Shown here: in pieces, positions 1-64,000 of the stretch
How positions within the stretch are numbered: the stretch's first letter is position 1
How the letters are laid out: every line of letters starts with the position of its first letter
IMG/VR virus record: IMGVR_UViG_2571042445_000002
Source: a virus
Lineage: Duplodnaviria > Heunggongvirae > Uroviricota > Caudoviricetes
Length of the DNA stretch: 64,000 bases
Reading direction: 5' to 3' (one strand)
Position numbers and translations under genes: made by a program
The notes under the pieces: generated by a model
What the model was told of the DNA's origin: nothing
Database searches by the model: none
The model's input: only the letters and a program-made list of their open reading frames with translations

Positions 1-41
1 GTGAGGACAGGGGCTTCTTTGGCTCGCTATTTGATTCAACT

Positions 42-593
42 GTGTCAGGGCTTAACCAGGTAGGCTCCGCCGTCCTCCCCGCCGTTGGAGATAACCTCTC
101 GCGACTTGTGGGCGGTATTGATAGCACCGGAATGTTAAATGACTTTGTATTGCAGTCCTCTGGACAGAATACCGATGTTGCTCGCGCTATTAGTCCGTTA
201 ACAAGGAGTGTTGGCGGTTGGCTGAATGGTGGCATACAGAAAACGGCGGATACGATCAGGGACACAACTGGCGCAATCAATCAAAGCCTGTTTGCTTCGG
301 GCGTGGCTGCTAAAGAACCGTTCCTTGCAATGCCTCCGCAGCTACCAATCGTCACGGACCTCGCACGAAGCGGAATAAGGCAGATGCTAACAACAGATAC
401 CGCAAATAACGATCCGGCTATGTTGAAAGCACTGGAGAACGTTTATTCCGTTCTTAAAGAGATTCTTGGCGTAAGCAAAGACAACCGCAAAGGCGATCAG
501 GACAAAGTTGTGAACACATCACAACCACAACCTCGTCAGCGTGCCAGCACGACTATCAATGACCCATCTCTTGACAAATTACTGGAGGATTAA
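42..593 (+). CDS. tail/baseplate-associated hypothetical protein; frame is open to the window edge so the gene may start upstream
   Basis: GTG-initiated 183-aa ORF, no in-frame stop between position 3 and 42; first gene of a co-oriented baseplate/tail-fibre block. Confidence 0.3.
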   Translation: MSGLNQVGSAVLPAVGDNLSRLVGGIDSTGMLNDFVLQSSGQNTDVARAISPLTRSVGGWLNGGIQKTADTIRDTTGAINQSLFASGVAAKEPFLAMPPQLPIVTDLARSGIRQMLTTDTANNDPAMLKALENVYSVLKEILGVSKDNRKGDQDKVVNTSQPQPRQRASTTINDPSLDKLLED

Positions 594-598
594 GACCG

Positions 599-973
599 AT
601 GCTTTATGAGATTGATGCCCGCCTTCAGACAAACGAGAGCGGGGTGGTGATCGCTGAAGGCGACACAAACGCCTGGATAGCCCGACTCGATGAATGGCTA
701 CGGACACCAAATGGCAGCGTTTACGGATTGCCGTCATGGGGGAATCCGATGGAGGAGTTCAAACACGAACCCTTCGGTTCTGATACGTCACACATTGTTG
801 AAGTGGCGATTGAAGCGCGAATGATGACGAAGCTACAGCAGGACTTACCAGGGCTTGGACTCCAGGCGATCCGCTGCGCGACTGTCTCTGAAGACCAGTT
901 ACTAATTAGCTTCCAGGCAAAAGGAGGCACCGTGAATGTTGTTATGCAGAAAGATAGCGGAGATACAGCGTGA
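599..973 (+). CDS. putative baseplate wedge protein (gp25/W-like size class)
   Basis: 124 aa, tightly packed before a baseplate J-like gene; assignment by size and synteny. Confidence 0.3.
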   Translation: MLYEIDARLQTNESGVVIAEGDTNAWIARLDEWLRTPNGSVYGLPSWGNPMEEFKHEPFGSDTSHIVEVAIEARMMTKLQQDLPGLGLQAIRCATVSEDQLLISFQAKGGTVNVVMQKDSGDTA

Positions 974-2400
974 GTATTACCGAATTACTGGACAAGTTTA
1001 ATGCCAAGCTGAACGAAAACCCCTGGTGGGCGCGATTTGTAAACAGCCAGTTTATTCAAATGCAGTCCGTTTTGGGCGCGCAGATTGTTTATATTGCGCG
1101 TACATTTGCAAGCCGTGCACTTACAGAAGGATTCATTTCCACCGCGACGCGTAGAGCAAGTATTCTCGCGGCAGCGGAAGACCGTGGCTATGTCGGTCGT
1201 TTGGTCGATGCGTCATACGGCACTGTTTCCATCACCAACAAAACCGACAGGGATATTACTCTACCCGGAGGGGCTGAATTACTGACAAGTGACCAGACAC
1301 CAATTGCAACCAGCAGTAGTGTTGTTATCCCTGCTGGTGAAACAGTACCCGGCATAGAAGTAAAACAGCATGAAGCAGTCAGCGTAACGTTCGACGTGGT
1401 GCAAGAAACACCATTCTTGACGCTGTTACTTTCCCGTGAGTTAACAGCAGAAGTCGCCAGCCTGGAAGTTGTCGTGATAACTAATGGTGTCGAGGAAAAA
1501 TGGACACATAACCCCCTGTTCCGCATGTCCAGGGATAACAGTAAACATTATGTGTTGGTTTATAAGCCGACAGAACAGATCGGCGTGCGCTTCGGTGATG
1601 GATCAATGGGGATGATGCCAGCGGCAGGGAGTCAGGTACGCATTGATATTATGGCAAGCCTCGGTGATTACACGCTGGCTGAAGGCCAGAAACTTGAACC
1701 AGCAGGGAACATCTCCGGGTATGTCGAATCACTGGAAGTAAAAACCGATTCGATCATTTCTGGCGGTGGTGGCATGGAAACTACCGAGGAAACCCGAAAC
1801 AGGGCGCAGTATTATGTGGCCTACGATGAGCAGGTTGTTTGGGGCGGTGATTACCGCCAGTTCATTCAGAACGTGGTCAGTGGCACGTCATGGCTTAACG
1901 TGTGGGGGGAGGCGCTACAGGAGAAAATCACGGGCTTTGATGTGCGTAATATCAACAAAATTTTCTTTTGTGGGCACAAGCCCGGCGTAACACAGGAAGC
2001 TCTGAAAACAGAGATATTATCAGCCCTTGAGAGTATCCCTAATGAGCTGAATAAGAAGTTCGAATACGTCGCCACCAATGAACAGCCGTTCAACATCAAA
2101 TTTACCGGTATCGTAAAAAAGAGTGTGCTGGTGGATGACGCGCTAACTGCAATTAAAGCGGCACTGGAGGAGAACTTCGGTAAAGACTCCATGTCATTTA
2201 GCCAGCTATTGCAGAGTGATGACGATTCACAGCAATGTTATGCACAGGTCAAAGTAAAAGATATCTGGCGAGTAATCGAATCGCTGGATATGTTCCTGTC
2301 TTATGACGTGGCTACGCAGAACATGAAAGAAGCTGTGTACTTTAATGATTTTGTTTATCTGGACGTGGAATCATCAACGTTCAGCATAACCTATCCGTAA
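970..2400 (+). CDS. baseplate J-like protein
   Basis: 476 aa; overlapping stop/start with flanking genes; position and size typical of J/gp47-type baseplate component. Confidence 0.4.
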   Translation: MSITELLDKFNAKLNENPWWARFVNSQFIQMQSVLGAQIVYIARTFASRALTEGFISTATRRASILAAAEDRGYVGRLVDASYGTVSITNKTDRDITLPGGAELLTSDQTPIATSSSVVIPAGETVPGIEVKQHEAVSVTFDVVQETPFLTLLLSRELTAEVASLEVVVITNGVEEKWTHNPLFRMSRDNSKHYVLVYKPTEQIGVRFGDGSMGMMPAAGSQVRIDIMASLGDYTLAEGQKLEPAGNISGYVESLEVKTDSIISGGGGMETTEETRNRAQYYVAYDEQVVWGGDYRQFIQNVVSGTSWLNVWGEALQEKITGFDVRNINKIFFCGHKPGVTQEALKTEILSALESIPNELNKKFEYVATNEQPFNIKFTGIVKKSVLVDDALTAIKAALEENFGKDSMSFSQLLQSDDDSQQCYAQVKVKDIWRVIESLDMFLSYDVATQNMKEAVYFNDFVYLDVESSTFSITYP

Positions 2401-2409
2401 GAGGTCACA

Positions 2410-3252
2410 ATGCAGAATAACTGGCTAAAAGAGCGTCTGACGCAATTTAAACAGGATTCTAAATTGTGGGCCGCCTTTGTTGATACGATTCAGGACGTGT
2501 GGAATGAATCGGTTGAACCTATTCTCACGCGAATAAGCAACCGTAAATCGTTTTTCACAATGGCAAGGGAGGATATGGACACTCGCATTGCTGAATATGG
2601 TCGTTTCTTTGTTATCACAGAAACGGACAAAACACGCAGGCCAATGCTATTAGCTCAACGACTGGATGAGGTGCACTTCAAAGGAACAGTAAGGCCGATA
2701 GAGCAAACGTTCTGGCGTGAATTTGGCACAATCCCCGTCTCATGGGAACCTTTGTATGCGCCTGTCGATACAGAAAAACATCCCTATGGTTCATTCTTCG
2801 CGACTGCAAATGAAATACCGACTGCTCAGGCACAATATGGTGAGTTTTTCCTGACATCCAGAGGGCTGGTTGTCGTCAACCAAAATAAGCTGTATCGAGC
2901 TTATGATAGCGATGACAGAGACGTTGCTGTACAGAAGCTACTTGCTGATTTTGATACGGTTATAGCGCCGCTATTGCCATTGCATATCGTGTTTGATGGT
3001 GTTTCTTTCCAGTTGAGCGCAACATTGCCGGAAATGGCGGAGATCCTGAATTGCTTATCTGCGGAAGTGTCCTTTATTGAGGGGGTGTACACGACGCAAG
3101 AGATGGTCGATGAACTATCTATTAGCGATACGATCATTCAATTAGACGGCATCCAGTTCGCAGGAAGGCCAGACCGGACGACGGAAAGAGTGCTTCATCT
3201 CGATGAACTCCCGCTCGACGCCTGGGCGCTGGATTATAATTTTGCACCTTAG
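2410..3252 (+). CDS. putative tail/baseplate protein
   Basis: 280 aa, follows baseplate J-like gene, followed by strong hairpin. Confidence 0.3.
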   Translation: MQNNWLKERLTQFKQDSKLWAAFVDTIQDVWNESVEPILTRISNRKSFFTMAREDMDTRIAEYGRFFVITETDKTRRPMLLAQRLDEVHFKGTVRPIEQTFWREFGTIPVSWEPLYAPVDTEKHPYGSFFATANEIPTAQAQYGEFFLTSRGLVVVNQNKLYRAYDSDDRDVAVQKLLADFDTVIAPLLPLHIVFDGVSFQLSATLPEMAEILNCLSAEVSFIEGVYTTQEMVDELSISDTIIQLDGIQFAGRPDRTTERVLHLDELPLDAWALDYNFAP

Positions 3253-3259
3253 CAAACCA

Positions 3260-3290
3260 GGCCCCACCAACCTGGGTGGGGCCATTTCTC
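3260..3290 (+). terminator. hairpin terminator candidate after baseplate genes
   Basis: 9-bp GC stem ggccccacc/ggtggggcc with 6-nt loop, then T-rich tract. Confidence 0.4.
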
Positions 3291-3308
3291 AAAACAAAAG
3301 ACCACTGG

Positions 3309-3324
3309 AAATCACAAACTGAAC
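3309..3324 (+). promoter_or_regulatory. candidate late-promoter element (AAATCACAAACTGAAC)
   Basis: one of four copies of a conserved 16-bp motif, 45 bp upstream of the tail-fibre operon start. Confidence 0.4.
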
Positions 3325-3368
3325 ATACTGCCCTTCGATTTATTGCTTGTTAAAGGGGCTATGTTCGT

Positions 3369-3815
3369 ATGGCTGAAACTTTAAAATCCCAAAGCGATTC
3401 AAGTATTTACAAGGCGCAACTCCTTTCTTACTACTACTCTCGCCGTGCAGAGTCTGCAATCGGCAGGGGTGAGCGTTTTGTTATGACAAAGGCTTATTGG
3501 TGCAAGTCCGATCTTGTGACGGTAAATAGTGCTGGTGGCTGGACTATTTCTGATATTCCGCTCGACTTCAAGTTAAGTGATGCACAGCATTTTGCTGAAT
3601 CCAATCTCATTCTTTCCAGCCTCGATGGTGTCATTACGATTAATGCCGCTTTTCCACAAGAAACGATGCCGGACGATACACCTTACGATTTCAATACGCT
3701 GGTTCTCGTAGATGCAGAGGATCAGGCTTTTGGGGTTGTTTGTACTCAACAGGACACCTTATTCAAAGGTAAGCGATACAGCTTGCTCATGACCATTGAA
3801 CAGGTCGAGGGATAA
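3369..3815 (+). CDS. tail-fibre operon protein (position equivalent to P1 R)
   Basis: 148 aa, immediately upstream of tail fibre gene. Confidence 0.3.
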   Translation: MAETLKSQSDSSIYKAQLLSYYYSRRAESAIGRGERFVMTKAYWCKSDLVTVNSAGGWTISDIPLDFKLSDAQHFAESNLILSSLDGVITINAAFPQETMPDDTPYDFNTLVLVDAEDQAFGVVCTQQDTLFKGKRYSLLMTIEQVEG

Positions 3816-3817
3816 TT

Positions 3818-6800
3818 ATGTGCGCAGATAAAGTAAAGAATATTGTCACCTTATCTTCGGACATTTCCGCTCCACTAATTGCAGACATGCAATACTTTGA
3901 GCTGTATAGCACCGAAGCTCTAAACAGGAAGATGAAAAATATCGTTCTGCCCGGAGTGTACTGTGGGTTTGAACCGGTGCCAGGGGATGGTCTGTTTGTG
4001 CGTATTACATCCGAGAAAACAGAGGGAAGAGGGGCGGCTTCAATTGACGTGGGTAAATGTCAGATATCCGTGCAGCAAGTCAGTGATGTTCTTGTTCCTG
4101 TAGAAGCTGGTGTAACGACAATCATCGTTCTTGAAGCTAATTACGAACATGGAGTGAAAACCAGCCAGGTAGATAGCTCATCGGATATTAGCGCAGCGAG
4201 AATTATTGCTCTCGTTGATGAGGAAATAGCATCTAACCAGATTGAGCTATGCCGCGTGATCGTGCCTGACAATGCTCAAGCCGTTACCGCAGATATGATT
4301 AGCACTGAATATCGTGCTAATCGTGCTGTTGGTGTTGAGTTTTCCAGTGCTTTGGATAGTGACGAAGAATATAAAGCCGCAACACCTCTTGCTATCAGCA
4401 CGTTAAACAAACTAAAAGCTCCGGTTGATAGCCCGGAGTTTATTGGTATACCTAAATCTCCAACTCCGGAACAAGGTACAAACAGTACACAAATCGCAAA
4501 CACTGCCTTTGTTCAGGCCGCAATAACCGCCCTTATTGATGGTTCTCCTTCGGCGTTGGATACGCTGAAAAAAATTGCAGATGCAATTAACAATGATCCT
4601 CAGTTTAGCCAGACGATTAATGCTGCTTTAGCTCTTAAAGCACCGTTATTAAGCCCGGCATTTACAGGGGTGCCAACAGCGCCTACAGCGTCACAAGGTA
4701 CGAACAACACTCAGATTGCAACAACCGCTTATGTTCGTGCCGCTATTTCTGCATTGGTCGGCTCATCACCAGAAGCTCTTGATACTCTTAATGAGCTTGC
4801 TGCGGCGCTGGGCAATGACCCGAACTTTGCGGCTACAATGACAAATGCCCTGGCAGGTAAGCAGCCTCTCGACGCAACCTTAACCGCGCTCGCTGACCTG
4901 GCGACGGGGGCAAATAAATTACCGTACTTTACCGGAACAGACACTGTAGCCCAGACTGATTTAACGTCAGTCGGTCGCGATATTCTTGCTAAAACAAGCA
5001 CACTGGCTGTTATCCAATACCTTGGTTTAAGAGAACTCGGAACCAGCGGAGAAAAGCTCCCCCTGTTGAGCACAGCTAATACCTGGAGTGCACGCCAGAC
5101 TTTCAGCGCGGGGATCACTGGTACGCTGACCGGGAACGCCGATACTGCGACGAAATTAAAAACAGCCAGAAAGATTAACGGTGTGGCATTTGATGGGTCG
5201 GCAGATATTACTCTGACCCCTGAAGATCTTGGCTTAACGGATATTGCTTCTCAAGCTGGTAACGCAGTTCAGCGTTCTGGCGACACAATGGGGGGGCAGC
5301 TAAAAATTGGCACAATAAATGCCCTTCGAATATTTAACCAGGACTTTGGCCTTATCTTCAGGAGATCCGAGGAATATCTTCATCTTATCCCGACAAATGA
5401 AGGGGAGGGTGAAAATGGTGACATCGGGCCATTAAGACCATTTTCTATAAACTTAAGAACTGGGTTGGTGTCCATCGGTAACGGCGTAAAAGTTGGCGGT
5501 GGTATTACTGGTAATTTGACGGGAAACGCAGATACTGCCACAAAGCTCAAGATAGCTCGAACGATCGGCGGAGTGTCATTTGATGGCAGCGCCAATATCG
5601 ACCTGCCTGGCGTGAATAAAACAGGTAATCAGAGCACTACCGGCAATGCTGCAACCGCAACGAAACTTCAGACGGCACGCACAATCGGCGGAGTGTCATT
5701 TGATGGCAGCGCCAATATCGACCTGCCTGGCGTGAATAAAACAGGTAATCAGAGCACTACCGGCAATGCTGCAACCGCAACGAAACTTCAGACGGCACGC
5801 ACAATCGGCGGAGTGTCATTTGATGGCAGCGCCAATATCGACCTGCCTGGCGTGAATAAAACGGGTAATCAGAGCACTACCGGCAATGCTGCAACCGCAA
5901 CGAAACTTCAGACGGCAAGAACAATCGGCGGGGTGGCATTTGATGGCACTGCCAATATCAACCTGCCGGGTGTGAACATTGCTGGTAACCAGAACACAAC
6001 AGGTAATGCTGCAACCGCTACAAAACTGCAAACAGCCCGCACAATCAACGGTGTTAAGTTTGATGGTTCTGCGAACATTTCGATACCAACAATTACGTCC
6101 AGAGGGCGTGTTACTGCGCTCACCAGTACAACGCAAGGTGCTACTACTGGATTGCAGATGTATGAGGCGTACAACAACGGCTATCCTTCTGCTTACGGGA
6201 ATGTGCTTCATCTTAAGGGCGCAACTGCCGCTGGTGAAGGCGAGTTGTTCATAGGTTGGAGCGGCACAAGTGGTGCTCATGCGCCTGTACATGTACGTTC
6301 GCGACGAGATACTGATACAGCCAGTTGGTCTGAGTGGGCGCAGGTCTACACATCGAAGGATTCCATCCCTGGTGTAAATACAACAGGCAACCAGAACACA
6401 ACCGGAAACGCGGCGTCTGCAACGAAATTACAAACGGCAAGAACTATTGGTGGTGTTTCATTTAATGGCACCGCAAACATCGACCTGCCGGGCGTGAATA
6501 AAACAGGTAATCAGAGCACTACCGGCAATGCTGCAACTGCAACGAAACTACAAACAGCGCGCACAATAGGCGGGGTTTCGTTTGATGGTACAGCAAACAT
6601 CAATCTTCCGGGCGTTAATATTGCCGGAAATCAAAATACAAGTGGTAATGCAGCTACAGCGACAAAGTTAAAAACTGCCAGAAAAATAAGTGGAGTGGCT
6701 TTTGATGGTTCTGCAGACATCACATTAACGGCAAGTCATGTTGGTGCGTTACCAACAACAGGTGGTACTGTTACCGGTGAAATTATATCCAGCAGCCAAA

Positions 6801-7327
6801 ATGCTATACGCCTAACTTATAATAATAACTATGGATTCCTAATAACTAATACTGGATATAGTTTCCAGATATCAACCACTGGGCAAAATGTTAATGGTGA
6901 TGTCGTTTACACTCCATTAAAGATAGATGGCGGTGATGGTCGCGTAGAATTAGGACGTGCTGATGGTCATGTAAGGGTTATGGGGAATTTATCTGCCGCT
7001 GGTCAGATTACCCCTGGTAACTATAGTAATTTCAACACGAAATATCAGGCTAAAAACACAGCATATGCCAACATTCATGGATGGCATAAGGATACATCAA
7101 CTAAGGTGATGATGCAGTGGGGGTTTATAACAAATTTAACTCCAGGAAGCGTGGTTAAATTTCCGACTACTTTTCCTGAGGCGTGTGCGGTAGTTGTGAT
7201 TTCGCCTCACAGCGGGAATGCTGTCAATTCAATTCTTTATACATACAACCACTCAGTCACTGGTTTTACAGTGAAAAGTAGCTCCACTGATAAAATATAT
7301 GCACAGTATGTTGCTTATGGTTATTAA
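3818..7327 (+). CDS. tail fibre protein with internal 40-aa shaft repeats
   Basis: 1169 aa; about 8 copies of the unit TGNQSTTGNAATATKLQTARTIGGVSFDGSANIDLPGVNK; followed directly by a Tfa gene. Confidence 0.8.
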   Translation: MCADKVKNIVTLSSDISAPLIADMQYFELYSTEALNRKMKNIVLPGVYCGFEPVPGDGLFVRITSEKTEGRGAASIDVGKCQISVQQVSDVLVPVEAGVTTIIVLEANYEHGVKTSQVDSSSDISAARIIALVDEEIASNQIELCRVIVPDNAQAVTADMISTEYRANRAVGVEFSSALDSDEEYKAATPLAISTLNKLKAPVDSPEFIGIPKSPTPEQGTNSTQIANTAFVQAAITALIDGSPSALDTLKKIADAINNDPQFSQTINAALALKAPLLSPAFTGVPTAPTASQGTNNTQIATTAYVRAAISALVGSSPEALDTLNELAAALGNDPNFAATMTNALAGKQPLDATLTALADLATGANKLPYFTGTDTVAQTDLTSVGRDILAKTSTLAVIQYLGLRELGTSGEKLPLLSTANTWSARQTFSAGITGTLTGNADTATKLKTARKINGVAFDGSADITLTPEDLGLTDIASQAGNAVQRSGDTMGGQLKIGTINALRIFNQDFGLIFRRSEEYLHLIPTNEGEGENGDIGPLRPFSINLRTGLVSIGNGVKVGGGITGNLTGNADTATKLKIARTIGGVSFDGSANIDLPGVNKTGNQSTTGNAATATKLQTARTIGGVSFDGSANIDLPGVNKTGNQSTTGNAATATKLQTARTIGGVSFDGSANIDLPGVNKTGNQSTTGNAATATKLQTARTIGGVAFDGTANINLPGVNIAGNQNTTGNAATATKLQTARTINGVKFDGSANISIPTITSRGRVTALTSTTQGATTGLQMYEAYNNGYPSAYGNVLHLKGATAAGEGELFIGWSGTSGAHAPVHVRSRRDTDTASWSEWAQVYTSKDSIPGVNTTGNQNTTGNAASATKLQTARTIGGVSFNGTANIDLPGVNKTGNQSTTGNAATATKLQTARTIGGVSFDGTANINLPGVNIAGNQNTSGNAATATKLKTARKISGVAFDGSADITLTASHVGALPTTGGTVTGEIISSSQNAIRLTYNNNYGFLITNTGYSFQISTTGQNVNGDVVYTPLKIDGGDGRVELGRADGHVRVMGNLSAAGQITPGNYSNFNTKYQAKNTAYANIHGWHKDTSTKVMMQWGFITNLTPGSVVKFPTTFPEACAVVVISPHSGNAVNSILYTYNHSVTGFTVKSSSTDKIYAQYVAYGY
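5564..5923 (+). repeat. three near-identical tandem 120-bp repeats inside the tail fibre gene
   Basis: period exactly 120 bp (5564, 5684, 5804); more diverged copies continue to about 6720. Confidence 0.9.
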
Positions 7328-7358
7328 AAATATAGTTAATTAGAATGAAGGTGCTTAA

Positions 7359-7781
7359 ATGGCAAAGTATTACAGCAAAGAGACTGGTGGTTTCTACGAC
7401 GACAGACTAAAAGAAGATTACGATAAAAACGGTTCATGGCCGTCCGATACTGTACATATACCTGATGACTTATATGATGAATTGTTATCAGGGTATGGCA
7501 ATGGGAAAATAATAATTGCAAATGGCGATGGTTATCCAATGTTATCTGACCCACAACCTATGAGCTTAGAGGATAGAGTCAGCATTGCTGAAAACACCAA
7601 AAGTAGTCTTATGAATGATGTGAGCATAAAAATATCAACGCTTCAGGATGCTGTTGATATGGATATTGCCACTGATGAGGAAATAGAAATGTTGACAAAG
7701 TTAAAGAGGTATAGAGTTCTTCTTAATAGAGTTGACACTTCTGTTGATGCAGATATCTCATGGCCTGAGATGCCTGTATAA
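7359..7781 (+). CDS. tfa: tail fibre assembly protein (Tfa / P1 U family)
   Basis: 140 aa; C-terminal RYRVLLNRVDTSVDADISWPEMP is the hallmark Tfa motif. Confidence 0.85.
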   Translation: MAKYYSKETGGFYDDRLKEDYDKNGSWPSDTVHIPDDLYDELLSGYGNGKIIIANGDGYPMLSDPQPMSLEDRVSIAENTKSSLMNDVSIKISTLQDAVDMDIATDEEIEMLTKLKRYRVLLNRVDTSVDADISWPEMPV

Positions 7782-8188
7782 ACAATCATAACAATCCAAT
7801 CAGCACTGCTTTTTTGATATTTCAAGCCCTCTTTTGTTGAGGGCTTTATTAGTGAGTGCTTTTGTGACCTTTTTTAGTAATACAATCCTTTGGTACAAAA
7901 AAGCCGCCGTCCAGTCAATGACGGCGGGCAAAATGAACACTCAGTTAGTGGTATCTGAGAGGGGGGCATTATATTCACTGAATGACGCTTGTGAAGACTC
8001 ACATGTCATCATTTTGTCCTCAAGAATCAGCTCACATCTTGCGCATTCAAGCGTATTTCTCTTTAAAGCCGTGTTTGGACCATTTTGTTGATACGCGAAT
8101 TTGGCATCCTCCACGCTCTGAGTGACGAGGTTTACGGACCACCGGGCCATCATATGCATCCATTTTGTGTGAATGGCATTTAGTCGGG

Positions 8189-8204
8189 AAATAACAAACT
8201 GGAT
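8189..8204 (+). promoter_or_regulatory. candidate late-promoter element (AAATAACAAACTGGAT)
   Basis: conserved 16-bp motif 38 bp upstream of the lysis/dar-like operon. Confidence 0.4.
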
Positions 8205-8241
8205 AAGTTGAAGCCGCGTTAAACGTCATTTCTGGAGGGGT

Positions 8242-8568
8242 ATGTTTGCAGATTATGAAAATCTGGCTGTAGCAGTCATAACATCCCTGCTGAGTGGAAC
8301 CGGCGTATTCCTTCTCGGAGTTAGAGACGGGCGCATTTCTGCGTCACTGCTCAACCTCGCGAGTGAATTGTTTACTGCGGTAACTGCCGGGCTTGCGGGG
8401 TTTTGGGTGGCTGATAGCTATGAATGGCCGGAAGGCATCATTTACTGCGTTGTTCTGATTGCCAGTAACAACGGAAGTGAAATTTTACAGGGCTTGAAGT
8501 CCAGAGCTAGTAACGTCTTGAATCTCTTAAGCGTAATAGCGAGTGGGGGAAAAGGTGGAGAGAAGTAA
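8242..8568 (+). CDS. holin-like small membrane protein (P1 LydA position)
   Basis: 108 aa with 2-3 hydrophobic helices and a charged C-terminus. Confidence 0.35.
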   Translation: MFADYENLAVAVITSLLSGTGVFLLGVRDGRISASLLNLASELFTAVTAGLAGFWVADSYEWPEGIIYCVVLIASNNGSEILQGLKSRASNVLNLLSVIASGGKGGEK

Positions 8569-9014
8569 TGGGTGACTTTGGAAATTATTTCATTTTTATC
8601 ATGGCATTTGTTGCCGTTATTGACCGTTTCTTATTTCGTCGCAAGAGTGTTGATATTTTGAGCATTGGCGAAGCTGTAGTGAAAGAGTCTGCTATAGCGT
8701 TTCCCGTGTCGCTTCGCGTTAAGCGAAGCTGGGTAAGCAATGCACAAATCGAATATTGGTTGCAGGACTTGAAAAATCCATCTGTGGTTATTTCGGGGAA
8801 AACAAGACCAGTTGACGCATCAAAACGCGGTGAGAGAGAAGAATATTTGCTCATCGACACGAAATATCTTGAGCCAGCGAAGTGGGATCTAAAGGTCACA
8901 TTGACTAACGGTAATTGCCGCCTGAATCCGCTTTATCGCATTTTCCCTATCAATGACTGCATAGAACGCCAGTTTATGATTGAAAAGTGTGAAGGAGACT
9001 GGAATGTCAAATAA
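8568..9014 (+). CDS. hypothetical protein (P1 LydB position, possible antiholin)
   Basis: 148 aa, stop/start coupled to the holin-like gene. Confidence 0.25.
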   Translation: MGDFGNYFIFIMAFVAVIDRFLFRRKSVDILSIGEAVVKESAIAFPVSLRVKRSWVSNAQIEYWLQDLKNPSVVISGKTRPVDASKRGEREEYLLIDTKYLEPAKWDLKVTLTNGNCRLNPLYRIFPINDCIERQFMIEKCEGDWNVK

Positions 9015-9621
9015 GTCTAATTATGTTCTTCTTAATTATGATGAGTTAAACGAAAAGGGGCTGGCAAAACTCGTCAAAGAAATCGGTAAAGGAGGCTACA
9101 AGATAGCGAGGGTGATCCCCGCCAGTAATGGCAGGAAGAAAGACGGGATCATGACGCGCACGTTTACCCTTATCGGAATCGATGAGCAGACGATGGACGT
9201 TCAGGTTAATGATACTGGTGATATTTCTGGTGTAAAACTGAACGGAAAAATTGTTCCTTTCAAGCCAGTTAAAACGCTGATGGCTTTAGGGCAATCACTG
9301 GCTGCTTTATTTAATAAAGGCGCATCATCATTTCAGAAATCATTGGCGCGTAAGTTAGCTCGTGCGGCGAAAGATATTGATGATGGGAATAAGAAAATAA
9401 AAGGCGTTAAGTCCAATGCGCAGAAACTAGCAGAGGCAAAGGAATCTCGCGATGCGATCCGCGAGGATATTGAAAGGGCCAAAGAAAAATTAAATCAGGT
9501 GCAAGGTAATTCAGACCGCGCAACAAGAGAAACTGAAATCATTAGAACCGAGATGGCGCAGGAACTGGCGAAAACTCGCGTATTGAAAGAAGAAATAGCG
9601 CGCCTGGAGGAAGATGCATGA
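9004..9621 (+). CDS. coiled-coil virion-associated protein (P1 Hdf-like position)
   Basis: ATG at 9004 six nt after AAGGAG; coiled-coil rich; overlaps next gene (ATGA). Confidence 0.3.
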   Translation: MSNKSNYVLLNYDELNEKGLAKLVKEIGKGGYKIARVIPASNGRKKDGIMTRTFTLIGIDEQTMDVQVNDTGDISGVKLNGKIVPFKPVKTLMALGQSLAALFNKGASSFQKSLARKLARAAKDIDDGNKKIKGVKSNAQKLAEAKESRDAIREDIERAKEKLNQVQGNSDRATRETEIIRTEMAQELAKTRVLKEEIARLEEDA

Positions 9622-11570
9622 TAAAGAAACCTATTCGAATAAATATCCAGTCCACTTTTGCAGATACGCTCACTGGATATACGCCTAATCGTTGGGTGGC
9701 GGAGGATATCACCGAGGATGATTTACTTATCGAGCCTGCGACGCTGGAAGATATCGAGCTGGCCTATATGGGCAACGAAATTTTGGTAACTACCAATGAG
9801 GCAATGTTCGAAGCTATAACCACAACAAAATTGCGGTTAGCGCAAACAATGCGAGCATTTGTCCGGGCGCTTAATCGCGGCCTGAATGGCACTGACATTG
9901 CTGCGGGTACGGATGAGGCAGGTGAATATGAAGACGGACGTAATAGTATCGGTGGGGCAATCATTGGGCGCGTGCGCCGGGTTGCTAATATCCCTGTTGT
10001 AACAGCACAAATACCTCTAACCGATGGACAAACGACAAGCATAATTTTCCATTCTCCAACCGCAGACGGCACAAGAATTAAAGGGGATGACGAGCTGGTT
10101 GCGTTTCAGTTTCTTCTTAACAAAAGAAACGTTACGCATGTTGTTGCGCCAATCGGTGGGCGTGATGTATCTCTGAGCCAGGTGTGTCAGGCGCTTTCTA
10201 ACCTCATTGAGCGTAACAGTGCAAAATTCAAAAAAGCAAAGGAGCGCCAGGACAAAATGAAGGCTGATATTGAGGGGTATCTCAATGAAGCCGACAAGCT
10301 GGCAGAAGAACGTTCTGTGCTGATTGAGCAGGTTGAAGACGCACAGCGGGGGCTGGCAGAGAAACGCTCAACACTCAATGATATGCAGAATAAATTAGAC
10401 GCACAAAAAGCCCTTAACGCGGAATTGCAGGCTAAGCGCGATAATTTATTGTCAGCTAAGAGCCAAGGAACTAAAGAGCGAGCCTTCAATGATCAACTGC
10501 GACACATAAAACATAATCTTGCTACAGAAGGCCAAACAACGCTGGATAATGGTGCTGTAGTTAAGTATGTCACGTCAGGCAGTGATAGCTTTGTCACGAT
10601 TGAGGCACCAGAAGGCAATTTCAGTATTGATGTCAGTGCTGTTAAAGGTGGGAGTTCAGCGGACGCTGCAACCAAATTACTTAAAGCCTATCGTGAACAT
10701 AATGCTGATCAATACAAAGTGGATGTGTTGCCGGGCCAGCCTGAGCCAACTGATCAGCCGCAGCCTGAACAGGAGCCACAACCAGCATCACATCCTGATC
10801 CCCTGGAGGTTGGTAAATATCGCTATGCGCTCCAATCTCGCCCGGCGGGTGTTGGTGCGGTTCCTGAAGGAAATAAAGCTGTACTTGACCGTCCTGATCA
10901 GGCTGATCCGTATTACGAATATGCTCGTCACGGAATCATTACGTATGACCGCAAACTGACAGATGAAGAAGTCAGTCAGTACGAGTTGCTATATCTCCCT
11001 GGTGACGATGAATTGAAAGAGATTGCAGGCGAATTGGTTGCGTCCAGTATGTCGAACCATATTGATGGCTACGTTGATCTGTTTGGAAGCGACTTGAAAA
11101 CCTTTAAGGCGCAGATAAAAATCCTCTTCCGCAAAGCATTTCCTAACGTCGCTTATCCACTTGGAGATGGGGAGAACCTTTTTATAATGGATATCTATAA
11201 CGCGCTTCAGAATCAATCAGAAGTAGTCGAAGCTGAACAGACATTAGATCAGGCGCCGGAAGCAGTACAAGAACCAGAACCTGAGTCTGAACCTGAATCC
11301 CCCCAAGAGTCTGATACAGGTTCAGATGGGCCAGTAGTTAGTGAGGCTGATCAGGAGGCGGACAGTGCGCTGGAATATCTGAAATCCGTGCCGTTGCAGT
11401 TTACGTCCCGTGATTTGACGGTGATTAGAGCGGAGTTTGATCGCATTCAGGAGGCAGCTAATGTTCTTATCAACGCAGGTCGATATGATGAGAACGAGTC
11501 ACTTGTTGGTGCGGCAGCCGATCACCTGATCAACATTCTGGCAGAGATACAACAAGGGGGCGTGTGGTGA
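9618..11570 (+). CDS. DarA-like head-associated antirestriction protein (putative)
   Basis: 650 aa (P1 DarA is about 639 aa as I recall) in the lysis-hdf-darA position; central coiled coil, acidic PEPE-rich linkers. Confidence 0.35.
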   Translation: MIKKPIRINIQSTFADTLTGYTPNRWVAEDITEDDLLIEPATLEDIELAYMGNEILVTTNEAMFEAITTTKLRLAQTMRAFVRALNRGLNGTDIAAGTDEAGEYEDGRNSIGGAIIGRVRRVANIPVVTAQIPLTDGQTTSIIFHSPTADGTRIKGDDELVAFQFLLNKRNVTHVVAPIGGRDVSLSQVCQALSNLIERNSAKFKKAKERQDKMKADIEGYLNEADKLAEERSVLIEQVEDAQRGLAEKRSTLNDMQNKLDAQKALNAELQAKRDNLLSAKSQGTKERAFNDQLRHIKHNLATEGQTTLDNGAVVKYVTSGSDSFVTIEAPEGNFSIDVSAVKGGSSADAATKLLKAYREHNADQYKVDVLPGQPEPTDQPQPEQEPQPASHPDPLEVGKYRYALQSRPAGVGAVPEGNKAVLDRPDQADPYYEYARHGIITYDRKLTDEEVSQYELLYLPGDDELKEIAGELVASSMSNHIDGYVDLFGSDLKTFKAQIKILFRKAFPNVAYPLGDGENLFIMDIYNALQNQSEVVEAEQTLDQAPEAVQEPEPESEPESPQESDTGSDGPVVSEADQEADSALEYLKSVPLQFTSRDLTVIRAEFDRIQEAANVLINAGRYDENESLVGAAADHLINILAEIQQGGVW

Positions 11571-11935
11571 AAATATCAGTAACGGAGCGCCTTAGCTTAG
11601 GCAAAGAACTGTCTGAGCTGATGTCTGCGCAAAAAAGCGCGACTGCGGTACAACGTGTCACTATTGGCGTGCGGATAGTTGAAGTGATGATGAAGCTGGG
11701 GCTTGGTTCATCGAATAATCCAGCACAACAGCAAGAAGAGGAAGTGCAACCGGCGGCACAAGAAACGCCTAAAATTGTTGCTGACTTCCTTAGTGGTGCA
11801 TTTACTAAATCATCACAAATGGAGTTCATCGATGCTTTGAGAGGCATATCTCAATATGTTGGTGAATTTTTGACACTCGACCAGGCCAAAGAACAGACCG
11901 TAAACTGGGTTTCAGCTAACGGGTATGCAGCGTAA
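11564..11935 (+). CDS. hypothetical protein (DdrA-like position)
   Basis: 123-aa ORF overlapping the upstream gene end. Confidence 0.25.
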   Translation: MVKISVTERLSLGKELSELMSAQKSATAVQRVTIGVRIVEVMMKLGLGSSNNPAQQQEEEVQPAAQETPKIVADFLSGAFTKSSQMEFIDALRGISQYVGEFLTLDQAKEQTVNWVSANGYAA

Positions 11936-12026
11936 AAGAGAGGGGCAGAATGCCCCTTTCTTCTTAAAATAGTCACCGAAATAACACACTTTTTACACTG
12001 CCTTTTTTACAGAAAGGTGGTTAATT

Positions 12027-13412
12027 GTGACTCAAAACGTAACATCAGCACTTCTGGCCGCAGCGAACATTGAGGGGGTTATCGCTGTGGTGTCATCTCT
12101 TGAAAAGCAAGAGACGAAGTTGGGGCGTAGCAGCTATGTCGTCACCAGCAAAGGCGACGAAGTTAAAACAGCGTTCAAGGTTATTGATGCCAAAAAGCTC
12201 ATCATTTCTAACAACCTGGACGGAAGTATAAATCCGTCATTTCCGGAGGAACTCCAGCCTCGCGATCGCACCCGACTGTCAAGTAAGCTCCAGGTTAACC
12301 GTATCGCCGCCAATTTACGCCCGGCACAACTCACTGATTCGGGTATGAGTAGTCATGGTTCCCCGATTGTTGGTCCGGATAATGTCGTTGAGTCTGGTAA
12401 TGGTCGAAGCATGGGAATCTGGCGTGCTTATGAACAAGGGCAGGCTGAAGATTACCGACAATATCTTATCGATCACGCTAAAGAGTTTGGCCTTAATCCC
12501 GAAGACGTCAGGGCAATGGTGATGCCTGTACTGGTTCGCGAGCGCCTCACTGACGTTGATCGTGCTCAATTTGCACGCGACTCAAACATCAGCGATCTGC
12601 AAGAGATGGCTGCAAGTGAGAAAGCGTATGCGGATGCGCAATTTCTCACTGAGAGCGTCATGGCGCTATTTAATCCTTCAGATGATGGAAATCTACTGGC
12701 GCGGTCCAATGATGCGTTTATTCGTGCGTTTTTGCACGAAATAGGTGATACCGCGACGGCAGGTTTGCTTACAGCCGATGGACGTCCAACGAAACAGCTT
12801 ATCGATCGCATTCAGAATGCGATTTTTGCCAAAGCCTATAAGGATGAGCGACTTGTTCGGCTTGTGGCGGAAGAACCGGATCCGGAAATGCGCAATATCC
12901 TGACCGCGCTTAATACAGCGGCCAGTGACTTTGCGCAAATGCAGTCGATTTCTGGCGATGCACATCATGATGCTGTAACTGGTCTGGTTGATGGTATAGA
13001 GCAGGTGAACGGTCTGGATAAACAGGCTATAGCAGCACTCCAGGACGCGATTAACCTTGTTCGTGAAGCCAAAGACAACGGTCAGGCAGTGGAAGAGGTG
13101 ATAGCCCAGCGCGGACTCTTCGGTGATAGCACGCCGGAAGCTGAGGCGTTGGCGCTATTCATCGTGGCAAATAATCGAAGCGCGAAGCGCATGGGGGCTG
13201 CATTCAAAAAAATGGCACAAAAAATCAACGACGAACTGATTCATAAACAGCAGGCGTTGGGCGATATGTTCGGCGGTGGAGATGTCGATCTACGTAGTAT
13301 TTTGACCGCTGTTTCTAATGAGATTGAACTGGAACATGGAGAGGGGAAAGGGCTTAACTTCACGATGTTCGAAGCCAAAACAGAACAAAGCGATTTTGGG
13401 CTGGAAACCTGA
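12027..13412 (+). CDS. hypothetical protein (DdrB-like position)
   Basis: 461 aa, GTG start with AAAGGTGG RBS; last gene of the operon before a terminator. Confidence 0.3.
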   Translation: MTQNVTSALLAAANIEGVIAVVSSLEKQETKLGRSSYVVTSKGDEVKTAFKVIDAKKLIISNNLDGSINPSFPEELQPRDRTRLSSKLQVNRIAANLRPAQLTDSGMSSHGSPIVGPDNVVESGNGRSMGIWRAYEQGQAEDYRQYLIDHAKEFGLNPEDVRAMVMPVLVRERLTDVDRAQFARDSNISDLQEMAASEKAYADAQFLTESVMALFNPSDDGNLLARSNDAFIRAFLHEIGDTATAGLLTADGRPTKQLIDRIQNAIFAKAYKDERLVRLVAEEPDPEMRNILTALNTAASDFAQMQSISGDAHHDAVTGLVDGIEQVNGLDKQAIAALQDAINLVREAKDNGQAVEEVIAQRGLFGDSTPEAEALALFIVANNRSAKRMGAAFKKMAQKINDELIHKQQALGDMFGGGDVDLRSILTAVSNEIELEHGEGKGLNFTMFEAKTEQSDFGLET

Positions 13413-13427
13413 CCTGGCGACCGGACA

Positions 13428-13465
13428 CCCCGGATAACCTCCGGGGGATTCGGTATTTCTTCTTT
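13428..13465 (+). terminator. terminator candidate after the dar-like operon
   Basis: ccccgga/tccgggg stem followed by T-rich tract. Confidence 0.4.
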
Positions 13466-13523
13466 GAATAGAGCGTTTTTAACAAATACCCCGTAAATCC
13501 TCGCCCAGCAGGGCGGGGAGCAG

Positions 13524-13955
13524 TCACCGCATTGGTGTGACAGATACGACGATATTTTTATTCAGTTGATGCAGTGCCAGCTCGACAGTTTCAACTTTCG
13601 ATGAATGTTCGACGTCGAGAAGCCGATCAATCTGAGTTCCATTTTTTCCGAGTTTGCGCGCCAACTCTGCTTTGCGTGTGCCGGTTTCTATCATCGCGTT
13701 GTGGAGTGCAGCCTTCATTGCTGGTAGCACTGGCAAAGAGACAACGTACTCACCTTCTTTTGGCTCGCTACCAGTGGGAACAGGTCGGCGTTCTTCAATC
13801 TCAATCGCAACCGCTGCGACCAATCCATAACCAGCCTCAAGCAACGCTTCTTCAACTGAGTCACCCACGGAATTAAACAATGGTAGGTCGCGGCATGATA
13901 CGACATACGCGCCGGTTTTGTCGTCGCGCTCCAGTTTTACCGGATAGTTAAACAT
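13524..13955 (-). CDS. hicB: HicB-family antitoxin
   Basis: 143 aa, N-terminal HicB fold-like region plus C-terminal HTH; directly downstream of hicA. Confidence 0.8.
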   Translation of the reverse strand: MFNYPVKLERDDKTGAYVVSCRDLPLFNSVGDSVEEALLEAGYGLVAAVAIEIEERRPVPTGSEPKEGEYVVSLPVLPAMKAALHNAMIETGTRKAELARKLGKNGTQIDRLLDVEHSSKVETVELALHQLNKNIVVSVTPMR

Positions 13956-13985
13956 AGAGAAGCTCCTAGTGAAAAAGGCTGGGGC

Positions 13986-14168
13986 TTAAAGCCCCAGGTC
14001 CTTCATTATTTTCTTGCGTAGCGGTTCAGGCATTTCCTTTGAACCGTGGTCCGGGAAAACCGACCGCTTTCCGTTCAGGTTCACTTTCTGATGACTGCCG
14101 CCACCAGGCGCTTTCCTGAACTCTGCCCCTTGCTGGATTAACCAGCGTTTGAACTCTGAATACTTCAC
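13986..14168 (-). CDS. hicA: HicA-family mRNA interferase toxin
   Basis: 60 aa, GGGSHQK motif typical of HicA. Confidence 0.8.
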   Translation of the reverse strand: MKYSEFKRWLIQQGAEFRKAPGGGSHQKVNLNGKRSVFPDHGSKEMPEPLRKKIMKDLGL

Positions 14169-14347
14169 AAGTTTCCTTATGCAATTTATCCATCATGGGC
14201 GATAAGAATAGTAACACAAAAGATATAAAACACAACAAAAATGTTTATAAACATAACTTCCTTGTTTGGTGGTTGCGTTTTTGGAAAAGCATTTCCGCAT
14301 ATGGAAAAACATCAGCATATGGTGAAAACAACGAAAAATTACTGATG

Positions 14348-14363
14348 AAATCACACACTGGAT
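14348..14363 (+). promoter_or_regulatory. candidate late-promoter element (AAATCACACACTGGAT)
   Basis: conserved 16-bp motif 38 bp upstream of the portal-like gene. Confidence 0.4.
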
Positions 14364-14400
14364 AAGCTGCCACGAAATCGGAAACCTTTTGCGGTGAATC

Positions 14401-16086
14401 ATGGCAACGAAAGACAAAAACAAGGGCTTTCTGTCGGCATTGAAGAAAGCCTTCAGCGGTGGTGATGTTACGCCTGCCGATCCGGTCGTATTTGCGAGCG
14501 GGCATAGCGTCGTTGCTCGTTCTGGCCTGTCCGCCTTGCGTCCTGGCATCCTGGGGAGCAATAGCGATGGCATGACAAGCGCGGCGGATACTGTATCTAT
14601 ATCGGCAGAATTACCGAGTGACCGCCTGCAAAAATACAACATACTGGAGACGATGGCGAAAAGTCCGACTATCTCCACAGCATTAAACATTCACATTGCG
14701 CATTCTCTGGCTCCATCAAAAAAAACAGGCCTCGCATTTATTCTCTCTCCGAAAAATGGGGCGGATAAGGAGGCTGTAAGTCGATGTGAGGAATTGACCG
14801 CTGATTTAAGCTCAATGATTAATGATGGCCTGCCATCGTGGGCCATGATCATGGCTATTTTCGGTGTGTCGTATATCCGTCCATATGCAGAGCAAGGGAA
14901 GGGGATAACTGGAATTGAGTCGAGCTATTACACGCTCCCTCATTTCGTTCAGGAGTTTTATCGCGGTAGCCAACTTGTCGGATTCAGCGGTGATTATATT
15001 CTGGATACGCATACTTTGCGCAGAGTTATAACCGAACCGTGGAATCTGGTTTCCATGAAAAACCCGTACTGGACGCCTCAGCATAAAGTAATGCCAGTAA
15101 CTTACGGCACTAAAGGCTATTCCTTGCTTAGTGAACAGCAGGACAAGCCGTTAATGGAGACGCAGAACTACGGTACGTCGTTTCTTGAATACAGTTATGA
15201 ACCCTACCTGAATTTATGTGCCGCGCTTGCTGCGCTGAAAGCAACGCGAAACAACGCTGCAAAAATTGATCGCCTGATTGCACTCACAACGAACACGATA
15301 GATCCGGTAAACGCGGCGAATTATACGCGCGGGATCAGCCAGGCACTGAAGCGTCATAGCGACCTCGTAGCGCAACGGTCGATTAATTCTAATGCTCTCC
15401 CATCTGTACTTAACCATCTGATACCCGTCATGGGGGATGGGAAGAACGGGATCACCATTGATACGCAATCTATACCCGCAGATATCAGTGGTATCGAAGA
15501 CGTTATGTTTCATCTCCGACAGCTCGCGGCAAGCCTCGGTATTGACGCAACAATGCTTGGCTGGGCTGATCAGATGAGTGGTGGACTTGGAGAAGGCGGT
15601 TGGCAGCAAACAGCTATCCAGGCCGCCTTACGCGCGAACTGGATCAGGCAGGCCGCCCAGCGGACTATTTATCGGCTTCATGACATTCACCTCGCTTATA
15701 AATACGGGAAGGTTTACACCGAAAAAAACCGTCCTTATGACGTGCAATTCAACTCAATGAACACAGCTATCCAGGAAGAGGAAAACCGAGAGCTGGATGC
15801 GCGCGCCAACTTCGTAGCTGTCATCTCGCAAATAATGGACCAGATCCAGAACAACCCGAAACTGGCGGGTAGCGACGCGTTTATGCGTTATCTGTTCACC
15901 GAACAGCTTCGTATCGACGATGACACTCTCAACGTAATGATCCAAGAGTTTAAGGCGAATGAATCAGAGCAAAACAACGAGCATGGTATGTACGAATCCG
16001 CGCCGTTGTCGTCCGGTGACGATCCGGAAAACTGGACGCAAGAACAATTAATCAACTTTGCAAAATTTGTGATGAGCAATAATTAA
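14401..16086 (+). CDS. portal-like head protein (putative)
   Basis: 561 aa acidic protein heading a late operon, followed by a protease/scaffold-like gene. Confidence 0.35.
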   Translation: MATKDKNKGFLSALKKAFSGGDVTPADPVVFASGHSVVARSGLSALRPGILGSNSDGMTSAADTVSISAELPSDRLQKYNILETMAKSPTISTALNIHIAHSLAPSKKTGLAFILSPKNGADKEAVSRCEELTADLSSMINDGLPSWAMIMAIFGVSYIRPYAEQGKGITGIESSYYTLPHFVQEFYRGSQLVGFSGDYILDTHTLRRVITEPWNLVSMKNPYWTPQHKVMPVTYGTKGYSLLSEQQDKPLMETQNYGTSFLEYSYEPYLNLCAALAALKATRNNAAKIDRLIALTTNTIDPVNAANYTRGISQALKRHSDLVAQRSINSNALPSVLNHLIPVMGDGKNGITIDTQSIPADISGIEDVMFHLRQLAASLGIDATMLGWADQMSGGLGEGGWQQTAIQAALRANWIRQAAQRTIYRLHDIHLAYKYGKVYTEKNRPYDVQFNSMNTAIQEEENRELDARANFVAVISQIMDQIQNNPKLAGSDAFMRYLFTEQLRIDDDTLNVMIQEFKANESEQNNEHGMYESAPLSSGDDPENWTQEQLINFAKFVMSNN

Positions 16087-16099
16087 CCGGAGGGAAATA

Positions 16100-17098
16100 A
16101 TGCAATCACTGAATACCGTTACGGATCGCTTCTCCCTGGTAGAGAAAATCCGCAAACACACACCTCAGAACAATCGCAATTACGTTATCCAGTCGGTACG
16201 AGACACATTCAACTCGCCAGAAACAAAAGAGCGTATCGCACTGGGTGAGATGTATGGTTATTACGGTCATGGTCGCCGGGCGATGCACTATAACAAAACG
16301 AAAAGCCTGGACTTGCCGGAAGTCTCTGTTGTGATGGTAGATGGGAAGCCTGTTGTATTGGAGAACGTGCCGTCAAACAGGACTATCGACATTTCAATTG
16401 ACGACAACGGCATTGTTACCCATACACAGGAAATACTGGATACGGACACCGGACGTATTGTTCAGGGTATGATTAATTCTGGCGCAGGTGGTTGGTCATG
16501 GGCTACATCTGGTCCAGATTACTCTGTATCCCTGGTAAAGTCTTTTCACGGTTTTGATTACGTAACTGTGCCTAACTATATCAGCCTCGACAAGAAAAGC
16601 CTGATGCTTGAATCAGCAGAAGAACGCGACGCGGCGATTCATGCGGCACTTATCGAACAAGGTTTTACCGATAATGCTGCTACGGATCTGGTTCACCACT
16701 TTTCAGCAATGAAGAGTCAGCAAGCCATATTCGAATCAGCACAACGTGAAGTTCTGGAGTCGGAACTGATACATCTTGAAGTGGAAAATATGCAGCTTCG
16801 CGACAAACTACGCGACCAGGCCGCGATGATGGAAAGCCAGGGGGAGAACGCGAAGAAATGCCGCCGTATTTTGCGTGATGCTATCCAGGAAATGCCTGTT
16901 TTTATCAGCGCAGAACAGCGCCGGGCGCTCTGCCGTATGCAGTCAGAGGATGATGCACGCATTGTCGCAGCGATGCTTGAATCCCTGGGGGCTAATGCCA
17001 CTTATGGTCTGCCAATATCAGCCAATAAACAACAAGAAATACCGGTGAAAGAGAACAAGACGGTGACTCCGCTGATCTTTGTGTCTAAGAGGATGTGA
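16100..17098 (+). CDS. head maturation protease/scaffold-like protein (putative)
   Basis: 332 aa, globular N-terminal part plus C-terminal coiled coil (Mu I-like architecture). Confidence 0.3.
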   Translation: MQSLNTVTDRFSLVEKIRKHTPQNNRNYVIQSVRDTFNSPETKERIALGEMYGYYGHGRRAMHYNKTKSLDLPEVSVVMVDGKPVVLENVPSNRTIDISIDDNGIVTHTQEILDTDTGRIVQGMINSGAGGWSWATSGPDYSVSLVKSFHGFDYVTVPNYISLDKKSLMLESAEERDAAIHAALIEQGFTDNAATDLVHHFSAMKSQQAIFESAQREVLESELIHLEVENMQLRDKLRDQAAMMESQGENAKKCRRILRDAIQEMPVFISAEQRRALCRMQSEDDARIVAAMLESLGANATYGLPISANKQQEIPVKENKTVTPLIFVSKRM

Positions 17099-17111
17099 GC
17101 TAAAAGCTAGC

Positions 17112-17128
17112 TTAATTTTCTAACACAG
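17112..17128. promoter_or_regulatory. operator-like motif TTAATTTTCTAACA
   Basis: member of the dispersed 14-bp motif family. Confidence 0.5.
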
Positions 17129-17215
17129 TGTGTTTTTATACACTGTTGATCCGACGGCACGTGATCGAGTAGGATCGCGGTCACTGCTCCGGTAGCGACT
17201 GCCAAAAAAAGCAAA

Positions 17216-17237
17216 AGCCGCTGAGTAGCGGCTTTTG
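17216..17237 (+). terminator. rho-independent terminator candidate
   Basis: agccgct-gagt-agcggct then TTTTGGG. Confidence 0.5.
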
Positions 17238-17297
17238 GGTGTATAAATCCACTGGCATAGATTTATACGGTAGATAGATTTTTCACGGAACTATCTG

Positions 17298-17930
17298 GTG
17301 AGTATTTTAAATTCAGTTTCAGTTACTTTCAACACTTCTGAGTATAAAAACAACACTGAATACCACAAAAAAATCAAAGGTCATCAGTTGAGTTTTTTTG
17401 CTCGTCATAGCGGTTTTCTTTCCCCTTCACATAGCGCCATTATTGCCGAGTTCGCCAACCTGGCAGGAGCTACCGATGAATACATGATCCGTCGCTCATA
17501 TGCGGATATGTCCGAGATTACAGGACGCAGTATTTCTACTGTGCGCCGGGCATTTGCCGAAGCGACGAAGTGCGGAATGCTTGTTAAGCAGCATCAGGTA
17601 GCGAATAACAATGCTCAGGTGTGTAACGTGTACCGGTTTACAACACAATTTCTCCACTTCATTCATGTAGCAATGGAGATAGGGAGTAAGCAGGGCATCA
17701 AATTTGCCAACGCCACAAAACTGGTTAAGCAGTTGATTTCAAAGGTTCGTTATTTTTTTGAAACTGGGAACCCCCTGTTCAAATTGAACAAGTCCCCCCA
17801 TGTTCAAAATGAACAGCCAATAGAAAATAAGAGTCACTCTATAGCCAAAAGAAGAGAAAGATCATGCGCGGTTCAGCCAAAGGCTTCACCAGCAGATAGT
17901 TCTCAAGCGGATAATGGGGGGGCTGGATAA
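17298..17930 (+). CDS. HTH protein, possible RepL-like lytic replication protein
   Basis: 210 aa, GTG start; winged-helix-like segment ITGRSISTVRRAFAEATKCGML; downstream of an operator motif as P1 kilA-repL is. Confidence 0.3.
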   Translation: MSILNSVSVTFNTSEYKNNTEYHKKIKGHQLSFFARHSGFLSPSHSAIIAEFANLAGATDEYMIRRSYADMSEITGRSISTVRRAFAEATKCGMLVKQHQVANNNAQVCNVYRFTTQFLHFIHVAMEIGSKQGIKFANATKLVKQLISKVRYFFETGNPLFKLNKSPHVQNEQPIENKSHSIAKRRERSCAVQPKASPADSSQADNGGAG

Positions 17931-18261
17931 AAAACCAGTAATCAGGGAAGAACATACCAACCACTGCCTGGCGGCGGCAAAAGCGAGAGCTGCAAAGCGT
18001 CGTTCAGATGAGGGGCACGCAAAACGGCAGGCTCTGTATCGTACCGCTGAAAAGCTGGCAAAAAAATTTGCATGGATACGTAGTGCCGCTACAGCAGTGA
18101 ATAAGCCTAAACAATCCAGTGCCCTGGATTTCTCAATGGATTATTCTGGCTCCCAGGGGTGTGCAACCATTGGTGAAGCCTTTGACCTGATGAAACAGCG
18201 TGGCTATCGGTCTGAATTTGACCGGGAAGACTGGTCAATTCCGGAGGGCTTTCGGGGATGA
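17914..18261 (+). CDS. basic hypothetical protein
   Basis: 115 aa, overlaps upstream gene. Confidence 0.25.
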   Translation: MGGLDKKPVIREEHTNHCLAAAKARAAKRRSDEGHAKRQALYRTAEKLAKKFAWIRSAATAVNKPKQSSALDFSMDYSGSQGCATIGEAFDLMKQRGYRSEFDREDWSIPEGFRG

Positions 18262-18317
18262 TGTTGCGATTGACTGTACAATAACCGTGCGGCGGGAATT
18301 TCATCGCTCGAAAATGT

Positions 18318-18350
18318 ATGTTAGAAAATTAAATTGATGTTTCTAATCAA
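18318..18350. promoter_or_regulatory. operator-like motif pair
   Basis: ATGTTAGAAAATTAAA plus partial inverted copy TTTCTAA. Confidence 0.45.
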
Positions 18351-18539
18351 GAATGTATGATTTATATCGTCACTAAAAAACAGCATCTGATAAAAATTCT
18401 GTTGATCTTTCTAATGTTCAGGCTTATATTCATGCCGTCGTAGCAAATTCTGCGACCGGGTTTAGCAGCCTGAATGTTAGTGCGGACAACCGCAGATATC
18501 CGATATTGCGGTATTTTTGTGTCCGTAAAACCGCGTTAC

Positions 18540-18677
18540 GCCCAAATTATGGTGGGGCGTGATGGGGAGGCTTCGGCCTGCTGGTTTCACTAACGCCAGT
18601 CTGCTAACCCCGTCACGTCCTGCCACCTGTTTAGCAGCGGGTAGCAGGTTGTTAAACCTGTTAGTGAGGCCGTAACT
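18540..18677 (+). ncRNA. candidate c4-like antisense RNA / structured leader
   Basis: hairpins (e.g. gaggc-UUCG-gcctg) in the leader just upstream of icd-like gene. Confidence 0.25.
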
Positions 18678-18902
18678 ATGGTTAATGCCAATCCTTGCTC
18701 ACGTCCAGAATTCATCTGGCGTTTTCACTCCCTGCAAAAACACTGCGATCACTTCGCAATTGCCGCAACTGAAAAAGAAGCCCGTTCTCTGATCCCTGAT
18801 CAGTATGGCGTTCTCACTGGTCGTTTCTCTACTTCCCCACAACCAAACACCAATCCCTGGTATCGCAATATTACCAATCCCGGCATTGCGGAGGCTCACT
18901 GA
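18678..18902 (+). CDS. Icd-like small protein
   Basis: 74 aa, stop overlaps the ant start (TGATG); paralogue at 59521. Confidence 0.4.
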   Translation: MVNANPCSRPEFIWRFHSLQKHCDHFAIAATEKEARSLIPDQYGVLTGRFSTSPQPNTNPWYRNITNPGIAEAH

Positions 18903-19609
18903 TGGATATCTGCATTCTCGAAAAGCCATCAATGACCAGCATTGAGATCGCGGAGCTGGTGGGAAAACGTCATGACAATGTGAAACGCACTATTGAGACA
19001 TTAGACAAAGGTGGCGTTATTGTTCGTCCTCAAATTGAGGTTTTCGAAAAAATCAATAACTTAGGACTACGACGTAGTGTTGAGGCTTACGTCTTCGAAG
19101 GCGAGCAAGGCAAGCGCGATAGCATTATCGTCGTCGCGCAGCTCTCTCCCGAATTCACCGCCCGGCTGGTGGACCGCTGGCGCGAACTGGAAGAACAAGT
19201 ACGCCAGCCGTTGACCGAAATAGAGATGATCGCTGCAATGGCTGCAAATGCAGTTCAGCAGCAAAAGCGGCTTCATGTTGTTGAGTCAAAGGTTAGCCAG
19301 GTTGCTGAAACCGTCGAGCAGATCAAGAAGGGCAACATGCCAGAAGGTTACATTGGCTATCGTCAGTTAGCGGCGAAATGTGGCCTGACTGAAGCCAAAT
19401 GCCGTAACCTGGTCAACGCTAACCGGATTCCCACAGATACGCATGAGTTTTTGACGCCAGAGGGGGTATTGTCGCGTCGTACTATTGTGGCCTTATCTCC
19501 CTTCATGAATGCCTTTACCCTGATGATGTCGGAGGCTGAACACCGAGGAAAACGCTGGTATCACCCAAGGATGGGACAATTCCAGGTGATCGGTTGGGGA
19601 GGCGAGTGA
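18902..19609 (+). CDS. ant: antirepressor, Rha-family N-terminal domain protein (split form)
   Basis: MTSIEIAELVGKRHDNVKRTIE matches the Rha/antirepressor N-terminal signature. Confidence 0.55.
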   Translation: MDICILEKPSMTSIEIAELVGKRHDNVKRTIETLDKGGVIVRPQIEVFEKINNLGLRRSVEAYVFEGEQGKRDSIIVVAQLSPEFTARLVDRWRELEEQVRQPLTEIEMIAAMAANAVQQQKRLHVVESKVSQVAETVEQIKKGNMPEGYIGYRQLAAKCGLTEAKCRNLVNANRIPTDTHEFLTPEGVLSRRTIVALSPFMNAFTLMMSEAEHRGKRWYHPRMGQFQVIGWGGE

Positions 19610-19806
19610 TGGACATCATGCAGGCGGTAAAAAAAATCAGGGAAGGACAGGCTGAAGTGTGCCGCCGTAAAGCATGGAGTGTTGGTATATGGATCTGGCC
19701 TGATAATTGCTCTACTACCGGATGGTTTTGTATTAATGGATGCCAGATCCGGGAAGTCGATTTATCGACGGCGGATGCAGTCGGTAATGATTGGATCGTA
19801 ACTTGA
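19609..19806 (+). CDS. antirepressor C-terminal domain as a separate coupled ORF
   Basis: ATG at 19609 overlaps upstream stop (TGATG), GGAGG seven nt upstream; product aligns to the C-terminus of the fused Ant at 59736-60662. Confidence 0.4.
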   Translation: MDIMQAVKKIREGQAEVCRRKAWSVGIWIWPDNCSTTGWFCINGCQIREVDLSTADAVGNDWIVT

Positions 19807-19814
19807 AGTGTGAT

Positions 19815-19840
19815 GCCCCGGCCTGGCCGGGGCTTTTTCA
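19815..19840. terminator. bidirectional terminator candidate
   Basis: gccccgg-cctgg-ccggggc followed by TTTTT, between convergent genes. Confidence 0.55.
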
Positions 19841-20329
19841 TGCCTCATTAGTTGAGGTTGCTGCGTCGCCGACAGGTAACAGAACTGTATTGCGTGGTTC
19901 GCCAGCAGGCCAGCGATAGCCAGACACTCTTGATGTTGGGAATGCGCGAATATTAACAGCATCCCCCTGGTTCCCACCCAAGACAAGCAGATCGCCATTG
20001 GCGCGGCGTCCGACAACAAAGCCTACATGCCCACCGCCTGCGCGAGTAAATACAACGATACATCCGTATGCCGGTGTATCTAATTTCTCGCCCCAATCCA
20101 GATAGGATTTTGCCGACTCAAATCTTGTTGAGCGGATGCCTACACGTTCCAGCATTGCACCGACAAATGCTGCGCACCACGGCGTTTCATCGTCTTTAAT
20201 TCCACCGCGCTTAATATCCCGCCAGAACTGGACGATCTCAGGATTGTGTTTCGCTCCTTTTATTTCGGTGACTCCAATATTTTTACGGGCTTCAATAAGC
20301 CAGCGAGGTTCATTATTGATCATAATCAT
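19838..20329 (-). CDS. NlpC/P60- or CHAP-like cell-wall peptidase family protein (TIGR02594-like)
   Basis: 163 aa with conserved Cys (PWCAAFV) and His (GGHVGFV) spaced as in papain-like amidases. Confidence 0.45.
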   Translation of the reverse strand: MIMINNEPRWLIEARKNIGVTEIKGAKHNPEIVQFWRDIKRGGIKDDETPWCAAFVGAMLERVGIRSTRFESAKSYLDWGEKLDTPAYGCIVVFTRAGGGHVGFVVGRRANGDLLVLGGNQGDAVNIRAFPTSRVSGYRWPAGEPRNTVLLPVGDAATSTNEA

Positions 20330-20516
20330 GCTCCGAATGAAAAAAGAGCAATAACTATGTTGAGAATGTGATTTCTATTACACCAAACATTATTAAACGG
20401 CATTCATCTTTAACTTTATTCAATGTATTATCTAACAGAAAAGTTAAGTTGCGCTAAGTTAATGATAACACTGGTTATTATTGGTTTGCGTTATTTATTT
20501 GAGAAAAGAGAAAGTT

Positions 20517-21014
20517 ATGAAAAAAGCAATATTAGCGACTATTGTTTGTGCATTTGCATTATCAGGATGCGCTCCGGTTCAGACATACAACAAGCCTCAG
20601 CAAGTAAAACAGTTTGTTAAACGCCCAGCATTCCCTGTAGAGGAATATCAGGCATTGCCGAAAAAAGGCACAGGTAAGGTTAAGGGGGAATTATTTGGAG
20701 TAACTCGCGGAGGGGATGTGAAGATTGGTGCTGGCTCCAATATCATACTGCGTCCGTATACTTCATATATCAAAAATACCCCCAAAATTGATTACGACAC
20801 TCAGACCTTAGAAATAATCGACGGCAGGGTTGCGGAATATGACAGAACTGTCCTGACTGATGCTCAAGGCAAATTTGAGTTCGAAAACGTACCACCAGGC
20901 CAGTATGAAGTGATTGGTTCGTTCAGTTGGTATGCTGGAAATTTCCCGCAAATCGTTCTTCTGAACAAAATCATTACCGTTAAGAACGGTGATGTTATCC
21001 AGGTTCAACCATGA
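20517..21014 (+). CDS. lipoprotein with carboxypeptidase-regulatory-like beta domain
   Basis: MKKAILATIVCAFALSGC signal peptide and lipobox; DAQGKFEFENVPPGQYEV motif. Confidence 0.55.
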   Translation: MKKAILATIVCAFALSGCAPVQTYNKPQQVKQFVKRPAFPVEEYQALPKKGTGKVKGELFGVTRGGDVKIGAGSNIILRPYTSYIKNTPKIDYDTQTLEIIDGRVAEYDRTVLTDAQGKFEFENVPPGQYEVIGSFSWYAGNFPQIVLLNKIITVKNGDVIQVQP

Positions 21015-21126
21015 TCCCCTTTTGAGTAAGAACCTTCGGGGTGTGATTCTGCGAAATTAACACACTCCATACCCTCTCAAACCGTACCGCTTAAGGCGGA
21101 TTTAACGGTTTTGAGGGGGGCTTCCT

Positions 21127-24100
21127 TTGGACAAAATAATTGATTCAATTAGCCAGGCCACCAGCATTGGGGCGCTGATTGAAATTGTTAGTCGGTTGCA
21201 TAAACCGCGAGCTGTAGTGACCTTTGGCGTTAAGAAAGTCGATGGCGTCAGTATTCAGAAAACACGCCGGGCAGCAAACAACGCCGCAGTAAATCTTCTT
21301 AATTCCCTTCCGCCTGGCTTCGATGGGGCGAAATTAACTGACGAACAGCGCCAGATTCTTGCCGGGTATACCGGTGAAGGCGGCCTGACAGATGGTGAGG
21401 GCAGCCAATACGAATACTATACGCCACAGTTTATGGCAGAAGGTATATGGGATCTCTTCGGCGACTACGGTATTGATAGCGGTCACGTACTGGAACCGTC
21501 AGCAGGCACAGGTATTTTCCAGGAGACAAAACGGCAGGGCATGATAATGACCAGTGCCGAACTGTCTCCGATCTCCGGTCGAATAAACCAGCTTTTGCAC
21601 CCGGAAGATGATGTGAATATCGGGGCGTTTGAGGCGCTGGCGGCGAAAGATGCAATGTATGACCACGCAGTTGGTAACGTACCGTTTGGCGAAGGGCGTT
21701 CCGGCGTCGCCGGGCTTGATCCGGCATATGCAAACGAGAAGAACGTTGGCAATTATTTTGTGCTGCGCACGATCGACAAGGTTAAGCCTGGTGGACTAAT
21801 TGTATTGGTGGTGCCGAATGGCATGACCGATGGTACGAAATACAAAAAATTGCGCGATAAAGTCAGCCGTAAAGCGGAATTTTTGGGCGCGCATCGTATG
21901 CCTTCTGGTACGTTCAGCGAATCCGGTACAGATACCGTGGTGGACGTATGGGTATTGCGTAAACACCCGGAAACCTTCCTGGAGATGATCCCCGACACGG
22001 ATGATGCAACGCTCAAATCGGCAAACGTCCTTTGGGATACCTTCCTCAAAGGGAAATGGTTTACAACCGAAGGGAAGCGATTTGTTTACGGCGACATGGA
22101 ACGCACCAGCTTCCGCAATACCCTGGTGGTGAAAAAGGACGGTCGTGTATCCAATGAGTCGATGAAAACCGCGTTATCATGCCGCTTTGAAAGCCGTATT
22201 AATTGGGATTTGCTCGGAGTAACTACCCAGGCATGGCAGGGCGCAAAAGTAGGGGATAAGCGTCTTGTAGGCGGTATCTGGCATGAGTTTGATGGCCTGA
22301 AATGGGTTAAGGACACGACAACCAAATCCTCCGCGCTTGATGTAAGTCGATATGGTGTTTCGACGTTTGGCGATCTGCAGATCGCGTTCCAGTCAACAAA
22401 CGGGATTCTGGCTTTGTCATGGGACCAGATATCGGCGATCGCGTCCGACTATCCATCGGTTGTCAGTGATGAAGTGGCAGCAATGATTCGCTTTGCTGGC
22501 AAACAGCGAGAAAAAGACAGGGAGCGCGTTATGCGCGGTGCGTTGATAGGGCAGTTGATCAACAAGGCACTTGATTTGCGTAACCTGGGGGTGAACGTTG
22601 ATGACAAACTGGCAGATGCATCCCGCCTGGCGGCAGCAGAAGTTGCGAAGTATGGACCACCGCACGCGATTAAGCTGAATGGGCTTGCTGAAGCTGGCGC
22701 TAAAAACTGGATGACGTTCACTGGCAATGTGAAACAGGATGGTTCCACTTCTGACCTTCTGGCAGGGCGACTTGATGTAACGGATGGTGCTGCCGGTATT
22801 GACTTTACACGTCCGGAACAAGTGATAGCACATCTTTTCAGTGATGTAGCCCTTAATCCTATAACGCTGGGCGACTTTCGTGAGGCGTTTGCTGGTGAAC
22901 TGCCAGAGGACGACGACGCGGCCCTTGAATACCTGGCGAAATTTGATGATATCGCTATTGATGGGTATGGCTGCCTGCTGCCGATGGACCGCGCCACCAG
23001 CGGCGATATTGTAACCAAAACAGCATTGCTGGTGGGCTGGCGTGATGCATCAACAGGTGAGCAGAAAGCGAACTTTGAGCGTCAGTTGGCGAAAATCGAA
23101 GAGAAACGCATTTTCACGCCACTAAATAAAGTCACCGTTAATCTGAACGCCCGCTGGCTGGATCGCCGCTTGATAAAAGAGTTCCTGGCAGAGCAGGGCT
23201 ATGACGAGTTTAAGTACACTGAACCTGATCTGAAGGTCGTCGATGGCATTCTGGTATCTCCGGACGATTACGAAGGTAAGGACGGGGTATTTACCGGCTA
23301 TCAGCTACGAACCGTAAACGGCAAAAACGGGAATGAGTTCAAGAAGGCCAACAATAAAGACGGCTTCCTGAACCAGTTAGAAAACTACCTGAACGGTGTT
23401 AAACCGCGTGGGCAGAACGCTAACGAGTACCTGGATAAAATTGCTCAACTGGAAGTTAGCTTTAACGACTGGTTACGCACCCACCCGCAGGCGGATCAGA
23501 TAGCCCGTGACTATAACGACGCATTCAATGGCTTCATTCCGTTCACGCACTCTAACGCACCGCTTGGCCTGGAAGGGATTAGTGGAAAGCGCATTCCTCT
23601 GACTTATCAGAATGAAGAAGTTCGTCGCTTGTCAGAAGATGGGCGCGGCATCATGGGATTTGGTACCGGGCTGGGTAAAACCACGACCGCGCTTGCGCTT
23701 GAGGCGTATAACTTCGAAACAGGTCGTACTAAACGCACGTGTATTGTTGTTCCGAAGGCGGTTTATCAGAACTGGTATCACGAGGCACAGAGCTTCTACA
23801 GTGCTGATGCCTTCGCCAATATGATGTTTATCGGTCTGGATGAAGTTCGTGATGACAGCGGAAATATTCTGACCGCTCCGGTGCTTGATGAAAATGGCGA
23901 ACCCCGCCTCGACAGTAACGGGCAGCCTCTTACCAGAAATGTTGTGAAAGAGTCCGCCAGCGCCGTTATCGTTCAGCGCATGAACATGATCCCGTCGTCA
24001 AATTGGCGAACGGTCATCATGACAAAAGAACAATTCGCGTCTATCCCGCTACGAGAAAAAACCATCGAGGAGAACTCACAGCAAGCTGTCTTTAATGCTG

Positions 24101-27100
24101 TGGAAATGGGGCGTCTTGACCTGGCGTCTGGTAAACACCGTGATGCGCAGAAGAAGAACAAGATTAAGGATCAGGCCGCGAATACCGGTACAACGAAGAA
24201 GCAGAATATCCCGTACTTTGAGGATATGAACTTCGATAGCGTGATAGCCGACGAGGGGCATAACTACCGCAACTCCTTTAATGCCGGGCGTGAAGCGGGA
24301 CAACTGGCATATTTGCCTAACCCGGCAGTATCCAAGATGGCCCGCGACATGGCTGTAAAAGCTGCGTACATGATGAAACGCAACAACGGGCGTGGTGTAG
24401 TCATGCTGACGGCAACACCGCTGGTGAACAGTCCGATTGATGCCTTCAACATGCTGTCTACTGTCATTCCGCAGGAAGAGTGGATGCGCATGGGCATCAT
24501 TACGCCTGATGATTTCGTTCGTGTGTTTGGTAAAACAGCCACAGTTCAGGTCCAGAAAATTTCCGGGGAAGTGGAAGAGAAGCAGGGGCTGGTTGGCTTC
24601 CAGAACCTTGATGGCCTGCGTGGTATTTTCCATCGCTGGACTACTCTGAAGACTGCTGCGGACGTCGGGGCGACGGTTAAAATCCCTGATATTGTCGAGA
24701 ATACCTTGCAGATCCCGATGACAGGGGAGCAGGAGGCTGCTTATGAAGAGCTTCGTAAGCGTGCACAGGAGTTAAGTAGTAAAGATGCGCTGACGGTTGA
24801 TGAAAACGGGCATATCACAAACGAAAAACCGGATGATTTCATCTTCTCCATCATCCGCGACATGGATAAGGTTGCTATAGATCCGGATCTGTATGCCAGT
24901 GCGATTACATTCCAGTTCCCCGTTGAGCTTGCAGACAAGGTAAAAGCTATTGCTGATGCCCTGCCAAAAGTAGCTGGCGGTAAAGTGGCAGATGATGCAG
25001 ACGAGGCCGAAGAAGACGGCGCTGGTGGGCTGGTTAGTACGCGCACCAGTAAGGTAGTGAAGACCACCTTTAGTGAACATCCGGCGCATGTTGAAATACG
25101 TGCCAGCATTGAACTGGAAGCTGAAATACTGAAGGCCATTGCTGCCGCCGGGATTGATATGCAGCAGGTATCACACCCAATCCCGCCGAAGTATGCCGCG
25201 CTGATCGAAAACCTTCGTGAAGGTCTGAAGAACGGTAAACAAATTGTCTTCATTGATGAAAAAGCCCAGCACCAGAAGCTGCGCCGTATTATCGCCAGTG
25301 CACTGCAAATGCCGGAGCAGGAGATAGGCATTATCAATGCGACGACCGTTAGCCAGGCTGGCGGCATCAAGCTGAAGAAGGTGAATAAGCCGACTGAACC
25401 TACTCCGAATAAAAATGGTGAATACAAAGAAGGGGCATGGGAAACCTACTACAGCAAACTTGCCCAATATGAGGATTATCTCTCAGCTAAAAATGATGCT
25501 GGCCTTGAGGGTATGGAAGGCATTGCCGCCGACTATAACGAAGGGCGCACGCGCATAATTATCTGTAACAAGAAGGCTGAAGTAGGTATTAACCTGCATA
25601 TCGGGACAACCGATATCCACCACCTGACACTACCCTGGACACCAGCCAGTATCGACCAACGAAATGGGCGCGGTGCGCGCGTAGGTTCACCGCAAGAGAA
25701 GGTCAATGTTCACTACTATTGTGGCAAAGGCACATTCGACGACTTCCGTCTGGATACGCTGAAACGTAAGAAAGACTGGATCAAGATGGTGATGACCTCC
25801 GACATGTCAGAGATCGCCAATGGTGATGCGGATGATGCTGATGAACGCGCCATTATGCTGGCGGCAAACCCGGAAGAACGCCGCGCAATCATGGCTCGCC
25901 AGGCGCAAGAGCGTGAAGAACGTCTGAAACTGAAAGCACAGCGCGAGGCCAACAATGCTCTCGATATCTACCTGAAAGCGGCAAACGCCGCTGGAAAAGA
26001 TATCGGCATGATGGAGACAGAACTGAAAAGCGCGATGGAACAGATAGAGTATTACCAGCGAAATCTTGACGACCTGATAAAAGCGGGTACGAACAGGAAT
26101 GGGCAAAAATTCGCGCTTGAGCAGTTGAGTAGCTACAGAAAACGTGCGCGGGTGCTGCGGTTTGCGATCACCAGGGCAAAAGACGCGGATACCATAATGA
26201 AACGCTCTCGTGGTGATGTGGAGCGCGCTATTAAGTCTGGTGTGCTGGATATCAGTATCGATGTTATTCAGAACCCACAGGAATATATGCGCACTGACAA
26301 GAATATCCTGTTGCATAAAGGTAGTTATTACCGTGCAGTCATTGATGATCGCGAAACAACAGCGATTGTCCGGGTGGAAAAAATTGACGGTGAAAAAGCA
26401 CAATACCTCTGCCGTATCGCCTGGCTGGATAGAGCAAGTCGTTACGCTCGAGCACCGGGGTCAATCGTTACATTGCCGTTTGACTCTGTGATTGAAGCGG
26501 TAACTTTTGAAGAGGGGGTAGCTGAATCGCGCGCAACGGCTGCGCGTGGTGTTCAGTGCCACCAGCTATCAACAATACTTACTCGCGATCAGTTCTATGA
26601 TGCTATTCGCAATGGGGTAATGAATGTTATTGCTGGTAAACCTGGTAATGCATGGGGCGGTGGGTCAGCTATTAAATACTGGGCATATCGCACAGATGAT
26701 GGTCAGATCGCGCTGTCATCGGCCTATGATGGCGTGATAGGCCAAAAAATCGGGCGAGCATCGGATATAGCACCTGAACGATGGATATATCCAGATGGCA
26801 ACGATGAGGCGCTGAAGCGTGAAGTGGCAAAAATACAAGCCAGTGATAACCCGCTGAATATCGTGGACGGCGAGGGATTCCTCCAGGCATTGTATGGGTA
26901 TGATTACATCCAGGGAATGCAGGCATGGGGCGCACAGGCAACGATGGATGATGTTGTCCAGGAGTTCGAAAACTGGATGGCTGGGCGTGGTCTGTCAGGT
27001 CGTTCGCTTAATAAAGTCACTTCTGAAGATATTCTTAGCTTGTTCCGCAAACCGTCCGGAGAAGGTCTGGAATCATTCTGGAGGACCGTGCTGGCATACC

Positions 27101-27963
27101 GTTTATTCAAGGGCAGAATGAAAGCCTTTAGCAATATCGATGATATTGAACGGATGTTTAATCAGGTCAAGATCGCCAAAATTAAGACGAAGATCGAAAA
27201 AACACGTTCTGCGCTGGTGGCCTGGCGCGATGCATTGTTTGAGCAATATAAATCACTCAGTGATGCAGATGGATGGGCGGCATTGGAACAGTTGGCGAAT
27301 AATGGGGTAGATGGAGCGAAACTCGCCATAGTCCAGGCTGATAACCCCCTGGAATCACCGGCAGCACAGTGGATTAAGGTGGGGGCTGTCATCAATGCAT
27401 TTGATGAAAAACACATTAGTAAGGACGATTTTGCTGATGCTGTTTCTGTTAATCGCCTGGTAGAAATGGCTACCCGCCGCGCCCGTGAGTTGAAAGACGG
27501 TGACTATGTGAATGAGTTGCCGGATGCGCTCAAATCAGCAACGTGGCAAGACTATGTATCGCTGAAAAACGGCGGGGCCACCGAATCAGAGATCGCGGAA
27601 AGGCTTGAACAGGCTGAAAGCAAAAGAGAAGAGCAGGCGGCAGTGGCTGAAGCCAGAGCTGATGAAGCGGCGAATGATGACTATATCATTGTGGTTAATG
27701 ATAAGCCGATTCGCGCTAAGGCGCGTGTTCGCGGGCGCTGGTGGAGTGTCAGCGAGGACGTCGGTGCGGTTTATCTCATTGCCGACCAACCAGGTTCCTC
27801 GACAATACGGAACGCCAAAGACGCGATTAAGAAGATTGGCGGGCGTTTCTGGAATTTTGAAGCAAACCCGGTTGCTGATGTGAACTTTGACCGTCCTGCA
27901 TGGATGGTATCTACGCGTTACTCGGTAGATGAACTGCGTAAAATAATCGCCGATGCGGCCTAA
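21127..27963 (+). CDS. darB: DarB-like giant methyltransferase-helicase, putative antirestriction protein
   Basis: 2278 aa, TTG start after GAGGGGGG; MTase-like motifs LEPSAGTGIF and VGNVPFG; SF2 helicase motifs GFGTGLGKTTT, DEGHNYRN, QRNGRGARVG; size near P1 DarB. Confidence 0.65.
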   Translation: MDKIIDSISQATSIGALIEIVSRLHKPRAVVTFGVKKVDGVSIQKTRRAANNAAVNLLNSLPPGFDGAKLTDEQRQILAGYTGEGGLTDGEGSQYEYYTPQFMAEGIWDLFGDYGIDSGHVLEPSAGTGIFQETKRQGMIMTSAELSPISGRINQLLHPEDDVNIGAFEALAAKDAMYDHAVGNVPFGEGRSGVAGLDPAYANEKNVGNYFVLRTIDKVKPGGLIVLVVPNGMTDGTKYKKLRDKVSRKAEFLGAHRMPSGTFSESGTDTVVDVWVLRKHPETFLEMIPDTDDATLKSANVLWDTFLKGKWFTTEGKRFVYGDMERTSFRNTLVVKKDGRVSNESMKTALSCRFESRINWDLLGVTTQAWQGAKVGDKRLVGGIWHEFDGLKWVKDTTTKSSALDVSRYGVSTFGDLQIAFQSTNGILALSWDQISAIASDYPSVVSDEVAAMIRFAGKQREKDRERVMRGALIGQLINKALDLRNLGVNVDDKLADASRLAAAEVAKYGPPHAIKLNGLAEAGAKNWMTFTGNVKQDGSTSDLLAGRLDVTDGAAGIDFTRPEQVIAHLFSDVALNPITLGDFREAFAGELPEDDDAALEYLAKFDDIAIDGYGCLLPMDRATSGDIVTKTALLVGWRDASTGEQKANFERQLAKIEEKRIFTPLNKVTVNLNARWLDRRLIKEFLAEQGYDEFKYTEPDLKVVDGILVSPDDYEGKDGVFTGYQLRTVNGKNGNEFKKANNKDGFLNQLENYLNGVKPRGQNANEYLDKIAQLEVSFNDWLRTHPQADQIARDYNDAFNGFIPFTHSNAPLGLEGISGKRIPLTYQNEEVRRLSEDGRGIMGFGTGLGKTTTALALEAYNFETGRTKRTCIVVPKAVYQNWYHEAQSFYSADAFANMMFIGLDEVRDDSGNILTAPVLDENGEPRLDSNGQPLTRNVVKESASAVIVQRMNMIPSSNWRTVIMTKEQFASIPLREKTIEENSQQAVFNAVEMGRLDLASGKHRDAQKKNKIKDQAANTGTTKKQNIPYFEDMNFDSVIADEGHNYRNSFNAGREAGQLAYLPNPAVSKMARDMAVKAAYMMKRNNGRGVVMLTATPLVNSPIDAFNMLSTVIPQEEWMRMGIITPDDFVRVFGKTATVQVQKISGEVEEKQGLVGFQNLDGLRGIFHRWTTLKTAADVGATVKIPDIVENTLQIPMTGEQEAAYEELRKRAQELSSKDALTVDENGHITNEKPDDFIFSIIRDMDKVAIDPDLYASAITFQFPVELADKVKAIADALPKVAGGKVADDADEAEEDGAGGLVSTRTSKVVKTTFSEHPAHVEIRASIELEAEILKAIAAAGIDMQQVSHPIPPKYAALIENLREGLKNGKQIVFIDEKAQHQKLRRIIASALQMPEQEIGIINATTVSQAGGIKLKKVNKPTEPTPNKNGEYKEGAWETYYSKLAQYEDYLSAKNDAGLEGMEGIAADYNEGRTRIIICNKKAEVGINLHIGTTDIHHLTLPWTPASIDQRNGRGARVGSPQEKVNVHYYCGKGTFDDFRLDTLKRKKDWIKMVMTSDMSEIANGDADDADERAIMLAANPEERRAIMARQAQEREERLKLKAQREANNALDIYLKAANAAGKDIGMMETELKSAMEQIEYYQRNLDDLIKAGTNRNGQKFALEQLSSYRKRARVLRFAITRAKDADTIMKRSRGDVERAIKSGVLDISIDVIQNPQEYMRTDKNILLHKGSYYRAVIDDRETTAIVRVEKIDGEKAQYLCRIAWLDRASRYARAPGSIVTLPFDSVIEAVTFEEGVAESRATAARGVQCHQLSTILTRDQFYDAIRNGVMNVIAGKPGNAWGGGSAIKYWAYRTDDGQIALSSAYDGVIGQKIGRASDIAPERWIYPDGNDEALKREVAKIQASDNPLNIVDGEGFLQALYGYDYIQGMQAWGAQATMDDVVQEFENWMAGRGLSGRSLNKVTSEDILSLFRKPSGEGLESFWRTVLAYRLFKGRMKAFSNIDDIERMFNQVKIAKIKTKIEKTRSALVAWRDALFEQYKSLSDADGWAALEQLANNGVDGAKLAIVQADNPLESPAAQWIKVGAVINAFDEKHISKDDFADAVSVNRLVEMATRRARELKDGDYVNELPDALKSATWQDYVSLKNGGATESEIAERLEQAESKREEQAAVAEARADEAANDDYIIVVNDKPIRAKARVRGRWWSVSEDVGAVYLIADQPGSSTIRNAKDAIKKIGGRFWNFEANPVADVNFDRPAWMVSTRYSVDELRKIIADAA

Positions 27964-27999
27964 CAGATAAGGAGCGGCCCCAACCGGGGCCGAATTTGA

Positions 28000-28434
28000 A
28001 TGACGACATTAATTGACACTGTAAAACCGACGGAATCCTACCTTGAGGACATTTTGCCGCAGGCGCTCAATGGCAGGAGTGAAGAGGCGTTTCTGGATGC
28101 ATATCTGGATGGCATGGCGGAAAGGCTGAAAAGAGATCCACAGCTTTATCATCTTTATGGGCCGTGGTGGCCTGCGCTTAAAACGTTATTGCTGGAGCGT
28201 GGCGACATATCATTTGGACAAGTTGTAGATAGTGATGTGGCAGAAATCTACAAAATGAGTCGCCCGGCGCTTACGGTTTTAGCCGGGCATCTGTATTCGA
28301 GCGATCGCCTGGAAAATGACGCGGTATACAATCCCGTTCATGCTCTGGAAGTCGCGCCTTATGCTGATGATACAGAGCCATACGTATACACAAGTTACGA
28401 CGAGTCTATAGAGAAATATCGAATCGTGGGGTAG
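28000..28434 (+). CDS. hypothetical protein
   Basis: 144-aa ORF 36 bp after darB-like stop. Confidence 0.35.
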   Translation: MTTLIDTVKPTESYLEDILPQALNGRSEEAFLDAYLDGMAERLKRDPQLYHLYGPWWPALKTLLLERGDISFGQVVDSDVAEIYKMSRPALTVLAGHLYSSDRLENDAVYNPVHALEVAPYADDTEPYVYTSYDESIEKYRIVG

Positions 28435-28436
28435 CC

Positions 28437-28697
28437 ATGCGGAAGAATCGTAGGTTTACGATCGACGACTTAAAAGCGTACTCACAAGGGAAGGGATACG
28501 CCCTTGAATACCACCGTTATAAGCGGGTATTTACCCTGCGGCATATAGAAAACCCTTCGAAATGGGGATGGATTTATTTTCCGCACACTGACGATAAGCT
28601 GGTGGGACTTGTTGATGATTTATCCTATGAAGGATGGATGATTGCTATCGACAAGGCGGTTACGGAAATTAACGAACCTGATAAAATAAACCATTAA
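28437..28697 (+). CDS. hypothetical protein
   Basis: 86 aa, 2-bp spacing from upstream ORF. Confidence 0.3.
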   Translation: MRKNRRFTIDDLKAYSQGKGYALEYHRYKRVFTLRHIENPSKWGWIYFPHTDDKLVGLVDDLSYEGWMIAIDKAVTEINEPDKINH

Positions 28698-28872
28698 AAA
28701 TAACAAGTTGGGTAAATGACATACAATTTACCCGGCTTGTTGACCCGCATCACCATTTACTCTAAAAACAAGTCCGACCTGTTGCATCCGCCTATCTCTT
28801 CAGTAGTATTCCCCTCGGTTTTGATAAAACTAACGCTCTTGTTATTATCGTGTTCATGATTTCAGGAAGTTT

Positions 28873-28888
28873 GTGTTAGAAATTTGAT
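28873..28888. promoter_or_regulatory. operator-like motif TGTGTTAGAAATTTGA overlapping a start codon
   Basis: motif family member overlapping the VRR-NUC gene start. Confidence 0.5.
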
Positions 28889-29330
28889 GCGAAGACGCAG
28901 GCATCATAGTGCGTATTCTGAAATATCCCCGCACGCTGCTGCACTGAGAGAGTTAGAAAGAAATCCTGACTTATTAAAACGGAATTACGAACATTACGAA
29001 CAGGTTCGCGTTCTGGATTGGCTGTATCGCAACATGCGATACGTGTATGAGCACACACACTCAACACCGAACGGCGGCCTGAGAGGCAAAAGGACAGCCA
29101 TTAAGATGGTGGCAGAAGGTCAGAAGAAGGGCTATCCGGACCTTTCTATTGACCTTGCTCGTGGTGGGTATCACGGAATGCGCATTGAGATGAAGCACGG
29201 GAGAAACCGTCTGACTCCCGAACAGCTCGTCTGGATGACTCGCCTCACGGAAGCAGGCTATTACTGCTTTGAGGCGCGCAGTGCCGATGAAGCCATAAAA
29301 GCTATCACTGAATATGTAAATCTTGATTAA
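28887..29330 (+). CDS. VRR-NUC domain nuclease
   Basis: TPNGGLRGKR...GYPDLSIDL...RIEMKHGRNRLTPEQLVWMTRLTEAGYYC fits the VRR-NUC pattern. Confidence 0.5.
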   Translation: MRRRRHHSAYSEISPHAAALRELERNPDLLKRNYEHYEQVRVLDWLYRNMRYVYEHTHSTPNGGLRGKRTAIKMVAEGQKKGYPDLSIDLARGGYHGMRIEMKHGRNRLTPEQLVWMTRLTEAGYYCFEARSADEAIKAITEYVNLD

Positions 29331-29344
29331 ACGGAGAAATCGTT

Positions 29345-29545
29345 TTGCGTTTACTTAACGTGGCTGAACTTATCCCTGCCAGTGCTAACGTTGTTGCTCG
29401 TCGCTGCTCATGGCCTCATTCTTTCTGTATAGAGCTTAAAAAGATGGATGATGGGGCATTAGAAGCCCGAAACATAGTTACCGGCGACAAGGTATGCATT
29501 ACCCCGGAAAGCGCGAAAGCCAATGATTGGGAGTTTGTTCATTGA
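29345..29545 (+). CDS. hypothetical small protein
   Basis: 66-aa ORF within the same operon. Confidence 0.25.
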   Translation: MRLLNVAELIPASANVVARRCSWPHSFCIELKKMDDGALEARNIVTGDKVCITPESAKANDWEFVH

Positions 29546-29853
29546 GCAGAAAACACCACGTAAATCTGACGTTTGCTGATGACGCCGGAAGAACCAGAAG
29601 CATAACCATGAAAGTTGCTTCCAGGAAAGTAACCGCGCCACTTATACGAGAGGCCGTAAGTGAACTTGATATGAGTGAGAATGCAGCTCTGTTATCGGTA
29701 AGCTGGCTGGGGAAAATGACGGATCAGGAATACTCGGATGGTATACCCCACGGTGAGCGGCAGATAGTAAAGCGCGCGTTTAGAATTTCAGAGGTAGTTG
29801 TCGTACTGATAGCTTTGATTTATATGGCATACATGCTACTCCAACACGTCTAA
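29527..29853 (+). CDS. membrane-anchored hypothetical protein
   Basis: 108 aa with C-terminal hydrophobic helix VVVLIALIYMAYMLL; followed by strong terminator. Confidence 0.3.
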   Translation: MGVCSLSRKHHVNLTFADDAGRTRSITMKVASRKVTAPLIREAVSELDMSENAALLSVSWLGKMTDQEYSDGIPHGERQIVKRAFRISEVVVVLIALIYMAYMLLQHV

Positions 29854-29862
29854 ACGGTCATA

Positions 29863-29888
29863 AACCCGCCAGTTGGCGGGTTTTTTGT
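29863..29888 (+). terminator. rho-independent terminator
   Basis: aacccgcc-agtt-ggcgggtt followed by TTTTTTG. Confidence 0.7.
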
Positions 29889-29926
29889 TGCCTGAGTCTT
29901 TTTATTGAAATTGCATACTAATAAAA

Positions 29927-29942
29927 TATGTTAGAAAACTAA
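29927..29942. promoter_or_regulatory. operator-like motif TATGTTAGAAAACTAA
   Basis: motif family member about 20 bp upstream of the 402-aa gene. Confidence 0.5.
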
Positions 29943-29962
29943 TTTCAAGAAAGGGAACAAAC

Positions 29963-31171
29963 ATGAGTCAGCAAGTAGAATCATCAAGCCTGGAGATCAT
30001 CTCAACCGCAATTGAAACGCTGCGGACACAAATCGCGCTTATACAGAAACGAAATCCGGGCGATGACCTGTCAAAGCGACTGCATGAGAGCGTCATTGCC
30101 ACTACAGATAACCTGGTGGCGGAAATCAACCAGCTCCTTGATGATGGGGCAGTTGATTACAATAAGCTGGTGGATCAGTTTGAGGAATATCAGCAAGCCG
30201 TTAATGATGGCTTGATCCGTTTTTCTCAAGTCACTGGTGTATCAGCGACAGTTGAAAGCCTGGGGGATGCAGTTAATCAATTTGCCGCGAATATGCGTAA
30301 TGAGATCGGCAATCTGGAGGCGCGTCTTGAGCAGGCAAATACACTGCGCAAATCTGCTGAAGTCGATTTGAGTCGTTACAAAAAAGACTATCCGCCAAGC
30401 CTGACAAAACGACTGGATGTTGCGGAGAAAGATAACCGCACGCTGAAAAGAGAGCGTCGGGAACTAAAAGAGCGTTTAACCAAGCTAAATCAGCAATGCG
30501 TTGAGTATCAAGGCGAACTCGTCACACTGCGTAAAAAGTTAGCAGCGGCGCAGAGCATTATTGAAACATTGAAACGAGAGTGCTCAGAGCTTGGTCATGA
30601 TCTGAATCGCGCCTGTGGCATGGGGCAAAGGCCAGAGACATTCCCGCTAATGTATGACGGAAGAGAAGCTATTGCCTATATCCATGAGTTTCCGCATGGT
30701 CTGGTCGCGGAGACTGGGCAACGTGGCGAAGCGTTGCTGACGGCAAATTACCATCAGCAAATCAGAACCAGCCGCCTGCTGACGATGGATGTGATCCCGT
30801 CAGTATGGGGAACGCCGCTTTACTACCGAATTCCTGGCTTCGAAACTGACTGGAATACCGACATAGACGAATGTCTGGCAGATAAAATTATGGCGTACCT
30901 TGAAACGGATTTTCCACGCTTGCATCGCCGGATTATGGACTCTAAGGATGCACCGATCGACGAATTGAAAATGCGTCCAGAGACGTTGGAGGCAATCAAG
31001 CAGACTGAGTTTGATACAGTGTTCAGTGTGGCCTGCATTCCAAGCAGCTTTCATGAAAGCATTCCGTTCATGCAGGGCGATCGCCGTCAGGAAATAATTG
31101 ATGCTTGCCGGGTATGGGCGAACGAGTGGGATAAGAAGAACGGTGGAGTTGAAAATCTTTACGGGAAATAA
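29963..31171 (+). CDS. coiled-coil hypothetical protein
   Basis: 402 aa; N-terminal half strongly coiled-coil; good RBS AAGGGAAC. Confidence 0.45.
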   Translation: MSQQVESSSLEIISTAIETLRTQIALIQKRNPGDDLSKRLHESVIATTDNLVAEINQLLDDGAVDYNKLVDQFEEYQQAVNDGLIRFSQVTGVSATVESLGDAVNQFAANMRNEIGNLEARLEQANTLRKSAEVDLSRYKKDYPPSLTKRLDVAEKDNRTLKRERRELKERLTKLNQQCVEYQGELVTLRKKLAAAQSIIETLKRECSELGHDLNRACGMGQRPETFPLMYDGREAIAYIHEFPHGLVAETGQRGEALLTANYHQQIRTSRLLTMDVIPSVWGTPLYYRIPGFETDWNTDIDECLADKIMAYLETDFPRLHRRIMDSKDAPIDELKMRPETLEAIKQTEFDTVFSVACIPSSFHESIPFMQGDRRQEIIDACRVWANEWDKKNGGVENLYGK

Positions 31172-31172
31172 T

Positions 31173-31206
31173 GTATTAGAAAATTAAAATTGTTTTTCTA
31201 ACATAT
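31173..31206. promoter_or_regulatory. operator-like inverted pair
   Basis: TGTATTAGAAAATTAA and inverted TTTTTCTAACATA at the entry to the ncRNA/tRNA island. Confidence 0.5.
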
Positions 31207-31322
31207 TGATTATGTAGTTAACTTAACATAGAATTTTTCGTGCTGGTGGGGAGCTTCCCATGTCGCTTGCGGGTTTGATAGTCACTTCATTGTCTTTCCC
31301 CACCAGCATCAAACAATTTTAA

Positions 31323-31336
31323 GTGTTAGAAAGTAA
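31323..31336. promoter_or_regulatory. operator-like motif GTGTTAGAAAGTAA
   Basis: motif family member. Confidence 0.4.
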
Positions 31337-32515
31337 ATTTTAAGGTAAGGGAAAGCTCCGGCACCGTGCAAATACATGCCCGGCAGGTTTAGTGCGTAAA
31401 GTGGTTTCAGCGAGAGCATTTTACGGAGTAAACGACAGTGACTTGAGCCACGGAAGGTCTTTTTATGGTGTTCATTGATGATGATCTGGCAGTGAGTATG
31501 TTAAGTGGGCCAGGCTGCATCGGGTCATCATCAGTGCACATCCTCAACGTTAAGGAGGCGCAGAGTTGGGTTTTCCTCTTATTTTGCTGACTCTGAGTCT
31601 CCTTAACGTTGCGGTAATGCACCTATGCGGATGTGGCCTTGCATTGTGTCTTGAAAGAATGGGGTAAGGCCGGGGATATCCTCAGGGGGAGGCACCCCCG
31701 CTGCAACGAACAGCCACAGACGGCAGTCGAGTGATGGAAACGTGCAAAGACTTTAAACCTCGTTACGGCTGGCGTGGCAAACGCGACAACCGAGACAGAG
31801 CGGTGACGGGCGGAGAGAGAGCCGCTTCAAGATAAAAGCCGACTATGGATTCCTTTCTGCGGGCCTTTGAAAGTGAATCTTGCTCAGGCAGTCGGCTTTT
31901 ATGTTGATACGTAGCGATAACCGCGACAGGCGCGGCGGTAAGTATGGCGGGGTTATTCCTTCCCCGTTGAGGACACCGAGTTGCCAGGTTGACCATACGC
32001 CTAAGTGGCAATACCGCGAGTGGGATATTTGCCCACCTTCGGGTGGGTGTTTTTTCAGTGTTTTCGTCATGGTTAGCGACTTTGCGGCGGTTTAGAACCC
32101 GACCATTAAAGTAAATGCAAACGATGATCTGATGATGGTAGCGGCCTAAGAAGCCTGACGCCACGGGGTATGAGTCGTCCCCCGTCAAAAAATCGACCGC
32201 AGAGTGTCCCCGTCTGTGTATTAGGGAACGGGGAGGCATAACAGGCAAGGGCGCTGGTGTGATTAACCAGATGAATGAGAAGGGTCAGGTCTTTCTGGTC
32301 AGCGCCCTTACCTGTTACGTCCCTCCCGCGTAACAGCCATTGGTTAATGGCTTTCTGGGATAATGTCTTGTAACGGGTATATCCCGTCATGCTGAAGGCG
32401 CTAATCACGCTGGAAGCCAGGGTTATGCATCCCCTGTTACCGAATTGCAGCCAGGGCGCGGTGCGCCGAAAAGCATACGGAGGTGGAAGCCCTCGCCGGA
32501 GACGTACCCGGCAAG

Positions 32516-32591
32516 TGATGGTGTAGCTCAGTGGTAGAGCAGTTGGCTGTTAACCAACTGGTCGGTGGTTCGAATCCACTCACCATCGCCA
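32516..32591 (+). tRNA. tRNA-Asn (anticodon GTT)
   Basis: 76 nt; acceptor gatggtg/caccatc, anticodon loop CTGTTAA, T-loop TTCGAAT, 3' CCA encoded. Confidence 0.85.
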
Positions 32592-32593
32592 AT

Positions 32594-32669
32594 GCCGGTT
32601 TAGCTCAGTTGGTAGAGCGCCTGCCTTGTAAGCAGGATGTCAGCGGTTCGAGTCCGTTAACCGGCACCA
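32594..32669 (+). tRNA. tRNA-Thr (anticodon TGT)
   Basis: 76 nt, 2 nt after tRNA-Asn; anticodon loop CTTGTAA; T-loop TTCGAGT; CCA encoded. Confidence 0.85.
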
Positions 32670-32671
32670 AC

Positions 32672-32760
32672 ACAACAGGTAAGGGTATTTTGCGACGTCG
32701 GAGATCGCCGAGCTTGGCAGAGGGTTCGAATCCCTACGAAGTACCCTTACCGTTGTGATG
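32672..32760 (+). ncRNA. tRNA-like hairpin element or pseudo-tRNA
   Basis: 15-bp stem acaacaggtaagggta/tacccttaccgttgt enclosing a T-arm-like GGTTCGAATCC; no full cloverleaf. Confidence 0.3.
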
Positions 32761-32857
32761 AATGCACAGGCTGATGTGCCGCAACTACAGTAGTGCGCGC
32801 TTTGCGGGGCTTGCTACAACCCTGTGTCGGAGTTCAGCACCGACCATCACAATCACT

Positions 32858-32944
32858 GGAGAGTAGGGAGCATGGTGCTCAAGCGGTCTTGAAAACCGTC
32901 CCATTGCGCAAGCGATGATGGTTCGATTCCATTACTCTCCGCCA
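32858..32944 (+). tRNA. tRNA-Ser-like (anticodon TGA), long variable arm, atypical D-arm
   Basis: acceptor ggagagt/actctcc, anticodon loop CTTGAAA, long variable arm, T-loop TTCGATT, CCA encoded. Confidence 0.5.
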
Positions 32945-33200
32945 GCGCAACGTTAAGAGTATTTGGCTAATTAAGCGAATGCCGGAAGCAGAACCGGATC
33001 ACCAAATGCTCTTACCATTGCGGTGAATGCGGCTAAGCGCACGCGGAACAGTTAAAACAGTAAAGGTGGTCTTTTTACTGGCGTAACGAGAATCCATAAG
33101 TGATCCGGCGTTAATTGTTAACTGGTTAACGTCACCGGGAGGCACCCGGCACCGCAACCTAACAGCAATGGCGTTTTGTCTTAAAAGGTGGCTGCAAGTG

Positions 33201-33329
33201 ATGGATTTTTGGGCGTTTGCCGATAAAAACCCGGAGTGGACATTATTGTTTCTGCTGGTGGTTGCATACGGGGTAGAGCAAGCGGCAAAAGCCTTACGCG
33301 GTTCTGGCAAAAAGCGTAAGCGTAATTAA
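33201..33329 (+). CDS. small membrane peptide (42 aa)
   Basis: ATG ORF MDFWAFADKNPEWTLLFLLVVAYGVEQAAKALRGSGKKRKRN, one TM helix plus basic tail; below the ORF-track size cutoff. Confidence 0.25.
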   Translation: MDFWAFADKNPEWTLLFLLVVAYGVEQAAKALRGSGKKRKRN

Positions 33330-33338
33330 CAGTAATCT

Positions 33339-33414
33339 GGCCCTTTAGCTCAGTGGTTAGAGCGGGCGACTCATAATCGCACGGTCACCGGTTCAAGTCC
33401 GGTAGGGGCCACCA
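33339..33414 (+). tRNA. tRNA-Ile2 (anticodon CAT, lysidine type)
   Basis: 76 nt, nearly identical over D-arm and anticodon arm to E. coli tRNA-Ile2 as I recall it; CCA encoded. Confidence 0.8.
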
Positions 33415-33866
33415 CATTTGGTTGTAACACGGCGTATGGCACATGCGTCGTTAGCGGTCTGGTGTAGCTGTTAGGTACCTTTTACTAACACTGCATGGGC
33501 ACACCAGGTAGCCGGAATGTGCAAGCCCCGTTCATAGCGTCGGACTGCGGATTCACCATCCTGGCGATTCGGTGTGACAGCCGGAAGAGCACGGCGTACA
33601 ACAGGAAAAGGCGTTTAATTAGCGTGAGCGCCGTTTCCGTTGTGGTAATTGCGGCTATGCGCTCGTGACGAAGCCATTTTCATTCACTACGTTCTGATAA
33701 GTGTCGTCGCCGGGCGTGGCTAACCTGGCAGGTGGAGGCACCACCGCCACAACTCCTTTCAATTCATCATATAGCCGCTCAGGCTGTAACCCTTAATTAA
33801 TACGAAGTTACGACGTCACTACCGGTTCAGCCGGGGGATAGTCGCGCGTGTAAAAAAGGAGACGTT

Positions 33867-34442
33867 ATGTTAACGGCGAACGATAACGCGTATTCAGAAG
33901 ATGATCTCGTTTTGAGTGACTTTATAGGGCGACGAGAATGCTGGACGCAAAAGCGCGAGGAGCTTTATGCAGCGTTAGTTCGTAAAGGCGTCAACATCGA
34001 AACCGCACAGAACGGTGATATGACAGTGGTAAGTGTTGGACTGCACGGCGTAAGTGTGTCAGCAATCAATCATGAGCCGTACATTGCGTTATCCGAGTCG
34101 ATGGTAAGGTTAGTTAAGTTCCTGAAGTACACAGAAGCGAATAACGTGATCATCGCCAAAAAGAACATCCCGTTCTCATCGGCCTTTTACTGGATGATGA
34201 AGGGGCTTGATGCCCGGCGAACATCATGGCCTAAAGGGAGCTATATATCGATGCTCCGTGGCAGTGTTGGTAGCAAAGAAAAGCTCGTCGAATTCCTGCC
34301 GGAAGAGGCATTCGATATTGTTGAAGGTTGTGATGTGATGGTTATGCCTCGCCTGGTAATGATGAATGGGGATTTACAGGCGCAGACAGACTGGTTTGCA
34401 ACTGGAGTTGATATTATCGCTACTGACTGGGAGGTTTTTTGA
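33867..34442 (+). CDS. DUF2829 (Tad2-like) domain protein with N-terminal extension
   Basis: 191 aa; C-terminal region has the W-x3-G-x3-RR-x2-W-x-G signature (FYWMMKGLDARRTSWPKG) and the DIIATDWEVF end. Confidence 0.4.
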   Translation: MLTANDNAYSEDDLVLSDFIGRRECWTQKREELYAALVRKGVNIETAQNGDMTVVSVGLHGVSVSAINHEPYIALSESMVRLVKFLKYTEANNVIIAKKNIPFSSAFYWMMKGLDARRTSWPKGSYISMLRGSVGSKEKLVEFLPEEAFDIVEGCDVMVMPRLVMMNGDLQAQTDWFATGVDIIATDWEVF

Positions 34443-34822
34443 TGTACGAGGCTACTAAATTACGCACTGAGGATGCGATGCACATTGGTTGGGACATCAT
34501 CACCTGCAAGATAACATCATGCAAGGCTACACGCACAGACGCCGGACACAAGAGCACAATATCAGGTTATGTCGTGATGTCAGTCAGGAGTGTGCGCATA
34601 CGCTTCAGATGGAAAGCCTGCCAGGTTACATCATCAATGCCGCTTACCGTCGAGCAGGATTATTTATGCTTACCCGAAATAGACGGAGCGTTGCTGGTGG
34701 GCAATAGTGGTCGAAAAGCCGATTTTGAAGCCAGTCTGAAGATGGCGCAGGCGGTGATCAACAAACATAAAGGGAAGTGGGAGGCAAAAGTTAAGCATGT
34801 TGTTCGTTTATCCCGCTGGTAG
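34439..34822 (+). CDS. hypothetical protein
   Basis: 127-aa ORF coupled to the upstream gene; an alternative-frame ORF overlaps it. Confidence 0.3.
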   Translation: MMYEATKLRTEDAMHIGWDIITCKITSCKATRTDAGHKSTISGYVVMSVRSVRIRFRWKACQVTSSMPLTVEQDYLCLPEIDGALLVGNSGRKADFEASLKMAQAVINKHKGKWEAKVKHVVRLSRW

Positions 34823-34855
34823 TGTTAGCAAATTGATATTAATTTTCTAATACAT
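34823..34855. promoter_or_regulatory. operator-like inverted pair upstream of the Lpa-like gene
   Basis: GTGTTAGCAAATTG and inverted TAATTTTCTAATACA. Confidence 0.5.
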
Positions 34856-34929
34856 CATGTTTTTGACAGTCTTCTCAGTATTAACAAGCTGATTATCATC
34901 CCCTCGGTCTTTTTCTATCCGGGGGATAA

Positions 34930-35322
34930 ATGGAGCAAATCAGTAGCGCCGAAATAGCGGATATCATGATCAGGGCTAACTGCTATCTGACGGTCACCGA
35001 AATCACCAGCCGTGCAAAAGCACAATATCCTCACCTTCATGTGTCGCGCGTAAACGTAAATAACATCATACGTTTTTTTGTTCGTTCCAGTCGTGCCATT
35101 TGCGAAATAGACGACCGCGTATACCCCCGGAAATATTGGTTACATGGCCTGAATGGATACCAGTTCAAGGTGCGCGGGCGCACTCCTGAATTCGGTCGGC
35201 TGTTGGTGAAAAACACCAACCGAAAGATAGAAGCTCAATTACGAAAGGAGCAGCGTCAGTTGGTGGCGATGACTAACCAGCTATGGAACGCCGCTGTGAA
35301 AAAACGTGAGGCTTCCCTATGA
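34930..35322 (+). CDS. Lpa-like late promoter activator (putative)
   Basis: 130 aa basic protein upstream of pacA-pacB (P1 order lpa-pacA-pacB-c1) and preceded by an operator pair. Confidence 0.4.
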   Translation: MEQISSAEIADIMIRANCYLTVTEITSRAKAQYPHLHVSRVNVNNIIRFFVRSSRAICEIDDRVYPRKYWLHGLNGYQFKVRGRTPEFGRLLVKNTNRKIEAQLRKEQRQLVAMTNQLWNAAVKKREASL

Positions 35323-36683
35323 CGTTAATTAACTGGGAAGCGCATCGAGCTAAGTTCCTGGAGTTAAGAGAAGAAACCGGGATCACCATAAAAGAATATT
35401 GCGAGCAGCATGACCTCAGCTTTAACACCGCCAGAAAGCATCTCAATATGAAAAAAAATGAGGTTAAGGCGAAAGCTAAGGCTACCGGGAAAAGTACAAA
35501 ACAGCGCGCAAAAAGCAGTGCCACCGGCTCAAAAAAAGAGCAAAAAAAGGCTAATAAAAGCACAGAATTTACAAAAACTGACAAATCGTTGGCTGGTGGA
35601 CGGTTCCGCGCCATGCCGCAAAAACAAAATGCGGATCACAAAGAAAAGCCAAGTAATAACAACAAGATACACAAGGATGTGAAGGGATCATTTTGTGATG
35701 AAATGGGAGAAATGATCCCTAAAAGCAGCGATAAAGCCCAACGAAACAAGGGATCATTGCAAATGATCCCTGATTCATCAGCTCAAAGCACCACTTTGCC
35801 TGCCACCAACGTCGCCCGTGAGATGATGAAGAACGGCGCGACTGAACATTTACGACTTGCGATACAGATGGCGCAGGAACGAGCAATTCAGTATCAGGCT
35901 ATCGTTGACCAGGAAGCGGAGCGACTACAGGAAGAGATTGACGCTCTCGGTGATACACAGCCAGAGGGGATGCACCCAGGGCAGCGTCTTCTCGGACTGA
36001 TCAGCGATGCGGCCTACTACATGAATGACTTTATCACCAGGCTGGCAGCCATCTATCAGAACGAGCAGAAGCTACGCCAGGGGGATGAAAAACTTGCGCA
36101 GGGCGCGCGTCAGCAGGCATTCAGGGAGGCTGAGGCCAGAGAAAAACTGGCGATTGCCCGCCTACAAGCCGAGCAGCGTGGCAAGGAGATTGAGTATCGC
36201 ATTGGCGCTGACGCACGCGCCGCCAGGGTTATCGCCGCCGCTATACGTATGCGTGAGCGCGAGGAGCTGGATGATATAGGTGTTGCTGAATATATCGAGC
36301 GGCAGGGCGTCAGTGTCCCGGCTATCCTGGCGGCACGAGCGGCAAAAGCGATCTCACTTCTGGAGCCTCCGGTTTCTGACGTTAACGATGTTGATGATGA
36401 GCAACTGGATAAAGAGGCGAAGCAGTTTGCCGAGCAACAAGCTGGACTCCCACAATGGCTTGCACAACGCCGGGCTGAAGTAGCGAAAATCGTTGATAGG
36501 CTTGGGATGGGGGATTACGACCGGAACGGAGAACGTAAAGCCGGTGAATTTGAGGCCAATGATGAAGACCTGAATATAGACCCTTCCGCCACGGCTGATA
36601 TCTACGGTGATTATGACGCGGGGGATACCGGTTTTGATGCTGTAGATGACGAGATTGCGATAGACCAGCCGGAGGATGACTAA
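35319..36683 (+). CDS. pacA: PacA-like terminase small subunit
   Basis: 454 aa; basic Lys-rich N-terminal region, acidic C-terminus; contains the GATC-rich candidate pac site; precedes the terminase ATPase. Confidence 0.5.
   Translation: MTLINWEAHRAKFLELREETGITIKEYCEQHDLSFNTARKHLNMKKNEVKAKAKATGKSTKQRAKSSATGSKKEQKKANKSTEFTKTDKSLAGGRFRAMPQKQNADHKEKPSNNNKIHKDVKGSFCDEMGEMIPKSSDKAQRNKGSLQMIPDSSAQSTTLPATNVAREMMKNGATEHLRLAIQMAQERAIQYQAIVDQEAERLQEEIDALGDTQPEGMHPGQRLLGLISDAAYYMNDFITRLAAIYQNEQKLRQGDEKLAQGARQQAFREAEAREKLAIARLQAEQRGKEIEYRIGADARAARVIAAAIRMREREELDDIGVAEYIERQGVSVPAILAARAAKAISLLEPPVSDVNDVDDEQLDKEAKQFAEQQAGLPQWLAQRRAEVAKIVDRLGMGDYDRNGERKAGEFEANDEDLNIDPSATADIYGDYDAGDTGFDAVDDEIAIDQPEDD
35680..35772. 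promoter_or_regulatory. candidate pac packaging site (four AGGGATCATT elements)
   Basis: GATC at 35686, 35714, 35752, 35765 as two inverted pairs within pacA; P1 pac is a cluster of Dam-site hexamers inside pacA. Confidence 0.4.
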
Positions 36684-38191
36684 TGGCTGGTGGTCGTAAG
36701 ATTAAGTGCGTCACCAGTGATCCACGTTGGCGCGATATGGTTATCAGGTATCGATACAACTTTACCCAGGCGGTTGTCGATATTTTTGGGATGTTCCCCT
36801 CCCACCAGCAGCAGCAGATCATTCAGTCAGTGCAGGAGACGGGGAGCAGGACGACCGTTACGTCCGGACACGGAACGGGTAAGTCGTCCCTTACCGCGAT
36901 GTTGCTACTAATTTTCATGATCCTGTTCCCCGACGCCCGCGTCATTATTGTTGCGAACAAAATAGGCCAGGTAAAAACAGGCGTATTCAAATACGTGAAA
37001 CAGTTTTGGGCGAATGCTGTTAAGCGTCACGGCTGGTTACAGACCTATTTTGTCCTGTCTGACACCATGTTTTATGAGCGTTCCCGTAAAGGGATATGGG
37101 AAGTGCTCTGTAAAGGTTATCGACTCGGTAACGAAGAGGCACTGGCGGGGGAGCACGCTGAGCATTTACTGCTAATCCTTGATGAAGCATCGGGCATATC
37201 CGATAAGGCGATTAACGTCATGACGGGGGCGTTAACGCAGAAAGATAACCGTATGCTCATGCTTTCCCAGCCTACGCGTCCAAGCGGTTACTTTTATGAA
37301 TCTCACCATTCAAGGGCAAAGGCAGAAGGCAATCCGGAAGGTGTCTGGACGGCAATAGTCCTTAACTCTGAAGAATCACCATTCGTTGAACCGAGCTTTA
37401 TTCGTGAGAAATTGCTGGAGTACGGCGGCAGGGATTCGCTGGAGTACATGGTTAAGGTGCTGGGCCAGTTCCCGCGTGCAATTAACGGGTATTTGCTTGG
37501 TCGTGATGAGTGCGACCGCGCCGCACGGCGTAAAGTGTTGCTGGAGAAAGATTGGGGCTGGGTAGCGACCGCTGACGTCGGTAATGGTCGCGACAAATCG
37601 GTGCTCAATATATGCAAAGTATCCGGTTATCGTGAGAAACGACGCGTTGTGAACTTTAAGATACTGGAGATGCCAGGCACTATGGACCCGTTGGCTTTTG
37701 CCGACTTTATCTATAACGAATGCACTCCTGATAAATACCCGAACATCACCATTGCTGTGGATGCTGATGGCTTTGGTTCAGATACGTGTGCGCAGCTTGT
37801 CCGCCGTGGTGCTAATCCCGTTCGCATCCGTTGGGGTAAGCCTATGTTTGCGCTGAGAGACAGAGAACGCTTTGTCAATCAGCGTGCTTACGCCAATATT
37901 ATGGCAGGGGATGCCATTAAATCCGGGCGTATGCGTATCGATAGTGACCCCAAAACCGCAGATCAGGCATCAAAAATCCCGTATATGCTTAACGAAGAAG
38001 GGAAGGTAGCGATGATGCGCAAGGAGCACATGCGGCAGAAGTTAAACATCAAGTCACCGGACAGATGGGATACCTACTGCTTCACTATGCTGGTGGATTA
38101 CGTGCCTGCTAATGAAGACATTGGCGCAGAACTCGCAACATTCCGCGATCAGGTGTTGGCAGAAGTGGATATTCCTGATATTGACATTTAA
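36683..38191 (+). CDS. pacB: PacB-like terminase large subunit
   Basis: 502 aa; Walker A-like SGHGTGKSSL; ATGA overlap with pacA. Confidence 0.55.
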   Translation: MAGGRKIKCVTSDPRWRDMVIRYRYNFTQAVVDIFGMFPSHQQQQIIQSVQETGSRTTVTSGHGTGKSSLTAMLLLIFMILFPDARVIIVANKIGQVKTGVFKYVKQFWANAVKRHGWLQTYFVLSDTMFYERSRKGIWEVLCKGYRLGNEEALAGEHAEHLLLILDEASGISDKAINVMTGALTQKDNRMLMLSQPTRPSGYFYESHHSRAKAEGNPEGVWTAIVLNSEESPFVEPSFIREKLLEYGGRDSLEYMVKVLGQFPRAINGYLLGRDECDRAARRKVLLEKDWGWVATADVGNGRDKSVLNICKVSGYREKRRVVNFKILEMPGTMDPLAFADFIYNECTPDKYPNITIAVDADGFGSDTCAQLVRRGANPVRIRWGKPMFALRDRERFVNQRAYANIMAGDAIKSGRMRIDSDPKTADQASKIPYMLNEEGKVAMMRKEHMRQKLNIKSPDRWDTYCFTMLVDYVPANEDIGAELATFRDQVLAEVDIPDIDI

Positions 38192-38192
38192 A

Positions 38193-38212
38193 AGCCCCGG
38201 CGATTCGGGGCT
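38193..38212. terminator. bidirectional hairpin between convergent genes
   Basis: agcccc-ggcgattc-ggggct. Confidence 0.4.
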
Positions 38213-38228
38213 TGTGGGTGGCTTGCGA

Positions 38229-39266
38229 TTACCAGAGTTTTGCCGCGTACATCGTTTGTGTGAATGTGTACCCATAGCGTTCTTCAACGCTTTTACCGTA
38301 TTTTTTCCTGGCTTCAGTAAGGCGGATGCCTGTCAGGTCATCGCCGGAGGCAATCATAACTTCCAGTAGTTCCAGGTCCATTTTATCCAGCCTTGCCATT
38401 GCATCTTTAGCCTCTTGAATTTTCCGGCTAACGATCTGGTGTATGGCTGGATCGGCTTCGGCCAGCATTTTATCTGATTTGTTTTTTAAACTCTGATTGC
38501 GGATATCAATGTTTCTCAGGATATATGACTTCACGACGTAGCTTGGCTGCTGCTTTTCCAGATCACGAACCCGATAAAGGTCAAATTCGCCGAGAAGTCC
38601 GCACGGAAGCGGTTTAATGCCAGTGTAAATGGTAAGGGTGCGGCGCTCACCAACGTTGTTAACAACGGGAATCTCTGTGTTTGCTTTTTTTGCAAAGATC
38701 AGCGCACCGTGCGTACCCACTCTGAAGCGTGAAAGTCCATTGTTGCCCTCAATATTGGTGGTAATCACCACATCGGTATAACCTTCTTTTCTTGCGCGGT
38801 ATACCTCGCCCTCACGTTCAGCGGCGAAGAATCTGCGTTCTTCTTCAAGCGCACCGACAACCTGTGAAAATATCCTGTTTTTCATGCTTTTCTTTATAGT
38901 TTTATCGTATTTTTTCAACAGGTCTTCGCGCGTAAATGTTCTCGTTGTGGTTGCGCTTTGCATAACGATATGCGTACTCTGATTAGTATCCTCAACAATG
39001 AATGGGATCGGTAAATAAACCGACTCAACAATGTTTGAGGCTTTGTCATCATCCTTGCGACACAGATCAACAAAGGCTTTCCATTCGGCTATGCATTTTT
39101 CAGCTTCTTCTAATACAGCCGGATCATGTGTTAATGCAACATGGCGAAATTCCTCGCCAACATAACTGGTATCATGGAAAACAGAGTTTGCGACCACCAG
39201 CTCTTTCCACCGTTCAGCGGTTTGCAGGAACCGTTTGTACTCATTCTCGATCGACTTCTTACTCAT
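38229..39266 (-). CDS. candidate master repressor (C1 position); function unproven
   Basis: 345 aa from the internal Met (MSKKSIENEY); convergent with pacB as P1 c1 is; operator motifs in its own 5' region. Confidence 0.3.
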   Translation of the reverse strand: MSKKSIENEYKRFLQTAERWKELVVANSVFHDTSYVGEEFRHVALTHDPAVLEEAEKCIAEWKAFVDLCRKDDDKASNIVESVYLPIPFIVEDTNQSTHIVMQSATTTRTFTREDLLKKYDKTIKKSMKNRIFSQVVGALEEERRFFAAEREGEVYRARKEGYTDVVITTNIEGNNGLSRFRVGTHGALIFAKKANTEIPVVNNVGERRTLTIYTGIKPLPCGLLGEFDLYRVRDLEKQQPSYVVKSYILRNIDIRNQSLKNKSDKMLAEADPAIHQIVSRKIQEAKDAMARLDKMDLELLEVMIASGDDLTGIRLTEARKKYGKSVEERYGYTFTQTMYAAKLW

Positions 39267-39279
39267 TATTCCTACTCGA

Positions 39280-39296
39280 TTTAGTTTTCTAACATA
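39280..39296. promoter_or_regulatory. operator-like motif in the candidate repressor promoter
   Basis: TTTAGTTTTCTAACATA about 15 bp upstream of the proposed start. Confidence 0.5.
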
Positions 39297-39366
39297 AAAG
39301 TCCTGTGACAAATTTATGCCGAATAACAAGGTGAGTAAAGGATAAAACCGCTTTTTTTTGATTGTT

Positions 39367-39383
39367 CCTATTAGAAAATGTAA
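39367..39383. promoter_or_regulatory. operator-like motif
   Basis: CCTATTAGAAAATGTAA. Confidence 0.45.
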
Positions 39384-39462
39384 CCAGGAGCGGCTACCGC
39401 ATGGCTGACGGATTTGCGAAGTGATCTGGTCGGTGTTTTTTTTTGGGAAAAAGTCCCGATTT

Positions 39463-39496
39463 CTAACTTTAAATAATTGGCATTATTTAAAGTTAG
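39463..39496. other. lox-like recombination site (13-8-13)
   Basis: CTAACTTTAAATA-ATTGGCAT-TATTTAAAGTTAG; perfect 13-bp inverted arms, asymmetric 8-bp spacer, 150 bp upstream of the Cre-like gene. Confidence 0.65.
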
Positions 39497-39647
39497 GCTA
39501 TAATCTCCAGTAAACAGGCAGTATTGACAAGGATGAAAAATCATGCCTCGAATCAAAGGCTTGAATTTTGAAAATTAACTTATAACTACCCTGTCAGTTT
39601 TCTATTTTTCACGTAGCGTTATCTGTATATAGAGGTTTAATAGTTTC

Positions 39648-40676
39648 ATGGGTGAACTAGTTATCTCCGGCGGTTCTGGTGGTTTTCTGCGCGATATTGG
39701 CACCGAATACCAGGAAGCTGCAAAAAACTTTATGCAGTTCATGAACGACCAGGGAGCTTATGCCCCAAATACACTTCGTGATCTCCGTCTGGTGTTTCAT
39801 TCCTGGGCGCGGTGGTGTAACTCGCGCCAGCGCCCCTGGTTCCCGATTACGCCGGAAATGGCCCGCGAGTATCTTCTCCAGTTGCATGAGGCCGATCTGG
39901 CTTCGACCACCATTGATAAGCACTATGCCATGCTTAACATGCTGCTTTCGCAATGTGGCCTCCCGCCGCTGTCGGACGATAAAAGTGTGTCTCTGGCCAT
40001 GCGGCGCATCCGGCGCGAAGCGGCAACGGAAAAAGGCGAGCGAACAGGCCAGGCTATACCGTTGCGGTGGGATGATCTGAAATTGCTCGACGTGTTGCTG
40101 TCCCGTTCCGAGCGGCTGGTGGACCTGCGCAATCGGGCGTTTCTCTTCGTGGCATACAATACCCTGATGCGTATGTCAGAAATCTCGCGCATCCGCGTCG
40201 GAGATCTGGACCAAACAGGTGACACTGTAACGCTGCATATTTCACACACGAAGACCATCACGACCGCCGCCGGACTTGATAAGGTGCTTTCTCGTTACAC
40301 TACCGCCGTACTGAACGACTGGCTGGAGGTGTCCGGACTTCGAGAACATCCGGACGCGGTGCTATTCCCGCCAATACACCGCAGTAATAAGGCCAGAATC
40401 ACGACAACGCCCCTTACTGCACCTGCAATGGAGAAAATATTCAGCGATGCCTGGGGGTTGCTGAACAAACGAGATGCCACGCCGAACAAGGGAAGATACC
40501 GGACGTGGACAGGCCATAGTGCGCGTGTTGGTGCGGCAATTGATATGGCTGAGAAACAGGTGTCAATGGTCGAGATCATGCAGGAAGGCACATGGAAAAA
40601 GCCCGAAACACTTATGCGATATTTGCGCCGTAGCGGGGCATCCGTTGGTGCAAATAGTCGCCTGATGGATTCATAA
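39648..40676 (+). CDS. cre: Cre-family tyrosine recombinase
   Basis: 342 aa; aligns along its length to P1 Cre as I recall it, including NTLMRMSEISRIRVGDL, WTGHSARVGAAIDMA, GTW and MRYLR (catalytic Arg, His-x-x-Arg, Trp, Tyr). Confidence 0.8.
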   Translation: MGELVISGGSGGFLRDIGTEYQEAAKNFMQFMNDQGAYAPNTLRDLRLVFHSWARWCNSRQRPWFPITPEMAREYLLQLHEADLASTTIDKHYAMLNMLLSQCGLPPLSDDKSVSLAMRRIRREAATEKGERTGQAIPLRWDDLKLLDVLLSRSERLVDLRNRAFLFVAYNTLMRMSEISRIRVGDLDQTGDTVTLHISHTKTITTAAGLDKVLSRYTTAVLNDWLEVSGLREHPDAVLFPPIHRSNKARITTTPLTAPAMEKIFSDAWGLLNKRDATPNKGRYRTWTGHSARVGAAIDMAEKQVSMVEIMQEGTWKKPETLMRYLRRSGASVGANSRLMDS

Positions 40677-40694
40677 ATTAATTTTCTAACAATC
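40675..40694. promoter_or_regulatory. operator-like motif
   Basis: AAATTAATTTTCTAACAATC after cre, upstream of the next operon. Confidence 0.5.
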
Positions 40695-40748
40695 TTTTTA
40701 GACAGTGCATTTTAATGTAAAGTACCCTCGCCTATTGCGGAGGGTACT

Positions 40749-41093
40749 TTGCACAATCGTATTACGGAATCAAAACGCTTCACTGTTGACGGTTACACCA
40801 TAACCTTCACTGCGGGCGTTAAGCGCGACCAGGCGGTCGTGGTGTTCGGTGTTATGACCGGACTTGATGCCGTTCCCGTATTTACCCTCGAAAAAAACTG
40901 GCGAAATCTGGAGGAAGCTGAACGCTACGTCCGGAAAGTAACCGTCATTGCTGCTGAAAAACTCCTGGCCCACTATCAGGAAAATTATCGCGCTATGACC
41001 GAGAAAATTAACCATGTTTTCACTCGCCCCACCAGCGGCTTCATTGCCCCTGATGCGAATGCCGGGCGCTATCCGGCAAGGGGGCGCAAATGA
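40749..41093 (+). CDS. hypothetical protein
   Basis: 114-aa ORF, first of an operator-controlled operon. Confidence 0.3.
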   Translation: MHNRITESKRFTVDGYTITFTAGVKRDQAVVVFGVMTGLDAVPVFTLEKNWRNLEEAERYVRKVTVIAAEKLLAHYQENYRAMTEKINHVFTRPTSGFIAPDANAGRYPARGRK

Positions 41094-41578
41094 AAACTTA
41101 CTACCCATCCCTGAACTGTTATCCAACCACTAATCCTGAGCTGTCAGGGAAACTTCTGTCCCTCCTGGCTGATAGTCCTGATGAATGGCATAAGCCTGGT
41201 GATATCAACACACAGTTCCCTGAGTACGGGTGTATCCGCACCAGAAATGAGCTGAAGAACCTCATTGCTCACGGTTTTGTTCGTCACCGTAGCGGGAAAG
41301 GCTATCAGTTGGCTATCCCACAAGGAGAGGCAAGAGAACTCTTTGGCTATCGAGAAAGCCAGACGCAAGCGCGGGTGATCGCAGAAATTATCCGTAATGG
41401 CAGCGTCTATGCCCGCAAATTCTGGCTGTCTGGCGGTGGTGATGCATCACAGTTCTTGCGTGCTGTGCGATCGCTGGAGGAACAAGGTGTTATCGAGAAT
41501 ACCTGCGTCTCCGTTCCGACCGCTCCGCATATCAAACGCCGGATTTATACATTTACCCGGAGAGCTAAAAAGCAATGA
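41090..41578 (+). CDS. hypothetical protein
   Basis: 162 aa, ATGA overlap on both sides. Confidence 0.3.
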   Translation: MKTYYPSLNCYPTTNPELSGKLLSLLADSPDEWHKPGDINTQFPEYGCIRTRNELKNLIAHGFVRHRSGKGYQLAIPQGEARELFGYRESQTQARVIAEIIRNGSVYARKFWLSGGGDASQFLRAVRSLEEQGVIENTCVSVPTAPHIKRRIYTFTRRAKKQ

Positions 41579-42069
41579 TTAACGTGAAAGTGAAACGCCT
41601 TCATCCGGCGGCAAAACTCCCCGTTTACGCCACCGCCGGATCGGCGGCGATGGATTTTGTTGCTGTTGAAATAACGCCGGGTATCGATAGCAACGGCGCT
41701 ATTTCCTCAAGCTGGTGGGTGCATACCGGCCTCGCTATGGCGATCCCTCCTGGCTGGTGTCTGAAACTTTATCCTCGTTCCGGATTGGGCTGTAAAAAGC
41801 ATACGCGCCTGGCTAACTGCGTAGGAATTATCGACTCCGATTATCGCGGTGAAATCATGGCAAAACTGATTACAGATCCCGGTGGTGAAGGCGTTTGCCT
41901 CAAGCCAGGAATGGCGGTCATGCAAGGCATTTTTGAGCGTGTTGAACCGGTATCGCTGGTAGAAGTTGATGAACTCGATGAAACAGAGCGAGGCGCTGGT
42001 GGCTTTGGTAGCACATCGGAAGACCGCGTTGAAATCAAGCGTACACCGCTTCAGTACGCAAAGTTTTAA
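41575..42069 (+). CDS. dut: dUTP diphosphatase (dUTPase)
   Basis: 164 aa; motifs AGSAAMDF, RSGLG, GIIDSDYRGE, C-terminal FGSTS. Confidence 0.7.
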   Translation: MINVKVKRLHPAAKLPVYATAGSAAMDFVAVEITPGIDSNGAISSSWWVHTGLAMAIPPGWCLKLYPRSGLGCKKHTRLANCVGIIDSDYRGEIMAKLITDPGGEGVCLKPGMAVMQGIFERVEPVSLVEVDELDETERGAGGFGSTSEDRVEIKRTPLQYAKF

Positions 42070-42083
42070 GTAGAGGAAGGATT

Positions 42084-42746
42084 ATGGTCAGCACTTTTCA
42101 GGTGTTCCCCAAATACAAATGCCACAGCATCATTCGGGCATCGAAAATCAAAGATATTGTTATTGTCGGCGAAGCTTATGCGCCCATTTTTGGCAGTATC
42201 GAAGTCGTTGAGCCAAAAGGAATGACGCTTCGTGTTGATGGTGTGTTCTTGGAAAAATTCCGACCGCAAATAGGAGGATATCTCGTCACTGCTGAAAATG
42301 GCTATCTGGTCTATGTGCCAGAGAAAGCATTTGAAAAATGCTATAGCCGGGTTAACGACGCCTCCGAAAATGGGGTATCGCTCAGCATTGAAGGTCACAA
42401 TGGGGTGACATTCATTACAGCCAGGGACGTAACTATTTCTGCTGGCGGTATCGCTACTCTACAAGAAGAAATCGACCTTGAAGCAGCCGACTTTTCTGAC
42501 GCGCTGATGTGGCTGAAGGATGGCAAGAAAGTTGCCCGACGTGGGTGGAACGGCGAAAACCAATTCTGCTGGCTGGTTCCTGAAGGACAGTACCCGGCAC
42601 GAATGGAAGCCATTAAGGGATATTTTCCCGGCGACCTCGTTCCGTATGGTGCTTATTTCGCCTTAAAAAATGCACAAGGTGTAGTTGTTCCGTGGGTGCC
42701 TTCAGTTGGCGACCTGCTGGCCTGTGACTGGTTTGTTGTGGAGTGA
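42084..42746 (+). CDS. DUF2829 (Tad2-like) domain protein with N-terminal extension
   Basis: 220 aa; C-terminal ALMWLKDGKKVARRGWNGENQFCWLVPEG...VVPWVPSVGDLLACDWFVVE matches the DUF2829 signature. Confidence 0.5.
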   Translation: MVSTFQVFPKYKCHSIIRASKIKDIVIVGEAYAPIFGSIEVVEPKGMTLRVDGVFLEKFRPQIGGYLVTAENGYLVYVPEKAFEKCYSRVNDASENGVSLSIEGHNGVTFITARDVTISAGGIATLQEEIDLEAADFSDALMWLKDGKKVARRGWNGENQFCWLVPEGQYPARMEAIKGYFPGDLVPYGAYFALKNAQGVVVPWVPSVGDLLACDWFVVE

Positions 42747-42752
42747 TTTAAC

Positions 42753-43550
42753 GTGGAAAATACCAAGAACATTCAATATCGCCTGCGTAACGGCCTGCTG
42801 GTGGATGTAAACGATGATATGTCCCTGCCCTTTGCCACCATTGAGCGAACCATCCTTACATACCTGGGTTTAGACGAAGAGTTAGATAGTGAGAATGGCA
42901 TTGCTATCTGGCGTGACGGAAAAACGGGAGTCAGACGTTTTATTACGGCAAGAGGCATTCAGTGCACACAGGAAGAATTGTTTGAACTGGCGCAGTCTTA
43001 TGGATGCATCGCGTTAGATCCCCTGCATGACCCAGCCATAGCGCAACAACTCATTCGAGAGCTGTCGCTTTCGGTCACGCCAATAATCTTCCGCCAGGGA
43101 ACCTTAACCGGCACATGGCGTGTAGAACGCATCTCTAAATATCAGCCATATAATATCCATTTGAACGGCACTATTACTGGTGTGGATCAACCAGTAGCAG
43201 GTGAAAACAAAGACCTGGAACTTGCAGTAATGATGGCTGCTTGTCGCGTGCTTGGCCTGGGCAAGCAGATGTTTATCCATTTCCCAAACGGCGCGGAAGG
43301 CGAAGTAGAGCTGATTTCCTGCGACTTTTCCTTAACCTGGATGCTTGATGAATTCCTGGACAAAACAGTATTCCGTGCTGAAGAACTGGATATGTATGTC
43401 ACCTCAAGTATTCCTAATGACGTGAAAGTTGAGGCCATCGCTACAGCCAGGGCGAAATGCCGTGCGGCGATTGCAGAACAGGCCAAAGAAGAACAGTCCG
43501 ATGAAGTCGCGGCAGATGTGGAAGCAGAGGATGCTGATGCTGACGCCTAA
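42753..43550 (+). CDS. hypothetical protein with acidic tail
   Basis: 265 aa, C-terminus EEQSDEVAADVEAEDADADA. Confidence 0.35.
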   Translation: MENTKNIQYRLRNGLLVDVNDDMSLPFATIERTILTYLGLDEELDSENGIAIWRDGKTGVRRFITARGIQCTQEELFELAQSYGCIALDPLHDPAIAQQLIRELSLSVTPIIFRQGTLTGTWRVERISKYQPYNIHLNGTITGVDQPVAGENKDLELAVMMAACRVLGLGKQMFIHFPNGAEGEVELISCDFSLTWMLDEFLDKTVFRAEELDMYVTSSIPNDVKVEAIATARAKCRAAIAEQAKEEQSDEVAADVEAEDADADA

Positions 43551-43630
43551 AAGCAAGAAATTAGCTGGCTGACAGCAGAAAAAATCATTGAGTGATAGTA
43601 GGAAGGCCGCTTGGTTGAGCGGGCTTCTTT

Positions 43631-44011
43631 TCAAATATTGGAACCATATAGTTCACGTAGTTTTTCCGCTACTGAAGATACGGGGATTTCACCAGTTGCA
43701 GCCCCCACCGCAAGTTCCACCAGCACGGGAGAATCATATACCTGTATACCGTTACGGCGTAGAAATAGCAGCGCACTGTTTAGCGCGGTACGCTTATTGG
43801 CATCATTGAATATATGCCCTCTCGCTGTAGCCACCAGGTAGGTGGCGGAGACTTCGAAAAGGTCGGTGATCTCTTCGTAGGCAACTCTGGCCTGAACTCT
43901 CCCGATAATGGCCTCTGCCCTACCCGGATCTGACATTCCCGGCAGGCCGCCGTAGCGGTTTATATTCGCATCATGAAGCGCAATAAGTTCTTCCGGTGAT
44001 ATATGCCTCAT
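43631..44011 (-). CDS. doc: Doc toxin (Fic-family)
   Basis: 126 aa, near-identical to P1 Doc as I recall it ([17 protein letters not shown]...[19 protein letters not shown]). Confidence 0.9.
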
Positions 44012-44232
44012 TATCGGTTAACCAGTTCCTTGTTGGTGGAGTCCAGGGTGTCAAACAGGGATGCAAATTCAGCATCCAGCGCCGCTTTTTTGTAGGCTTC
44101 GAAAGTAGCCTTGCTGACAATTACTGCTGGCTCACGGCCTCTGCGGGTGATTTCAACCTCTTCCCCAGCTTCAACATTGTTGAGCACTTCAGAAAGGTTG
44201 CCGCGCGCGGTACGGAAGTTAATGGATTGCAT
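44011..44232 (-). CDS. phd: Phd antitoxin
   Basis: 73 aa from [41 protein letters not shown]; overlaps doc by 1 nt. Confidence 0.9.
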
Positions 44233-44408
44233 AAACACCTCGTGTACTCGTTATGTGTACACAATTATAAACCTCACAGGCATAAAGCACCAGCACTTTG
44301 CGGCTTAACAAACCTCTAGGCAGGTCATTCGTTGCCTAATGTCCGAACTGCTAAAGCATCCAAGTTGCTGTAGAATCACCGCCAATTACTTAAACCTGAA
44401 ATAAGTGG

Positions 44409-45971
44409 ATGAAAATGACAAGTATTCAACAACGTGCAGAGCTTCATCGCCAGATCTGGCAAATTGCTAACGATGTCAGGGGGTCAGTCGATGGATGGGA
44501 TTTTAAGCAATACGTTCTGGGCGCACTTTTCTACCGTTTTATCAGCGAAAATTTTTCCAGCTATATTGAAGCCGGTGATGACAGTATCTGTTATGCGAAA
44601 CTGGATGACAGCGTAATTACTGATGACATTAAAGACGATGCCATCAAAACTAAAGGCTACTTCATCTACCCCAGTCAGCTTTTCTGCAACGTAGCTGCGA
44701 AAGCAAATACCAATGACAGACTGAATGCGGATTTAAACAGCATCTTCGTTGCTATCGAAAGTTCTGCTTACGGTTACCCTTCAGAAGCTGACATCAAAGG
44801 TTTGTTTGCTGATTTCGATACTACCAGTAACCGCCTGGGTAACACCGTTAAAGATAAAAATGCCCGCCTGGCTGCGGTTCTGAAAGGGGTTGAAGGGCTA
44901 AAACTTGGTGACTTCCACGAACATCAGATTGACCTGTTCGGTGACGCCTATGAGTTCCTGATTTCTAACTATGCGGCGAATGCTGGTAAGTCAGGCGGCG
45001 AGTTCTTTACACCGCAGCACGTCTCTAAGCTGATTGCACAACTGGCTATGCACGGGCAGACCCACGTTAACAAAATCTACGACCCGGCAGCAGGTTCCGG
45101 TTCGCTGTTGTTGCAAGCTAAAAAACAGTTTGATGACCATATCATCGAAGAAGGTTTTTTTGGTCAGGAAATCAACCATACGACCTATAACCTGGCGCGT
45201 ATGAACATGTTTTTGCACAACATCAACTACGACAAGTTTGATATCAAGCTGGGCAATACGCTGACTGAACCGCACTTCAGAGATGAAAAACCGTTTGATG
45301 CCATCGTTTCTAACCCGCCGTATTCGGTGAAATGGATTGGCAGCGATGACCCGACGCTGATTAACGATGAACGTTTTGCCCCGGCTGGCGTTCTGGCCCC
45401 CAAATCCAAAGCTGACTTTGCGTTTGTATTACATGCACTGAACTATCTTTCTGCCAAAGGTCGTGCTGCGATTGTCTGCTTCCCAGGCATTTTTTACCGT
45501 GGCGGCGCGGAGCAGAAAATCCGTCAGTATCTGGTTGATAATAACTATGTCGAAACCGTGATTTCACTGGCACCGAACCTGTTCTTTGGCACCACCATTG
45601 CCGTAAACATTCTGGTGTTGTCTAAACATAAAACAGATACAAAAGTTCAGTTTATTGATGCCAGCGAACTGTTCAAAAAAGAGACTAACAACAATATCCT
45701 GACCGATGCCCATATCGAACAGATTATGCAGGTATTTGCCAGCAAGGAAGATGTTGCTCATCTGGCGAAATCTGTTGCGTTTGAGACTGTTGTCGCGAAT
45801 GACTATAACCTGTCGGTGAGCAGCTATGTGGAAGCGAAAGATAATCGCGAAATTATCGATATCGCTGAGCTGAATGCGGAACTGAAAACCACGGTCAGCA
45901 AAATCGACCAGTTGCGCAAAGATATTGATGCGATTGTGGCTGAAATTGAAGGCTGCGAGGTGCAGAAATGA
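44409..45971 (+). CDS. hsdM: Type I restriction-modification methyltransferase subunit
   Basis: 520 aa; SAM motif [10 protein letters not shown] and catalytic SNPPYSVKW. Confidence 0.85.
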
Positions 45972-47254
45972 GCGAGTTGAGTTATCTGGAAAAATTGCTG
46001 GATGGGGTTGAGGTTAAGTGGTTGCCATTGGGGAACGTCGCTGAAATTTATGGTGGCCTAACAGGAAAGAGTAAATCTGATTTTGAGAACGGTAATGCCA
46101 GATATGTTTCATACAAAAAAATATTTGGTTATTTAGATGTGAATGATTACCCTACTGATTATGTATATATTAGTGAGGGAGAAAGACAAAATAAAGTAAG
46201 ATATGGGGATGTTTTATTTACTGGCTCATCTGAAATTGCTGATGAAGCAGGCATGTCCTCCGCCGTTACAGTACACTTCGATGAATCAGTGTATTTAAAC
46301 AGCTTTTCTTTTGGTATCAGATTCAGTAACAGCATAAAAATCAAACCGGAGTTCGCAAAATACCTTTTTCGAACCCATTTCATGCGCTCTGAAATAGCAA
46401 AAACAGCTAGTGGTGTAACACGCTTTAATATTTCAAAATCAAGATTTAAAAAAATACTGGTTCCTATCATTTGTCCTAATGATCCAGAAAAATCCCTTGC
46501 CATCCAGTCTGAAATCGTTCGGATTCTGGATAAATTTACTGAGCTTACAGCTGAGCTTACAGCTGAGCTTACAGCTGAGCTTACCATGCGTAAAAAACAG
46601 TACAACTACTATCTTGACCAGTCGCTAAGTTTTAAAGAGGGTGAGGTCGAGTTGAAAACGTTGGGAGAGATGGGGACACTTATAAGAGGCAAACGCTTTG
46701 TGAAATCCGACATAATTCCCAAGGGAGTACCGTGTATTCACTACGGTGAAATGTATACCCATTACCGCATCTGGGCGGATAAAGCAAAATCGTATATCTC
46801 TGTTGAATTAGCGTCCAAGTTAAGAAAAGCCTCATGCGGAGATGTTGTTTTTGTCTCTGCGGGTGAAACAATTGCAGATATTGGTCGTGGAACAGCCTGG
46901 TTAGGCGATGAAGATGTTGTTATTCATGACGCATGTTTTTTCTATAAAAGTTCATTGAACCCCAAGTATGTGGCCTACTTCTCAAGAACAAATTTCTTCC
47001 ACGATCAGATTAAAAAATCGATCTCTTCGGGGAAAATTTCTGCCATCAATGCCAAAGGCTTTGAAAAAGTGATTATTCCAGTTCCTTCACCAGAAGAACA
47101 AGCACGCATCGTTGCTTTCTTGGACAAATTCGACACATTGACAAGCTCCATCACCGAAGGCTTACCCCGTGAAATAGAACTACGCCAGAAGCAGTACGAG
47201 TACTATCGTGATTTACTGTTCAGTTTCCCAAAACCTGAAACTGTCAGTAATTAA
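45968..47254 (+). CDS. hsdS: Type I restriction-modification specificity subunit
   Basis: 428 aa; two AT-rich target-recognition domains around a central conserved region with TAEL repeats; ATGA overlap with hsdM. Confidence 0.8.
46541..46585 (+). repeat. 12-bp tandem repeat (gagcttacagct, 3.75 copies) encoding (TAEL)n in HsdS
   Basis: direct read of the sequence; protein [22 protein letters not shown]. Confidence 0.9.
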
Positions 47255-47375
47255 TTGACCATTGCTACCGACCGGGCCACCTTAACACCCGGTCAGTATA
47301 TAGACTATTTTTTACACGCTGGAAGTCACCATTAACGCCCTTCCGGCCCTTGCCAGACGGCACAAAGGATGCGCT

Positions 47376-50300
47376 ATGACTCATCAAACACACACCATTG
47401 CTGAATCCAATAACTTTATCGTTCTTGATAAATACATCAAAGCTGAGCAAACAGGCGACAGCTATCAGAGCGAATCGGACCTGGAACGTGAACTGATTCA
47501 GGACCTGCAAAATCAGGGCTATGAATTTATATCCGTAAAATCACAGTCAGCGATGCTGGCCAACGTTCGGGAACAGCTTCAGAGCCTCAATGGTGTGATG
47601 TTTAATGACAGAGAGTGGCGGCGTTTCACGGAGCAGTATCTGGACAACCCGAGCGATGGCATTCTGGATAAGACCCGTAAAATCCATATCGACTATATTT
47701 GCGACTTTATTTTTGATGACGGGCGTCTTGAAAATATCTATCTGATAGATAAAAAGAATCTCATGCGCAATAAGGTGCAGATTATCCAGCAGTTTGAACA
47801 GACGGGTTCTCATGCTAACCGTTATGACGTCACGATCCTGGTTAATGGTTTACCGCTGGTGCAAATCGAACTAAAAAAACGCGGGGTGGCGATTCGTGAG
47901 GCTTTCAACCAGATACATCGTTACAGTAAAGAGAGTTTTAACAGCGAAAATTCCCTGTTTAAGTATCTGCAACTGTTTGTCATTTCTAACGGCACCGATA
48001 CCCGTTACTTTGCCAACACCACAAAGCGCGATAAAAACAGTTTTGACTTCACAATGAACTGGGCGAAATCAGACAACACGCTGATTAAAGACCTCAAAGA
48101 CTTTACCGCTACCTTTTTCCAGAAACATACTCTGCTGAATGTTCTGGTGAACTACAGCGTTTTTGACAGTAGTCAGACGCTACTGGTGATGCGACCGTAC
48201 CAGATTGCAGCTACCGAACGAATTTTATGGAAAATCAACAGTTCCTATAAAGCGAAAAACTGGTCCACTCCCGAAAGTGGTGGCTTTATCTGGCACACCA
48301 CCGGTTCCGGTAAAACACTGACCAGCTTTAAAGCCGCGCGTCTGGCAACAGAACTGGACTTTATTGATAAAGTCTTCTTCGTGGTCGACAGAAAAGACCT
48401 CGATTACCAGACGATGAAGGAATATCAGCGTTTTTCGCCAGACAGCGTCAACGGCTCGGAAAATACCGCAGGACTTAAACGAAATCTGGATAAGGACGAT
48501 AACAAAATTATCGTCACCACTATTCAGAAACTTAATAACCTGATGAAAGCAGAAAGCGACCTGCCTGTATACAATCAGCAAGTGGTGTTTATATTTGATG
48601 AATGTCACCGCAGCCAGTTTGGAGAAGCACAGAAAAACCTGAAGAAGAAATTCAAACGCTATTATCAGTTTGGTTTTACCGGCACACCTATTTTCCCGGA
48701 AAACGCCTTAGGCTCAGAAACAACCGCCAGCGTATTTGGCCGTGAATTGCATTCATATGTTATTACCGATGCGATTCGTGACGAAAAAGTGCTCAAATTC
48801 AAGGTGGACTACAACGATGTGCGGCCACAGTTTAAGTCTTTAGAGACAGAAACTGACGAGAAAAAACTGAGTGCGGCTGAAAATCAGCAGGCGTTTCTTC
48901 ATCCCATGCGTATTCAGGAAATCACGCAATATATCCTGAACAACTTCCGCCAGAAAACCCACCGTACTTTCCCTGGTTCCAAAGGTTTTAATGCCATGCT
49001 GGCAGTAAGCAGCGTGGATGCTGCAAAAGCCTATTATGCGACGTTTAAACGGTTACAAGAGGAAGCCGCTAATAAATCGGCTACCTATAAACCGCTGCGT
49101 ATTGCGACAATCTTCTCCTTTGCCGCCAATGAAGAACAAAATGCCATTGGTGAAATTTCCGATGAAACTTTTGATACCAGCGCAATGGACAGCAGTGCTA
49201 AAGAGTTTCTGGACGCTGCAATTCGTGAATATAACAGCCATTTTAAAACTAACTTTAGCACCGACAGTAACGGTTTTCAGAACTACTATCGTGATTTAGC
49301 CCAGCGGGTTAAAAATCAGGATATCGATCTGCTAATTGTCGTGGGGATGTTCTTAACCGGCTTCGATGCTCCAACATTGAACACGCTATTCGTCGATAAA
49401 AACTTACGTTATCACGGCCTGATGCAGGCATTTTCCCGCACTAACCGCATTTATGACGCCACTAAAACCTTCGGTAATATCGTCACTTTCCGGGATCTGG
49501 AACGCTCAACTATTGATGCCATAACGCTGTTTGGTGACAAAAACACCAAAAATGTGGTGTTAGAAAAGAGTTATACAGAGTATATGGAAGGCTTTACTGA
49601 TGCTGCTACAGGTGAAGCTAAACGCGGCTTCATGACAGTAGTTTCAGAACTGGAACAACGGTTCCCTGACCCTACCAGTATTGAAAGTGAAAAAGAGAAG
49701 AAAGACTTCGTTAAACTGTTTGGCGAATACCTGCGTGCCGAGAACATCCTGCAAAACTATGATGAATTTGCCACGCTAAAAGCCCTGCAACAAATCGATC
49801 TTAGCGATCCTGTTGCGGTAGAAAAATTCAAAGCAGAACATTATGTGGATGATGAAAAGTTCGCTGAATTGCAAACAATTCGTCTCCCTGCTGATCGCAA
49901 GATTCAGGATTATCGTTCTGCCTATAACGATATTCGCGACTGGCAGCGCCGTGAGAAAGAAGCTGAGAAAAAAGAGAAATCAACCACTGACTGGGATGAC
50001 GTAGTTTTTGAGGTCGATTTGCTGAAGTCTCAGGAAATAAACCTGGATTATATCCTTGGACTGATTTTCGAACACAACAGACAAAATAAAGGCAAGGGCG
50101 AAATGATCGAAGAGGTCAAACGCTTAATTCGTTCAAGTCTAGGGAACCGTGCTAAAGAGGGCCTGGTGGTCGATTTTATTCAGCAAACGAACCTGGATGA
50201 TTTACCGGACAAAGCCAGCATCATTGACGCATTCTTTACGTTTGCTCAACGCGAACAGAAACGTGAAGCAGAAGCATTGATAAAAGAAGAAAATCTCAAT

Positions 50301-50492
50301 GAAGAGGCGGCGAAACGCTATATTCGCACATCTTTAAAACGCGAATACGCCACCGAAAATGGTACAGGATTAAATGATACATTACCAAAACTTAGTCCGT
50401 TAAATCCGCAATATAAAACGAAAAAACAGACGGTTTTCCAGAAAATCGTCTCGTTTATTGAGAAGTTTAAAGGCGTAGGCGGAAAAATATAG
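47376..50492 (+). CDS. hsdR: Type I restriction-modification endonuclease subunit
   Basis: 1038 aa; Walker [15 protein letters not shown]-box [12 protein letters not shown]2 helicase layout. Confidence 0.85.
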
Positions 50493-50523
50493 CCCAATTC
50501 GTGTTTTTCTTGCGGGTTCTTAA

Positions 50524-50907
50524 TTAAACCCGCAAGAGATCGTGGGATTCTAAATAGCTAATATACTCCCCTTCCCCATCCGAGATAACACCTTCGTAAT
50601 ACTCGCGCTGCTCGTTGAGTCTGGATTTTGCAGCTTCCAGTTGTTTTGTTAGCTCTGCAATACGGCAAACATCGTTGATACGCCTTTCCTCTAATGCGTT
50701 GTTCTCATTCAGTAGTGCCAAAGCAACCTTTGGATTAAAGGCAGCAATAAATTCAGCGTTGTTTTTCAGAACGTGTTGCGCAATGGCCTGACTACTTAGT
50801 CGGACCTCATAACCACGTGCGCCACGGTGTGGTTTATATGAGTCCCAGTCTCCCCACGTTGCTTTCACTGCCGCCTCACGCAGTACCTGATAGTCAATCT
50901 TGCTCAC
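50524..50907 (-). CDS. Ead/Ea22-like prophage early protein (paralogue family)
   Basis: 127 aa; N-terminal 65 aa near-identical to the gene at 55782-56273; GTG start after GGAGGCAACCA. Confidence 0.4.
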   Translation of the reverse strand: MSKIDYQVLREAAVKATWGDWDSYKPHRGARGYEVRLSSQAIAQHVLKNNAEFIAAFNPKVALALLNENNALEERRINDVCRIAELTKQLEAAKSRLNEQREYYEGVISDGEGEYISYLESHDLLRV

Positions 50908-51352
50908 TGGTTGCCTCCTTATTAATCAGTTTATACAGGTGCACCACAGTCACAGAGAGTGCATCCATCGCTCGTTTATCCAGGCGCGGGGCCAGAGCAA
51001 CCAGTTCATTTATTGCAATCTGAATACGCTGCTCCGCCGCCAGCGTCGCGCGATTGCTCTCCAGTTCTGCAATTCGGCACATGGCATCAATATTTGTGTC
51101 TTCCAGGCGCTTAATTTCGCCCAGGAGTGCCAGCGCAACTTTTGGTGGGATAGCCGCGATATAACGGGCATTAGCACCAGCATTCCTTTGCCCATCAATG
51201 CCAGGCCAGTCAATAAAGTATCCGCAATGCCTACCCTCAGACGTGCGCGCAGGATAAATGCCGTTATGACCCGGCAAAATATATGCTACCCATTCATCTT
51301 GCGTTGCCTGTTCCGCCGCCTCGCGCAGTTCTTGATAGTTAATTTTGCTCAC
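50894..51352 (-). CDS. Ead/Ea22-like prophage early protein (paralogue family)
   Basis: 152 aa; MSKINYQELREAAE N-terminus related to neighbours. Confidence 0.4.
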   Translation of the reverse strand: MSKINYQELREAAEQATQDEWVAYILPGHNGIYPARTSEGRHCGYFIDWPGIDGQRNAGANARYIAAIPPKVALALLGEIKRLEDTNIDAMCRIAELESNRATLAAEQRIQIAINELVALAPRLDKRAMDALSVTVVHLYKLINKEATSEQD

Positions 51353-51605
51353 TGGTTGCCTCCGCTTCCCACGTTTTCAGACTTTCACCACAGAACGGGC
51401 AAAATGAAACTCGAATAGGCGATTTAGAAAATTCACCAGACCGCAGCATGATCAGGTCTTGTGAATTAATTAATGCATGGTTATAAATTCTGTATTTCAG
51501 AAGCCCTTTTCGCGTCGTGTATTCAGCGTCATACTCCAGCGATTGTGCCAAAGCCGCGCACGGTTCTATCTTGTTGCCATTAATTTGGCATTTTGACTCA
51601 CTCAC
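51339..51605 (-). CDS. hypothetical protein with C-terminal Cys motif
   Basis: 88 aa, CPFCG motif; same conserved initiation region. Confidence 0.3.
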   Translation of the reverse strand: MSESKCQINGNKIEPCAALAQSLEYDAEYTTRKGLLKYRIYNHALINSQDLIMLRSGEFSKSPIRVSFCPFCGESLKTWEAEATSEQN

Positions 51606-52188
51606 TGGTTGCCCCCTGAATACGCTTAAACTCGATTACCCATACCCACGGGTTAGATAGCCAGTTATCCTGCCCGTAAATACTGCGCCAGATATCACCA
51701 AAACCAACGCGATAAACAGCTTCAGGTGGCGTAATCTTGTACGTCGCCGGAGTTGCGCCTTCTGCTTTAGCATCTGCCTCGCTCATGTCATGCAGCCGTT
51801 CCACACGCACGTCGGTAATTTCCAGAAGAATGCGCGATGCCCAGCGCGGCATGTGAATTGATGGCGTCCACTTTTCTGATACTGGTTTATTACAAACATC
51901 GACCGGAACCCGGTGCGTTTGTTCTGTCCAGGAGTTACGCACGCTTGCGCGATAAACCAGCGTTGCGACGTCCGTCGCTTTGCCATGTACCCGGTAGGTT
52001 TCGCGAACCCAAATACGATCGCCCGGTTGACCATATGGACAATGCTTGGCAAGCAACTCTGCGGCAACTGCTCGTCCATAGAATTTTTCTTCAACAATCC
52101 TGCGAGTCTGTGTTTTATTCCCGCCAAGAATTGCCCGGACCATCTCATCGTTAAAAATCATCCCGCGTTCTTTCATTTTTTGATCCAC
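51598..52188 (-). CDS. ASCH-like domain prophage protein (putative)
   Basis: 196 aa; N-terminal MIFNDEMVRAILGGNKTQTRR...GDRIWVRE resembles ASCH/PUA-like domains. Confidence 0.35.
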   Translation of the reverse strand: MDQKMKERGMIFNDEMVRAILGGNKTQTRRIVEEKFYGRAVAAELLAKHCPYGQPGDRIWVRETYRVHGKATDVATLVYRASVRNSWTEQTHRVPVDVCNKPVSEKWTPSIHMPRWASRILLEITDVRVERLHDMSEADAKAEGATPATYKITPPEAVYRVGFGDIWRSIYGQDNWLSNPWVWVIEFKRIQGATSE

Positions 52189-52192
52189 TCCA

Positions 52193-53188
52193 TCAGTTAT
52201 TGAACGTGATCACTCCGCGCTCGATGGCGAAGTCGAAAAGCTGGTTGGCGGCTACGTAAAGGCGTATGCCATGTGCTTTTTCCCATGCCCGGACATCGTT
52301 TTCTGCGCTTCTGGCGCATTCATCGCAAAGAGGAACGGCCCAGCGATCGTGTTCGTTTAACGAGCGGGCGCGGTACATGAACGGGTGATTAACTTTGCCT
52401 CCGCATCCGATGCACGGACGAGAAATCACAAACCGGAGATAAGCCGGGCTTTTACCGAGAACCGCTTTTGGTCGGCGCATATACAGCAGGCCGGAATCCT
52501 CATCTACAGACAGGTTGACGATCTGCTCTGCGGTTATGTCCACCAGCTCACGGGTGCTGTGCTCCCAGGTGATATCCGATTCTTTCAGTGTGCCGGTAGG
52601 GATTTCCTGTTTTGGCTGACAAAATGCAATGCGACCGGCTTCATCTGGCAGCTCGTCTTTCAGATTCCGGCGAATGGCCCAAAAAGTGAGTTCAACCATG
52701 CTCAGATCGCGTTCTGGCGGTAGTTTTAACTCGCTCGCAGCCCAGTTCATAACCCAGTTGGCACGATTCAGGGATAACTGGTCGTCCAGCTTGCTGTACC
52801 CCTTCATCATGTATTCCGCATCATGCTTCCAGCACAGGCGAACGGCAGAGCCGTTATAGAAATGAGTGGTTAGCTGGTGGCTGCAATCGCGCTTATCGTG
52901 CGCCTGGCAATCGTGGATATTGGAACTTACCCAATGAACAAGCGAATCTTCACCGCCTAATGCGTTAAATACGCGCTCGCTTTGAAAAAATGCTTTCAGA
53001 GACTGGTTGGCAACCAGCGAATAGTTCAGATCCACTACGCCATCTGGCGTGTTTTCAGCCTGTTCGCGCGGAAGTGGAGAGATAATGAAACGGCGACCTG
53101 CGCCAATGTAGTTGCTGGTGGGCTTGTCTACCGGAAAGACAGCCACACCAGCTCCGTTTACGAAATGAGGTGTGATTATTGCACTCAT
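52193..53188 (-). CDS. DUF968-like Cys-rich prophage protein (putative)
   Basis: 331 aa; paired Cys motifs CIGCGG...CDECA near the C-terminus. Confidence 0.35.
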   Translation of the reverse strand: MSAIITPHFVNGAGVAVFPVDKPTSNYIGAGRRFIISPLPREQAENTPDGVVDLNYSLVANQSLKAFFQSERVFNALGGEDSLVHWVSSNIHDCQAHDKRDCSHQLTTHFYNGSAVRLCWKHDAEYMMKGYSKLDDQLSLNRANWVMNWAASELKLPPERDLSMVELTFWAIRRNLKDELPDEAGRIAFCQPKQEIPTGTLKESDITWEHSTRELVDITAEQIVNLSVDEDSGLLYMRRPKAVLGKSPAYLRFVISRPCIGCGGKVNHPFMYRARSLNEHDRWAVPLCDECARSAENDVRAWEKAHGIRLYVAANQLFDFAIERGVITFNN

Positions 53189-53230
53189 AATGTATACCGA
53201 CTCTGTTTTGTTCCGAGCGGTAAAATAATC

Positions 53231-53263
53231 TGTTAGAAAATTAAAATCAATATTCTAATATCA
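53231..53263. promoter_or_regulatory. operator-like inverted pair
   Basis: TGTTAGAAAATTAAAA and TATTCTAATATCA upstream of the minus-strand DUF968 gene. Confidence 0.5.
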
Positions 53264-53292
53264 TTTTGAGTGCATAAACGATGTGTTCAGGA

Positions 53293-54009
53293 TTACGACT
53301 GCCCTCCCTTCACCTGCTTTAGCGTCAGATTTCCGCAAAAAACCGCACCAGTGTCTATGTAGTGCTGGTTCCAGAAAGATTTCGGGCTGCTTACTGGCGT
53401 ATGCCCGAAAATAAAGCTATCTGCACCAGTGATCATTCCACCAACACCATCAACCGCGTCATAAAATCGCTCACGCCGCCAGGTAACATTGAGATCGCTA
53501 ACAGGTTTACCAAACTGGTATTCGTTATCAGGATAGTCGGCATGGGCTATAACGATAGTTTCATGCCCGGTGTTCAACTCAATGATATAGGGCAAACGTC
53601 TTACCAGCTCCACCAGCGCCCTGGCTAATATTTCCCGATCAGCGTCCAGCATGAAGAACCATTGACCACCATTCATTAGCCAGTTATTCACGTTGCCTGC
53701 GGGACTTAACGCATCGATCATTAATCGCTCGTGGTTTCCCATAACCGACCGAAACCAGGGCATCTGCAATAGCTCCAGGCATTCAACATTTTCGGTGCCG
53801 CGATCGATAAGGTCGCCAACCGATATCAGTAAATCCTGTGTCGGGTCAAAGTCCACACGATGAAGTTCAGACATCAATCTGGTGTAGCAACCATGCAGAT
53901 CACCAACAACCCATATGTTTCTGTAGCCTGAACCATCAATACGGGTATATAAATTCACTTCATGCAGCGCCTGGGTCATGCGGCAACCTTCTCCCGCAGC
54001 CAGATACAA
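53293..54009 (-). CDS. Ser/Thr protein phosphatase (PPP-family metallophosphatase)
   Basis: 238 aa; motifs [20 protein letters not shown]. Confidence 0.7.
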
Positions 54010-54287
54010 ACCGGGCCATCTTCAGTGTCATGAATAGAGCCAACAAACCATCCTTCGCCCTCTGGTCGCTCTGGTTCCCAGGCGGCAATATCGGGACCAT
54101 CTGCGTCCAGATTAAAATGATCTTCATCCATACTGCGAATAGTCCACTGAAGATTATTTTCCTTCATCCAGGCGTCAAATTCCTCAGTGGATATATATTC
54201 ACGACCTGCGCAAAACTTTTCATACTCCGGATGTGTCCAGCAGCCATATTCATCACGTTCTACCGGCATTTCTTTAATGATGCTCAC
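53976..54287 (-). CDS. hypothetical protein
   Basis: 103-aa acidic ORF. Confidence 0.3.
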
Positions 54288-54508
54288 TCTTCATCCTCCA
54301 AGTCGGCAACGGCCTCCATCACATCAGAACCGCGAATAACCTCAAAAGCACGGCAGGCCATTTCAAACACCTGTTGTTCTTGCGGATGCGGTGACTCCCA
54401 ATACTTAAAACCAGGTCGATGCTCGTAACCCAACATGGAATAAAAATCGCCAGCAAGTTCAATCGCGGCATCAACAAGTTCGCGATTTGTCATCGTCTGT
54501 TCTGTCAT
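54284..54508 (-). CDS. hypothetical protein
   Basis: 74-aa acidic ORF, coupled. Confidence 0.3.
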   Translation of the reverse strand: MTEQTMTNRELVDAAIELAGDFYSMLGYEHRPGFKYWESPHPQEQQVFEMACRAFEVIRGSDVMEAVADLEDEE

Positions 54509-54780
54509 TTTGTTTTCTCCTGTCTGAACATCACTATCATCAGGTCGCCTTTTGTCGCTATCCTGGCTGTTGTACCTGGTTCAATGCGGCTAAGCTCAAA
54601 TGCGTCATAGAACGCTTCTAATGCCTTCTGGCGTAGTTCCTGTTTGCGCCGTTTTTTCCACTGTTTCAGGAAAATGGAACCCAGCCAACGCCATGTACGG
54701 GACATGATGTAAAGCCAACCGAGAAGTGCCAGACCGGTATTTAGGAGCGTATCGATCGTTATTGTCGTGTCGATATTCAC
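54505..54780 (-). CDS. small membrane protein
   Basis: 91 aa, N-terminal TM helix then basic region. Confidence 0.3.
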   Translation of the reverse strand: MNIDTTITIDTLLNTGLALLGWLYIMSRTWRWLGSIFLKQWKKRRKQELRQKALEAFYDAFELSRIEPGTTARIATKGDLMIVMFRQEKTK

Positions 54781-55460
54781 TGGCTGCCTCCTTTGCGAAG
54801 CTGTTCAGCAATACTTACGCATATCTCTGCGCCTCTAATCAGCCCCGGAACGTTCTTGTTTGGCCCAACTTCACCATCGACAAAATCAATCATCGCGTTA
54901 CGAGCCATATCCACGCCCTGCGCACGTACTTCAGCCAGGAAAGCATCGGTGGCTGGCGTTTCCCGTGAACGGTAAGACCAAACAATGTCGTCTGTTTCAC
55001 TGGGTTCTTCATGAGAGCAATTTGGGCAGACAGCAGTACAACCAGCATGATCTTCTATGAGCATCTTCAGCCACGAGTTCTCCTCCGCCAGCGTCACGCG
55101 ACTGGCCTCCAGTTCTGCTACGCGCTGTTTTGCAGCATCCAGTTCAATCGACAATTTTTCCAACTGCTCTTTATGCTTTTTATATTCCTGATATGCGTGC
55201 CAAGACTGACCTTTGCGCACACTATCCGTGATATCAGTAATCTGTTCTGGTGTTAGCGTGGTCAGTGGCTGTGCTGGGAAAATCAGCACTTTCCCGGCAT
55301 CCCAATCAAAACCCACCTGAATTGACTGAACCTCAACTGATGGTGTTGAACCGATGCGACCAGGCGAATGAACAACGATCGTTACATCCATATCGCGACG
55401 ATGGCTGTGGTTGTTGGACAAAATACGATTCACCAACTCCGAGAATTTGGAAAATTTCAT
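54777..55460 (-). CDS. Ea22-like coiled-coil protein
   Basis: start at internal Met (MKFSKFSEL) overlapping upstream stop (ATGA); C-terminal half aligns with the paralogue at 56270-56944. Confidence 0.4.
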
Positions 55461-55813
55461 GCTGATTCCCTTTGCTCTTCCTGGATAATGTTGTTGCAAT
55501 CTTTCACGCACTCGTTGCAGATGAAAACGTTGTCCCCGGCAATTAACTTTTTAACGGTGTGCTGGGATTTGTTGCAGAAGCTGCAATAAAGCGTTGGACT
55601 GGCTGATACGGATGGTGCGCCAGATGTCAGCCGCGCGATGTCGTTCTTGCGACGCAATATCACACGGCTGCACTCGACCAGCATCTCCGGGGATATATCC
55701 TCCTCCGTGGCGAGCGCCTCCAGACGTTCGAGCAAGCGAAATACTTTTTCCTGGGTGATTGCAGAATGCGATGTGGTCATCTCACTCTCCTTTGAGGCGA
55801 ATGCCTGTTGCAA
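55457..55813 (-). CDS. small protein with C-terminal ClpX-type zinc-binding domain
   Basis: 118 aa; [39 protein letters not shown] closely matches the ClpX N-terminal C4 zinc-binding domain as I recall it. Confidence 0.55.
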
Positions 55814-56273
55814 TGCTGTTTATGATGCTGTCAGTGCATGGGGTAGAAAGCTGGGCATCTCCAGCAATTTTCATGACCTCAACATCTGCATATCGAATAC
55901 CGAGGTGTATCAGACCGGCTATGCCTGACTTAAGCCGAGCATTTTCCATAAATAGAACCTTTGCCCGCTGTTTTTCTGCTTCAAGCTCAACACGCAGTTT
56001 CCCTACCGTAAGCGCAATATCCTCGTTCTCCTGGTCGCGGCGTTTTATGTATTGCTGGTTTCTTTCCCGTTCATCCAGTAGTGCCAAAGCAACCTTTGGA
56101 TTAAAGGCAGCAATAAATTCAGCGTTGTTTTTCAGAACGTGTTGCGCAATGGCCTGACTACTTAGTCGGACCTCATAACCACGTGTGCCACGGTGTGGTT
56201 TATATGAGTCCCAGTCTCCCCACGTTGCTTTTTCTGCCGCTTCACGCAGTGCCTGATAGTCAATCTTGCTCAC
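55782..56273 (-). CDS. Ead/Ea22-like prophage early protein (paralogue family)
   Basis: 163 aa; 5' about 200 nt near-identical to 50700-50907. Confidence 0.4.
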
Positions 56274-56944
56274 TGGTTGCCTCCTTTGCGAAGCTGGGCA
56301 GCGAACCTATCAGCTGCATCCGCGCAAGCAGAAGCAACGGAATCAAAAAATGGATCATCTCCTGTATCGCGCATCGTCAAAGCGAATGCCTCCACCCCTT
56401 GTGCCTGTATTTCTACAAGGGATGCCTTAGATGTAGTGCTTTTCGCCTCGCCTAATTCGTTATGAGCGATGTTCGCTATACATGCGATGTCTATATCTGG
56501 ATGATTAATTGGGCAATGGCTAAGAATTGCCTCAAGTGCTGCTTTTTTGCTTTGGCATTCCGCCACCAGCGCCCCGCAATTGCTTTCCAGCTCTGCAATA
56601 CACTTTTTAGCGGCCTCCAGCTCAACACGCAGATTCTCAAGCGTTAGAGCCTTCTCCACGTTCTCGTCCAGCAGTTCAATCACATCAGGATCGCTACCAT
56701 CAACTACTGATATGCGCGAATTTTTGTAATGCTCGTCAGCATAAGTTCGTCCAGTTTTGAAGCATCCGTCATCCTCCATGCCGGAACAGGCATAAACAAC
56801 ATGTGATCCAGATATGCGCTGCATTGACATTTCCTCGCCACAAACAGGGCATTTAGGCGCTGGTTTCGGTGAATAACGTTCACGTAACGGATAGTAAAGC
56901 TCGATCTCCGCCAGTTGCTCTGGCGTTAAACCTTCAGACTTCAT
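56270..56944 (-). CDS. Ea22-like coiled-coil protein
   Basis: 224 aa; C-terminus ends with the same AEQLRKGG(S/N)Q motif as the 54777 gene. Confidence 0.4.
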   Translation of the reverse strand: MKSEGLTPEQLAEIELYYPLRERYSPKPAPKCPVCGEEMSMQRISGSHVVYACSGMEDDGCFKTGRTYADEHYKNSRISVVDGSDPDVIELLDENVEKALTLENLRVELEAAKKCIAELESNCGALVAECQSKKAALEAILSHCPINHPDIDIACIANIAHNELGEAKSTTSKASLVEIQAQGVEAFALTMRDTGDDPFFDSVASACADAADRFAAQLRKGGNQ

Positions 56945-57251
56945 GTACTCTCCTTTCGAAATAAACGTACTGATTAATCATTCCCAGGGGCATTTCGAGT
57001 TTTTCTGCGATCTCACGGCGGGGAACACCACACTGATGAAGCTGCCGCGCCAGTTCTATATCGCTCTGCCGGTATTTGGCTGACTGGTGAAAGTCTCCTT
57101 TCAGAATCATGCTGATCCGCAGTTGCCGCGCTTTAGTCCTGACAGCACCACCGGTACGCCCGATCAGTCTCCCAATACCCTCGACTGTCATAGTCCCGGC
57201 GCACTGGCGGAGTATCATGATTTCTGCCCTTCCCCATCCCCGCCAGCTCAC
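56934..57251 (-). CDS. HTH-containing small regulatory protein (putative)
   Basis: 105 aa with HTH-like segment GVPRREIAEKLEMP. Confidence 0.3.
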   Translation of the reverse strand: MSWRGWGRAEIMILRQCAGTMTVEGIGRLIGRTGGAVRTKARQLRISMILKGDFHQSAKYRQSDIELARQLHQCGVPRREIAEKLEMPLGMINQYVYFERRVHEV

Positions 57252-57886
57252 GCAGAACTCCTTCTAACCAAAAGAACGCCATCTTCAGAAACAATGTTGC
57301 AGGACTTCAGGTAATTCATTGCCACTTTCGGTAATGGATTCTTTGGATCGGCGTTTGCCAGGGATTTCGATAACCTCAAGATAAATTTGATCATTACCTT
57401 CTGACGGAGCTTGTGCTCATGAGATGCAGACAGGTAATAGGAAATGGTATGGGCTAAACGCTCACGAAGCTGTTCTGTGCCGTGATATACAGCAGCGATA
57501 TCACGCAGTGCATTGACCAGTTCCCGGTAAATATGCGGAGCAACCTGGCATTCAATGTTGGTTGGTGACTCATAAATTACATTCAGCCCCAGCTTTTGAG
57601 CCAGCTCGTGCTCTGCACGAGCGCCAACTGATTCCTCCCACCCCTTGAGCAAATAGACCGCATTAGCCGAACGCAACATTGCAAGGCAAATATCCATGTA
57701 TTCACTCTGGCAGAGGCCAGCAGGTAACAGCGCCGGATTCAGAACAATATGCCCTACCTCCATCAGCTCTTTTGCTTTCGAAAAAAACGCTGTGCGGTTG
57801 TAGTCGGGATAACCAGTCATCGGACCCGCGATGTAAATTTTCATAATGCGTTTTGACATCAAAGTTTCCCCAGGAACGTTACGCAA
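57248..57886 (-). CDS. DUF4406-like (nucleoside deoxyribosyltransferase-fold) protein
   Basis: 212 aa; N-terminal YIAGPMTG...VLNP...LKGWEESVGARAEHE matches the DUF4406 pattern. Confidence 0.4.
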   Translation of the reverse strand: MRNVPGETLMSKRIMKIYIAGPMTGYPDYNRTAFFSKAKELMEVGHIVLNPALLPAGLCQSEYMDICLAMLRSANAVYLLKGWEESVGARAEHELAQKLGLNVIYESPTNIECQVAPHIYRELVNALRDIAAVYHGTEQLRERLAHTISYYLSASHEHKLRQKVMIKFILRLSKSLANADPKNPLPKVAMNYLKSCNIVSEDGVLLVRRSSA

Positions 57887-58053
57887 AAGTTGATGAGAGC
57901 AAAGAGTTCAATGCCCAGCTCAAACAACGCCAGGACAGTGAAAAACAGGGCATATAGCAACCCAATTTCTGTACCGGATTGCTGGTGGATTGCACTTATT
58001 GCGACAAGCATCATGACCTCCTGATATAGCGTCTGAAAAAAAAGTATCTTCAT
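57859..58053 (-). CDS. small membrane protein
   Basis: 64 aa, two hydrophobic helices. Confidence 0.25.
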   Translation of the reverse strand: MKILFFQTLYQEVMMLVAISAIHQQSGTEIGLLYALFFTVLALFELGIELFALINFCVTFLGKL

Positions 58054-58055
58054 TT

Positions 58056-58089
58056 TGTGTTAGAAAATCAATTTTGATTTTCTAACACA
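58056..58089. promoter_or_regulatory. perfect palindromic operator
   Basis: TGTGTTAGAAAATCAATTTTGATTTTCTAACACA between divergent genes. Confidence 0.6.
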
Positions 58090-58132
58090 TTTGATCAACC
58101 ATAGCGGCGATGTAGACAAACCGGGTATTTCT

Positions 58133-58708
58133 ATGAAGCAAAGCTATTGGGAGAAACAGACACAAAAAGCCCTGCAAAAACTGGCTGATCCGAAATGGCG
58201 GGAGGAACAAAGGGCAAAGCGTCTTCAGCAAGCTCAACGCCAGCAGCAGCGTGCGCGAGAAAAAGCCGCATCGCCTGAATATCGGCAAAAGAAAATTGAA
58301 AAAGCGAAGCAATATGAACAGCGAAGAAAAGAGAAGGCCGCTTCTGCTCCTGTCAAAAAAACTCGCGCGTCACGCGGCCTGAAAGGCAGAACACTCACAG
58401 CAGATGAGCGCCGGATACAAACTGCCATCGGTGCTCTCCCCTGCATTGCCTGCCATATGCACGGACAGCATAGCCCTGTGGTATCCCTGCACCACATCTT
58501 CGGGAGAACAGCAGAGAACGCGCATAAATACGTCCTCCCTTTGTGTAAATGGCACCATCAACACGCAGCGCCAGCAGAGATCCGCGAGCAATACCCCTGG
58601 TTGGTTCCTGTTCATGCTGATGGAAAAATAGGCGGCAAAGCAGATTTCAGGCGGCACAATGCTGATGAAATGACGTTGTATCAGATGGTGACTGAATTAA
58701 TAAATTAA
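58133..58708 (+). CDS. HNH-type nuclease, Ref-like (putative)
   Basis: basic Q/R/K-rich N-terminus then Cys/His core LPCIACHMHG...LHHIFGR...CKWHHQH; ATG at 58133 chosen because the upstream TTG abuts the operator. Confidence 0.4.
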   Translation: MKQSYWEKQTQKALQKLADPKWREEQRAKRLQQAQRQQQRAREKAASPEYRQKKIEKAKQYEQRRKEKAASAPVKKTRASRGLKGRTLTADERRIQTAIGALPCIACHMHGQHSPVVSLHHIFGRTAENAHKYVLPLCKWHHQHAAPAEIREQYPWLVPVHADGKIGGKADFRRHNADEMTLYQMVTELIN

Positions 58709-58720
58709 TTTTCTAACATT
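58703..58720. promoter_or_regulatory. operator-like motif
   Basis: AATTAATTTTCTAACATT overlapping the ref-like stop. Confidence 0.5.
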
Positions 58721-59369
58721 TTAAGTTGAATTGTGAGATTCGCCGTTGTACATTCACAACCGATTGGTACACCGGTCAACTTTTTGAGACAAACCGTTTG
58801 GTTTTTCGTATGATTGCCGCCGCCATACCAATGGCGGTGCAATATAGGTGGCTGAAAAGCCCCCGTTGACTCACGGTGTTCCAACCTTTATTGCGCCGCC
58901 ACCAGACCGTGGAACAGTCGATGGCGGCTCCGAAAGCAAGGAGTCACTACACTATGAACAGCTACTGTCTTTTCCCATCACTCGTTGTCCGCCACTCACG
59001 CGATAATCTGCATTCTTTACTCGCGCTGGGGGTGTCAAAATGACCGTTCGCTACCTCAACTTTCAAATCCAGAACATCACTGGCGGTTGCTATGACTGGT
59101 TTGTCACTCTCGGAAAAGAAGTGATCACCGGAAAGCTGGATGAAGTGAAAGCTAAAGCAATGGCCTACGCCTGCAAGCAAGCCCAAAAGAAGAAAAGAAA
59201 AGCATAAGAAAACACACAGTTGCGCCCTGGCATTATCGTGGGGTATATTTCTACGGCACCTTAGAAAAACGGGTGCCGGGATTGGAACCCCGGATAATGT
59301 CAAAGGCGACACAGACGCCGAACGCGTCTTTTTTTGTGTCATGCCATCGCACAGCCATACTTAGCGTTT

Positions 59370-59520
59370 AGCTCAGAGATCAATGGTAGTGCTGGCTGGG
59401 CTGCCGAAAGGCAGGCCGGTTCCCTTTGACGCCGGTAGTTCCAACCCAGTCAGTGCTACCGCCATTGAGATTGGAACCTCACGCGGTAGCTCCTTAACTT
59501 AGTCAAAGGAGGCTGCCAAT
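59370..59520 (+). ncRNA. candidate c4-like antisense RNA / structured leader (copy 2)
   Basis: hairpins (ctgcc-GAAA-ggcag) upstream of the second icd-like gene. Confidence 0.25.
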
Positions 59521-59736
59521 ATGGCTACTATCCCTACCCCAACTCATTCTGAATTTATCTGGCGTTTCTATTCCTGCCAAAAACACCTGTATATCTGCGT
59601 CATGGCTGCAACCGAAGCAGAAGCGCGCTCATACCTTCCCGAAGAACCCTGCATTTTTGCTGCTCGCTTCACTCTTGATGCGATGGAGATCCTCAATTAC
59701 TGGAATCTGCCAATGAACTGCGTGGAGGTGCACTGA
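59521..59736 (+). CDS. Icd-like small protein (copy 2)
   Basis: 71 aa, shares SEFIWRF...CQKH...AATEAEAR with the copy at 18678; stop overlaps ant start. Confidence 0.4.
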   Translation: MATIPTPTHSEFIWRFYSCQKHLYICVMAATEAEARSYLPEEPCIFAARFTLDAMEILNYWNLPMNCVEVH

Positions 59737-60662
59737 TGAATCTGTCCATCTCTCAAAAAGCGACAATGACCAGTATTGAGATCGCGGAGCTGGTGGGTAA
59801 GCGTCCTGACAACGTTAAACGCACCATTGAACACCTGGCGGAACGGGGCGTAATAACTTTTCCTCAAATTGAGGAAAAGCCCACTGCAGGCCGCCCGGCG
59901 AGCTATTACGTCTTCGAAGGCGAACAAGGCAAGCGCGATAGTATTATCGTCGTCGCGCAGCTCTCTCCCGAATTCACCGCCCGGCTGGTGGACCGCTGGC
60001 GCGAACTGGAGAATGCCAGAGGACCGTTAAAATCAAAAGCCGAAATTCTGGCCGAAATGGCGCAAATGCATCTTGAGCATGAACGCCGGATCAACGCCGT
60101 TAATACCCAGGTAGCCGAAGTATCGGCACAAGTGACCAAAGTCGCTGAAACCGTCGAGCAAATAAAGAAAGGCAATATTCCGGAAGGCTACATTGGCTAT
60201 CGCCAGTTAGCGGCGAAATGCGGCCTGACTGAAGCCAAATGCCGCAACCTGGTCAACGCTTACCGGATCCCCACAGATACGCATGAGTTTTTAACTCCCG
60301 ATGGTTTGCTTGCGAGACGCTCCATTGTGGCCCTGGCCCCCTTCCGGAAAGCCTTTAAGCAGGTTATGTCGGAGGCTGAACCACGCAACAAACGCTGGTA
60401 TCATCCCAGGATGGGGCTATTTCAGGCCATTCACCATCCTGTGCCTGAAAGTCCAAAGGCAAACCTGTCGTTGCATACCGCCAGAGAGAAGATTAAAACA
60501 GGGTATGCAACCGTATGCCGTCGAGCATCCTGGCCTGAAAGTGTCTGGGTATGGCCCGAAAGAGGCTCACGGAAAAACTGGCGCACCTTTCGCGACGGCA
60601 AGATCTGTGCGATTGATTTACAGCCAGAAGATGTAGCAGCGACCGACTGGATTGTTAGTTAA
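59736..60662 (+). CDS. ant: antirepressor, Rha-family (fused form)
   Basis: 308 aa; N-terminal MTSIEIAELVGKRPDNVKRTIE; about 100-bp stretches identical to copy 1. Confidence 0.6.
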   Translation: MNLSISQKATMTSIEIAELVGKRPDNVKRTIEHLAERGVITFPQIEEKPTAGRPASYYVFEGEQGKRDSIIVVAQLSPEFTARLVDRWRELENARGPLKSKAEILAEMAQMHLEHERRINAVNTQVAEVSAQVTKVAETVEQIKKGNIPEGYIGYRQLAAKCGLTEAKCRNLVNAYRIPTDTHEFLTPDGLLARRSIVALAPFRKAFKQVMSEAEPRNKRWYHPRMGLFQAIHHPVPESPKANLSLHTAREKIKTGYATVCRRASWPESVWVWPERGSRKNWRTFRDGKICAIDLQPEDVAATDWIVS

Positions 60663-60669
60663 TAGATTT

Positions 60670-60692
60670 GCCCCGGTCATGCCGGGGCTTTA
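60670..60692 (+). terminator. terminator candidate after ant
   Basis: ccccgg-tcatg-ccgggg followed by CTTT. Confidence 0.4.
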
Positions 60693-60700
60693 ACTACTAA

Positions 60701-61039
60701 GTGACCGGACACAGCAAAATGTATGTCACGAAAAAAATTGATTTCACTTATTCTTCCGCCACAATTGAGCGGCGCTTCACCCTCATTAGAGAGTTGGAAC
60801 TGTCAAAAGTCTGGTATCAAATTCTACTGGATGAAGAGTTCTCACTGATGATAATGGCTGAAAAAGAAGCAATGCCGAATGACCGGCATAAAGTCATTGC
60901 CAGCCTTGACCTGGTGACAAACAGATACTGGGAGACAGAGGAACTGCGTGAAGCGGGAGTAATTCGTGACCTGATGGAGAGTTCCGTTCCCCGCCGCTAT
61001 CGTGCGGGAAACGAAATCTCCGTGATTAAAGGGGCTTAA
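60701..61039 (+). CDS. hypothetical protein
   Basis: 112-aa ORF. Confidence 0.3.
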   Translation: MTGHSKMYVTKKIDFTYSSATIERRFTLIRELELSKVWYQILLDEEFSLMIMAEKEAMPNDRHKVIASLDLVTNRYWETEELREAGVIRDLMESSVPRRYRAGNEISVIKGA

Positions 61040-61515
61040 AGCTCACCAGCACGCTGTTTTTCAAGCGTAGATTTAACATTGGGCGCTTTCCCTTTAAAAG
61101 AATGGAAAGTGCCACATTTTTCTGTTTTAACCTCGCGCAGAGCTTCGCCATCGGCGTTCTGCCATTGATGAGATAACGTCATATCACCGCGAGAAGGAAC
61201 ATCCAGCGAGTACAACGTGTAAGTTCCCCCCATCTCGGCATACTCCTGGAACACATAGCTCATTACGTCAGATTCAGTTTTCCGGTGCGCGTTATCAACC
61301 TTATTCCCATTCAGAAATATGGCGTTCGGATAGATTTTTATATCAAACCTACCGCACTTTACCTGCAAATTCCCAGCATTAGCAATCAAAGGAAAAAACA
61401 TTAATGCCGCTATAGCCAGCTTATTCAAGTTTGATGTCTTTGTTGAAGAAAATGGTTTCTCTTTTTTTATGCGTATCATTTCATTAACTCCAGACATTGT
61501 TGTCTTTTCATCCAA
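61036..61515 (-). CDS. secreted/periplasmic hypothetical protein
   Basis: 159 aa with internal signal-peptide-like segment KLAIAALMFFPLIANA. Confidence 0.35.
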   Translation of the reverse strand: MDEKTTMSGVNEMIRIKKEKPFSSTKTSNLNKLAIAALMFFPLIANAGNLQVKCGRFDIKIYPNAIFLNGNKVDNAHRKTESDVMSYVFQEYAEMGGTYTLYSLDVPSRGDMTLSHQWQNADGEALREVKTEKCGTFHSFKGKAPNVKSTLEKQRAGEL

Positions 61516-61522
61516 TTTGAGG

Positions 61523-62152
61523 TTAATTAGTACAATTCATTTTTGCAGCGACTTCGGCTACCCCACGATCAATGTAAGGCTGCTCACTTAATATCTTTTG
61601 GATCTCACTACGAATGCATTCCGCTGTAGGTTGCTTAGGTGCTTGTTTTTGCTTCGCGGATCGTTCAAGTTCCATCATGTTATTGAATCCTGCCACATCA
61701 CTTTGCCGAAGCATCCCTTTCCGGATAAGAAACTGCTGCCCTTCAGGCACCCAAGCCAGCATATACAAAGGCTGCAATAGATCTCCCATTCCTTGCTGAC
61801 GATAAAGCTCAAACTGCAACACGCCGTTACTTAACACCGACATTGTGTCTTTGGTGGAATACCCTGTCTTTTGTATGGCTTTGCCTGTTTCATCTGCTGC
61901 ATATGCAAATACACAGAACTCAATGTTGCTTTTAAAGAATGGCTCTACAGGTTTCAGCGGGATATTTTCTTTCTGGCAATAGTTTGAAACTTCATCAGGC
62001 GTATAGTTTGTTTTGGCGTTTCGCAACACCTTCAGCCCAGCCTCATACTTTGCAGGTAACGCGCCTGCATAGGCAGCATTAAGAGAAACTCCCCCCAATA
62101 TAACCGCGAGCACTGCTCCCAAAACCCTTAACTTCACAAAACCATCCTTCAT
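61523..62152 (-). CDS. secreted hypothetical protein
   Basis: start at internal Met giving signal peptide MKDGFVKLRVLGAVLAVILGGVSLNAAYAG. Confidence 0.35.
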   Translation of the reverse strand: MKDGFVKLRVLGAVLAVILGGVSLNAAYAGALPAKYEAGLKVLRNAKTNYTPDEVSNYCQKENIPLKPVEPFFKSNIEFCVFAYAADETGKAIQKTGYSTKDTMSVLSNGVLQFELYRQQGMGDLLQPLYMLAWVPEGQQFLIRKGMLRQSDVAGFNNMMELERSAKQKQAPKQPTAECIRSEIQKILSEQPYIDRGVAEVAAKMNCTN

Positions 62153-62260
62153 GTAAAAAAACTGAAGTTTTATGTTACAAAAGCAAACATCTACGCCAAA
62201 ATGACCTAGGCCAAATTCAGCGCGAATAAAAAATTCAAAAAAATTGTTGACACTATTCTG

Positions 62261-62276
62261 GAAATCACAATCTGGA
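62261..62276 (+). promoter_or_regulatory. candidate late-promoter element (AAATCACAATCTGGAC)
   Basis: conserved 16-bp motif next to a TTGACA hexamer. Confidence 0.35.
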
Positions 62277-62366
62277 CAAAATCCATTGCGCAAACGGCTC
62301 CCGTTGAAGGTTCTTTTGACGACTAACTTTCAGCCGATGCGCGGTAGGGAGTCATAACGCCAAAGC

Positions 62367-62392
62367 AGGCCGCCATGTGCGGCCTTTTTTTG
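62367..62392 (+). terminator. rho-independent terminator or attenuator candidate
   Basis: aggccgc-catgt-gcggcct followed by TTTTTTT, in the leader of the 62418 gene. Confidence 0.5.
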
Positions 62393-62417
62393 TGCCTGCT
62401 ATCGTGGAGTAAAAGCC

Positions 62418-63071
62418 ATGCAAAAGATCGCAATATTCAGTCTTTCTACTAACAAGCCGCTGATGGCTACGGCAGTCCTGAAAGACGGCGCGCTTGTAAT
62501 TGACAAAGTAAAGCCGCTCCCTGCATCTGCTATTGAACAAAAACGAAAAATTCCACCAGCAATTGCCGAGCTGCGTAAAAGTGAATTTAAGGTGCTGGTT
62601 GACGAAATCACGCCAACCATTTCAGCCGGTACAGGTGCCAGCCAGGTAACATTAAAAACACGGCACGCCGACGGCAGAGCAGCGATCATTGTCGGCATGG
62701 AGAGATACCGGGAGCTGAAACTACAAAGGCTGCTATCCCTGCCTGACAAGAACAAAGGGGCATTTGAGATCCCCGACTCTATCGTCGATACCGAATACAA
62801 CGGCAACGGTGAAGAGGTTTATCGAGTTAACTGGCAAGATATCCGACCAGAGCACATCCTGATGATTCTGTGCTGCTATGCAACGGTATACCATAATGTT
62901 GCCAGCGCGGATTACCTGAAACAAATGACAGGAGCGGTAGAGAAAGAAAACAAAGCAGGGATAATGGCCTCGTTCCTGTCCATTATCAGCGATCAAAAAG
63001 CTAAAGCAGGAAATACCCAACCAAAATCGCTGGCCGGGCAAGTAATTGATGAAGATACGGTGATACTTTAA
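62418..63071 (+). CDS. hypothetical protein
   Basis: 217-aa ORF. Confidence 0.35.
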   Translation: MQKIAIFSLSTNKPLMATAVLKDGALVIDKVKPLPASAIEQKRKIPPAIAELRKSEFKVLVDEITPTISAGTGASQVTLKTRHADGRAAIIVGMERYRELKLQRLLSLPDKNKGAFEIPDSIVDTEYNGNGEEVYRVNWQDIRPEHILMILCCYATVYHNVASADYLKQMTGAVEKENKAGIMASFLSIISDQKAKAGNTQPKSLAGQVIDEDTVIL

Positions 63072-63402
63072 TCAACTCAGTAGTTTTGTTAACTCCCTTA
63101 ATACCAGGTAGAAGAGTAACAAAAATACTAACGCCAGTATTTGCGTGGTCAACGAGGCGTTCATAAACAGAACAATTAGCTTTAACAATTCGAGAATAAC
63201 GTCCATGTCATTCACACTATTTAATTTTTAATCTACAGCCAGCAAACAATGAAGCTGGCCCCCGCATAAAGATTAATGAAAGTCACTTGTCACCAGTGAG
63301 GGGATTTATGAACCACATCCCCCTGAACTGGTGGCCTGTCTGTTTCTCGCATTTCACACCCTGCATACAGTTCCCCCCAGGTTATGACTGTGAGGAACTG
63401 TT

Positions 63403-63732
63403 ATGAGTTACAGCAGGCTCGACGATCGATGCATTGAAGACGATGTGCTGCGCGCACTATTCCATCAGGAGATGATCAAGCGGGTATCGGAGTATCACTC
63501 CGATAATTTCCAGTACACGATAAAAATTGATGAGGTTTATCGCTCAGACCTGGCGGCCTATCGCGCCTATGGCAACGCTGATTTGCGCTGGGTATTTCGC
63601 GTGCTGGTGGGCCATGAGTCAGAAATGGAAGAAATGCCGGTAGGGACAACGTTAACTCTTCCTGACGCAGCATGGCTAAGAAACAAGATTCGCGATTACG
63701 CTGGCTCGGCACCGGAGATAGAAAATGCCTGA
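63403..63732 (+). CDS. hypothetical protein
   Basis: 109-aa ORF. Confidence 0.3.
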   Translation: MSYSRLDDRCIEDDVLRALFHQEMIKRVSEYHSDNFQYTIKIDEVYRSDLAAYRAYGNADLRWVFRVLVGHESEMEEMPVGTTLTLPDAAWLRNKIRDYAGSAPEIENA

Positions 63733-64000
63733 CTTCCTGAAAAATCAGGACGGGCGATATATCACTGACGGCCTGTCCTCTAAGGATTTCACACGCGTAT
63801 TTGAACTCATCAGGAAAGAGCAAAACCGCAAACGCCGCCAGGCGAACAGGACACTCACGCCGGGCAGGCTTAGGAATAAATCAGCCGAAGACATTCTTAA
63901 GCTGGGGAAAAAGAAAGGCGGCACGTTCTTTACGCGTGACGATCTGAAAGGCTTCGAAAAGCTGCGAAGCAAAGCTCGCGAAAAATACGACAGCAAGACG
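63725..64000 (+). CDS. hypothetical basic protein, 3'-truncated at window end
   Basis: ATG at 63725 overlapping the upstream stop; frame open for 92 codons to the window edge. Confidence 0.3.
   Translation, partial: MPDFLKNQDGRYITDGLSSKDFTRVFELIRKEQNRKRRQANRTLTPGRLRNKSAEDILKLGKKKGGTFFTRDDLKGFEKLRSKAREKYDSKT

Follow-up and report, generated by a model that had tools for sequence, protein, structure and literature searches.

Late transcription in phage P1 proceeds from 11 late promoters that share a conserved 9-bp Lpa-binding repeat, and the Lpa site has been described as an inverted repeat (PMC10695390). The P1 promoters considered here are LPs, LPdar, LPpro, LPmat, LPlyz, LPsit, LP23, LP26, LPpmgL, LPhot and LPpac. 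Their activator, Lpa, binds DNA in a sequence-specific manner and acts together with E. coli SspA (PMC1891329, PMC8201110). A related case is known from Francisella, where the paper on PigR and the MglA-SspA complex names P1 Lpa as a precedent (PMC1891329). The arrangement proposed below would resemble that of Francisella in having a DNA-bound activator that contacts an SspA-type protein on RNA polymerase (SspA being carried over from P1 only), whereas PigR has no sequence relationship to the activator discussed here and the promoter architectures are unlike.

The DNA analysed here (the window, 64,000 nucleotides) belongs to a D6-like, P1-related plasmid prophage with ~87% identity to phage D6. 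D6-like phage-plasmids are frequent in E. coli, Salmonella and Shigella; PLSDB lists well over a hundred records of them. The element includes many genes without a known function.

In this article, we discuss a motif that is repeated along the window. Judged from its sequence context and by analogy with P1, it very probably marks the Lpa-dependent late promoters of this prophage, as a second specificity class. It points not to a new mode of regulation but to the known design of P1 late promoters with a different box.

Architecture of the repeated motif

A preliminary description of the window had reported four copies of a conserved 16-bp motif on the + strand, agreeing pairwise at 13-14 of 16 positions. 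All four copies and their degree of identity were found again, with the starts at 3309, 8189 and 14348 exact and the fourth at 62262 rather than 62261. The motif is thus real, but the 16-mer is not the unit that is conserved, since its last three bases are the spacer and the first hexamer base. The conserved unit consists of a 13-nt box (AAATCACAAACTG), two variable bases and a -10-like hexamer of the form (T/C)AnnnT. In addition, the set had been drawn too small: at least eight such sites are present in the window, each facing a late-type gene (R, lydA, ddrB, prt, the lysozyme-like gene, darB, the mat leader and 26), and those before ddrB, the lysozyme-like gene and darB had been missed (Table 1).

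Table 1. Predicted late promoters and associated regulatory features of the window
Feature	Position	Strand	Details
Putative late promoter before R (tail-fibre operon R-S-U, ATG 3369)	3309-3329	+	box AAATCACAAACTG 3309-3321, spacer aa, hexamer CATACT 3324-3329
Putative late promoter before lydA (lysis/dar operon, ATG 8242)	8189-8209	+	box AAATAACAAACTG, hexamer TAAGTT 8204-8209
Putative late promoter before ddrB homologue (GTG 12027)	11979-11999	+	box AAATAACACACTT, hexamer TACACT
Putative late promoter before prt-pro (portal/protease, ATG 14401)	14348-14368	+	box AAATCACACACTG, hexamer TAAGCT 14363-14368
Putative late promoter before lysozyme-like gene (20329-19838, -)	20354-20374	-	box AAATCACATTCTC, hexamer CATAGT
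Putative late promoter before darB (TTG 21127)	21055-21075	+	box AATTAACACACTC, hexamer TACCCT
Pair of C1-operator-like sites	34822-34853		family ATTAATTTTCTAAYAC, just upstream of lpa promoter; C1 repression predicted
Ambiguous site before lpa-pacA-pacB	34879-34899	+	box-like TATTAACAAGCTG, hexamer TATCAT
lpa, candidate late-promoter activator	34930-35322	+	130 aa; PF25716 BPP1_LPA, phrog_1704
Putative late promoter upstream of mat	62262-62282	+	box AAATCACAATCTG, hexamer CAAAAT 62277-62282
Predicted structured leader or small RNA, ~100 nt	62289-62392	+	intrinsic terminator: stem 62367-62385 and T run
Weaker putative late promoter before gene 26 (ATG 63403)	63351-63371	+	box ATTTCACACCCTG, hexamer TACAGT

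The sites lie just upstream of late genes (tail fibre, lysis/dar, head, maturation), on the coding strand and with a -10-like hexamer. As originally described, the 16-mer ends 38-45 nt before three start codons, the distances being 45, 38 and 38 nt for R, lydA and prt, respectively. Across the eight sites, the distance from the site to the start of the late-type gene on the same strand is 45-72 nt, except for 156 nt at mat, and the leaders between hexamer and start codon are short at seven sites (24-51 nt).

The general form of the box is AAAT[C/A]ACA-NN-CT-N, or A-A-A-T-[C/A/T]-A-C-A-N-N-C-T-N with a Pantoea variant included; it is asymmetric and hence directional, not palindromic. At each site the hexamer begins 15 nt downstream of the box start, and with this layout the box would cover about -27 to -15, in place of a -35 element. 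Consistent with the preliminary description, no -35 hexamer above background was found in the window, the best matches at 16-18 nt spacing scoring 2-4/6, like random positions. The -10-like hexamers (positions 16-21, counted from the start of the box) have A2 and T6 at 8/8 sites and match TATAAT at three or four of six positions; they are weak, and the start sites of the late promoters are only predicted.

Chance expectations were calculated for several patterns. The consensus 16-mer occurs five times with up to two mismatches (0.05 expected in the window) and six times with up to three (0.77 expected), all on the + strand, and these figures are somewhat circular because the consensus came from the sites themselves. 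As an independent check, a looser pattern, combining the 8-nt core with the A2/T6 hexamer at fixed spacing, has eight matches against 1.65 expected, and a stricter variant has eight against 0.41. Box positions 11 and 12 were left free in the looser pattern; among 32 sites from four genomes, position 11 is C in 28 and position 12 is T in 28. The hexamer opens with T at 22 of these sites and with C at 9. The ORF-span filter behind this 32-site set is crude and misclassifies some true sites, and the set was used for position counts only.

Three further candidates were set aside. The matches at 52423 (the fifth close match to the 16-mer, inside a pdcB-like gene) and 56340 are both antisense within a gene, lack an A2/T6 hexamer and are degraded in D6; the former is probably non-functional and the latter was treated as such. 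The site upstream of lpa has a partial box and also fits a weak sigma-70 promoter (TTCTCA N16 TATCAT), and was left ambiguous.

Ordinary sigma-70 promoters that need no activator could in principle produce part of this pattern, if TG at box positions 12-13 served for an extended -10 while the A-rich stretch upstream played the role of a UP-like element. CTG does stand two bases before the hexamer at four sites, and the hexamers retain A2 and T6. However, the TG is one base too far upstream for a canonical TGn extended -10 and is replaced at the other sites (CTC, CTT, CTA), while the 8-nt block AAAT[C/A]ACA, with seven invariant positions, is far more specific than an UP element. The weak hexamers, the absent -35 and the confinement of the motif to late-type genes, with none at early or maintenance genes in the window, also argue against this explanation, which we regard as very unlikely.

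Conservation in related genomes

The same box and hexamer are found at the same eight orthologous places in D6 (MF356679) and in D6-like plasmid prophages. The D6 genome has the box before 12 operons, and eight of these are counterparts of those served by P1 LPmat, LPpro, LPlyz, LPdar, LPs, LPsit, LP23 and LP26; D6 sites beyond the window set lie before pmgB/sit, 23, 7 and upfC. Box and hexamer likewise stand before orthologous late operons in the Enterobacter hormaechei plasmid p60214CZ_1, and a variant with T at box position 5 (AAATTACAAACY) is present before late-type genes in Pantoea pEuc3. The sequences flanking the sites do not align.

Conservation is concentrated in the box and hexamer. 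Orthologous sites of the window and D6 are 92% identical over the box and 96% over the hexamer, as against 50% over the 2-nt spacer, 50% over 20 nt of upstream and 62% over 20 nt of downstream sequence; these paired sites are not independent because the window and D6 are close relatives, and independent support for box conservation comes from two further genomes (Enterobacter and Pantoea). For the Enterobacter plasmid sites, the respective values are 78% and 74%, as against 36%, 25% and 35%. At individual promoters, the D6 orthologue of the R site has an identical box and hexamer between unalignable flanks, the lydA hexamer TAAGTT is retained in both D6 and the Enterobacter plasmid, and the darB hexamer TACCCT is identical in all three. 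The ddrB promoter is retained in D6 as AAATCACACTCTT tt TACACT, orthologues of the lysozyme-like gene site are present in D6 (D6_16) as well as the Enterobacter plasmid, and the Enterobacter orthologue of the weaker gene 26 promoter has a full box (AAATCACAGACTA).

The window differs from D6 in its upstream flanks and carries one additional gene between the promoters of the lysozyme-like gene and darB. At prt, homology to the window starts 2 nt before the box in most D6-like plasmids among the matches listed, and three unrelated upstream contexts meet the prt region right at the box. Homology breakpoints that fall exactly at the prt box, together with a gene inserted between the boxes at 20374 and 21055, would also fit a non-transcriptional element, such as a short junction sequence for module exchange or a site for another DNA transaction. 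Yet a promoter kept while its flanks are swapped would give the same breakpoints, and a junction sequence would not account for the fixed coupling to a -10-like hexamer, the orientation that is always towards the downstream late-type gene, the short leaders or the positions orthologous to annotated P1 late promoters. A non-transcriptional role is therefore extremely unlikely.

Enrichment of either box type is confined to its own lineage. The D6-type pattern occurs 8 times in the window (1.65 expected), 12 times in D6 (2.4), 13 times in Enterobacter (1.7) and 9 times in Pantoea (1.3), compared with 3 times in P1 (2.6). Conversely, the P1-type pattern has 9 matches in P1 against 0.5 expected, and 0-1 in the other genomes. 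The GenBank records of D6 contain no promoter annotation, and full-text literature searches returned nothing on the motif or on D6 late promoters, which may nevertheless have been described earlier in the D6 genome paper.

Comparison with P1 late promoters

Alignment with the P1 late promoters revealed a shared geometry and a different box. In both systems the -10 hexamer has the form TAnnnT, a -35 is absent, and the element starts 15 nt upstream of the hexamer and is centred near -21/-22 (P1 element ACAAGTGACTT). The sites precede orthologous operons (R, lydA, prt, mat, lysozyme, the sit operon, 23 and 26), and a gene for an Lpa-family activator adjoins pacA/pacB behind C1-type operators.

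The elements themselves are unlike: AAATCACAAACTG and P1 ACAAGTGACTT agree at 3/11 positions in register, the former spanning 13 nt and the latter 11 (9 as annotated), with a gap to the hexamer of 2 nt in the window and 4 in P1. A 7-mer, AAAT[G/C]AC, is common to the window box and the boxes of P1 LPsit and LP26, shifted by 2 bp. P1 has a 9-bp inverted repeat (AAGTGACTT), whereas the box in the window is non-palindromic, so that the mode of binding may differ. The divergent lysozyme and darB promoters each have a box of their own, whereas P1 LP26 and LPpmgL use one palindromic box; a further difference is that the mat promoter of the window is followed by a terminated leader.

Searches for P1-type boxes in the window gave three matches to the P1 consensus against 5.8 expected, and one match to a second pattern against 0.15. 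The P1 consensus is thus unenriched and the boxes of the window are not P1-type. The sole exception is a perfect P1-type late promoter at 63290-63270 (-), which is kept in D6-like genomes before a 47-aa hydrophobic ORF.

The candidate activator Lpa and its probable control

The gene at 34930, named earlier as Lpa-like, belongs to the Lpa family: its product matches PF25716 with 170.6 bits (cut-off 35) over residues 1-128 of 130, and the phrog_1704 family 'Lpa-like transcriptional activator' with an E-value of 2.8e-56. No solved structure is available for any Lpa relative. An AlphaFold model (pLDDT 81) has three helices and a beta wing, followed by a long C-terminal helix, and the PDB entries that match it best are winged-helix regulators (Fur, MecI, PadR and forkhead) at weak E-values of 0.009-0.08; Lpa may thus adopt a winged-helix fold. 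Lpa of the D6-type clade diverges strongly from that of the P1-type clade at the predicted recognition helix and wing.

All genomes that have the box also retain an lpa gene. Identity to Lpa of the window falls from 81% in D6 through 54% in Enterobacter and 41% in Pantoea to 34-35% in P1, an order that follows box similarity, and this co-variation is based on three or four lineages. A search of species-representative genomes with the Lpa alignment returned only three loci, none of them useful. In the window, lpa overlaps pacA, and therefore there is no separate LPpac, unlike in P1.

The C1-operator-like sites belong to a family (ATTAATTTTCTAAYAC) that occurs 15 times in the window, where 0.71 would be expected, and lies at lpa as well as other non-late regulatory regions. 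C1 operators were considered as the identity of the late motif itself, and rejected, as they form this separate motif at early genes and not at the late sites.

From the analogy with P1 and the co-variation of box and Lpa, we infer that the D6-type late promoters depend on Lpa; by the same analogy, Lpa binding, SspA dependence, transcription start sites and late timing would be as in P1. Relief of C1 repression of lpa would allow Lpa, a small and putatively winged-helix protein, to be made and to bind the 13-nt box. Box-bound Lpa, probably with host RNA-polymerase-associated SspA, would then recruit sigma-70 holoenzyme to the weak -10, and so activate darB, gene 26 and the mat region along with the genes for tail fibre, lysis/anti-restriction, portal/protease and lysozyme. 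The box would have diverged from P1 ACAAGTGACTT together with the activator, giving rise to a second specificity class of one system.

A late-promoter element read by some other factor, either a phage protein or a host substitute for -35 recognition, with Lpa acting elsewhere or indirectly, would account for an asymmetric box where the P1 Lpa target is not asymmetric (PMC10695390), and many genes of the element without known function leave room for such a reader. Set against this are the conservation of Lpa in all genomes carrying the box, the shift of box sequence in step with Lpa divergence, and a geometry identical to that of the Lpa-dependent promoters of P1. To our knowledge, no late activator other than Lpa is known from this phage family. 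We thus consider a reader other than Lpa unlikely.

The predicted mat leader

The fourth site had been listed upstream of a late operon. It does lie upstream of mat, but with a terminated leader of ~100 nt in between: the 156 nt from the 16-mer (62262) to the mat ATG (62418) contain an intrinsic terminator, and the leader ends 26 nt before the ATG. The mat promoter would drive this leader, and may therefore not express mat directly. The leader structure is kept in four lineages, with five pairs showing compensatory changes; a homology search found homologues in D6 only, and no Rfam family matched above threshold.

Implications for D6-like phage-plasmids

The predicted late regulon provides a promoter rule for D6-like phage-plasmids, which public annotations, including that of D6, do not contain, and which would enable annotation of late operons and prediction of expression timing. 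Furthermore, the contrast between P1 and D6 represents a putative natural specificity swap of the poorly understood Lpa/SspA system, with geometry kept, a different and asymmetric box and an activator 35% identical. It bears on how Lpa reads DNA, and on whether the palindromy of the P1 site matters.

Tentatively, D6-type Lpa and the asymmetric 13-bp box might even constitute a late-transcription system orthogonal to that of P1, although we hold this to be rather doubtful. If true, a directional 13-bp site read by a diverged winged helix would mean that related phage-plasmids resident in the same cell do not cross-activate their late genes, and the activator/promoter pairs could be of engineering use. 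In that case, the mat leader RNA might act as a late small RNA, or else as a leader for attenuation or antitermination, and the P1-type promoter at 63290-63270 could respond to a P1-type Lpa.

Probable late promoters of the window

A conserved 16-bp motif upstream of four late operons had been proposed in the preliminary description, and all four copies are present on the plus strand, three at the positions first reported (3309, 8189 and 14348) and the fourth starting at 62262 rather than 62261. The consensus 16-mer is matched five times in the window with up to two mismatches (0.05 expected) and six times, always on the plus strand, with up to three (0.77 expected), chance figures that are somewhat circular as the consensus derives from the four sites themselves. 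The spacings of 38-45 bp to the R, lydA and prt start codons were given correctly, and the mat ATG lies 156 nt from the fourth site. The reported lack of a good -35 likewise holds, the best -35 hexamer at every site being no better than background.

The motif recurs, but the 16-mer is not its natural unit. Alignment with the orthologous sites of Escherichia phage D6 reveals a conserved 13-nt box, AAATCACAAACTG, then a variable 2-nt spacer, then a -10-like hexamer whose second base is A and whose sixth is T; the final three bases of the 16-mer are this spacer and hexamer base 1. The hexamers at the four sites are CATACT, TAAGTT, TAAGCT and CAAAAT in the window, and CATACT, TAAGTT, TATGCT and CATAAT in D6. 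Identity between orthologous sites of the window and D6 is 92% in the box and 96% in the hexamer, against 50% in the 2-nt spacer, 50% in the 20 nt upstream and 62% in the 20 nt downstream; the corresponding values for the Enterobacter hormaechei plasmid p60214CZ_1 are 78%, 74%, 36%, 25% and 35%. Box and hexamer, conserved against diverged flanks and spacer, are on this sequence comparison a two-part promoter footprint. Box positions 11 and 12, which were unconstrained in the search pattern and whose conservation serves as an internal control, are C and T, respectively, each in 28 of 32 sites.

The 8-nt core of the box (AAAT[C/A]ACA) with an A2/T6 hexamer at fixed spacing occurs at eight sites in the window (1.65 expected), including four additional to those first described. 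A stricter pattern also yields eight matches (0.41 expected), recovering a site before lpa instead of the gene 26 site found with the looser one. Every one of the eight late-promoter sites faces a late-type gene, with 24-51 nt between hexamer end and start codon, mat excepted. The core alone is found 30 times, and the hexamer accompanies it at exactly these eight sites. The site before lpa has a partial box and is also readable as a weak sigma-70 promoter; since lpa and pacA overlap, any late promoter at this position would both drive the packaging genes and act back on lpa. A close box copy within the pdcB-like gene, AAATCACAAACCG, has no -10-like hexamer, is degraded in D6 and is probably a chance occurrence or a relic.

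Coordinates of features in the window (late promoters are predicted)
Feature	Position	Strand	Context
Late promoter	3309	+	before R; original four
Late promoter	8189	+	before lydA; original four
Late promoter	14348	+	before prt; original four
Late promoter	62262	+	mat region; original four
Late promoter	11979		before ddrB; additional
Late promoter	20374	minus	before lysozyme-like gene; additional
Late promoter	21055		before darB; additional
Late promoter	63351		before gene 26; additional, looser pattern
Partial box	34880		before lpa; stricter pattern
Box copy	52423-52438		antisense within pdcB-like gene
P1-type late promoter	63270-63290	minus	faces hydrophobic ORF
Hydrophobic ORF, 47 aa	63215..63072	minus	phrog_38362
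mat leader RNA	62289-62392		downstream of site near mat
lpa	34930-35322
ATTAATTTTCTAAYAC copies	17111, 18318, 28873, 29928, 31173, 31323, 34822/34838, 40677, 53230/53246, 58057/58073, 58694/58704
Inserted gene, 177 aa	20481..21014		lipoprotein-like
tRNA genes (three)	32517-32666, 33339-33411		between pmgS and lpa
C4 antisense RNA (RF01695)	18545-18630		first locus
a1/b1 target element	18424-18476		upstream of first C4
C4 antisense RNA (RF01695)	59379-59466		second locus
isrK-like RNA	59256-59334		ahead of second C4

Conservation in related genomes and comparison with P1

D6, a P1-related plasmid prophage, is ~87% identical to the window in DNA sequence and has the same gene order (sit, R-S-U (tail-fibre), lydA-darA, prt-pro, darB, lpa-pacA-pacB, c1, mat, gene 26), and the E. 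coli plasmid NZ_CP069647.1 matches the window at 99.7-100% identity across two compared stretches. The three tRNA genes are likewise found in D6. An icd-like gene paired with an anti-repressor gene lies downstream of each of the two C4 RNAs, and the window therefore carries two immI-type modules.

Across the whole D6 genome the box stands ahead of 12 operons, eight of which match late promoters annotated in P1 (mat, prt, lysozyme, lydA, R, the sit operon, 23 and 26). The plasmid p60214CZ_1 is organised in the same way, and a variant, AAATTACAAACY-N3-TAnnnT, precedes late-type genes in Pantoea eucalypti pEuc3. Annotated P1 late promoters align as (T/G)(A/G)ACAAGTGACTT-N4-TAnAAT. In this comparison, which the preliminary description had proposed, the register is shared, both elements starting 15 nt upstream of the hexamer, but only 3 of 11 positions agree. 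Enrichment of either pattern is confined to its own lineage.

Matches to the two promoter patterns, observed/expected
Genome	D6-type	P1-type
Window	8/1.65	1/0.15
D6	12/2.4	1/0.45
Enterobacter plasmid	13/1.7	0/0.48
Pantoea plasmid	9/1.3	0/0.30
P1	3/2.6	9/0.5

The D6-type box is not an inverted repeat and is directional, each of the divergent promoters of lysozyme and darB having its own copy, whereas a single palindromic box serves both LP26 and LPpmgL in P1. A 7-mer, AAAT[G/C]AC, present in the boxes of P1 LPsit and LP26, recurs in the D6-type box with a displacement of 2 bp, which hints, but no more, at common ancestry. This kind of element is already known; the differences lie in the sequence recognised, the lack of symmetry and the activator that goes with it. 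D6 database records contain no promoter features, and the searchable literature has no mention of the box, although the D6 genome paper lay outside that search and may hold an earlier description.

The window also has one perfect P1-type late-promoter sequence, ACAAGTGACTT-tcat-TAATCT (0.01 expected), at the place occupied in P1 by the bidirectional LP26/LPpmgL box. D6 keeps it and the Enterobacter and Pantoea relatives lack it. It may be a relic, reflect a second specificity of D6-type Lpa, or respond to an Lpa of the P1 type.

The candidate activator and its probable control

The Lpa-like gene, nominated earlier as the candidate activator, belongs to that family, matching Pfam BPP1_LPA (170.6 bits, cut-off 35) and PHROG 1704. 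Its product shares 34-35% identity with P1 Lpa, 81% with that of D6, 54% with the Enterobacter and 41% with the Pantoea homologue. Lpa homologues form two clades, D6-type and P1-type, with the strongest differences in the predicted helix 3 and wing. The structural model (pLDDT 81) comprises a winged helix and a long C-terminal helix, with a disordered basic linker between them; its closest solved folds are winged-helix regulators, with weak E-values, and no solved structure was found for any Lpa family member.

Box and activator co-vary, and this co-variation supports Lpa as the putative reader of the D6-type box. P1 Lpa, an activator that binds DNA sequence-specifically, is required at all late promoters and works with host SspA on RNA polymerase (PMC10695390, PMC1891329, PMC8201110). 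The simplest reading, by analogy, is that the same cascade operates in the D6-like element: lifting of C1 repression would allow lpa expression, and Lpa, bound to the box (around -27 to -15), would make up for the missing -35. A second repeated motif, ATTAATTTTCTAAYAC, occurs in 15 copies in the window (0.71 expected), several of them paired in inverted orientation. The copies lie in the control regions of early genes, including a pair just upstream of lpa, and probably serve as C1 repressor operators in the D6-like phage group.

The mat leader and mosaic junctions

Downstream of the site near mat lies a conserved leader of ~100 nt with predicted structure, which a strong intrinsic terminator closes 26 nt short of mat. 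D6 and the plasmids from Enterobacter and Pantoea retain this RNA, with compensatory changes; it matches no Rfam family, and the D6 record carries no annotation for it. It may be a discrete late RNA, or may control mat through readthrough.

At prt, homology to the window starts 2 nt before the box (14346) in most of the listed D6-like plasmids; three unrelated upstream contexts meet at this point. In D6 the lysozyme and darB promoters stand back to back with 26 bp between them; in the window an inserted gene separates them. Late-promoter boxes coincide with mosaic junctions at 14346 and 20330-21126.

Follow-up and report, generated by a model that had tools for sequence, protein, structure and literature searches.

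Phages P1 and D6 carry a tail-fibre gene, S, that follows a unit-insert-unit plan (U1-[93/94]-U1) with a single 40-residue unit at each position, together with the Sv'/U' gene set, the cixL site and the invertase gene cin. Natural P1-like E. coli plasmids in which cin has been lost or truncated and the C-segment modified, with a presumed loss of switching, were reported by Venturini et al. (2019, PMC6906374), who do not describe repeat arrays. Short trimeric fibre modules are known from T4, where the alpha-beta fibrous repeats of gp34 and gp12 recur in several fibre proteins (PMC5537660), and a segment of the phage L protein Dec, unfolded in monomers, forms an intertwined beta-structured spike upon trimerisation (PMC11398494). 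In the literature collection searched, nothing was found on repeat number versus fibre length in phages. In the trimeric adenovirus fibre shaft, length has been measured to follow the number of in-frame repeats of about 15 residues. That shaft shares neither homology nor fold with the fibre considered here and serves as an analogy only, for a length effect that we infer.

The DNA analysed here, hereafter the window, is a stretch of 64,000 nucleotides from a Caudoviricetes virus record (IMGVR_UViG_2571042445_000002). It contains what appears to be a fibre gene of the P1/D6 type, in which arrays of five and three units, plus an extra insert of 90 residues, are found where P1 and D6 have one unit per position. 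We consider it fairly probable (about 0.78) that this fibre is modular, with units and inserts on a string from which whole units are gained or lost by in-register recombination, and that the associated switch is frozen.

The fibre gene and the remains of its invertible segment

The open reading frame at 3818–7327 (+ strand, 1169 aa) is, by homology and synteny, the tail-fibre gene of a P1/D6-like E. coli phage-plasmid, as the original prediction of a fibre gene had it. Megablast aligned it to the S genes of P1, P7, D6 and RCS47, with 82% identity to P1 S over gene nucleotides 655–1367 and 77% to D6 S over nucleotides 100–2470, so that homology in the constant N-terminal part starts at nucleotide 100 for D6 and at 655 for P1. 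The protein is identical to WP_228339674.1 (exact match in a public protein collection), and PHROG tail-fibre families match the reading frame with E = 0. Directly 5' lies a 148-aa homologue of P1 gene R (3369–3815, +; WP_021551831.1), which agrees in position and size with P1 R and D6 orf36 and is kept in all relatives. Directly 3', in the position of P1 U, a 140-aa tail-fibre assembly chaperone is encoded (7359–7781, +; PF02413 Caudo_TAP, E 1.8e-34). Open reading frames and Pfam matches, compared with annotated P1 and D6, gave a P1-type order, 16-R-S-U...lydA-lydB-darA, in which baseplate genes are followed by R, S and U and then by the lysis genes lydA/lydB and by darA.

A candidate late-promoter motif, GAAATCACAAACTGAACA, was located upstream of the R-S-U operon (3308–3325, +). 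The pattern GAAAT-ACAAACTG-A-A occurs six times on the + strand against 0.12 occurrences expected, and one copy stands at 8188, before lydA. Neither of the P1 late promoters, LPs and LPdar, was present before R or lydA when up to 4 mismatches were allowed, and both were rejected as promoters here; the GAAAT-type motif is common to both places instead.

At the junction between the constant and variable parts of the fibre gene, as in P1 and D6, there is a cixR site (5013–5032, +) identical in 20 of 20 positions to the annotated cixR of both phages. It is an orphan: with up to 4 mismatches allowed, the window gave no second cix-like site (cixL), and the one further match had 5. Tblastn and blastn revealed a remnant of cin on the minus strand (8014–8100) that spans approximately codons 7–34 and has a degenerate catalytic region. 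With P1 Cin as the query, tblastn aligned residues 11–34 at 71% identity (E 7.7e-6, minus strand 8084–8013), and by blastn the remnant is 82% identical to the 5' end of P1 cin and 80% to that of D6. The window thus holds neither a functional cin nor cixL/Sv'/U', and the annotation of the closest complete plasmid lists no serine recombinase at all. The gap from U to lydA is only 460 bp, with no alternative Sv'/U' genes, and a relative with the full invertible segment, L007, in which cixL and Sv'/U' features are present and the recombinase gene sequence is covered in part only, loses colinearity with the window beyond 8015. The remnant marks a deletion scar at which U', Sv' and cixL have been lost along with most of cin; this particular scar, joining the end of the U spacer to about codon 34 of cin, is specific to this D6-like lineage. 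Hence it was rightly noted beforehand that, unlike in P1, no invertase gene or invertible segment follows the fibre genes, what is left of cin amounting to some 28 codons. Similar recombinase remnants were also seen in P1-lineage plasmids.

As cixR is intact and a cin remnant lies downstream, the element descends from one that had an invertase. Under the preferred reading, the locus would once have been part of the Cin-invertible C-segment, and a deletion would have taken the alternative fibre end together with the invertase. Only one fibre type would then be made, since both have been deleted, and this lineage would have frozen its host-range switch through the deletion of cin.

Anatomy and spread of the 40-residue unit

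Tandem Repeats Finder detected an array at 5564–6046 (period 120, 4.0 copies, 92% matches, score 784) and a second at 6377–6620 (period 120, 2.0 copies, 78% matches). The copies of the first array start at 5564, 5684, 5804 and 5924; the first two are 100% identical, the third is 97.5% identical to them and the fourth 80.8%. An exact match of 179 nt at offset 120 starts at 5564, giving 299 bp with exact 120-bp periodicity, and a repeat-family search returned one family of six 300-nt copies with spacings of 120/120/120/522/120. This periodicity is far beyond chance. The period is three times 40, and both arrays are in frame within the fibre gene. No DNA-level repeats were found in the N-terminal half of the gene; at the protein level, a duplication of 74 aa is visible in the constant part (aa 202–348).

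In all, nine units were delimited, starting at aa 435, 565, 605, 645, 685, 725, 859, 899 and 939 and arranged as 1 + 5 + 3, with inserts of 90 and 94 aa between the groups. Their DNA identity ranges from 51 to 99%, the units at aa 605 and 645 being 99.2% identical, and their consensus is QxTTGNAATATKLQTARTIGGVSFDGSANIxLPGVNxxGN, which includes the core motif GNA-TA-KL-TAR-I...FDGS-NI; twelve columns of the unit alignment are invariant. Both the near-identity of three consecutive 120-bp copies and the divergence of further 40-aa units, as originally described, are therefore confirmed. The array had been placed at 5564–6720, which stops just short of the end of the last unit at 6751.

The lone unit (aa 435–474; 5120–5239, +) is, as in P1 and D6, the first after cixR, and its counterpart in P1 S and in D6 S is likewise their first unit. 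Insert A follows (aa 475–564, 90 aa; 5240–5509, +), with PHROG tail-fibre matches and a Gp34_trimer match that is sub-threshold only (E 0.09); the architecture [434]-U1-[90]-... is common to most homologues. The five tandem units of array 1 (aa 565–764; 5510–6109, +) comprise the near-identical copies at 5564–5923 in the register of Tandem Repeats Finder. Insert B (aa 765–858, 94 aa; 6110–6391, +), which has PHROG tail-fibre matches with E 2e-58, is the same kind of module as the insert of P1 and D6, and it leads to the three tandem units of array 2 (aa 859–978; 6392–6751, +), supported by Tandem Repeats Finder and by the unit alignment. The C-terminal tip (aa 979–1169; 6752–7327, +), the presumed receptor-binding end, carries PF21882 Gp53-like_C over its cut-off (E 4.9e-10), begins with a Gp34_trimer-like stretch that is under the cut-off (23.3 bits), and resembles the structure of Mu fibre protein S (5yvq, E 2.8e-7). 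It is thus gp53-like, whereas the tip of P1 S is of the P1/Mu type. The idea of a fibre holds, but calling the region a shaft is a simplification, as the units alternate with inserted modules and do not make one uniform rod.

The unit had no match in Pfam-A and no family in NCBIfam. PF03406, the T4 gp34/gp12-type repeat, was rejected as its identity, since it had no match within aa 435–978; the sole match, at aa 174–198 in the N-terminal constant part, scored 20.1 bits, below the cut-off of 22. A motif of this T4 type, different from that of the units, is present there and within the 74-aa duplication. A sequence search of the PDB with the whole protein returned nothing for the repeats, and a profile built from the units was needed to obtain matches, to phage L Dec at its C-terminal spike (6e3c, E 2e-6) and to the PhiM1 gp47 fibre (8vbx, E 2e-4). 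The Dec match covers residues 98–134 (NAETADKLSTARTI...SFDGSANVTI); Dec differs in having just one copy, into which 7 residues are inserted, and in being a capsid protein instead of a fibre, and its atomic structure is modelled, not solved. At E ≤ 0.001 the same profile matched 19,910 representative proteins, in which as many as 19 stretches were matched per protein. Fibres that contain the unit come from coliphages, cyanophages, Acinetobacter T4-like phages and Mu/P2-like phages. The 40-residue unit is therefore a widespread fibre building block, and a tandem array of it is nothing unusual in phage fibres, where it has good precedent, a case of a known kind. With some 20,000 representative proteins matched and no Pfam-A entry, the unit could be considered for a curated family.

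A single-sequence monomer model of aa 555–981 from AlphaFold2 was all-beta with four strands per unit; its confidence was low (mean pLDDT 47), and the periodic pattern was used as weak support only. Going by this model and the likeness to Dec, each unit is probably a short beta-structured element whose folding requires the trimer. Each added unit should then, as a trimeric element, lengthen the fibre by a fixed increment, and unit number would set fibre length.

Unit number among relatives and how it may change

Comparison with relatives shows that units have been gained and lost in register. The complete plasmids NZ_CP098883 and NZ_CP098907 share 99.9% identity across 9.7 kb and are exactly one unit of 120 bp apart; their fibre genes show 0 mismatches and a crossover window of 167 nt. 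Taking 882 bp out of the fibre gene of NZ_LR890273 gives, apart from 1 mismatch, that of NZ_CP069647, also a complete assembly; the crossover falls within 14 identical nt that one unit of array 1 shares with one of array 2, so that this in-register deletion joined the two arrays and insert B was lost. Moreover, complete P1-lineage plasmids carry U2, U3 or U4 before the same [94]-U2-[237]-U3. The repeat number is thus not invariant across relatives. The original prediction that expansion or contraction would change fibre length is upheld for the gain and loss of units in complete assemblies, from which the change in length would follow. According to the explanation we favour, the region makes up the distal half of the S homologue, its variable part, and unequal homologous recombination or replication slippage between units would add or remove whole units or unit-insert blocks. 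The reading frame would be kept, because each unit spans 120 bp in frame and some of the units have identical DNA stretches. Recombination between units would also homogenise their sequences, and exchange within the array is seen in relatives: in the window the units at aa 605 and 645 are the near-identical pair, but in NZ_JBYRJZ010000003 and NZ_CP114225 those at aa 605 and 685 are 100% identical, with the total still five.

Nevertheless, all 12 of the closest complete relatives with the same flanks have a gene of 3510 bp with 5 + 3 units, at 96–98.4% gene identity and despite 2–4% nucleotide divergence, and two sub-lineages with the internal unit orders a-b-b-c-d and a-c-b-c-d share the same count. 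Such constancy would suit a fixed-length element, in which 5 + 3 units are under selection and the polymorphism consists mainly of assembly artefact plus rare accidents, with no length-varying device, a reading that we regard as unlikely. The best 120 database homologues form a length ladder in 40-aa steps, largely from draft assemblies, and their 3-, 4-, 5- and 6-unit forms differ at 0 of 809 non-repeat residues; yet, among 5426 complete E. coli genomes, none had 2, 3 or 4 units with these flanks, forms that dominate the draft homologues. Many partial fibre proteins of 400–632 aa in the same collection lie at the ends of contigs of about 90 kb, so assemblies break in the fibre gene, and collapse of the array is to be expected as it holds repeated k-mers up to k = 151. 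The draft ladder is thereby confounded and was downgraded as proof of rapid variation, and much of the apparent variation in drafts may be assembly artefact. This does not extend to the single-unit, 882-bp and U2/U3/U4 differences between complete sequences, nor can the collapse of five units give forms with six.

The zero-difference alleles, the loss of cin and the 299-bp perfectly periodic stretch could also be taken as signs of a programmed contingency locus, changing at high frequency, that stands in for the lost Cin switch and yields mixed fibre lengths in each lysate. We consider this very improbable, as the alleles come from collapse-prone draft assemblies and the count is constant in the 12 complete relatives. 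Classical contingency loci, moreover, are tracts of 1–9 bp, unlike units of 120 bp. Arrays do not correlate with cin loss either, because L007 has 4 + 3 arrays and an intact invertible segment, and an origin of the arrays through cin loss was accordingly rejected. Possible, though doubtful, is that the unit acts as an in-frame recombination adaptor for swapping inserts and tips, with tandem copies as by-products and not as length tuning. Whichever kind of module comes next, a conserved core of 26 aa stands before it, whereas the last 10–14 residues of the unit vary with what follows (another unit, the 94-aa insert, a 214/237-aa insert or the C-terminal tip); homologues with identical ends carry 94-, 216- and 237-aa inserts in differing order and number; and the fusion of array 1 to array 2 in NZ_CP069647 removed insert B. 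Such a role leaves uninterrupted runs of five or six units unexplained; it is compatible with the main explanation and not exclusive of it.

A bolder proposal, which we think improbable, is that fibre length is held by stabilising selection while the array itself turns over, the two sub-lineages having arrived at or retained exactly five units with different internal orders. The unit would then be a universal in-frame recombination adaptor, through which phage-plasmids devoid of the Cin switch could still re-tune their reach and swap fibre modules, and one uncurated 40-aa motif would be a general length-and-module currency of fibres across very distant phages.

The scientific gain from the locus is a modest one, namely breakpoints that document a P1-family fibre gene growing and shrinking in whole 40-aa steps. 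In practice, when a common group of E. coli phage-plasmids is assembled from short reads, the assemblies break or collapse at the array, and draft fibre-length alleles are for this reason not trustworthy without long reads. Anyone engineering P1-type transducing particles might alter fibre length or tips at the natural in-frame junctions that the units provide.

Two repeat arrays in an S-type fibre gene

Tandem Repeats Finder detected an array at 5564-6046 with a period of 120 bp (4.0 copies, 92% matches, score 784) and a second array of the same period at 6377-6620 (2.0 copies, 78% matches), and a repeat search assigned both to a single repeat family with spacings of 120/120/120/522/120. In the register of the original prediction, copies 1 and 2 are 100% identical, copy 3 is 97.5% identical to both and copy 4 is 80.8% identical, and the stretch 5564-5862 is perfectly periodic, with an exact 179-nt match at offset 120 starting at 5564. 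The 120-bp periodicity is far beyond chance. Both the near-identical consecutive copies that had been predicted and the further, diverged 40-aa units were thus recovered, the latter among the nine units present in protein register.

Both arrays lie in frame within a single ORF (3818-7327, + strand, 1169 aa) that matches the tail-fibre gene S of P1, P7, RCS47 and D6, with homology starting at nt 100 of the gene for D6 and at nt 655 for P1. The proposed tail-fibre identity was confirmed by this homology, by matches of the protein to PHROG tail-fibre families at E = 0 and by a gene order that is the one of P1/D6: genes for a gp6-like baseplate protein, a gene 16 homologue and an R homologue (3369-3815) precede the fibre gene, which is followed by a Caudo_TAP assembly protein gene (7359-7781, E 1.8e-34) and, beyond it, lydA, lydB, hdf and darA. 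Synteny, homology, a cixR site and the chaperone gene all identify the locus as a P1/D6-type S fibre. An identical protein is already public (WP_228339674.1, "beta strand repeat-containing protein").

The nine units share the consensus QxTTGNAATATKLQTARTIGGVSFDGSANIxLPGVNxxGN, of which twelve positions per unit are invariant in the unit alignment. Their order is one isolated unit starting at aa 435, then a 90-aa insert (aa 475-564), five tandem units (array 1, aa 565-764), a 94-aa insert (insert B, aa 765-858) and three tandem units (array 2, aa 859-978), and beyond the last unit lies a C-terminal region of 191 aa. This region contains a Gp53-like_C domain (E 4.9e-10), shows a sub-threshold Gp34_trimer-like match at its start and resembles the Mu fibre structure 5yvq. 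The S proteins of P1 and D6 have the same plan but with single units, U1-[93/94]-U1-[328] (insert lengths in aa), so the fibre of the window enlarges on the P1 plan. An older tandem duplication, of 74 aa, occurs in the constant N-terminal part (aa 202-274 and 276-348, window 4421-4861); its copies are about 50% identical as protein, and the DNA no longer reveals a repeat. The duplication contains the SP-F-G-P motif of T4 gp34-type repeats and is probably the counterpart of the P1 repeats annotated as b1/b2; a weak PF03406-type motif is found at aa 174-198.

Nature of the 40-aa unit

No model in Pfam-A or NCBIfam matched the units. Their assignment to PF03406, the T4 gp34-type repeat used as comparison system (PMC5537660), was rejected, as PF03406 gave no match to them. 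Among solved entries, the unit profile matched Dec, the decoration protein of phage L, in its C-terminal spike (6e3c, E 2e-6), and gp47, the tail fibre of PhiM1 (8vbx, E 2e-4). The Dec segment is unfolded in monomers and becomes in the trimer an intertwined beta-structured spike that holds the trimer together (PMC11398494). A single-sequence AlphaFold model, although poor (mean pLDDT 47), was periodic and all-beta, with four strands per unit. Because of this pattern and of the likeness to the Dec spike, we infer that each unit may be a small trimer-dependent beta element adding a fixed length to the fibre.

At E <= 0.001 the profile matched 19,910 representative proteins, in as many as 19 stretches of a single protein, including fibres of coliphages, Acinetobacter T4-like phages, cyanophages, and Mu- and P2-like phages; nine units per protein are therefore not exceptional. 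Distinct from the PF03406 or T4 gp34-type repeat, the unit is a widespread and uncurated 40-aa element related to the Dec spike, and a candidate for a curated repeat family.

Unit number among relatives

Complete assemblies provided the case for changes in unit number. Plasmids pCUVET19-1993.3 and pCUVET19-1396.3 (accessions NZ_CP098883 and NZ_CP098907) are 99.9% identical across 9.7 kb; array 1 of one is longer by exactly 120 bp, the gene shows no mismatch, and the crossover could lie anywhere within 167 nt. Compared with NZ_LR890273, the fibre gene of NZ_CP069647 lacks 882 bp, in register, and has 1 mismatch; insert B and five units were lost by a crossover where one unit of array 1 and one of array 2 are identical over 14 nt. 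Moreover, in three complete P1-lineage plasmids, runs of two, three or four units (U2, U3 or U4) precede the same [94]-U2-[237]-U3, and in other relatives modules of 214-406 aa are inserted between units. The predicted expansion and contraction of the repeats is thus seen among complete relatives, and the invariant repeat number named beforehand as the contrary outcome was not found, since complete assemblies differ in unit count. The array is real and its original reading essentially right. That fibre genes of the P1 family contain motifs which are repeated and rearranged has been known since the early 1990s, and Sandmeier reportedly described this in 1994; the multi-unit fibre is a kind of feature already known, to which this locus adds another example.

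The units are in frame and partly identical as DNA. Variants found in nature differ from one another by entire units or by blocks bounded by units, and their crossovers fall inside units. Such changes would arise when units recombine unequally through their homology or when replication slips from one to another; each unit would lengthen the trimeric fibre, and fibre length would in turn influence how far it reaches towards the receptor. The leading alternative holds that selection fixes the length in the lineage of the window, variation being rare. All 12 of the closest complete records (96-98.4% gene identity; human, dog, monkey, chicken, wild bird and wastewater sources) have a 3510-bp gene with 5 + 3 units in arrays 1 and 2. 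In two of these 12 the identical pair is units 605 and 685, whereas the window has its near-identical pair at 605 and 645, with the count unchanged; thus exchange occurs inside the array, yet unit number is stable in the closest lineage.

A second view, compatible with recombinational change of length, is that the units serve chiefly as adaptors for module exchange. The final 10-14 residues of a unit vary with what comes next: units ending in "...NIDLPGVNKTGN" are followed by another unit, "...ISIPTITSRGR" by the 94-aa insert and "...ITLTASHVGAL" by the tip. A programmed contingency locus is unlikely. The best 120 database homologues form a ladder in 40-aa steps (835, 875, 915, 995, 1009, 1049, 1089, 1129 and 1209 aa), and their 3-, 4-, 5- and 6-unit forms differ at 0 of 809 non-repeat residues. 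This looks like very rapid variation but was treated as confounded by assembly collapse, because the homologues come mostly from draft assemblies, 2-, 3- and 4-unit forms with the flanks of the window were absent from 5426 complete genomes, the protein's cluster contains many 400-632-aa partial fibre proteins on ~90-kb contigs, implying that assemblies break in the fibre gene, and the array has repeated k-mers up to k = 151. Short-read assemblies evidently break or collapse in the array, which makes repeat counts from draft genomes unreliable.

Relics of the invertible segment and neighbouring features

The expected lack of an invertase gene and invertible segment held: the gap between U and lydA is only 460 bp and contains a degenerate remnant of the cin 5' end (~28 codons, about 8014-8100, - strand, downstream of the fibre gene), with 71% protein identity to Cin aa 11-34 and 82% DNA identity to P1. 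The P1 counterpart of this stretch also carries the inversion enhancer. An orphan site identical at 20/20 positions to cixR of P1 and D6 persists inside the fibre gene (5013-5032, + strand), 30 codons upstream of the first unit, so all units fall within the part corresponding to the invertible Sv of P1. In NZ_CP159120 the invertible segment is intact: besides a homologous fibre with 4 + 3 units it has U', Sv', another cix site and the first part of a gene whose annotation reads "recombinase family protein". As this relative is colinear with the window up to 8015, the deletion scar was placed at about 8014/8015. The annotation of the closest complete plasmid lists no serine recombinase at any position. 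The lineage of the window has frozen a formerly invertible fibre segment, and the locus is a fixed derivative of the P1/D6 system, since invertible segment and functional cin were both missing.

The arrays were rejected as a consequence of cin loss, because NZ_CP159120 has both arrays and a recombinase gene. Its expressed (L007, 2675-5677, +) and silent (L007, 6937-9321, -) fibre ends both carry 40-aa units that form inverted DNA repeats, and homologous recombination between these could cause inversion without Cin or give chimeric fibres. P1-like plasmids in which cin is lost or truncated have already been reported (PMC6906374), and in nature such plasmids seem to have lost the Cin switch repeatedly. 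Three P1-lineage plasmids contain truncated "recombinase family protein" remnants (L017, 6884-7052; L018, 6665-6793; L019, 6728-6896), together with long multi-unit fibres of 1475-1566 aa and truncated assembly-protein genes.

A motif GAAAT-ACAAACTG-A-A occurs 6 times in the window against 0.12 expected. Copies lie upstream of the R-S-U (3308) and lydA (8188) operons and at 14347, 52422 and 62261, all on the + strand; the sixth falls within a repeat unit (6424) and is probably there by chance. As P1's own late-promoter sequence is absent, these copies may be late promoters of the D6-like lineage.

The nearest records are ~90-kb non-mobilizable E. coli plasmids (e.g. NZ_LR890273.1, 98.4%) whose annotation is that of a D6-like phage-plasmid, with portal, pacase, a tRNA cluster, phd/doc, ParM and RepB, and with a tyrosine recombinase where P1 has cre. 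In the closest complete relative (L015), which should be roughly colinear with the window at +1135, annotation alone places a five-tRNA cluster (Arg, Tyr, Thr, Ser, Ile) and a Thoeris anti-defence Tad2 family gene at 31380-32408 and 32861-33436, and shows a 6.8-kb SNF2-related gene where darB lies in P1.

Follow-up and report, generated by a model that had tools for sequence, protein, structure and literature searches.

A dispersed 19-bp motif as the probable operator of the C1-type master repressor in a D6-like, P1-related plasmid prophage

The window, the whole stretch of 64,000 nucleotides that was analysed, is by its sequence a D6-like, P1-related plasmid prophage. It showed ~82% DNA identity to phage D6 (records MF356679 / AY753669) and 99.6% to the Escherichia coli plasmid CP085065. 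Sixty-six D6 proteins mapped collinearly onto it, in full synteny. The identity to D6 was 82% over immC; rox was identical and Dre 94% identical. The element differs from D6 by a type I R-M cargo and the loss of most of cin. A c1 gene, two antirepressor genes and a series of predicted operators were located as follows, with scores from a position weight matrix (PWM) and the corresponding P1 operators.

17109..17127, minus strand: predicted operator before repL (lytic replication); 23.1 bits; counterpart of P1 OrepL/Op53
18317..18335, plus strand: predicted operator before immI-1 (c4 RNA, icd, ant); 27.9 bits; counterpart of P1 Oc4/Op51
18902..19609, plus strand: antirepressor gene of immI-1; PHROG 63, anti-repressor Ant, E=3.6e-48
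28872..28890, plus strand: predicted operator over the pmgM start; 19.0 bits; counterpart of P1 O26/Op82
29927..29945, plus strand: predicted operator 18 bp upstream of pmgS; 28.7 bits; counterpart of P1 OpmgRa/b (Op86)
31172..31205, no single strand: predicted bivalent operator (two inverted half-sites) before the tRNA / tciA-type operon; 25.0 + 24.9 bits; counterpart of the divalent P1 Obanab (Op72ab)
31322..31340, plus strand: single site, predicted as second operator of the tRNA / tciA-type operon, within its leader; 19.3 bits
34821..34854, no single strand: predicted bivalent operator 76 bp ahead of the late-promoter activator gene lpa; 18.8 + 25.9 bits; counterpart of P1 Olpa/Op94
38229..39266, minus strand: c1 repressor gene, 345 aa
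39278..39296, minus strand: predicted operator 12 bp from the c1 start, suggesting autoregulation; 25.5 bits; counterpart of P1 Oc1ab
39367..39385, plus strand: weak candidate operator between c1 and rox, TATTAGAAAATGTA, 3 mismatches, <9 bits; possible counterpart of P1 Oc1c/d
40675..40693, minus strand: predicted operator over the stop codon of dre and 56 bp ahead of the hyp117-hyp116-dut operon; 22.6 bits
53229..53262, no single strand: predicted operator 41 bp ahead of the pdcB - pmgT-like operon, with a strong half (53229-53247) and a weak inverted half (53244-53262); functional counterpart of P1 OpmgT/Op88
58056..58089, no single strand: predicted bivalent operator (16+2+16) between the divergent ref (plus) and hyp88...ppp operon (minus); 27.3 + 26.2 bits; counterpart of P1 Oref and Oppp
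58702..58720, minus strand: predicted operator over the ref stop codon, before immI-2 (isrK, c4, icd2, ant2); 26.3 bits
59736..60662, plus strand: antirepressor gene of immI-2; PHROG 63, anti-repressor Ant, E=5.9e-62

The most repeated 10-mer of the window was TGTTAGAAAA, with 11 copies. The motif TGTTAGAAAATTAA was present five times as an exact match and 15 times at ≤2 mismatches, whereas dinucleotide shuffles gave expectations of 0.00 and 0.55. An information profile revealed a conserved block of ~19 bp, t-R-TGTTAGAAAAyTAA-w-w-T, which is wider than the 14 bp originally described. With ~19 informative positions and no palindromic symmetry, it has the form of an asymmetric operator, as expected of a P1-type operator of ~17 bp. 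Eleven positions were invariant or nearly so, G residues among them. No extended flanking homology was found between the copies within the window.

A PWM trained exclusively on the sites of phage D6 retrieved 15 sites with at least 18.8 bits from the window. The runner-up scored 14.7 bits, so that the scores were bimodal, and the null expectation at ≥15 bits was 0.36. All 15 strong sites were centred in non-coding DNA, which comprises 11.9% of the window (binomial P=1.3e-14 counted by site and 6.5e-11 counted by the 11 loci). The original prediction of intergenic placement was thereby borne out, and the density in coding DNA was not similar. Each of the 13 coordinates it had listed lay 0-3 bp from a real site, 12 of them strong (18.8-28.7 bits) and one, at 39367, weak. 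Of four inverted pairs claimed, three had two strong halves (31172-31205, 34821-34854 and 58056-58089), while the fourth, 53229-53262, combined a strong half (24.1 bits) with a weak one (10.7 bits). The site at 58056-58089 had been described as a perfect 34-bp palindrome; it is 32/34 self-complementary, with perfect arms of 16 bp on either side of a TT that lacks symmetry, and thus near but not strict. The remainder of the replicon held 4-5 additional sites, giving ~13 loci and ~20 half-sites across the whole replicon.

Several sites were placed at or next to promoter-like sequences. The 3' end of the immI-1 operator overlaps the -35 of 18334-18361, comparable to Oc4 and P2c4 in P1; downstream of it, a1b1 targets were located at 18424-18476 and the C4 RNA at 18545-18630, the C4 RNA of immI-2 lying at 59379-59466. 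As predicted, one site overlaps a start codon: the in-frame ATG at 28887 falls within 28872-28890, directly downstream of a promoter-like sequence at 28821-28848. The pmgS operator overlaps the -10 of 29905-29932, and a promoter-like -35 starts at 31206, next to the bivalent operator ahead of the tRNA genes (32517-33414, plus strand). Overall, only 5 of 13 site-gene pairs had a consensus sigma-70 promoter overlapping or adjoining the site, and promoter-like matches around the sites showed no excess over shuffles.

D6 showed the same operator consensus at the corresponding loci; at ≤2 mismatches it had 16 sites, all of them non-coding according to D6's own annotation. The D6 GenBank records carry no annotated operators. 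Orthologous D6 sites were present at 22465 for the repL operator, which is located between pro and repL, 171 bp ahead of repL, and at 8910 for the second operator of the tRNA operon. Primary sites were 19/19 identical between the window and D6 within flanks of 50-70% identity; examples are the operators before c1 (flanks 70%) and before pmgS (flanks 57%). The site over the dre stop codon was kept at 18/19 positions, and the weak candidate at 39367 retained its TTAGAAAA core amid poorly conserved DNA. Taken over all operator columns, conservation was 82.7% compared with 75.3% in the flanks. This modest excess results from drift of the secondary half-sites; those at 31187-31205 and 58071-89 are intact in the window but decayed in D6. 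The C4 RNA and target specificity elements differ from those of D6 in both immI modules.

The gene at 38229-39266, proposed earlier as the repressor candidate, indeed encodes a C1 homologue with 80% amino acid identity to D6 C1 over 345/345 residues. Similarity to P1 C1 was low in BLASTP, with 21% identity over 241 aa (E=1e-7), and the P1 protein is shorter (283 aa). Both proteins belong to PHROG 1678 (E=5.9e-159 and 2.6e-140). The NCBIfam model phage_rep_C1 scored 24 bits, below its cut-off of 500, so the protein is a distant family member rather than an equivalog. Residues 1-240 were predicted to adopt a Tus-like fold in a model based on a 9-sequence alignment. Sequence similarity to Tus was not detected (hhalign probability 0.2%; no match at E≤10 in a profile search of the PDB), and C1 is therefore regarded as fold-similar only and not as a member of the Tus family. 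Tus binds its asymmetric site as a monomer, and a Tus-like fold of the N-terminal 240 aa would fit the asymmetric operators. Compared with E. coli Tus, C1 has an additional C-terminal helical region, and its predicted role is repression of transcription instead of fork arrest.

The P1 C1 repressor is reported to control RepL and Lpa from 22 dispersed asymmetric 17-bp operators (PMC8546580). The P1 consensus given in the original prediction, ATTGCTCTAATAAATTT, was correct according to that publication and the P1 record. A search at ≤3 mismatches yielded 17 matches in P1 but none in the window or in D6, and the window motif was absent from P1 at ≤2 mismatches. The two operators are thus mutually exclusive between the genomes and, at the level of cross-recognition, unrelated. 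By position, the predicted sites corresponded closely to the annotated P1 operators, in agreement with the suggested P1-like dispersed regulon: 10 of 11 loci were upstream of orthologues of genes under experimentally defined C1 operators in P1, namely repL, c4-icd-ant, pmgM, pmgS, the tRNA operon, lpa, c1, ref, the ppp operon and pmgT. The targets common to both phages comprise repL, c4-icd-ant, lpa, c1, ref, the ppp operon, pmgR/S, pmgL/M, pmgT and the tRNA/ban-type operon. Ref and Ppp were 54% and 85% identical to the P1 proteins, the ORF at 51598-52188 was 43% identical to P1 pmgT, and lpa (34930-35322) fell into the PHROG of Lpa-like activators. An eleventh kind of match concerns the ref stop codon, which in P1 (2637) is covered by Omat/Op2b (2628-2645), at the same position as 58702..58720. 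In both phages an operator adjoins the -35 of the c4 promoter.

P1 likewise has asymmetric, AT-rich operators of 17-19 bp, ~20 per genome, in single and inverted-pair forms. The geometry differs. With respect both to the AT-rich tail and to the dyad in paired sites, the common pentamer TTAGA/TCTAA points the other way, and paired P1 operators span 28 bp with overlapping tails, whereas those of the window span 34 bp (16+2+16) and are arranged head-to-head. Single sites did not always face the downstream gene in the same direction as in P1, and P1 holds one immI module instead of two. No Lxc homologue was detected; the 86-aa gene at the lxc position (28437-28697) gave E=5.6 and belongs to a different PHROG. 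Likewise, no coi-like ORF was present between c1 and rox, and the ORF 39371-39556 had no family, although tiny or divergent proteins could escape detection. The P1 accessory circuit may therefore not apply.

Altogether, the best explanation of the motif, with a probability of about 0.88, is that it serves the C1-type master repressor of this prophage as operator. We infer that C1 is the protein that binds the motif, as a monomer, and that binding causes repression. C1 would recognise the ~19-bp asymmetric sites singly or as head-to-head pairs of 16+2+16 bp, at or beside promoters. In the lysogen, repL, both c4-icd-ant antirepressor modules, lpa, ref, ppp, the pdcB/pmgT and dut operons, pmgM, pmgS and the tRNA operon would thereby be silenced, and c1 would regulate its own expression through the site 12 bp from its start. 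Once freed from the immI modules, antirepressors would inactivate C1, and every locus would be derepressed simultaneously; the antirepressor of immI-1 is likely both a repressed target and an inducer of the switch. This is expected biology and not a new kind of system: the same early gene set as in P1 would be shut off through a different operator sequence. A distinct immunity specificity had been proposed. It is distinct from that of P1, but D6 itself carries the motif, and the specificity is therefore the already known one of the D6 lineage and not new.

It is improbable that another regulator, either plasmid-encoded or a host protein such as H-NS, Fis or IHF, binds the motif while C1 recognises a different sequence. 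The link between C1 and the motif is indirect, C1 is very distant from its P1 homologue and has no recognisable DNA-binding domain in the local Pfam library, and the motif is AT-rich, as preferred by nucleoid proteins. The invariant positions with their G residues are too specific for the latter, and the gene-by-gene agreement with the P1 C1 operators as well as the site at the 5' end of c1 itself argue for C1. The motif also altered as C1 diverged. It was identical where C1 was 66-100% identical, and a site directly upstream of c1 was shared by the window, D6 and the Salmonella Typhi plasmid pK91 (C1 66% identical). The pK91 remnant retains little beyond c1-dre-dut, and still two sites flanking c1/dre, including the one at the dre stop codon. 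In an Enterobacter plasmid with 40% C1 identity, the core yGTTAGAAAAT alone was retained; at ~31% in Pantoea, the motif was absent, and P1, at 21%, uses a different operator.

Less probable still is that the motif represents a promoter element, for example an Lpa box, an UP element or a -35-like sequence. Some sites contain such hexamers, with a -35-like TTGATT in the middle of 58056-58089 and, at 29927, a -10-like TATGTT. However, even at 9 bits the PWM scan gave no match either in the late genes for tail, lysis and head, which occupy 17 kb (1-17000), or upstream of darB, whereas the sites precede early and immunity genes, including lpa itself, c1, repL and the immI modules. Their distance to the start codon ranged from -3 to 343 bp in both orientations, unlike a fixed promoter box, and the P1 late box has another sequence, AAGTKACT. 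An origin of the repeats as functionless leftovers (for example recombination scars or short mobile repeats) or as an artefact of base composition would have only the AT-richness in its favour and is effectively refuted by the shuffles, the exclusion from coding DNA, the conservation at orthologous D6 positions within diverged flanks and the lack of shared flanking homology.

A broader reading, given about even odds, is that C1 repressors in P1/D6-type phage-plasmids act as monomeric DNA clamps with a Tus fold, that the D6 lineage has a second, naturally orthogonal specificity, TGTTAGAAAAyTAA, with its own pair geometry (34 bp vs 28 bp in P1), and that more distant lineages, such as the Enterobacter plasmid with its truncated core and Pantoea pEuc3 with the candidate GCAATTCTAAGGA, have further specificities. 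If so, these elements would offer both a set of orthogonal repressor/operator pairs and a natural series from which the reading of a long asymmetric site by a monomer could be worked out. The fold, if true, would provide a structural rationale for the long-standing asymmetric operator recognition by P1 C1. The known logic of P1-type lysogeny control is left unchanged.

Phage-plasmids related to D6 and P1 are common in clinical and animal Enterobacteriaceae, and some carry resistance genes. With the operator of the D6 lineage known, the repressed regulon can be predicted directly from sequence and early promoters can be annotated. Cross-immunity of co-resident elements becomes predictable, the window having immC in common with D6 and different immI, and orthogonal C1/operator switches can be built. 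Homologues of C1 were present in 153 PLSDB records.

The original prediction of a dispersed operator-like motif was confirmed as an observation, and its interpretation as a P1-C1-like repressor regulon was supported. The 14-mer TGTTAGAAAATTAA was present on both strands of the window in five exact copies and in 15 copies with up to two mismatches, compared with expectations of 0.00 and 0.55 from dinucleotide-preserving shuffles. The commonest repeated 10-mer of the window was TGTTAGAAAA. Alignment of the 15 copies extended the conserved block beyond 14 bp to an asymmetric sequence of about 19 bp, t-R-TGTTAGAAAAyTAA-w-w-T. To avoid circularity, a weight matrix was trained on the sites of another genome, Escherichia phage D6, and then scanned on the window. 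It yielded 15 sites with 18.8-28.7 bits and a runner-up with 14.7 bits, while Markov-simulated sequences held 0.36 sites at ≥15 bits. These statistics excluded chance or non-functional repeats as the source of the motif. All 13 predicted coordinates were 0-3 bp from a real site and 12 of them were strong. The site at 39367 was real but weak, with three mismatches and less than 9 bits; its core TTAGAAAA was kept in D6. Three of the four proposed inverted pairs were clear (31172-31205, 34821-34854 and 58056-58089) and the fourth, 53229-53262, had a weak partner. The pair at 58056-58089, described as a perfect 34-bp palindrome, was not strictly perfect because it was self-complementary at 32 of 34 positions, with two 16-bp arms flanking TT. 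Among the most repeated words of the window, k-mers with the Chi sequence GCTGGTGG ranked second to the operator, and they were also noted in L009 and in L010 (Pantoea eucalypti pEuc3). Variants of CCACCAGC, a Chi-containing example, reached 5-7 copies per 10-mer, and Chi-containing k-mers predominated in the Pantoea relative.

The window was approximately 82% identical to D6, a P1 relative, in the immC (c1) region as well as genome-wide, and 66 D6 proteins were collinear on it. Seven Escherichia plasmids with lengths of 90-94 kb, e.g. NZ_CP085065.1, matched it at 98-99.6% identity. The proposed repressor gene, 38229-39266 on the minus strand, proved to be a c1 homologue, with 80% identity to D6 C1 over the full length. 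Identity to P1 C1 was 21% (E=1e-7), with PHROG 1678 common to both; C1 scored well under the NCBIfam equivalog cut-off. The gene was adjoined by the D6 rox site and the Dre recombinase, which was 94% identical.

Genes were mapped by curation against their D6 orthologues, which left 11.9% of the window as non-coding DNA. The proposed comparison of intergenic and coding occurrence placed all 15 strong sites (15/15) with their centres in non-coding DNA, with a binomial P of 1.3e-14 when sites are counted singly and 6.5e-11 when they are grouped into 11 independent loci. Four sites overlapped a gene start or end by 2-7 bp. Positions 1-17000, a 17-kb stretch of late genes (tail, lysis, dar and head), had no match of even 9 bits. 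The remainder of the replicon, taken from CP085065, added a pair at record position 187/202 and sites at 86254/86303, which brings the whole replicon to about 20 half-sites distributed over about 13 loci. In the deposited annotation of D6, 17 sites of ≥13.5 bits were non-coding or at gene ends, with one exception within the start of pmgM, which is probably over-extended.

P1 has 22 dispersed C1 sites with the asymmetric 17-bp consensus ATTGCTCTAATAAATTT (PMC8546580). The loci of the window were compared with the experimentally defined C1 operators annotated in the P1 RefSeq record.

Operator sites of the window and their P1 counterparts
17109, upstream of repL; OrepL
18317, upstream of c4-icd-ant; Oc4, with the operator 3' end overlapping a -35 in both
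28872, upstream of pmgM; O26
29927, upstream of pmgS; OpmgRa/b
31172-31205 (paired) and 31322, upstream of the tRNA operon; divalent Obanab
34821-34854, upstream of lpa; Olpa
39278, upstream of c1; Oc1ab
40675, downstream of dre and upstream of the dut operon; the sole locus without P1 counterpart
53229, upstream of pdcB and a pmgT homologue; OpmgT
58056-58089, between the divergent ref and ppp operon; Oref and Oppp
58702, on the ref stop codon; Omat, placed alike

An extra D6 pair at 64114-64147 preceded hrdC and matched P1 Odmt. The sequences themselves were different. The P1 operator had no match at ≤3 mismatches in the window or in D6, and the D6-type motif had none at ≤2 mismatches in P1. 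Paired operators spanned 34 bp (16+2+16) in the window, whereas those of P1 span 28 bp with overlapping tails. The pentamer TTAGA/TCTAA was common to both operators, but its orientation to the AT-rich tail was opposite. The alignment can be anchored on the TTAGA core or on the AT-rich tail, which imply opposite orientations, and operator homology with P1 is left at these two alternatives.

The same operator consensus was found at orthologous loci in D6. When 11 intergenic regions were aligned between the window and D6, several primary sites proved perfectly conserved within diverged flanks; the pmgS and c1 operators, for instance, were both 19/19 identical, compared with 57% and 70% in their flanks, respectively. 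Over all operator columns the contrast was modest, 82.7% versus 75.3%, because secondary half-sites drift. C1 homologues were present in 153 PLSDB records, and the motif was compared across C1 lineages. The S. Typhi pK91 remnant, whose C1 was 66% identical, retained the full motif upstream of c1. In an Enterobacter phage-plasmid with 40% C1 identity, only yGTTAGAAAAT was left, and no other AT-rich 10-mer of that plasmid was repeated more often. pEuc3 (C1 about 31% identical) lacked both the D6-type and the P1-type motif. There, the 13-mer GCAATTCTAAGGA was located upstream of both c1 and lpa (16497-16511 and 22916-22930); it may represent a third type of operator, with the TCTAA core preserved; two copies in 37.6 kb are too few for a call. 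The motif followed C1 divergence across these lineages, as it should if it is recognized by C1. Recognition by a different binding protein appeared improbable, because the sites paralleled the P1 operators gene by gene, one of them lay at c1, the remnant plasmid retained sites along with c1, and motif and C1 co-varied. That the motif is a promoter or late-activator box was more improbable still: late operons were devoid of it, it was present upstream of lpa and c1, and its distance and orientation varied. The P1 -22 late box AAGTKACT was not enriched in the window, with 2 found versus 1.5 expected.

The reading with the best support is P1-type control with another specificity. In this model, C1 would bind asymmetric sites on or next to early promoters and would shut off lytic replication and the late activator, together with the two antirepressor modules and various accessory operons. 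The c1 gene would be autoregulated, with C1 limiting its own synthesis, and the antirepressors would lift repression at all loci together. Consensus sigma-70 sites abutted or overlapped operators at five loci, c4-1, pmgM, pmgS, the tRNA operon and lpa; no such site reached 9/12 at the other operator loci. Since the consensus scan placed promoter-like sites beside operators in only 5/13 site-gene pairs and overall counts were no higher than in shuffles, promoter overlap was not taken as strong evidence, and evidence for promoter occlusion by C1 is limited.

C1 carried a C-terminal extension of about 60 aa relative to P1 C1. The Tus-like fold predicted for its residues 1-240 had moderate TM-scores (0.45-0.49) and a shallow alignment. 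Sequence-level similarity to Tus was absent, so C1 was not regarded as a Tus family member. Tus is a monomer clamping an asymmetric site of about 20 bp, and a monomeric clamp of this type would fit the asymmetric C1 operators. The C1 residues R157, R159, R182 and H186 were invariant and are candidates for DNA contacts. No paper connecting C1 and Tus was found in the searchable literature.

Rfam detected C4 antisense RNAs at 18545-18630 and at 59379-59466 along with their target element, and an isrK RNA. In both cases icd and an Ant-family antirepressor came next. The window therefore has two immI (c4-icd-ant) modules, unlike P1. The C4 recognition loops and their mRNA targets (18400-18680 and 59230-59523) differed from D6 and P1 in a coordinated and compensatory manner. 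In immI-1, a=TTAGCAG and loop CTGCTAA were found versus TTGACAG in D6 and P1; in immI-2, a=TTGGAAC and b=GTCAAAG versus TTGAGAC and GCAAAAG in D6. The differences from D6 are in the style of P1/P7 immI heteroimmunity. The predicted distinct immunity specificity differed from that of P1 but was not new, because the motif is also present in D6; the element probably has the immC specificity of D6, whereas its immI specificity is probably another. The P1 features Lxc and Coi were not detected in the window. An 86-aa gene at 28437-28697, in the P1 lxc position after darB-ulx, was rejected as Lxc, the P1 C1 co-repressor, since it had no detectable similarity and belonged to a different PHROG.

Systems of this kind are textbook P1 biology, and D6 is a known lineage. 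The D6 GenBank records annotate no operators. No description of the D6 operator consensus was found in accessible full texts, where motif-string matches were unrelated; earlier publication is possible. None of the full texts mentioning 'D6-like' mentions 'operator'.

At 7834-8229, the cin invertase was reduced to a 24-aa fragment and the alternative S'/U' tail-fibre segment was absent; the P1/D6-type invertible host-range segment therefore appears lost or fixed. A complete type I restriction-modification system absent from D6 was located at 44409-50492, between phd/doc and Ead/Ea22-like genes.

Genes of the type I restriction-modification insert
44409-45971, hsdM
45968-47254, hsdS
47376-50492, hsdR, EcoR124-type

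The matrix scan of the window gave no C1 operator upstream of these genes, as would be anticipated if these genes are active in the lysogen. A HicB-like antitoxin gene at 13524-13955 lay between ddrB and the portal gene but on the other (minus) strand; D6 had no counterpart at that position. In repL, one extra G compared with D6 in a run of seven G (17912-17918) divided RepL (320 aa) between two ORFs, 17298-17930 and 17914-18261. The extra base may be a sequencing error in the homopolymer; alternatively, it is a frameshift that inactivates the lytic replication gene or makes it phase-variable.

Follow-up and report, generated by a model that had tools for sequence, protein, structure and literature searches.

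The Roi/Rha-type gene of immunity module 1 and the small ORF behind it are a conserved overlapping gene pair of D6-like phage-plasmids rather than the product of a sequencing error or of a broken gene. It is very likely that this is a genuine arrangement of two genes maintained as such, and we think it probable that the module as a whole is a P1-type immI operon in which a complete Roi gene is followed by a coupled gene for an autonomous Tad2-like protein. Within the window (the whole stretch of DNA analyzed, 64,000 nt), the module is laid out as follows.

18402..18430, + strand: sigma-70-like promoter candidate of the immI-type operon (TTGATC-17-TATATT, 9/12 matches, consensus match only)
18424..18476, + strand: c4-a1b1 element with the upstream C4 RNA target sites (Rfam RF03163, 53.9 bits against a gathering score of 46.7)
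18545..18630, + strand: C4 antisense RNA (Rfam RF01695, 70 bits against a gathering score of 45)
18629..18669, + strand: a2/b2 target region, ending in the icd Shine-Dalgarno sequence
18678..18902, + strand: icd-like leader gene, 74 aa (from the ORF list; phrog_1426, E 5.7e-39)
18902..19609, + strand: Roi/Rha-type DNA-binding protein, full length, 235 aa, in the "antirepressor" position
19598..19602, + strand: Shine-Dalgarno sequence GGAGG of the small ORF, within the final Roi codons, with a 6-nt spacer to the ATG
19607..19611, + strand: TGATG stop/start overlap of Roi and the small ORF, invariant in 29/29 loci
19609..19806, + strand: 65-aa Tad2-like (DUF2829-like) small protein, PHROG 7385
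19629..19636, + strand: A8 run in codons 7-10 of the small ORF, A8 in 29/29 intact loci
19815..19838, + strand: intrinsic terminator closing the operon, an 8-bp all-GC stem followed by a T run

The control region has the composition of a P1-type immI locus, with a C4 RNA, a1b1 sites upstream of it, and a2b2 sites downstream at the ribosome-binding site of the leader. The loop sequences of C4 are complementary to both the a1 and a2 sites. The a1 site (18460-18469) recurs as GTTTAGCAGC at 18629-18638 in the a2/b2 region, and GTTAGTG at 18660-18666, which adjoins the GAGG of the icd Shine-Dalgarno sequence, is complementary to CACTAAC at 18588-18594 within C4. The placement of the promoter candidate, upstream of a1b1/C4, is comparable to that of P51 in P1. 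The leader gene is labelled "Icd-like" in RefSeq and in the D6 annotation, and its junction with the Rha gene (18900-18904) is TGATG too, which suggests that overlap coupling is a design of the whole operon. The terminator lies directly 3' of the small ORF and was kept in 9/9 aligned loci; a near-identical hairpin stands behind the fused gene of module 2.

The immI locus of P1 and P7 (c4-icd-ant1/2) resembles module 1 in its C4 RNA, its a1b1 and a2b2 sites, and an icd-like leader overlapping the next gene, and it shares with the window a position adjoining repL. The window's two modules differ in their C4 loop sequences, recalling the heteroimmunity of P1 and P7. However, the protein behind icd in module 1 is of the Roi/Rha type and not P1 Ant1/2; P1, P7, and other P1-like phages matched just nt 1-250 of the query (the stretch with C4 and icd), and the search brought up no homology to Ant1/Ant2. 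Module 1 also has the extra coupled Tad2-like gene, and the element in the window carries two modules. A second precedent is isrK-orf45-anrP of Gifsy-1, where an sRNA-controlled leader ORF likewise has its stop overlapping the start of an antirepressor-like gene, and where translational coupling between leader ORF and antirepressor was demonstrated by experiment (PMC4825925). Gifsy-1 differs from module 1 in that its sRNA activates translation, and no Tad2-like unit is described there (PMC4825925). An isrK match also turned up in module 2 of the window.

A sequence-only reading had placed the end of the Rha-family ORF at 19609 and the start of the next ORF on that same nucleotide, within TGATG, with GGAGG upstream. 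Re-reading of the ORFs bore this out: the Roi/Rha stop codon TGA occupies 19607-19609, the small ORF begins with ATG at 19609-19611 and stops at 19804-19806, and GGAGG at 19598-19602 ends six bases before the ATG. The short ORF, given there as 66 aa, does exist, with a product of 65 aa (66 codons with the stop), and the A8 run, put at 19631-19638, lies at 19629-19636. Roi and the small ORF thus have the arrangement of coupled genes, a stop/start overlap (TGATG) together with a Shine-Dalgarno sequence (GGAGG) inside the upstream gene.

The junction, CGGTTGGGGAGG[C/T]GAGTGATGGACA, and the A8 run were identical in all 29 intact loci sampled from E. coli, E. marmotae, Shigella, Salmonella, phage D6, and IMG/VR contigs. 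Besides phage D6, both occurred in 7 sampled plasmids and 20 IMG/VR contigs, and GGAGG at 19598-19602 was invariant throughout (29/29). By tblastn, the small ORF was detected at an identity of at least 80% in about 110 plasmids, in all but 2 as one uninterrupted piece. Frameshifted alleles were represented by locus L035 (A7) and by proteins P0002, P0003, and P0007, in addition to the broken matches in 2 plasmids. A seeming homologue in plasmid pSa1423-160k (L013) was dropped, the assembly being error-ridden. The A8 run itself is unremarkable, the window having four A runs and two T runs of 8 bases or more, and it is an occasional indel site within the small ORF only, as in the A7 allele.

By comparison with its relatives, the predicted 235-aa upstream protein is full length. 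Its membership in the Rha/Roi family follows from a Pfam Phage_pRha (PF09669) score of 36.6 bits, above the cut-off of 29.9, and from full-length similarity to the 235-aa Roi of PhiR49_2, to which it is 74% identical end to end (over 233/235 residues). It also matched phrog_63, "anti-repressor Ant" (E 3.6e-48), and over residues 67-235 the gene has a pN/pS of 0.075. The label "antirepressor" derives from synteny with P1 ant and from the name of PHROG 63. The lambdoid Roi (HK022/HK97 type, for example that of PhiR49_2) likewise has 235 aa and an N-terminal Phage_pRha domain; unlike the Roi of module 1, it is encoded behind cro, is free of C4 control, ends in QVIGWQR, and has no Tad2-like gene after it. 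The gene of this free-standing lambdoid Roi ends in CAG CGG TGA, without GGAGG, which is encoded by the D6-type tail only.

We are confident that the small ORF encodes an autonomous domain that is a remote homologue of Tad2 (DUF2829). On its own, the small ORF scored 16.9 bits against Pfam PF11195 (E 0.0095), short of the gathering score of 25, and five of the six family members matched PF11195 at E up to 1, the best at 6.2e-5. Alignment of the family by hhalign with four solved Tad2 sequences, obtained via a generic DUF2829 query and the SPO1 genome, gave a P of 1.1e-4 over 62 columns; with the window's own Pfam-positive domain added, the result was a Prob of 92.3% and an E of 5.6e-7 over 61 columns. 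The top nine Foldseek matches in the PDB were all Tad2, and the best match in BFVD was a 66-aa DUF2829 protein (prob 1.0). The family profile found no Tad2 chain among PDB sequences, and NCBIfam returned no useful match. A word-indexed search with the 65-aa ORF recovered near-identical proteins only. Since an exhaustive HMM search of 1.84 billion representatives found 8 proteins, the family is tiny at the sequence level. Two scans of species-representative genomes yielded no relatives, and a second IMG/VR scan found none of the free-standing type.

The small protein shares a predicted topology with the Tad2/DUF2829 sponges (SPO1 gp34.65, ModTad2, and HgmTad2/AcrIIA7), in which an N-terminal helix precedes an antiparallel sheet, followed by a short helix and a strand at the C-terminus. 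Common to both are the motifs G-x-x-v-x-R-x-x-W and D-x-x-a-x-D-W-x-v, and both are small and phage-encoded; compact DUF2829 proteins of 66 aa exist. The counterparts of W25, D79, and D84-W85 of SPO1 Tad2 are invariant in the family. When the ligand contacts of SPO1 Tad2 were mapped, W25 and D79 corresponded to the invariant W23 and D56, with S or P in the place of N26 and V, I, Y, or F in that of W73, so that two of the four main gcADPR-contacting residues are kept. Tad2 homologues of other ligand specificities vary at these positions too. The small protein departs from Tad2 in a central beta2-beta3 loop that is about 20-40 residues shorter, in a CRR motif and extra tryptophans (W28, W30, and W39), in its score below the Pfam threshold, and in its setting, an antisense-RNA-gated immunity operon with a paralogue fused to a DNA-binding protein. 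With this assignment, PHROG 7385 (D6 orf17) and the extension that hundreds of "Rha family transcriptional regulators" carry at the C-terminus gain a testable identity.

The Tad2-like domain was found in three forms: in module 1 as a coupled gene behind Roi, in module 2 fused to it, and in other phage-plasmids alone, directly behind C4. Elsewhere in the window, two further genes encode such domains.

59736..60662, + strand: fused paralogue of module 2, Roi/Rha body, linker, and Tad2-like domain, 308 aa (domain at 60465-60659)
33867..34442, + strand: third Tad2-like protein, 191 aa (Pfam PF11195, E 4.4e-10, 40.4 bits, cut-off 25, residues 103-190)

The short ORF had been said to align to the C-terminus of the fused protein, and it does so over 65/65 residues (244-308 of the paralogue; 35% identity, E 4e-16). 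The 235-aa protein aligns to residues 1-232 at 68% identity. The 308-aa paralogue consists of a Roi unit and a Tad2-like unit joined via a 13-residue linker. The fused type has hundreds of full-length relatives of 301-314 aa. The AlphaFold model of the 308-aa protein is poor past residue 212 (pLDDT <50) and uninformative on the linker and C-terminal domain. The free-standing homologues P0005 and P0006, from other phage-plasmids, lie directly 3' of a1b1 and C4, without an icd or Rha gene; at both, the stretch lying 12-15 nt ahead of the ATG is complementary to the C4 loop. Four "transcriptional regulator" proteins of 81-98 aa (P0011, P0012, P0016, and P0017) were rejected as free-standing genes, being internal-start or remnant calls of the fused type. 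The 191-aa protein has the motifs RR(T/A)SWP(K/E)G and ATDW in common with the immI-linked domains.

The earlier description of module 1 as an antirepressor split in two is misleading, as the 235-aa protein is complete and the short ORF is in all likelihood the gene of an autonomous Tad2-like domain. Of the two causes proposed for the split, a functional two-protein arrangement gains support from the identical junction in 29/29 intact loci and from the annotation of two genes in D6 and RefSeq. A sequencing or mutational frameshift does not: no single indel restores the fused frame, the C-terminal domains are merely 35% identical, and the upstream protein stops exactly where the free-standing lambdoid Roi stops. 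It is extremely improbable that the split is an artificial frameshift introduced into one continuous gene through faulty sequencing or assembly. Homopolymer errors do occur nearby (A7 in L035), but the A8 run comes after the stop codon and is therefore irrelevant to the split, and the idea is refuted by comparative data, the junction being identical in assemblies made independently by many laboratories, from many hosts and on many platforms, with phage D6 among them. We also give very little credence to programmed -1 ribosomal frameshifting or stop-codon readthrough yielding a fused Roi-Tad2-like protein beside the 235-aa product. Relative to Roi, the small ORF does read in the -1 frame, a G-rich GGGGAGG precedes the stop, and a fused paralogue exists. 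However, a TGA closes the small-ORF frame 6 nt before the ATG in 21/29 loci and leaves no room to shift, the junction has no X XXY YYZ slippery heptamer, and its RNA is less structured than shuffled controls (z +1.39), with no structure predicted; a ribosome reading past the TGA would reach a TAA six codons later. A decaying, non-functional fission remnant, persisting because the D6-like clade is young, is improbable, although several values suit it. The pN/pS of the small ORF is 0.68-0.80, indistinguishable from 1 (p 0.37), and 21 of its 28 variant sites are non-synonymous; with constraint this weak and a synonymous diversity of only 0.06, ORF integrity in a young clade is modest evidence of function. 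Under neutrality the chance of remaining stop-free is about 0.24 (about 5% of substitutions create stops), and frameshifted alleles occasionally occur. Against decay, neither the start codon nor the Shine-Dalgarno sequence nor the stop overlap varies, the GGAGG tail is missing in free-standing Roi, and the ORF is intact in about 108/110 plasmids. All residues common to relatives of 35-40% identity are kept (I10, G13, C18, R19, R20, W23, W28, P31, D56, D61, and W62), and the non-synonymous changes are not scattered but cluster in predicted pocket-forming loops (positions 24-27, 45-46, 51, and 57). For annotation practice, a "hypothetical protein" behind a Rha gene does not call for a frameshift flag.

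Taking the pair as two coupled genes, module 1 would be a P1-type immI operon of a D6-like phage-plasmid, in the order promoter, a1b1, C4, a2/b2, icd-like leader, Roi/Rha-type regulator, small gene, and terminator. Its three genes would be chained through TGATG stop/start overlaps, the last provided with its own GGAGG, so that the 65-aa protein may be made by ribosomes just off the Roi gene. Because these ribosomes would arrive from Roi, the protein would not appear until C4 no longer blocks the ribosome-binding site of icd. For the coupling and C4-gating steps, we draw on the sequence and on what is established for P1 and Gifsy-1.

Lytic and temperate phages are known to encode Tad2-family sponges in early genes that stand on their own; here a very divergent, compact Tad2 branch appears wired into the immI operons of widespread E. 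coli/Salmonella phage-plasmids. Our leading guess, held tentatively, is that the small protein is a C4-gated sponge that sequesters a nucleotide immune signal at the lytic switch. If the domain does bind immune nucleotides, this would be an anti-defence function that stays off in the lysogen and comes into play with the lytic switch, or else a link between immune signalling and induction. Against a sponge, the counterparts of N26 and W73 of SPO1 Tad2 are not conserved, and because the element already has a canonical Tad2-like protein (33867-34442), further sponges would need another specificity or timing. The same two observations would suit the Tad2-like unit being instead an accessory module of Roi/antirepressor, for tetramerisation, repressor binding, or ligand sensing, working as a covalent part in module 2 and as a non-covalent partner in module 1, which we consider possible but doubtful. 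In its favor, the domain is always tied to C4-controlled immunity operons and is Roi-fused in hundreds of variants, the fused C-terminal domain is under clear purifying selection (pN/pS 0.16), coupling would yield near-equimolar synthesis with Roi, and Tad2 proteins are homotetramers (10.1101/2023.05.01.538930). Nonetheless, free-standing homologues sit behind C4 with no Roi/Rha gene in the operon, and lambdoid Roi proteins function without a Tad2-like domain. It is unlikely, though conceivable, that the Tad2-like unit acts, instead of or besides being a sponge, as a sensor of a host immune second messenger (a Thoeris/CBASS/Pycsar-type nucleotide) and, joined to the Roi-type antirepressor or produced along with it, links host alarm to the lysis-lysogeny switch of the prophage. 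A D6-like phage-plasmid with such a sensor would induce, or stay put, once host defences fire, and the coupled, fused, and alone-behind-C4 forms would be variants of one C4-gated signal-binding module.

Three chained ORFs follow the C4 control region of module 1, one of the two P1-type immI-like regions of the element, and TGATG forms both of the junctions between them:
18678-18902, icd-like leader gene, 74 aa, ORF 1 of the chain
18902-19609, Rha-family (Roi) gene, 235 aa, ORF 2 of the chain
19609-19806, small ORF, 65 aa, ORF 3 of the chain

An ORF check bore out the sequence-only reading that the Rha-family ORF ends at 19609 and that the small ORF starts at the same base, with GGAGG upstream (19598-19602, six bases from the ATG). 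The product is 65 aa long rather than the 66 aa proposed, and the A8 run placed at 19631-19638 lies at 19629-19636, one of six homopolymers of at least eight bases in the window. The proposed match to the C-terminal end of the module 2 fusion protein (308 aa) was also recovered: the entire small ORF aligns with residues 244-308 (35% identity, E 4e-16), and the 235-aa protein aligns with residues 1-232 (68% identity).

The split had been read as either a functional two-protein arrangement or a sequencing or mutational frameshift. The same two genes are annotated in phage D6, as orf18 "Ant" and orf17 "hypothetical", and a 708-nt gene overlapping a 198-nt gene by one base was found in 7/7 sampled plasmids, which spanned identities of 97% down to 92% and came from E. 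coli, E. marmotae, Shigella, and Salmonella. The addition of 20 IMG/VR contigs brought the comparison to 29 loci, in all of which the 25-nt junction is CGGTTGGGGAGG[C/T]GAGTGATGGACA and the A8 context is unchanged. By tblastn, the small ORF was detected at 80% identity or more in approximately 110 plasmids, as an uninterrupted single piece in all except two. One IMG/VR contig (L035) has A7 instead of A8, which frameshifts the small ORF, and a few truncated versions of the protein exist in databases; the A run thus occasionally acquires an indel, real or technical, within the small ORF. As it lies downstream of the Roi stop codon, it is irrelevant to the split. Alignment of the two copies at the DNA level, the check which had been proposed, revealed no single indel that would restore the fusion; module 1 has nothing that corresponds to the fused form's linker (HHPVPESPKANLS), and the two regions differ in length by 16 nt. 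The 29 junctions, the D6 annotation, the plasmids, and the module alignment contradict an artefact or a recent frameshift.

Nor is the module 1 gene truncated, as an antirepressor split in two would be, since it gives a full-length match to the Roi protein of lambdoid phage PhiR49_2, also 235 aa, with 74% identity from residue 1 to ...FQVIGW. The PhiR49_2 gene terminates in QVIGWQR* (CAG CGG TGA), followed by a hairpin, and the D6-type gene in QVIGWGGE* (GGA GGC GAG TGA TG), such that the Shine-Dalgarno sequence is present only where a coupled gene follows. Judged from these alignments, the upstream 235-aa protein is complete, and the 308-aa paralogue is most aptly seen as Roi with an added domain. 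Residues 1-66 of Roi, the winged-helix N-terminus (18902-19100), are mosaic among plasmids, with blocks of unrelated sequence, and the remaining gene is highly conserved; pooled pairwise pN/pS is 0.58 (pS 0.41) in this mosaic HTH region versus 0.075 (pS 0.18) in residues 67-235. In some fused paralogues an ORF6N domain is annotated instead of Rha. The mosaicism and the ORF6N variants suggest that DNA-binding specificity is swapped.

Programmed frameshifting to a fusion of Roi and the small ORF was also considered and is unlikely. Relative to Roi, the small ORF occupies the -1 frame, and in the T variant of the junction, carried by 21 of the 29 loci, that frame has a TGA two codons upstream of the ATG. 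No slippery heptamer was found at the junction, and the RNA of 19560-19660 has less structure than its shuffled counterparts (z +1.39). Readthrough of the TGA would hit a TAA six codons downstream.

The query region matches E. coli plasmid NZ_CP085065 at 100% identity and phage D6 at 90.8%, from which we take the window to be part of a D6-like, P1-type phage-plasmid. Searches with Rfam revealed two immI-type control regions in the window:
18424-18476, c4-a1b1 element, module 1
18545-18630, C4 RNA, module 1
59256-59334, isrK-type match, module 2
59379-59466, C4 RNA, module 2

Module 2 matches isrK at the place where module 1 matches c4-a1b1. The C4 loop and target sequences differ between the modules (18424-18680 versus 59256-59520), the a sites being GTTTAGCAGC in module 1 versus GATTGGAACC in module 2, and the b sites GTTAGTG versus GTCAAAGG. 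By these sequences the modules look like a heteroimmune pair within a single element. D6-like plasmids have previously been noted to contain two c4/icd regions (PMC6799933).

The small ORF belongs to PHROG 7385, whose model also hits the fused module 2 protein at its C-terminus. Its Pfam match to Tad2-like/DUF2829 is full-length but sub-threshold (16.9 bits versus a cut-off of 25), and 5/6 family members gave such a match (best E 6.2e-5). A three-sequence AlphaFold model (mean pLDDT 78.5) comprises a helix, four strands, a short helix, and a strand. When this model was searched against the PDB with Foldseek, the best nine matches were all Tad2 structures, and in BFVD a DUF2829 protein of 66 aa from Pectobacterium phage CBB ranked first (probability 1.0, TM 0.64), ahead of several that bear the name Tad2-like. 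Profile-profile comparison of the immI-linked family with four solved Tad2 sequences gave P 1.1e-4 over 62 columns. Another gene of the window exceeds the Pfam threshold:
33867-34442, + strand, 191-aa Tad2-like protein, 40.4 bits

The domain occupies residues 103-190 of this protein, behind an N-terminal half of approximately 100 residues, and the RefSeq name of the protein is "MW1434 family type I TA system toxin". The motifs RR(T/A)SWP(K/E)G and ATDW are common to it and the immI-linked domains, and with its domain joined to the Tad2 set, hhalign gave 92.3% probability (E 5.6e-7, 61 columns). The small ORF is thus very probably a remote Tad2 homologue, albeit one below the formal Pfam cut-off, and with the 191-aa protein the element has three Tad2-like domains.

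In SPO1 Tad2, gcADPR is held by W25, N26, W73, and D79 (10.1101/2023.05.01.538930). Residues of SPO1 Tad2 correspond to the immI-linked family as follows:
W25: W23, invariant
N26: S or P
W73: V, I, Y or F
D79: D56, invariant
D84-W85: D61-W62, invariant

The ligand pocket is therefore only partly conserved. As different Tad2 homologues bind quite different ligands (PMC12393519), this argues neither for nor against nucleotide binding.

The family is very small, with eight proteins recovered when 1.84 billion representatives were searched exhaustively with an HMM, and occurs in three architectures:
coupled behind Roi, in module 1 of D6-like elements
fused to Roi, in module 2, with hundreds of 301-314-aa variants in E. 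coli and Salmonella plasmids of ~90 kb
free-standing, as P0005 (96 aa; found on a Raoultella plasmid and four further contigs) and P0006 (68 aa), each placed immediately after a c4-a1b1 element and C4 RNA

At one free-standing locus (L010) the C4 loop TTTCTTGAGTG has its complement in CACTCAAGAAA, 12 nt 5' of the ATG, and at another (L009) the same loop is complementary to ACTCAAG, adjoining the Shine-Dalgarno sequence, indicating that C4 can control a Tad2-like domain as its only payload. P0005 has an N-terminal extension that aligns with the fused form's linker, a hint that the free-standing gene descended from a fusion. The free-standing gene is the only ORF behind a1b1 and C4 in L009 (3752-4291), L010 (3746-4207), and L011 (481-687), which are other ~90-kb phage-plasmids (Raoultella ornithinolytica and metagenomic contigs); icd and Rha genes are absent from the free-standing loci, and in L010 and L011 a 65-aa NikA-like ORF then follows. 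In the IMG/VR contigs L049, L050, L051, L059 (about 2256-3198), L052, and L061, the fused module 2 gene is frameshifted inside the Roi body. Four broken copies have a common break after Roi residue 201, giving a 122-codon ORF with the Tad2-like domain; the broken copies may be inherited fission events or pseudogenes.

A promoter-like site and a terminator flank the module 1 operon:
18402-18430, promoter-like site, would start the operon transcript
19815-19833, terminator, would end the operon transcript

One transcript would extend from the former to the latter. By analogy with P1, C4 RNA made from this transcript would pair with a2 (18629-18638) and b2 (18660-18666), the latter adjoining the icd Shine-Dalgarno sequence. 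Pairing would block icd translation and, via coupling, would silence all genes downstream as well; with the block lifted, ribosomes would move from icd to Roi to the small ORF across the two TGATG overlaps. At the related Gifsy-1 isrK-orf45-anrP locus, experiments have demonstrated that translation of the antirepressor is coupled to a leader ORF (PMC4825925). Coupled translation would result in the small protein being made together with Roi at the switch to lytic development.

Our leading guess, a tentative one, is that the small protein sequesters an immune nucleotide. That it is instead an oligomerisation, partner-binding, or sensing module for Roi we hold to be only slightly less likely. 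The small ORF could also be a decaying remnant. Pooled pairwise pN/pS is 0.68 for the split small ORF (pS 0.06), 0.16 for the fused C-terminal domain (pS 0.37), and 0.39 for icd (pS 0.20), and single-site variants of the small ORF (21 non-synonymous versus 7 synonymous) give a ratio of 0.80, indistinguishable from 1 (p 0.37). With a ratio indistinguishable from 1, an intact ORF across a young clade lends function only modest support. More telling are the start signals, which do not vary, the conservation of all residues common to relatives of 35-40% identity, the Shine-Dalgarno tail specific to the D6-type Roi gene, and the existence of free-standing homologues; weighing both sides, we regard decay as improbable. 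The variable positions (24-27, 29, 34, 45-46, 51, and 57) are mainly in the loops and helix forming the Tad2 pocket, and the variation pattern fits either relaxed or diversifying selection. Replacement changes cluster at residues 27, 29, 34, 45, and 57, with at most three alleles each, and synonymous diversity (0.06; 19609-19803) is approximately threefold below that of the adjacent Roi gene (0.18).

Public records already annotate two genes here (D6 orf17/orf18, RefSeq), and we found no literature that connects Tad2 or DUF2829 to Rha, to antirepressors, or to immI operons. The assignment of an identity to orf17/PHROG 7385 appears to be new, as do the recognition of the C-terminal extension carried by module 2 "Rha family regulators" as a divergent Tad2-like domain, the predicted role of the domain as a C4-gated payload in three architectures, and the occurrence of three Tad2-like domains in a single element.

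A CHAP/TIGR02594 peptidoglycan-hydrolase-like gene (19838-20329, - strand) converges on the operon terminator. After it, a gene at 21127-27963 (+ strand) encodes a DarB-like SNF2/methylase protein of 2278 aa, with a putative anti-restriction function of the P1 type, such that the Tad2-like gene lies near another putative counter-defence gene. The tRNA cluster at 32517-33411 contains three tRNAs by Rfam and four by RefSeq in the identical plasmid (Asn, Thr, Ser, and Ile). The identical plasmid also has a gene annotated as a TnpB/InsQ RNA-guided endonuclease, beside a HicA toxin gene and inserted amid head and portal genes (~11580-12750, - strand, by correspondence with NZ_CP085065 57859-59238).
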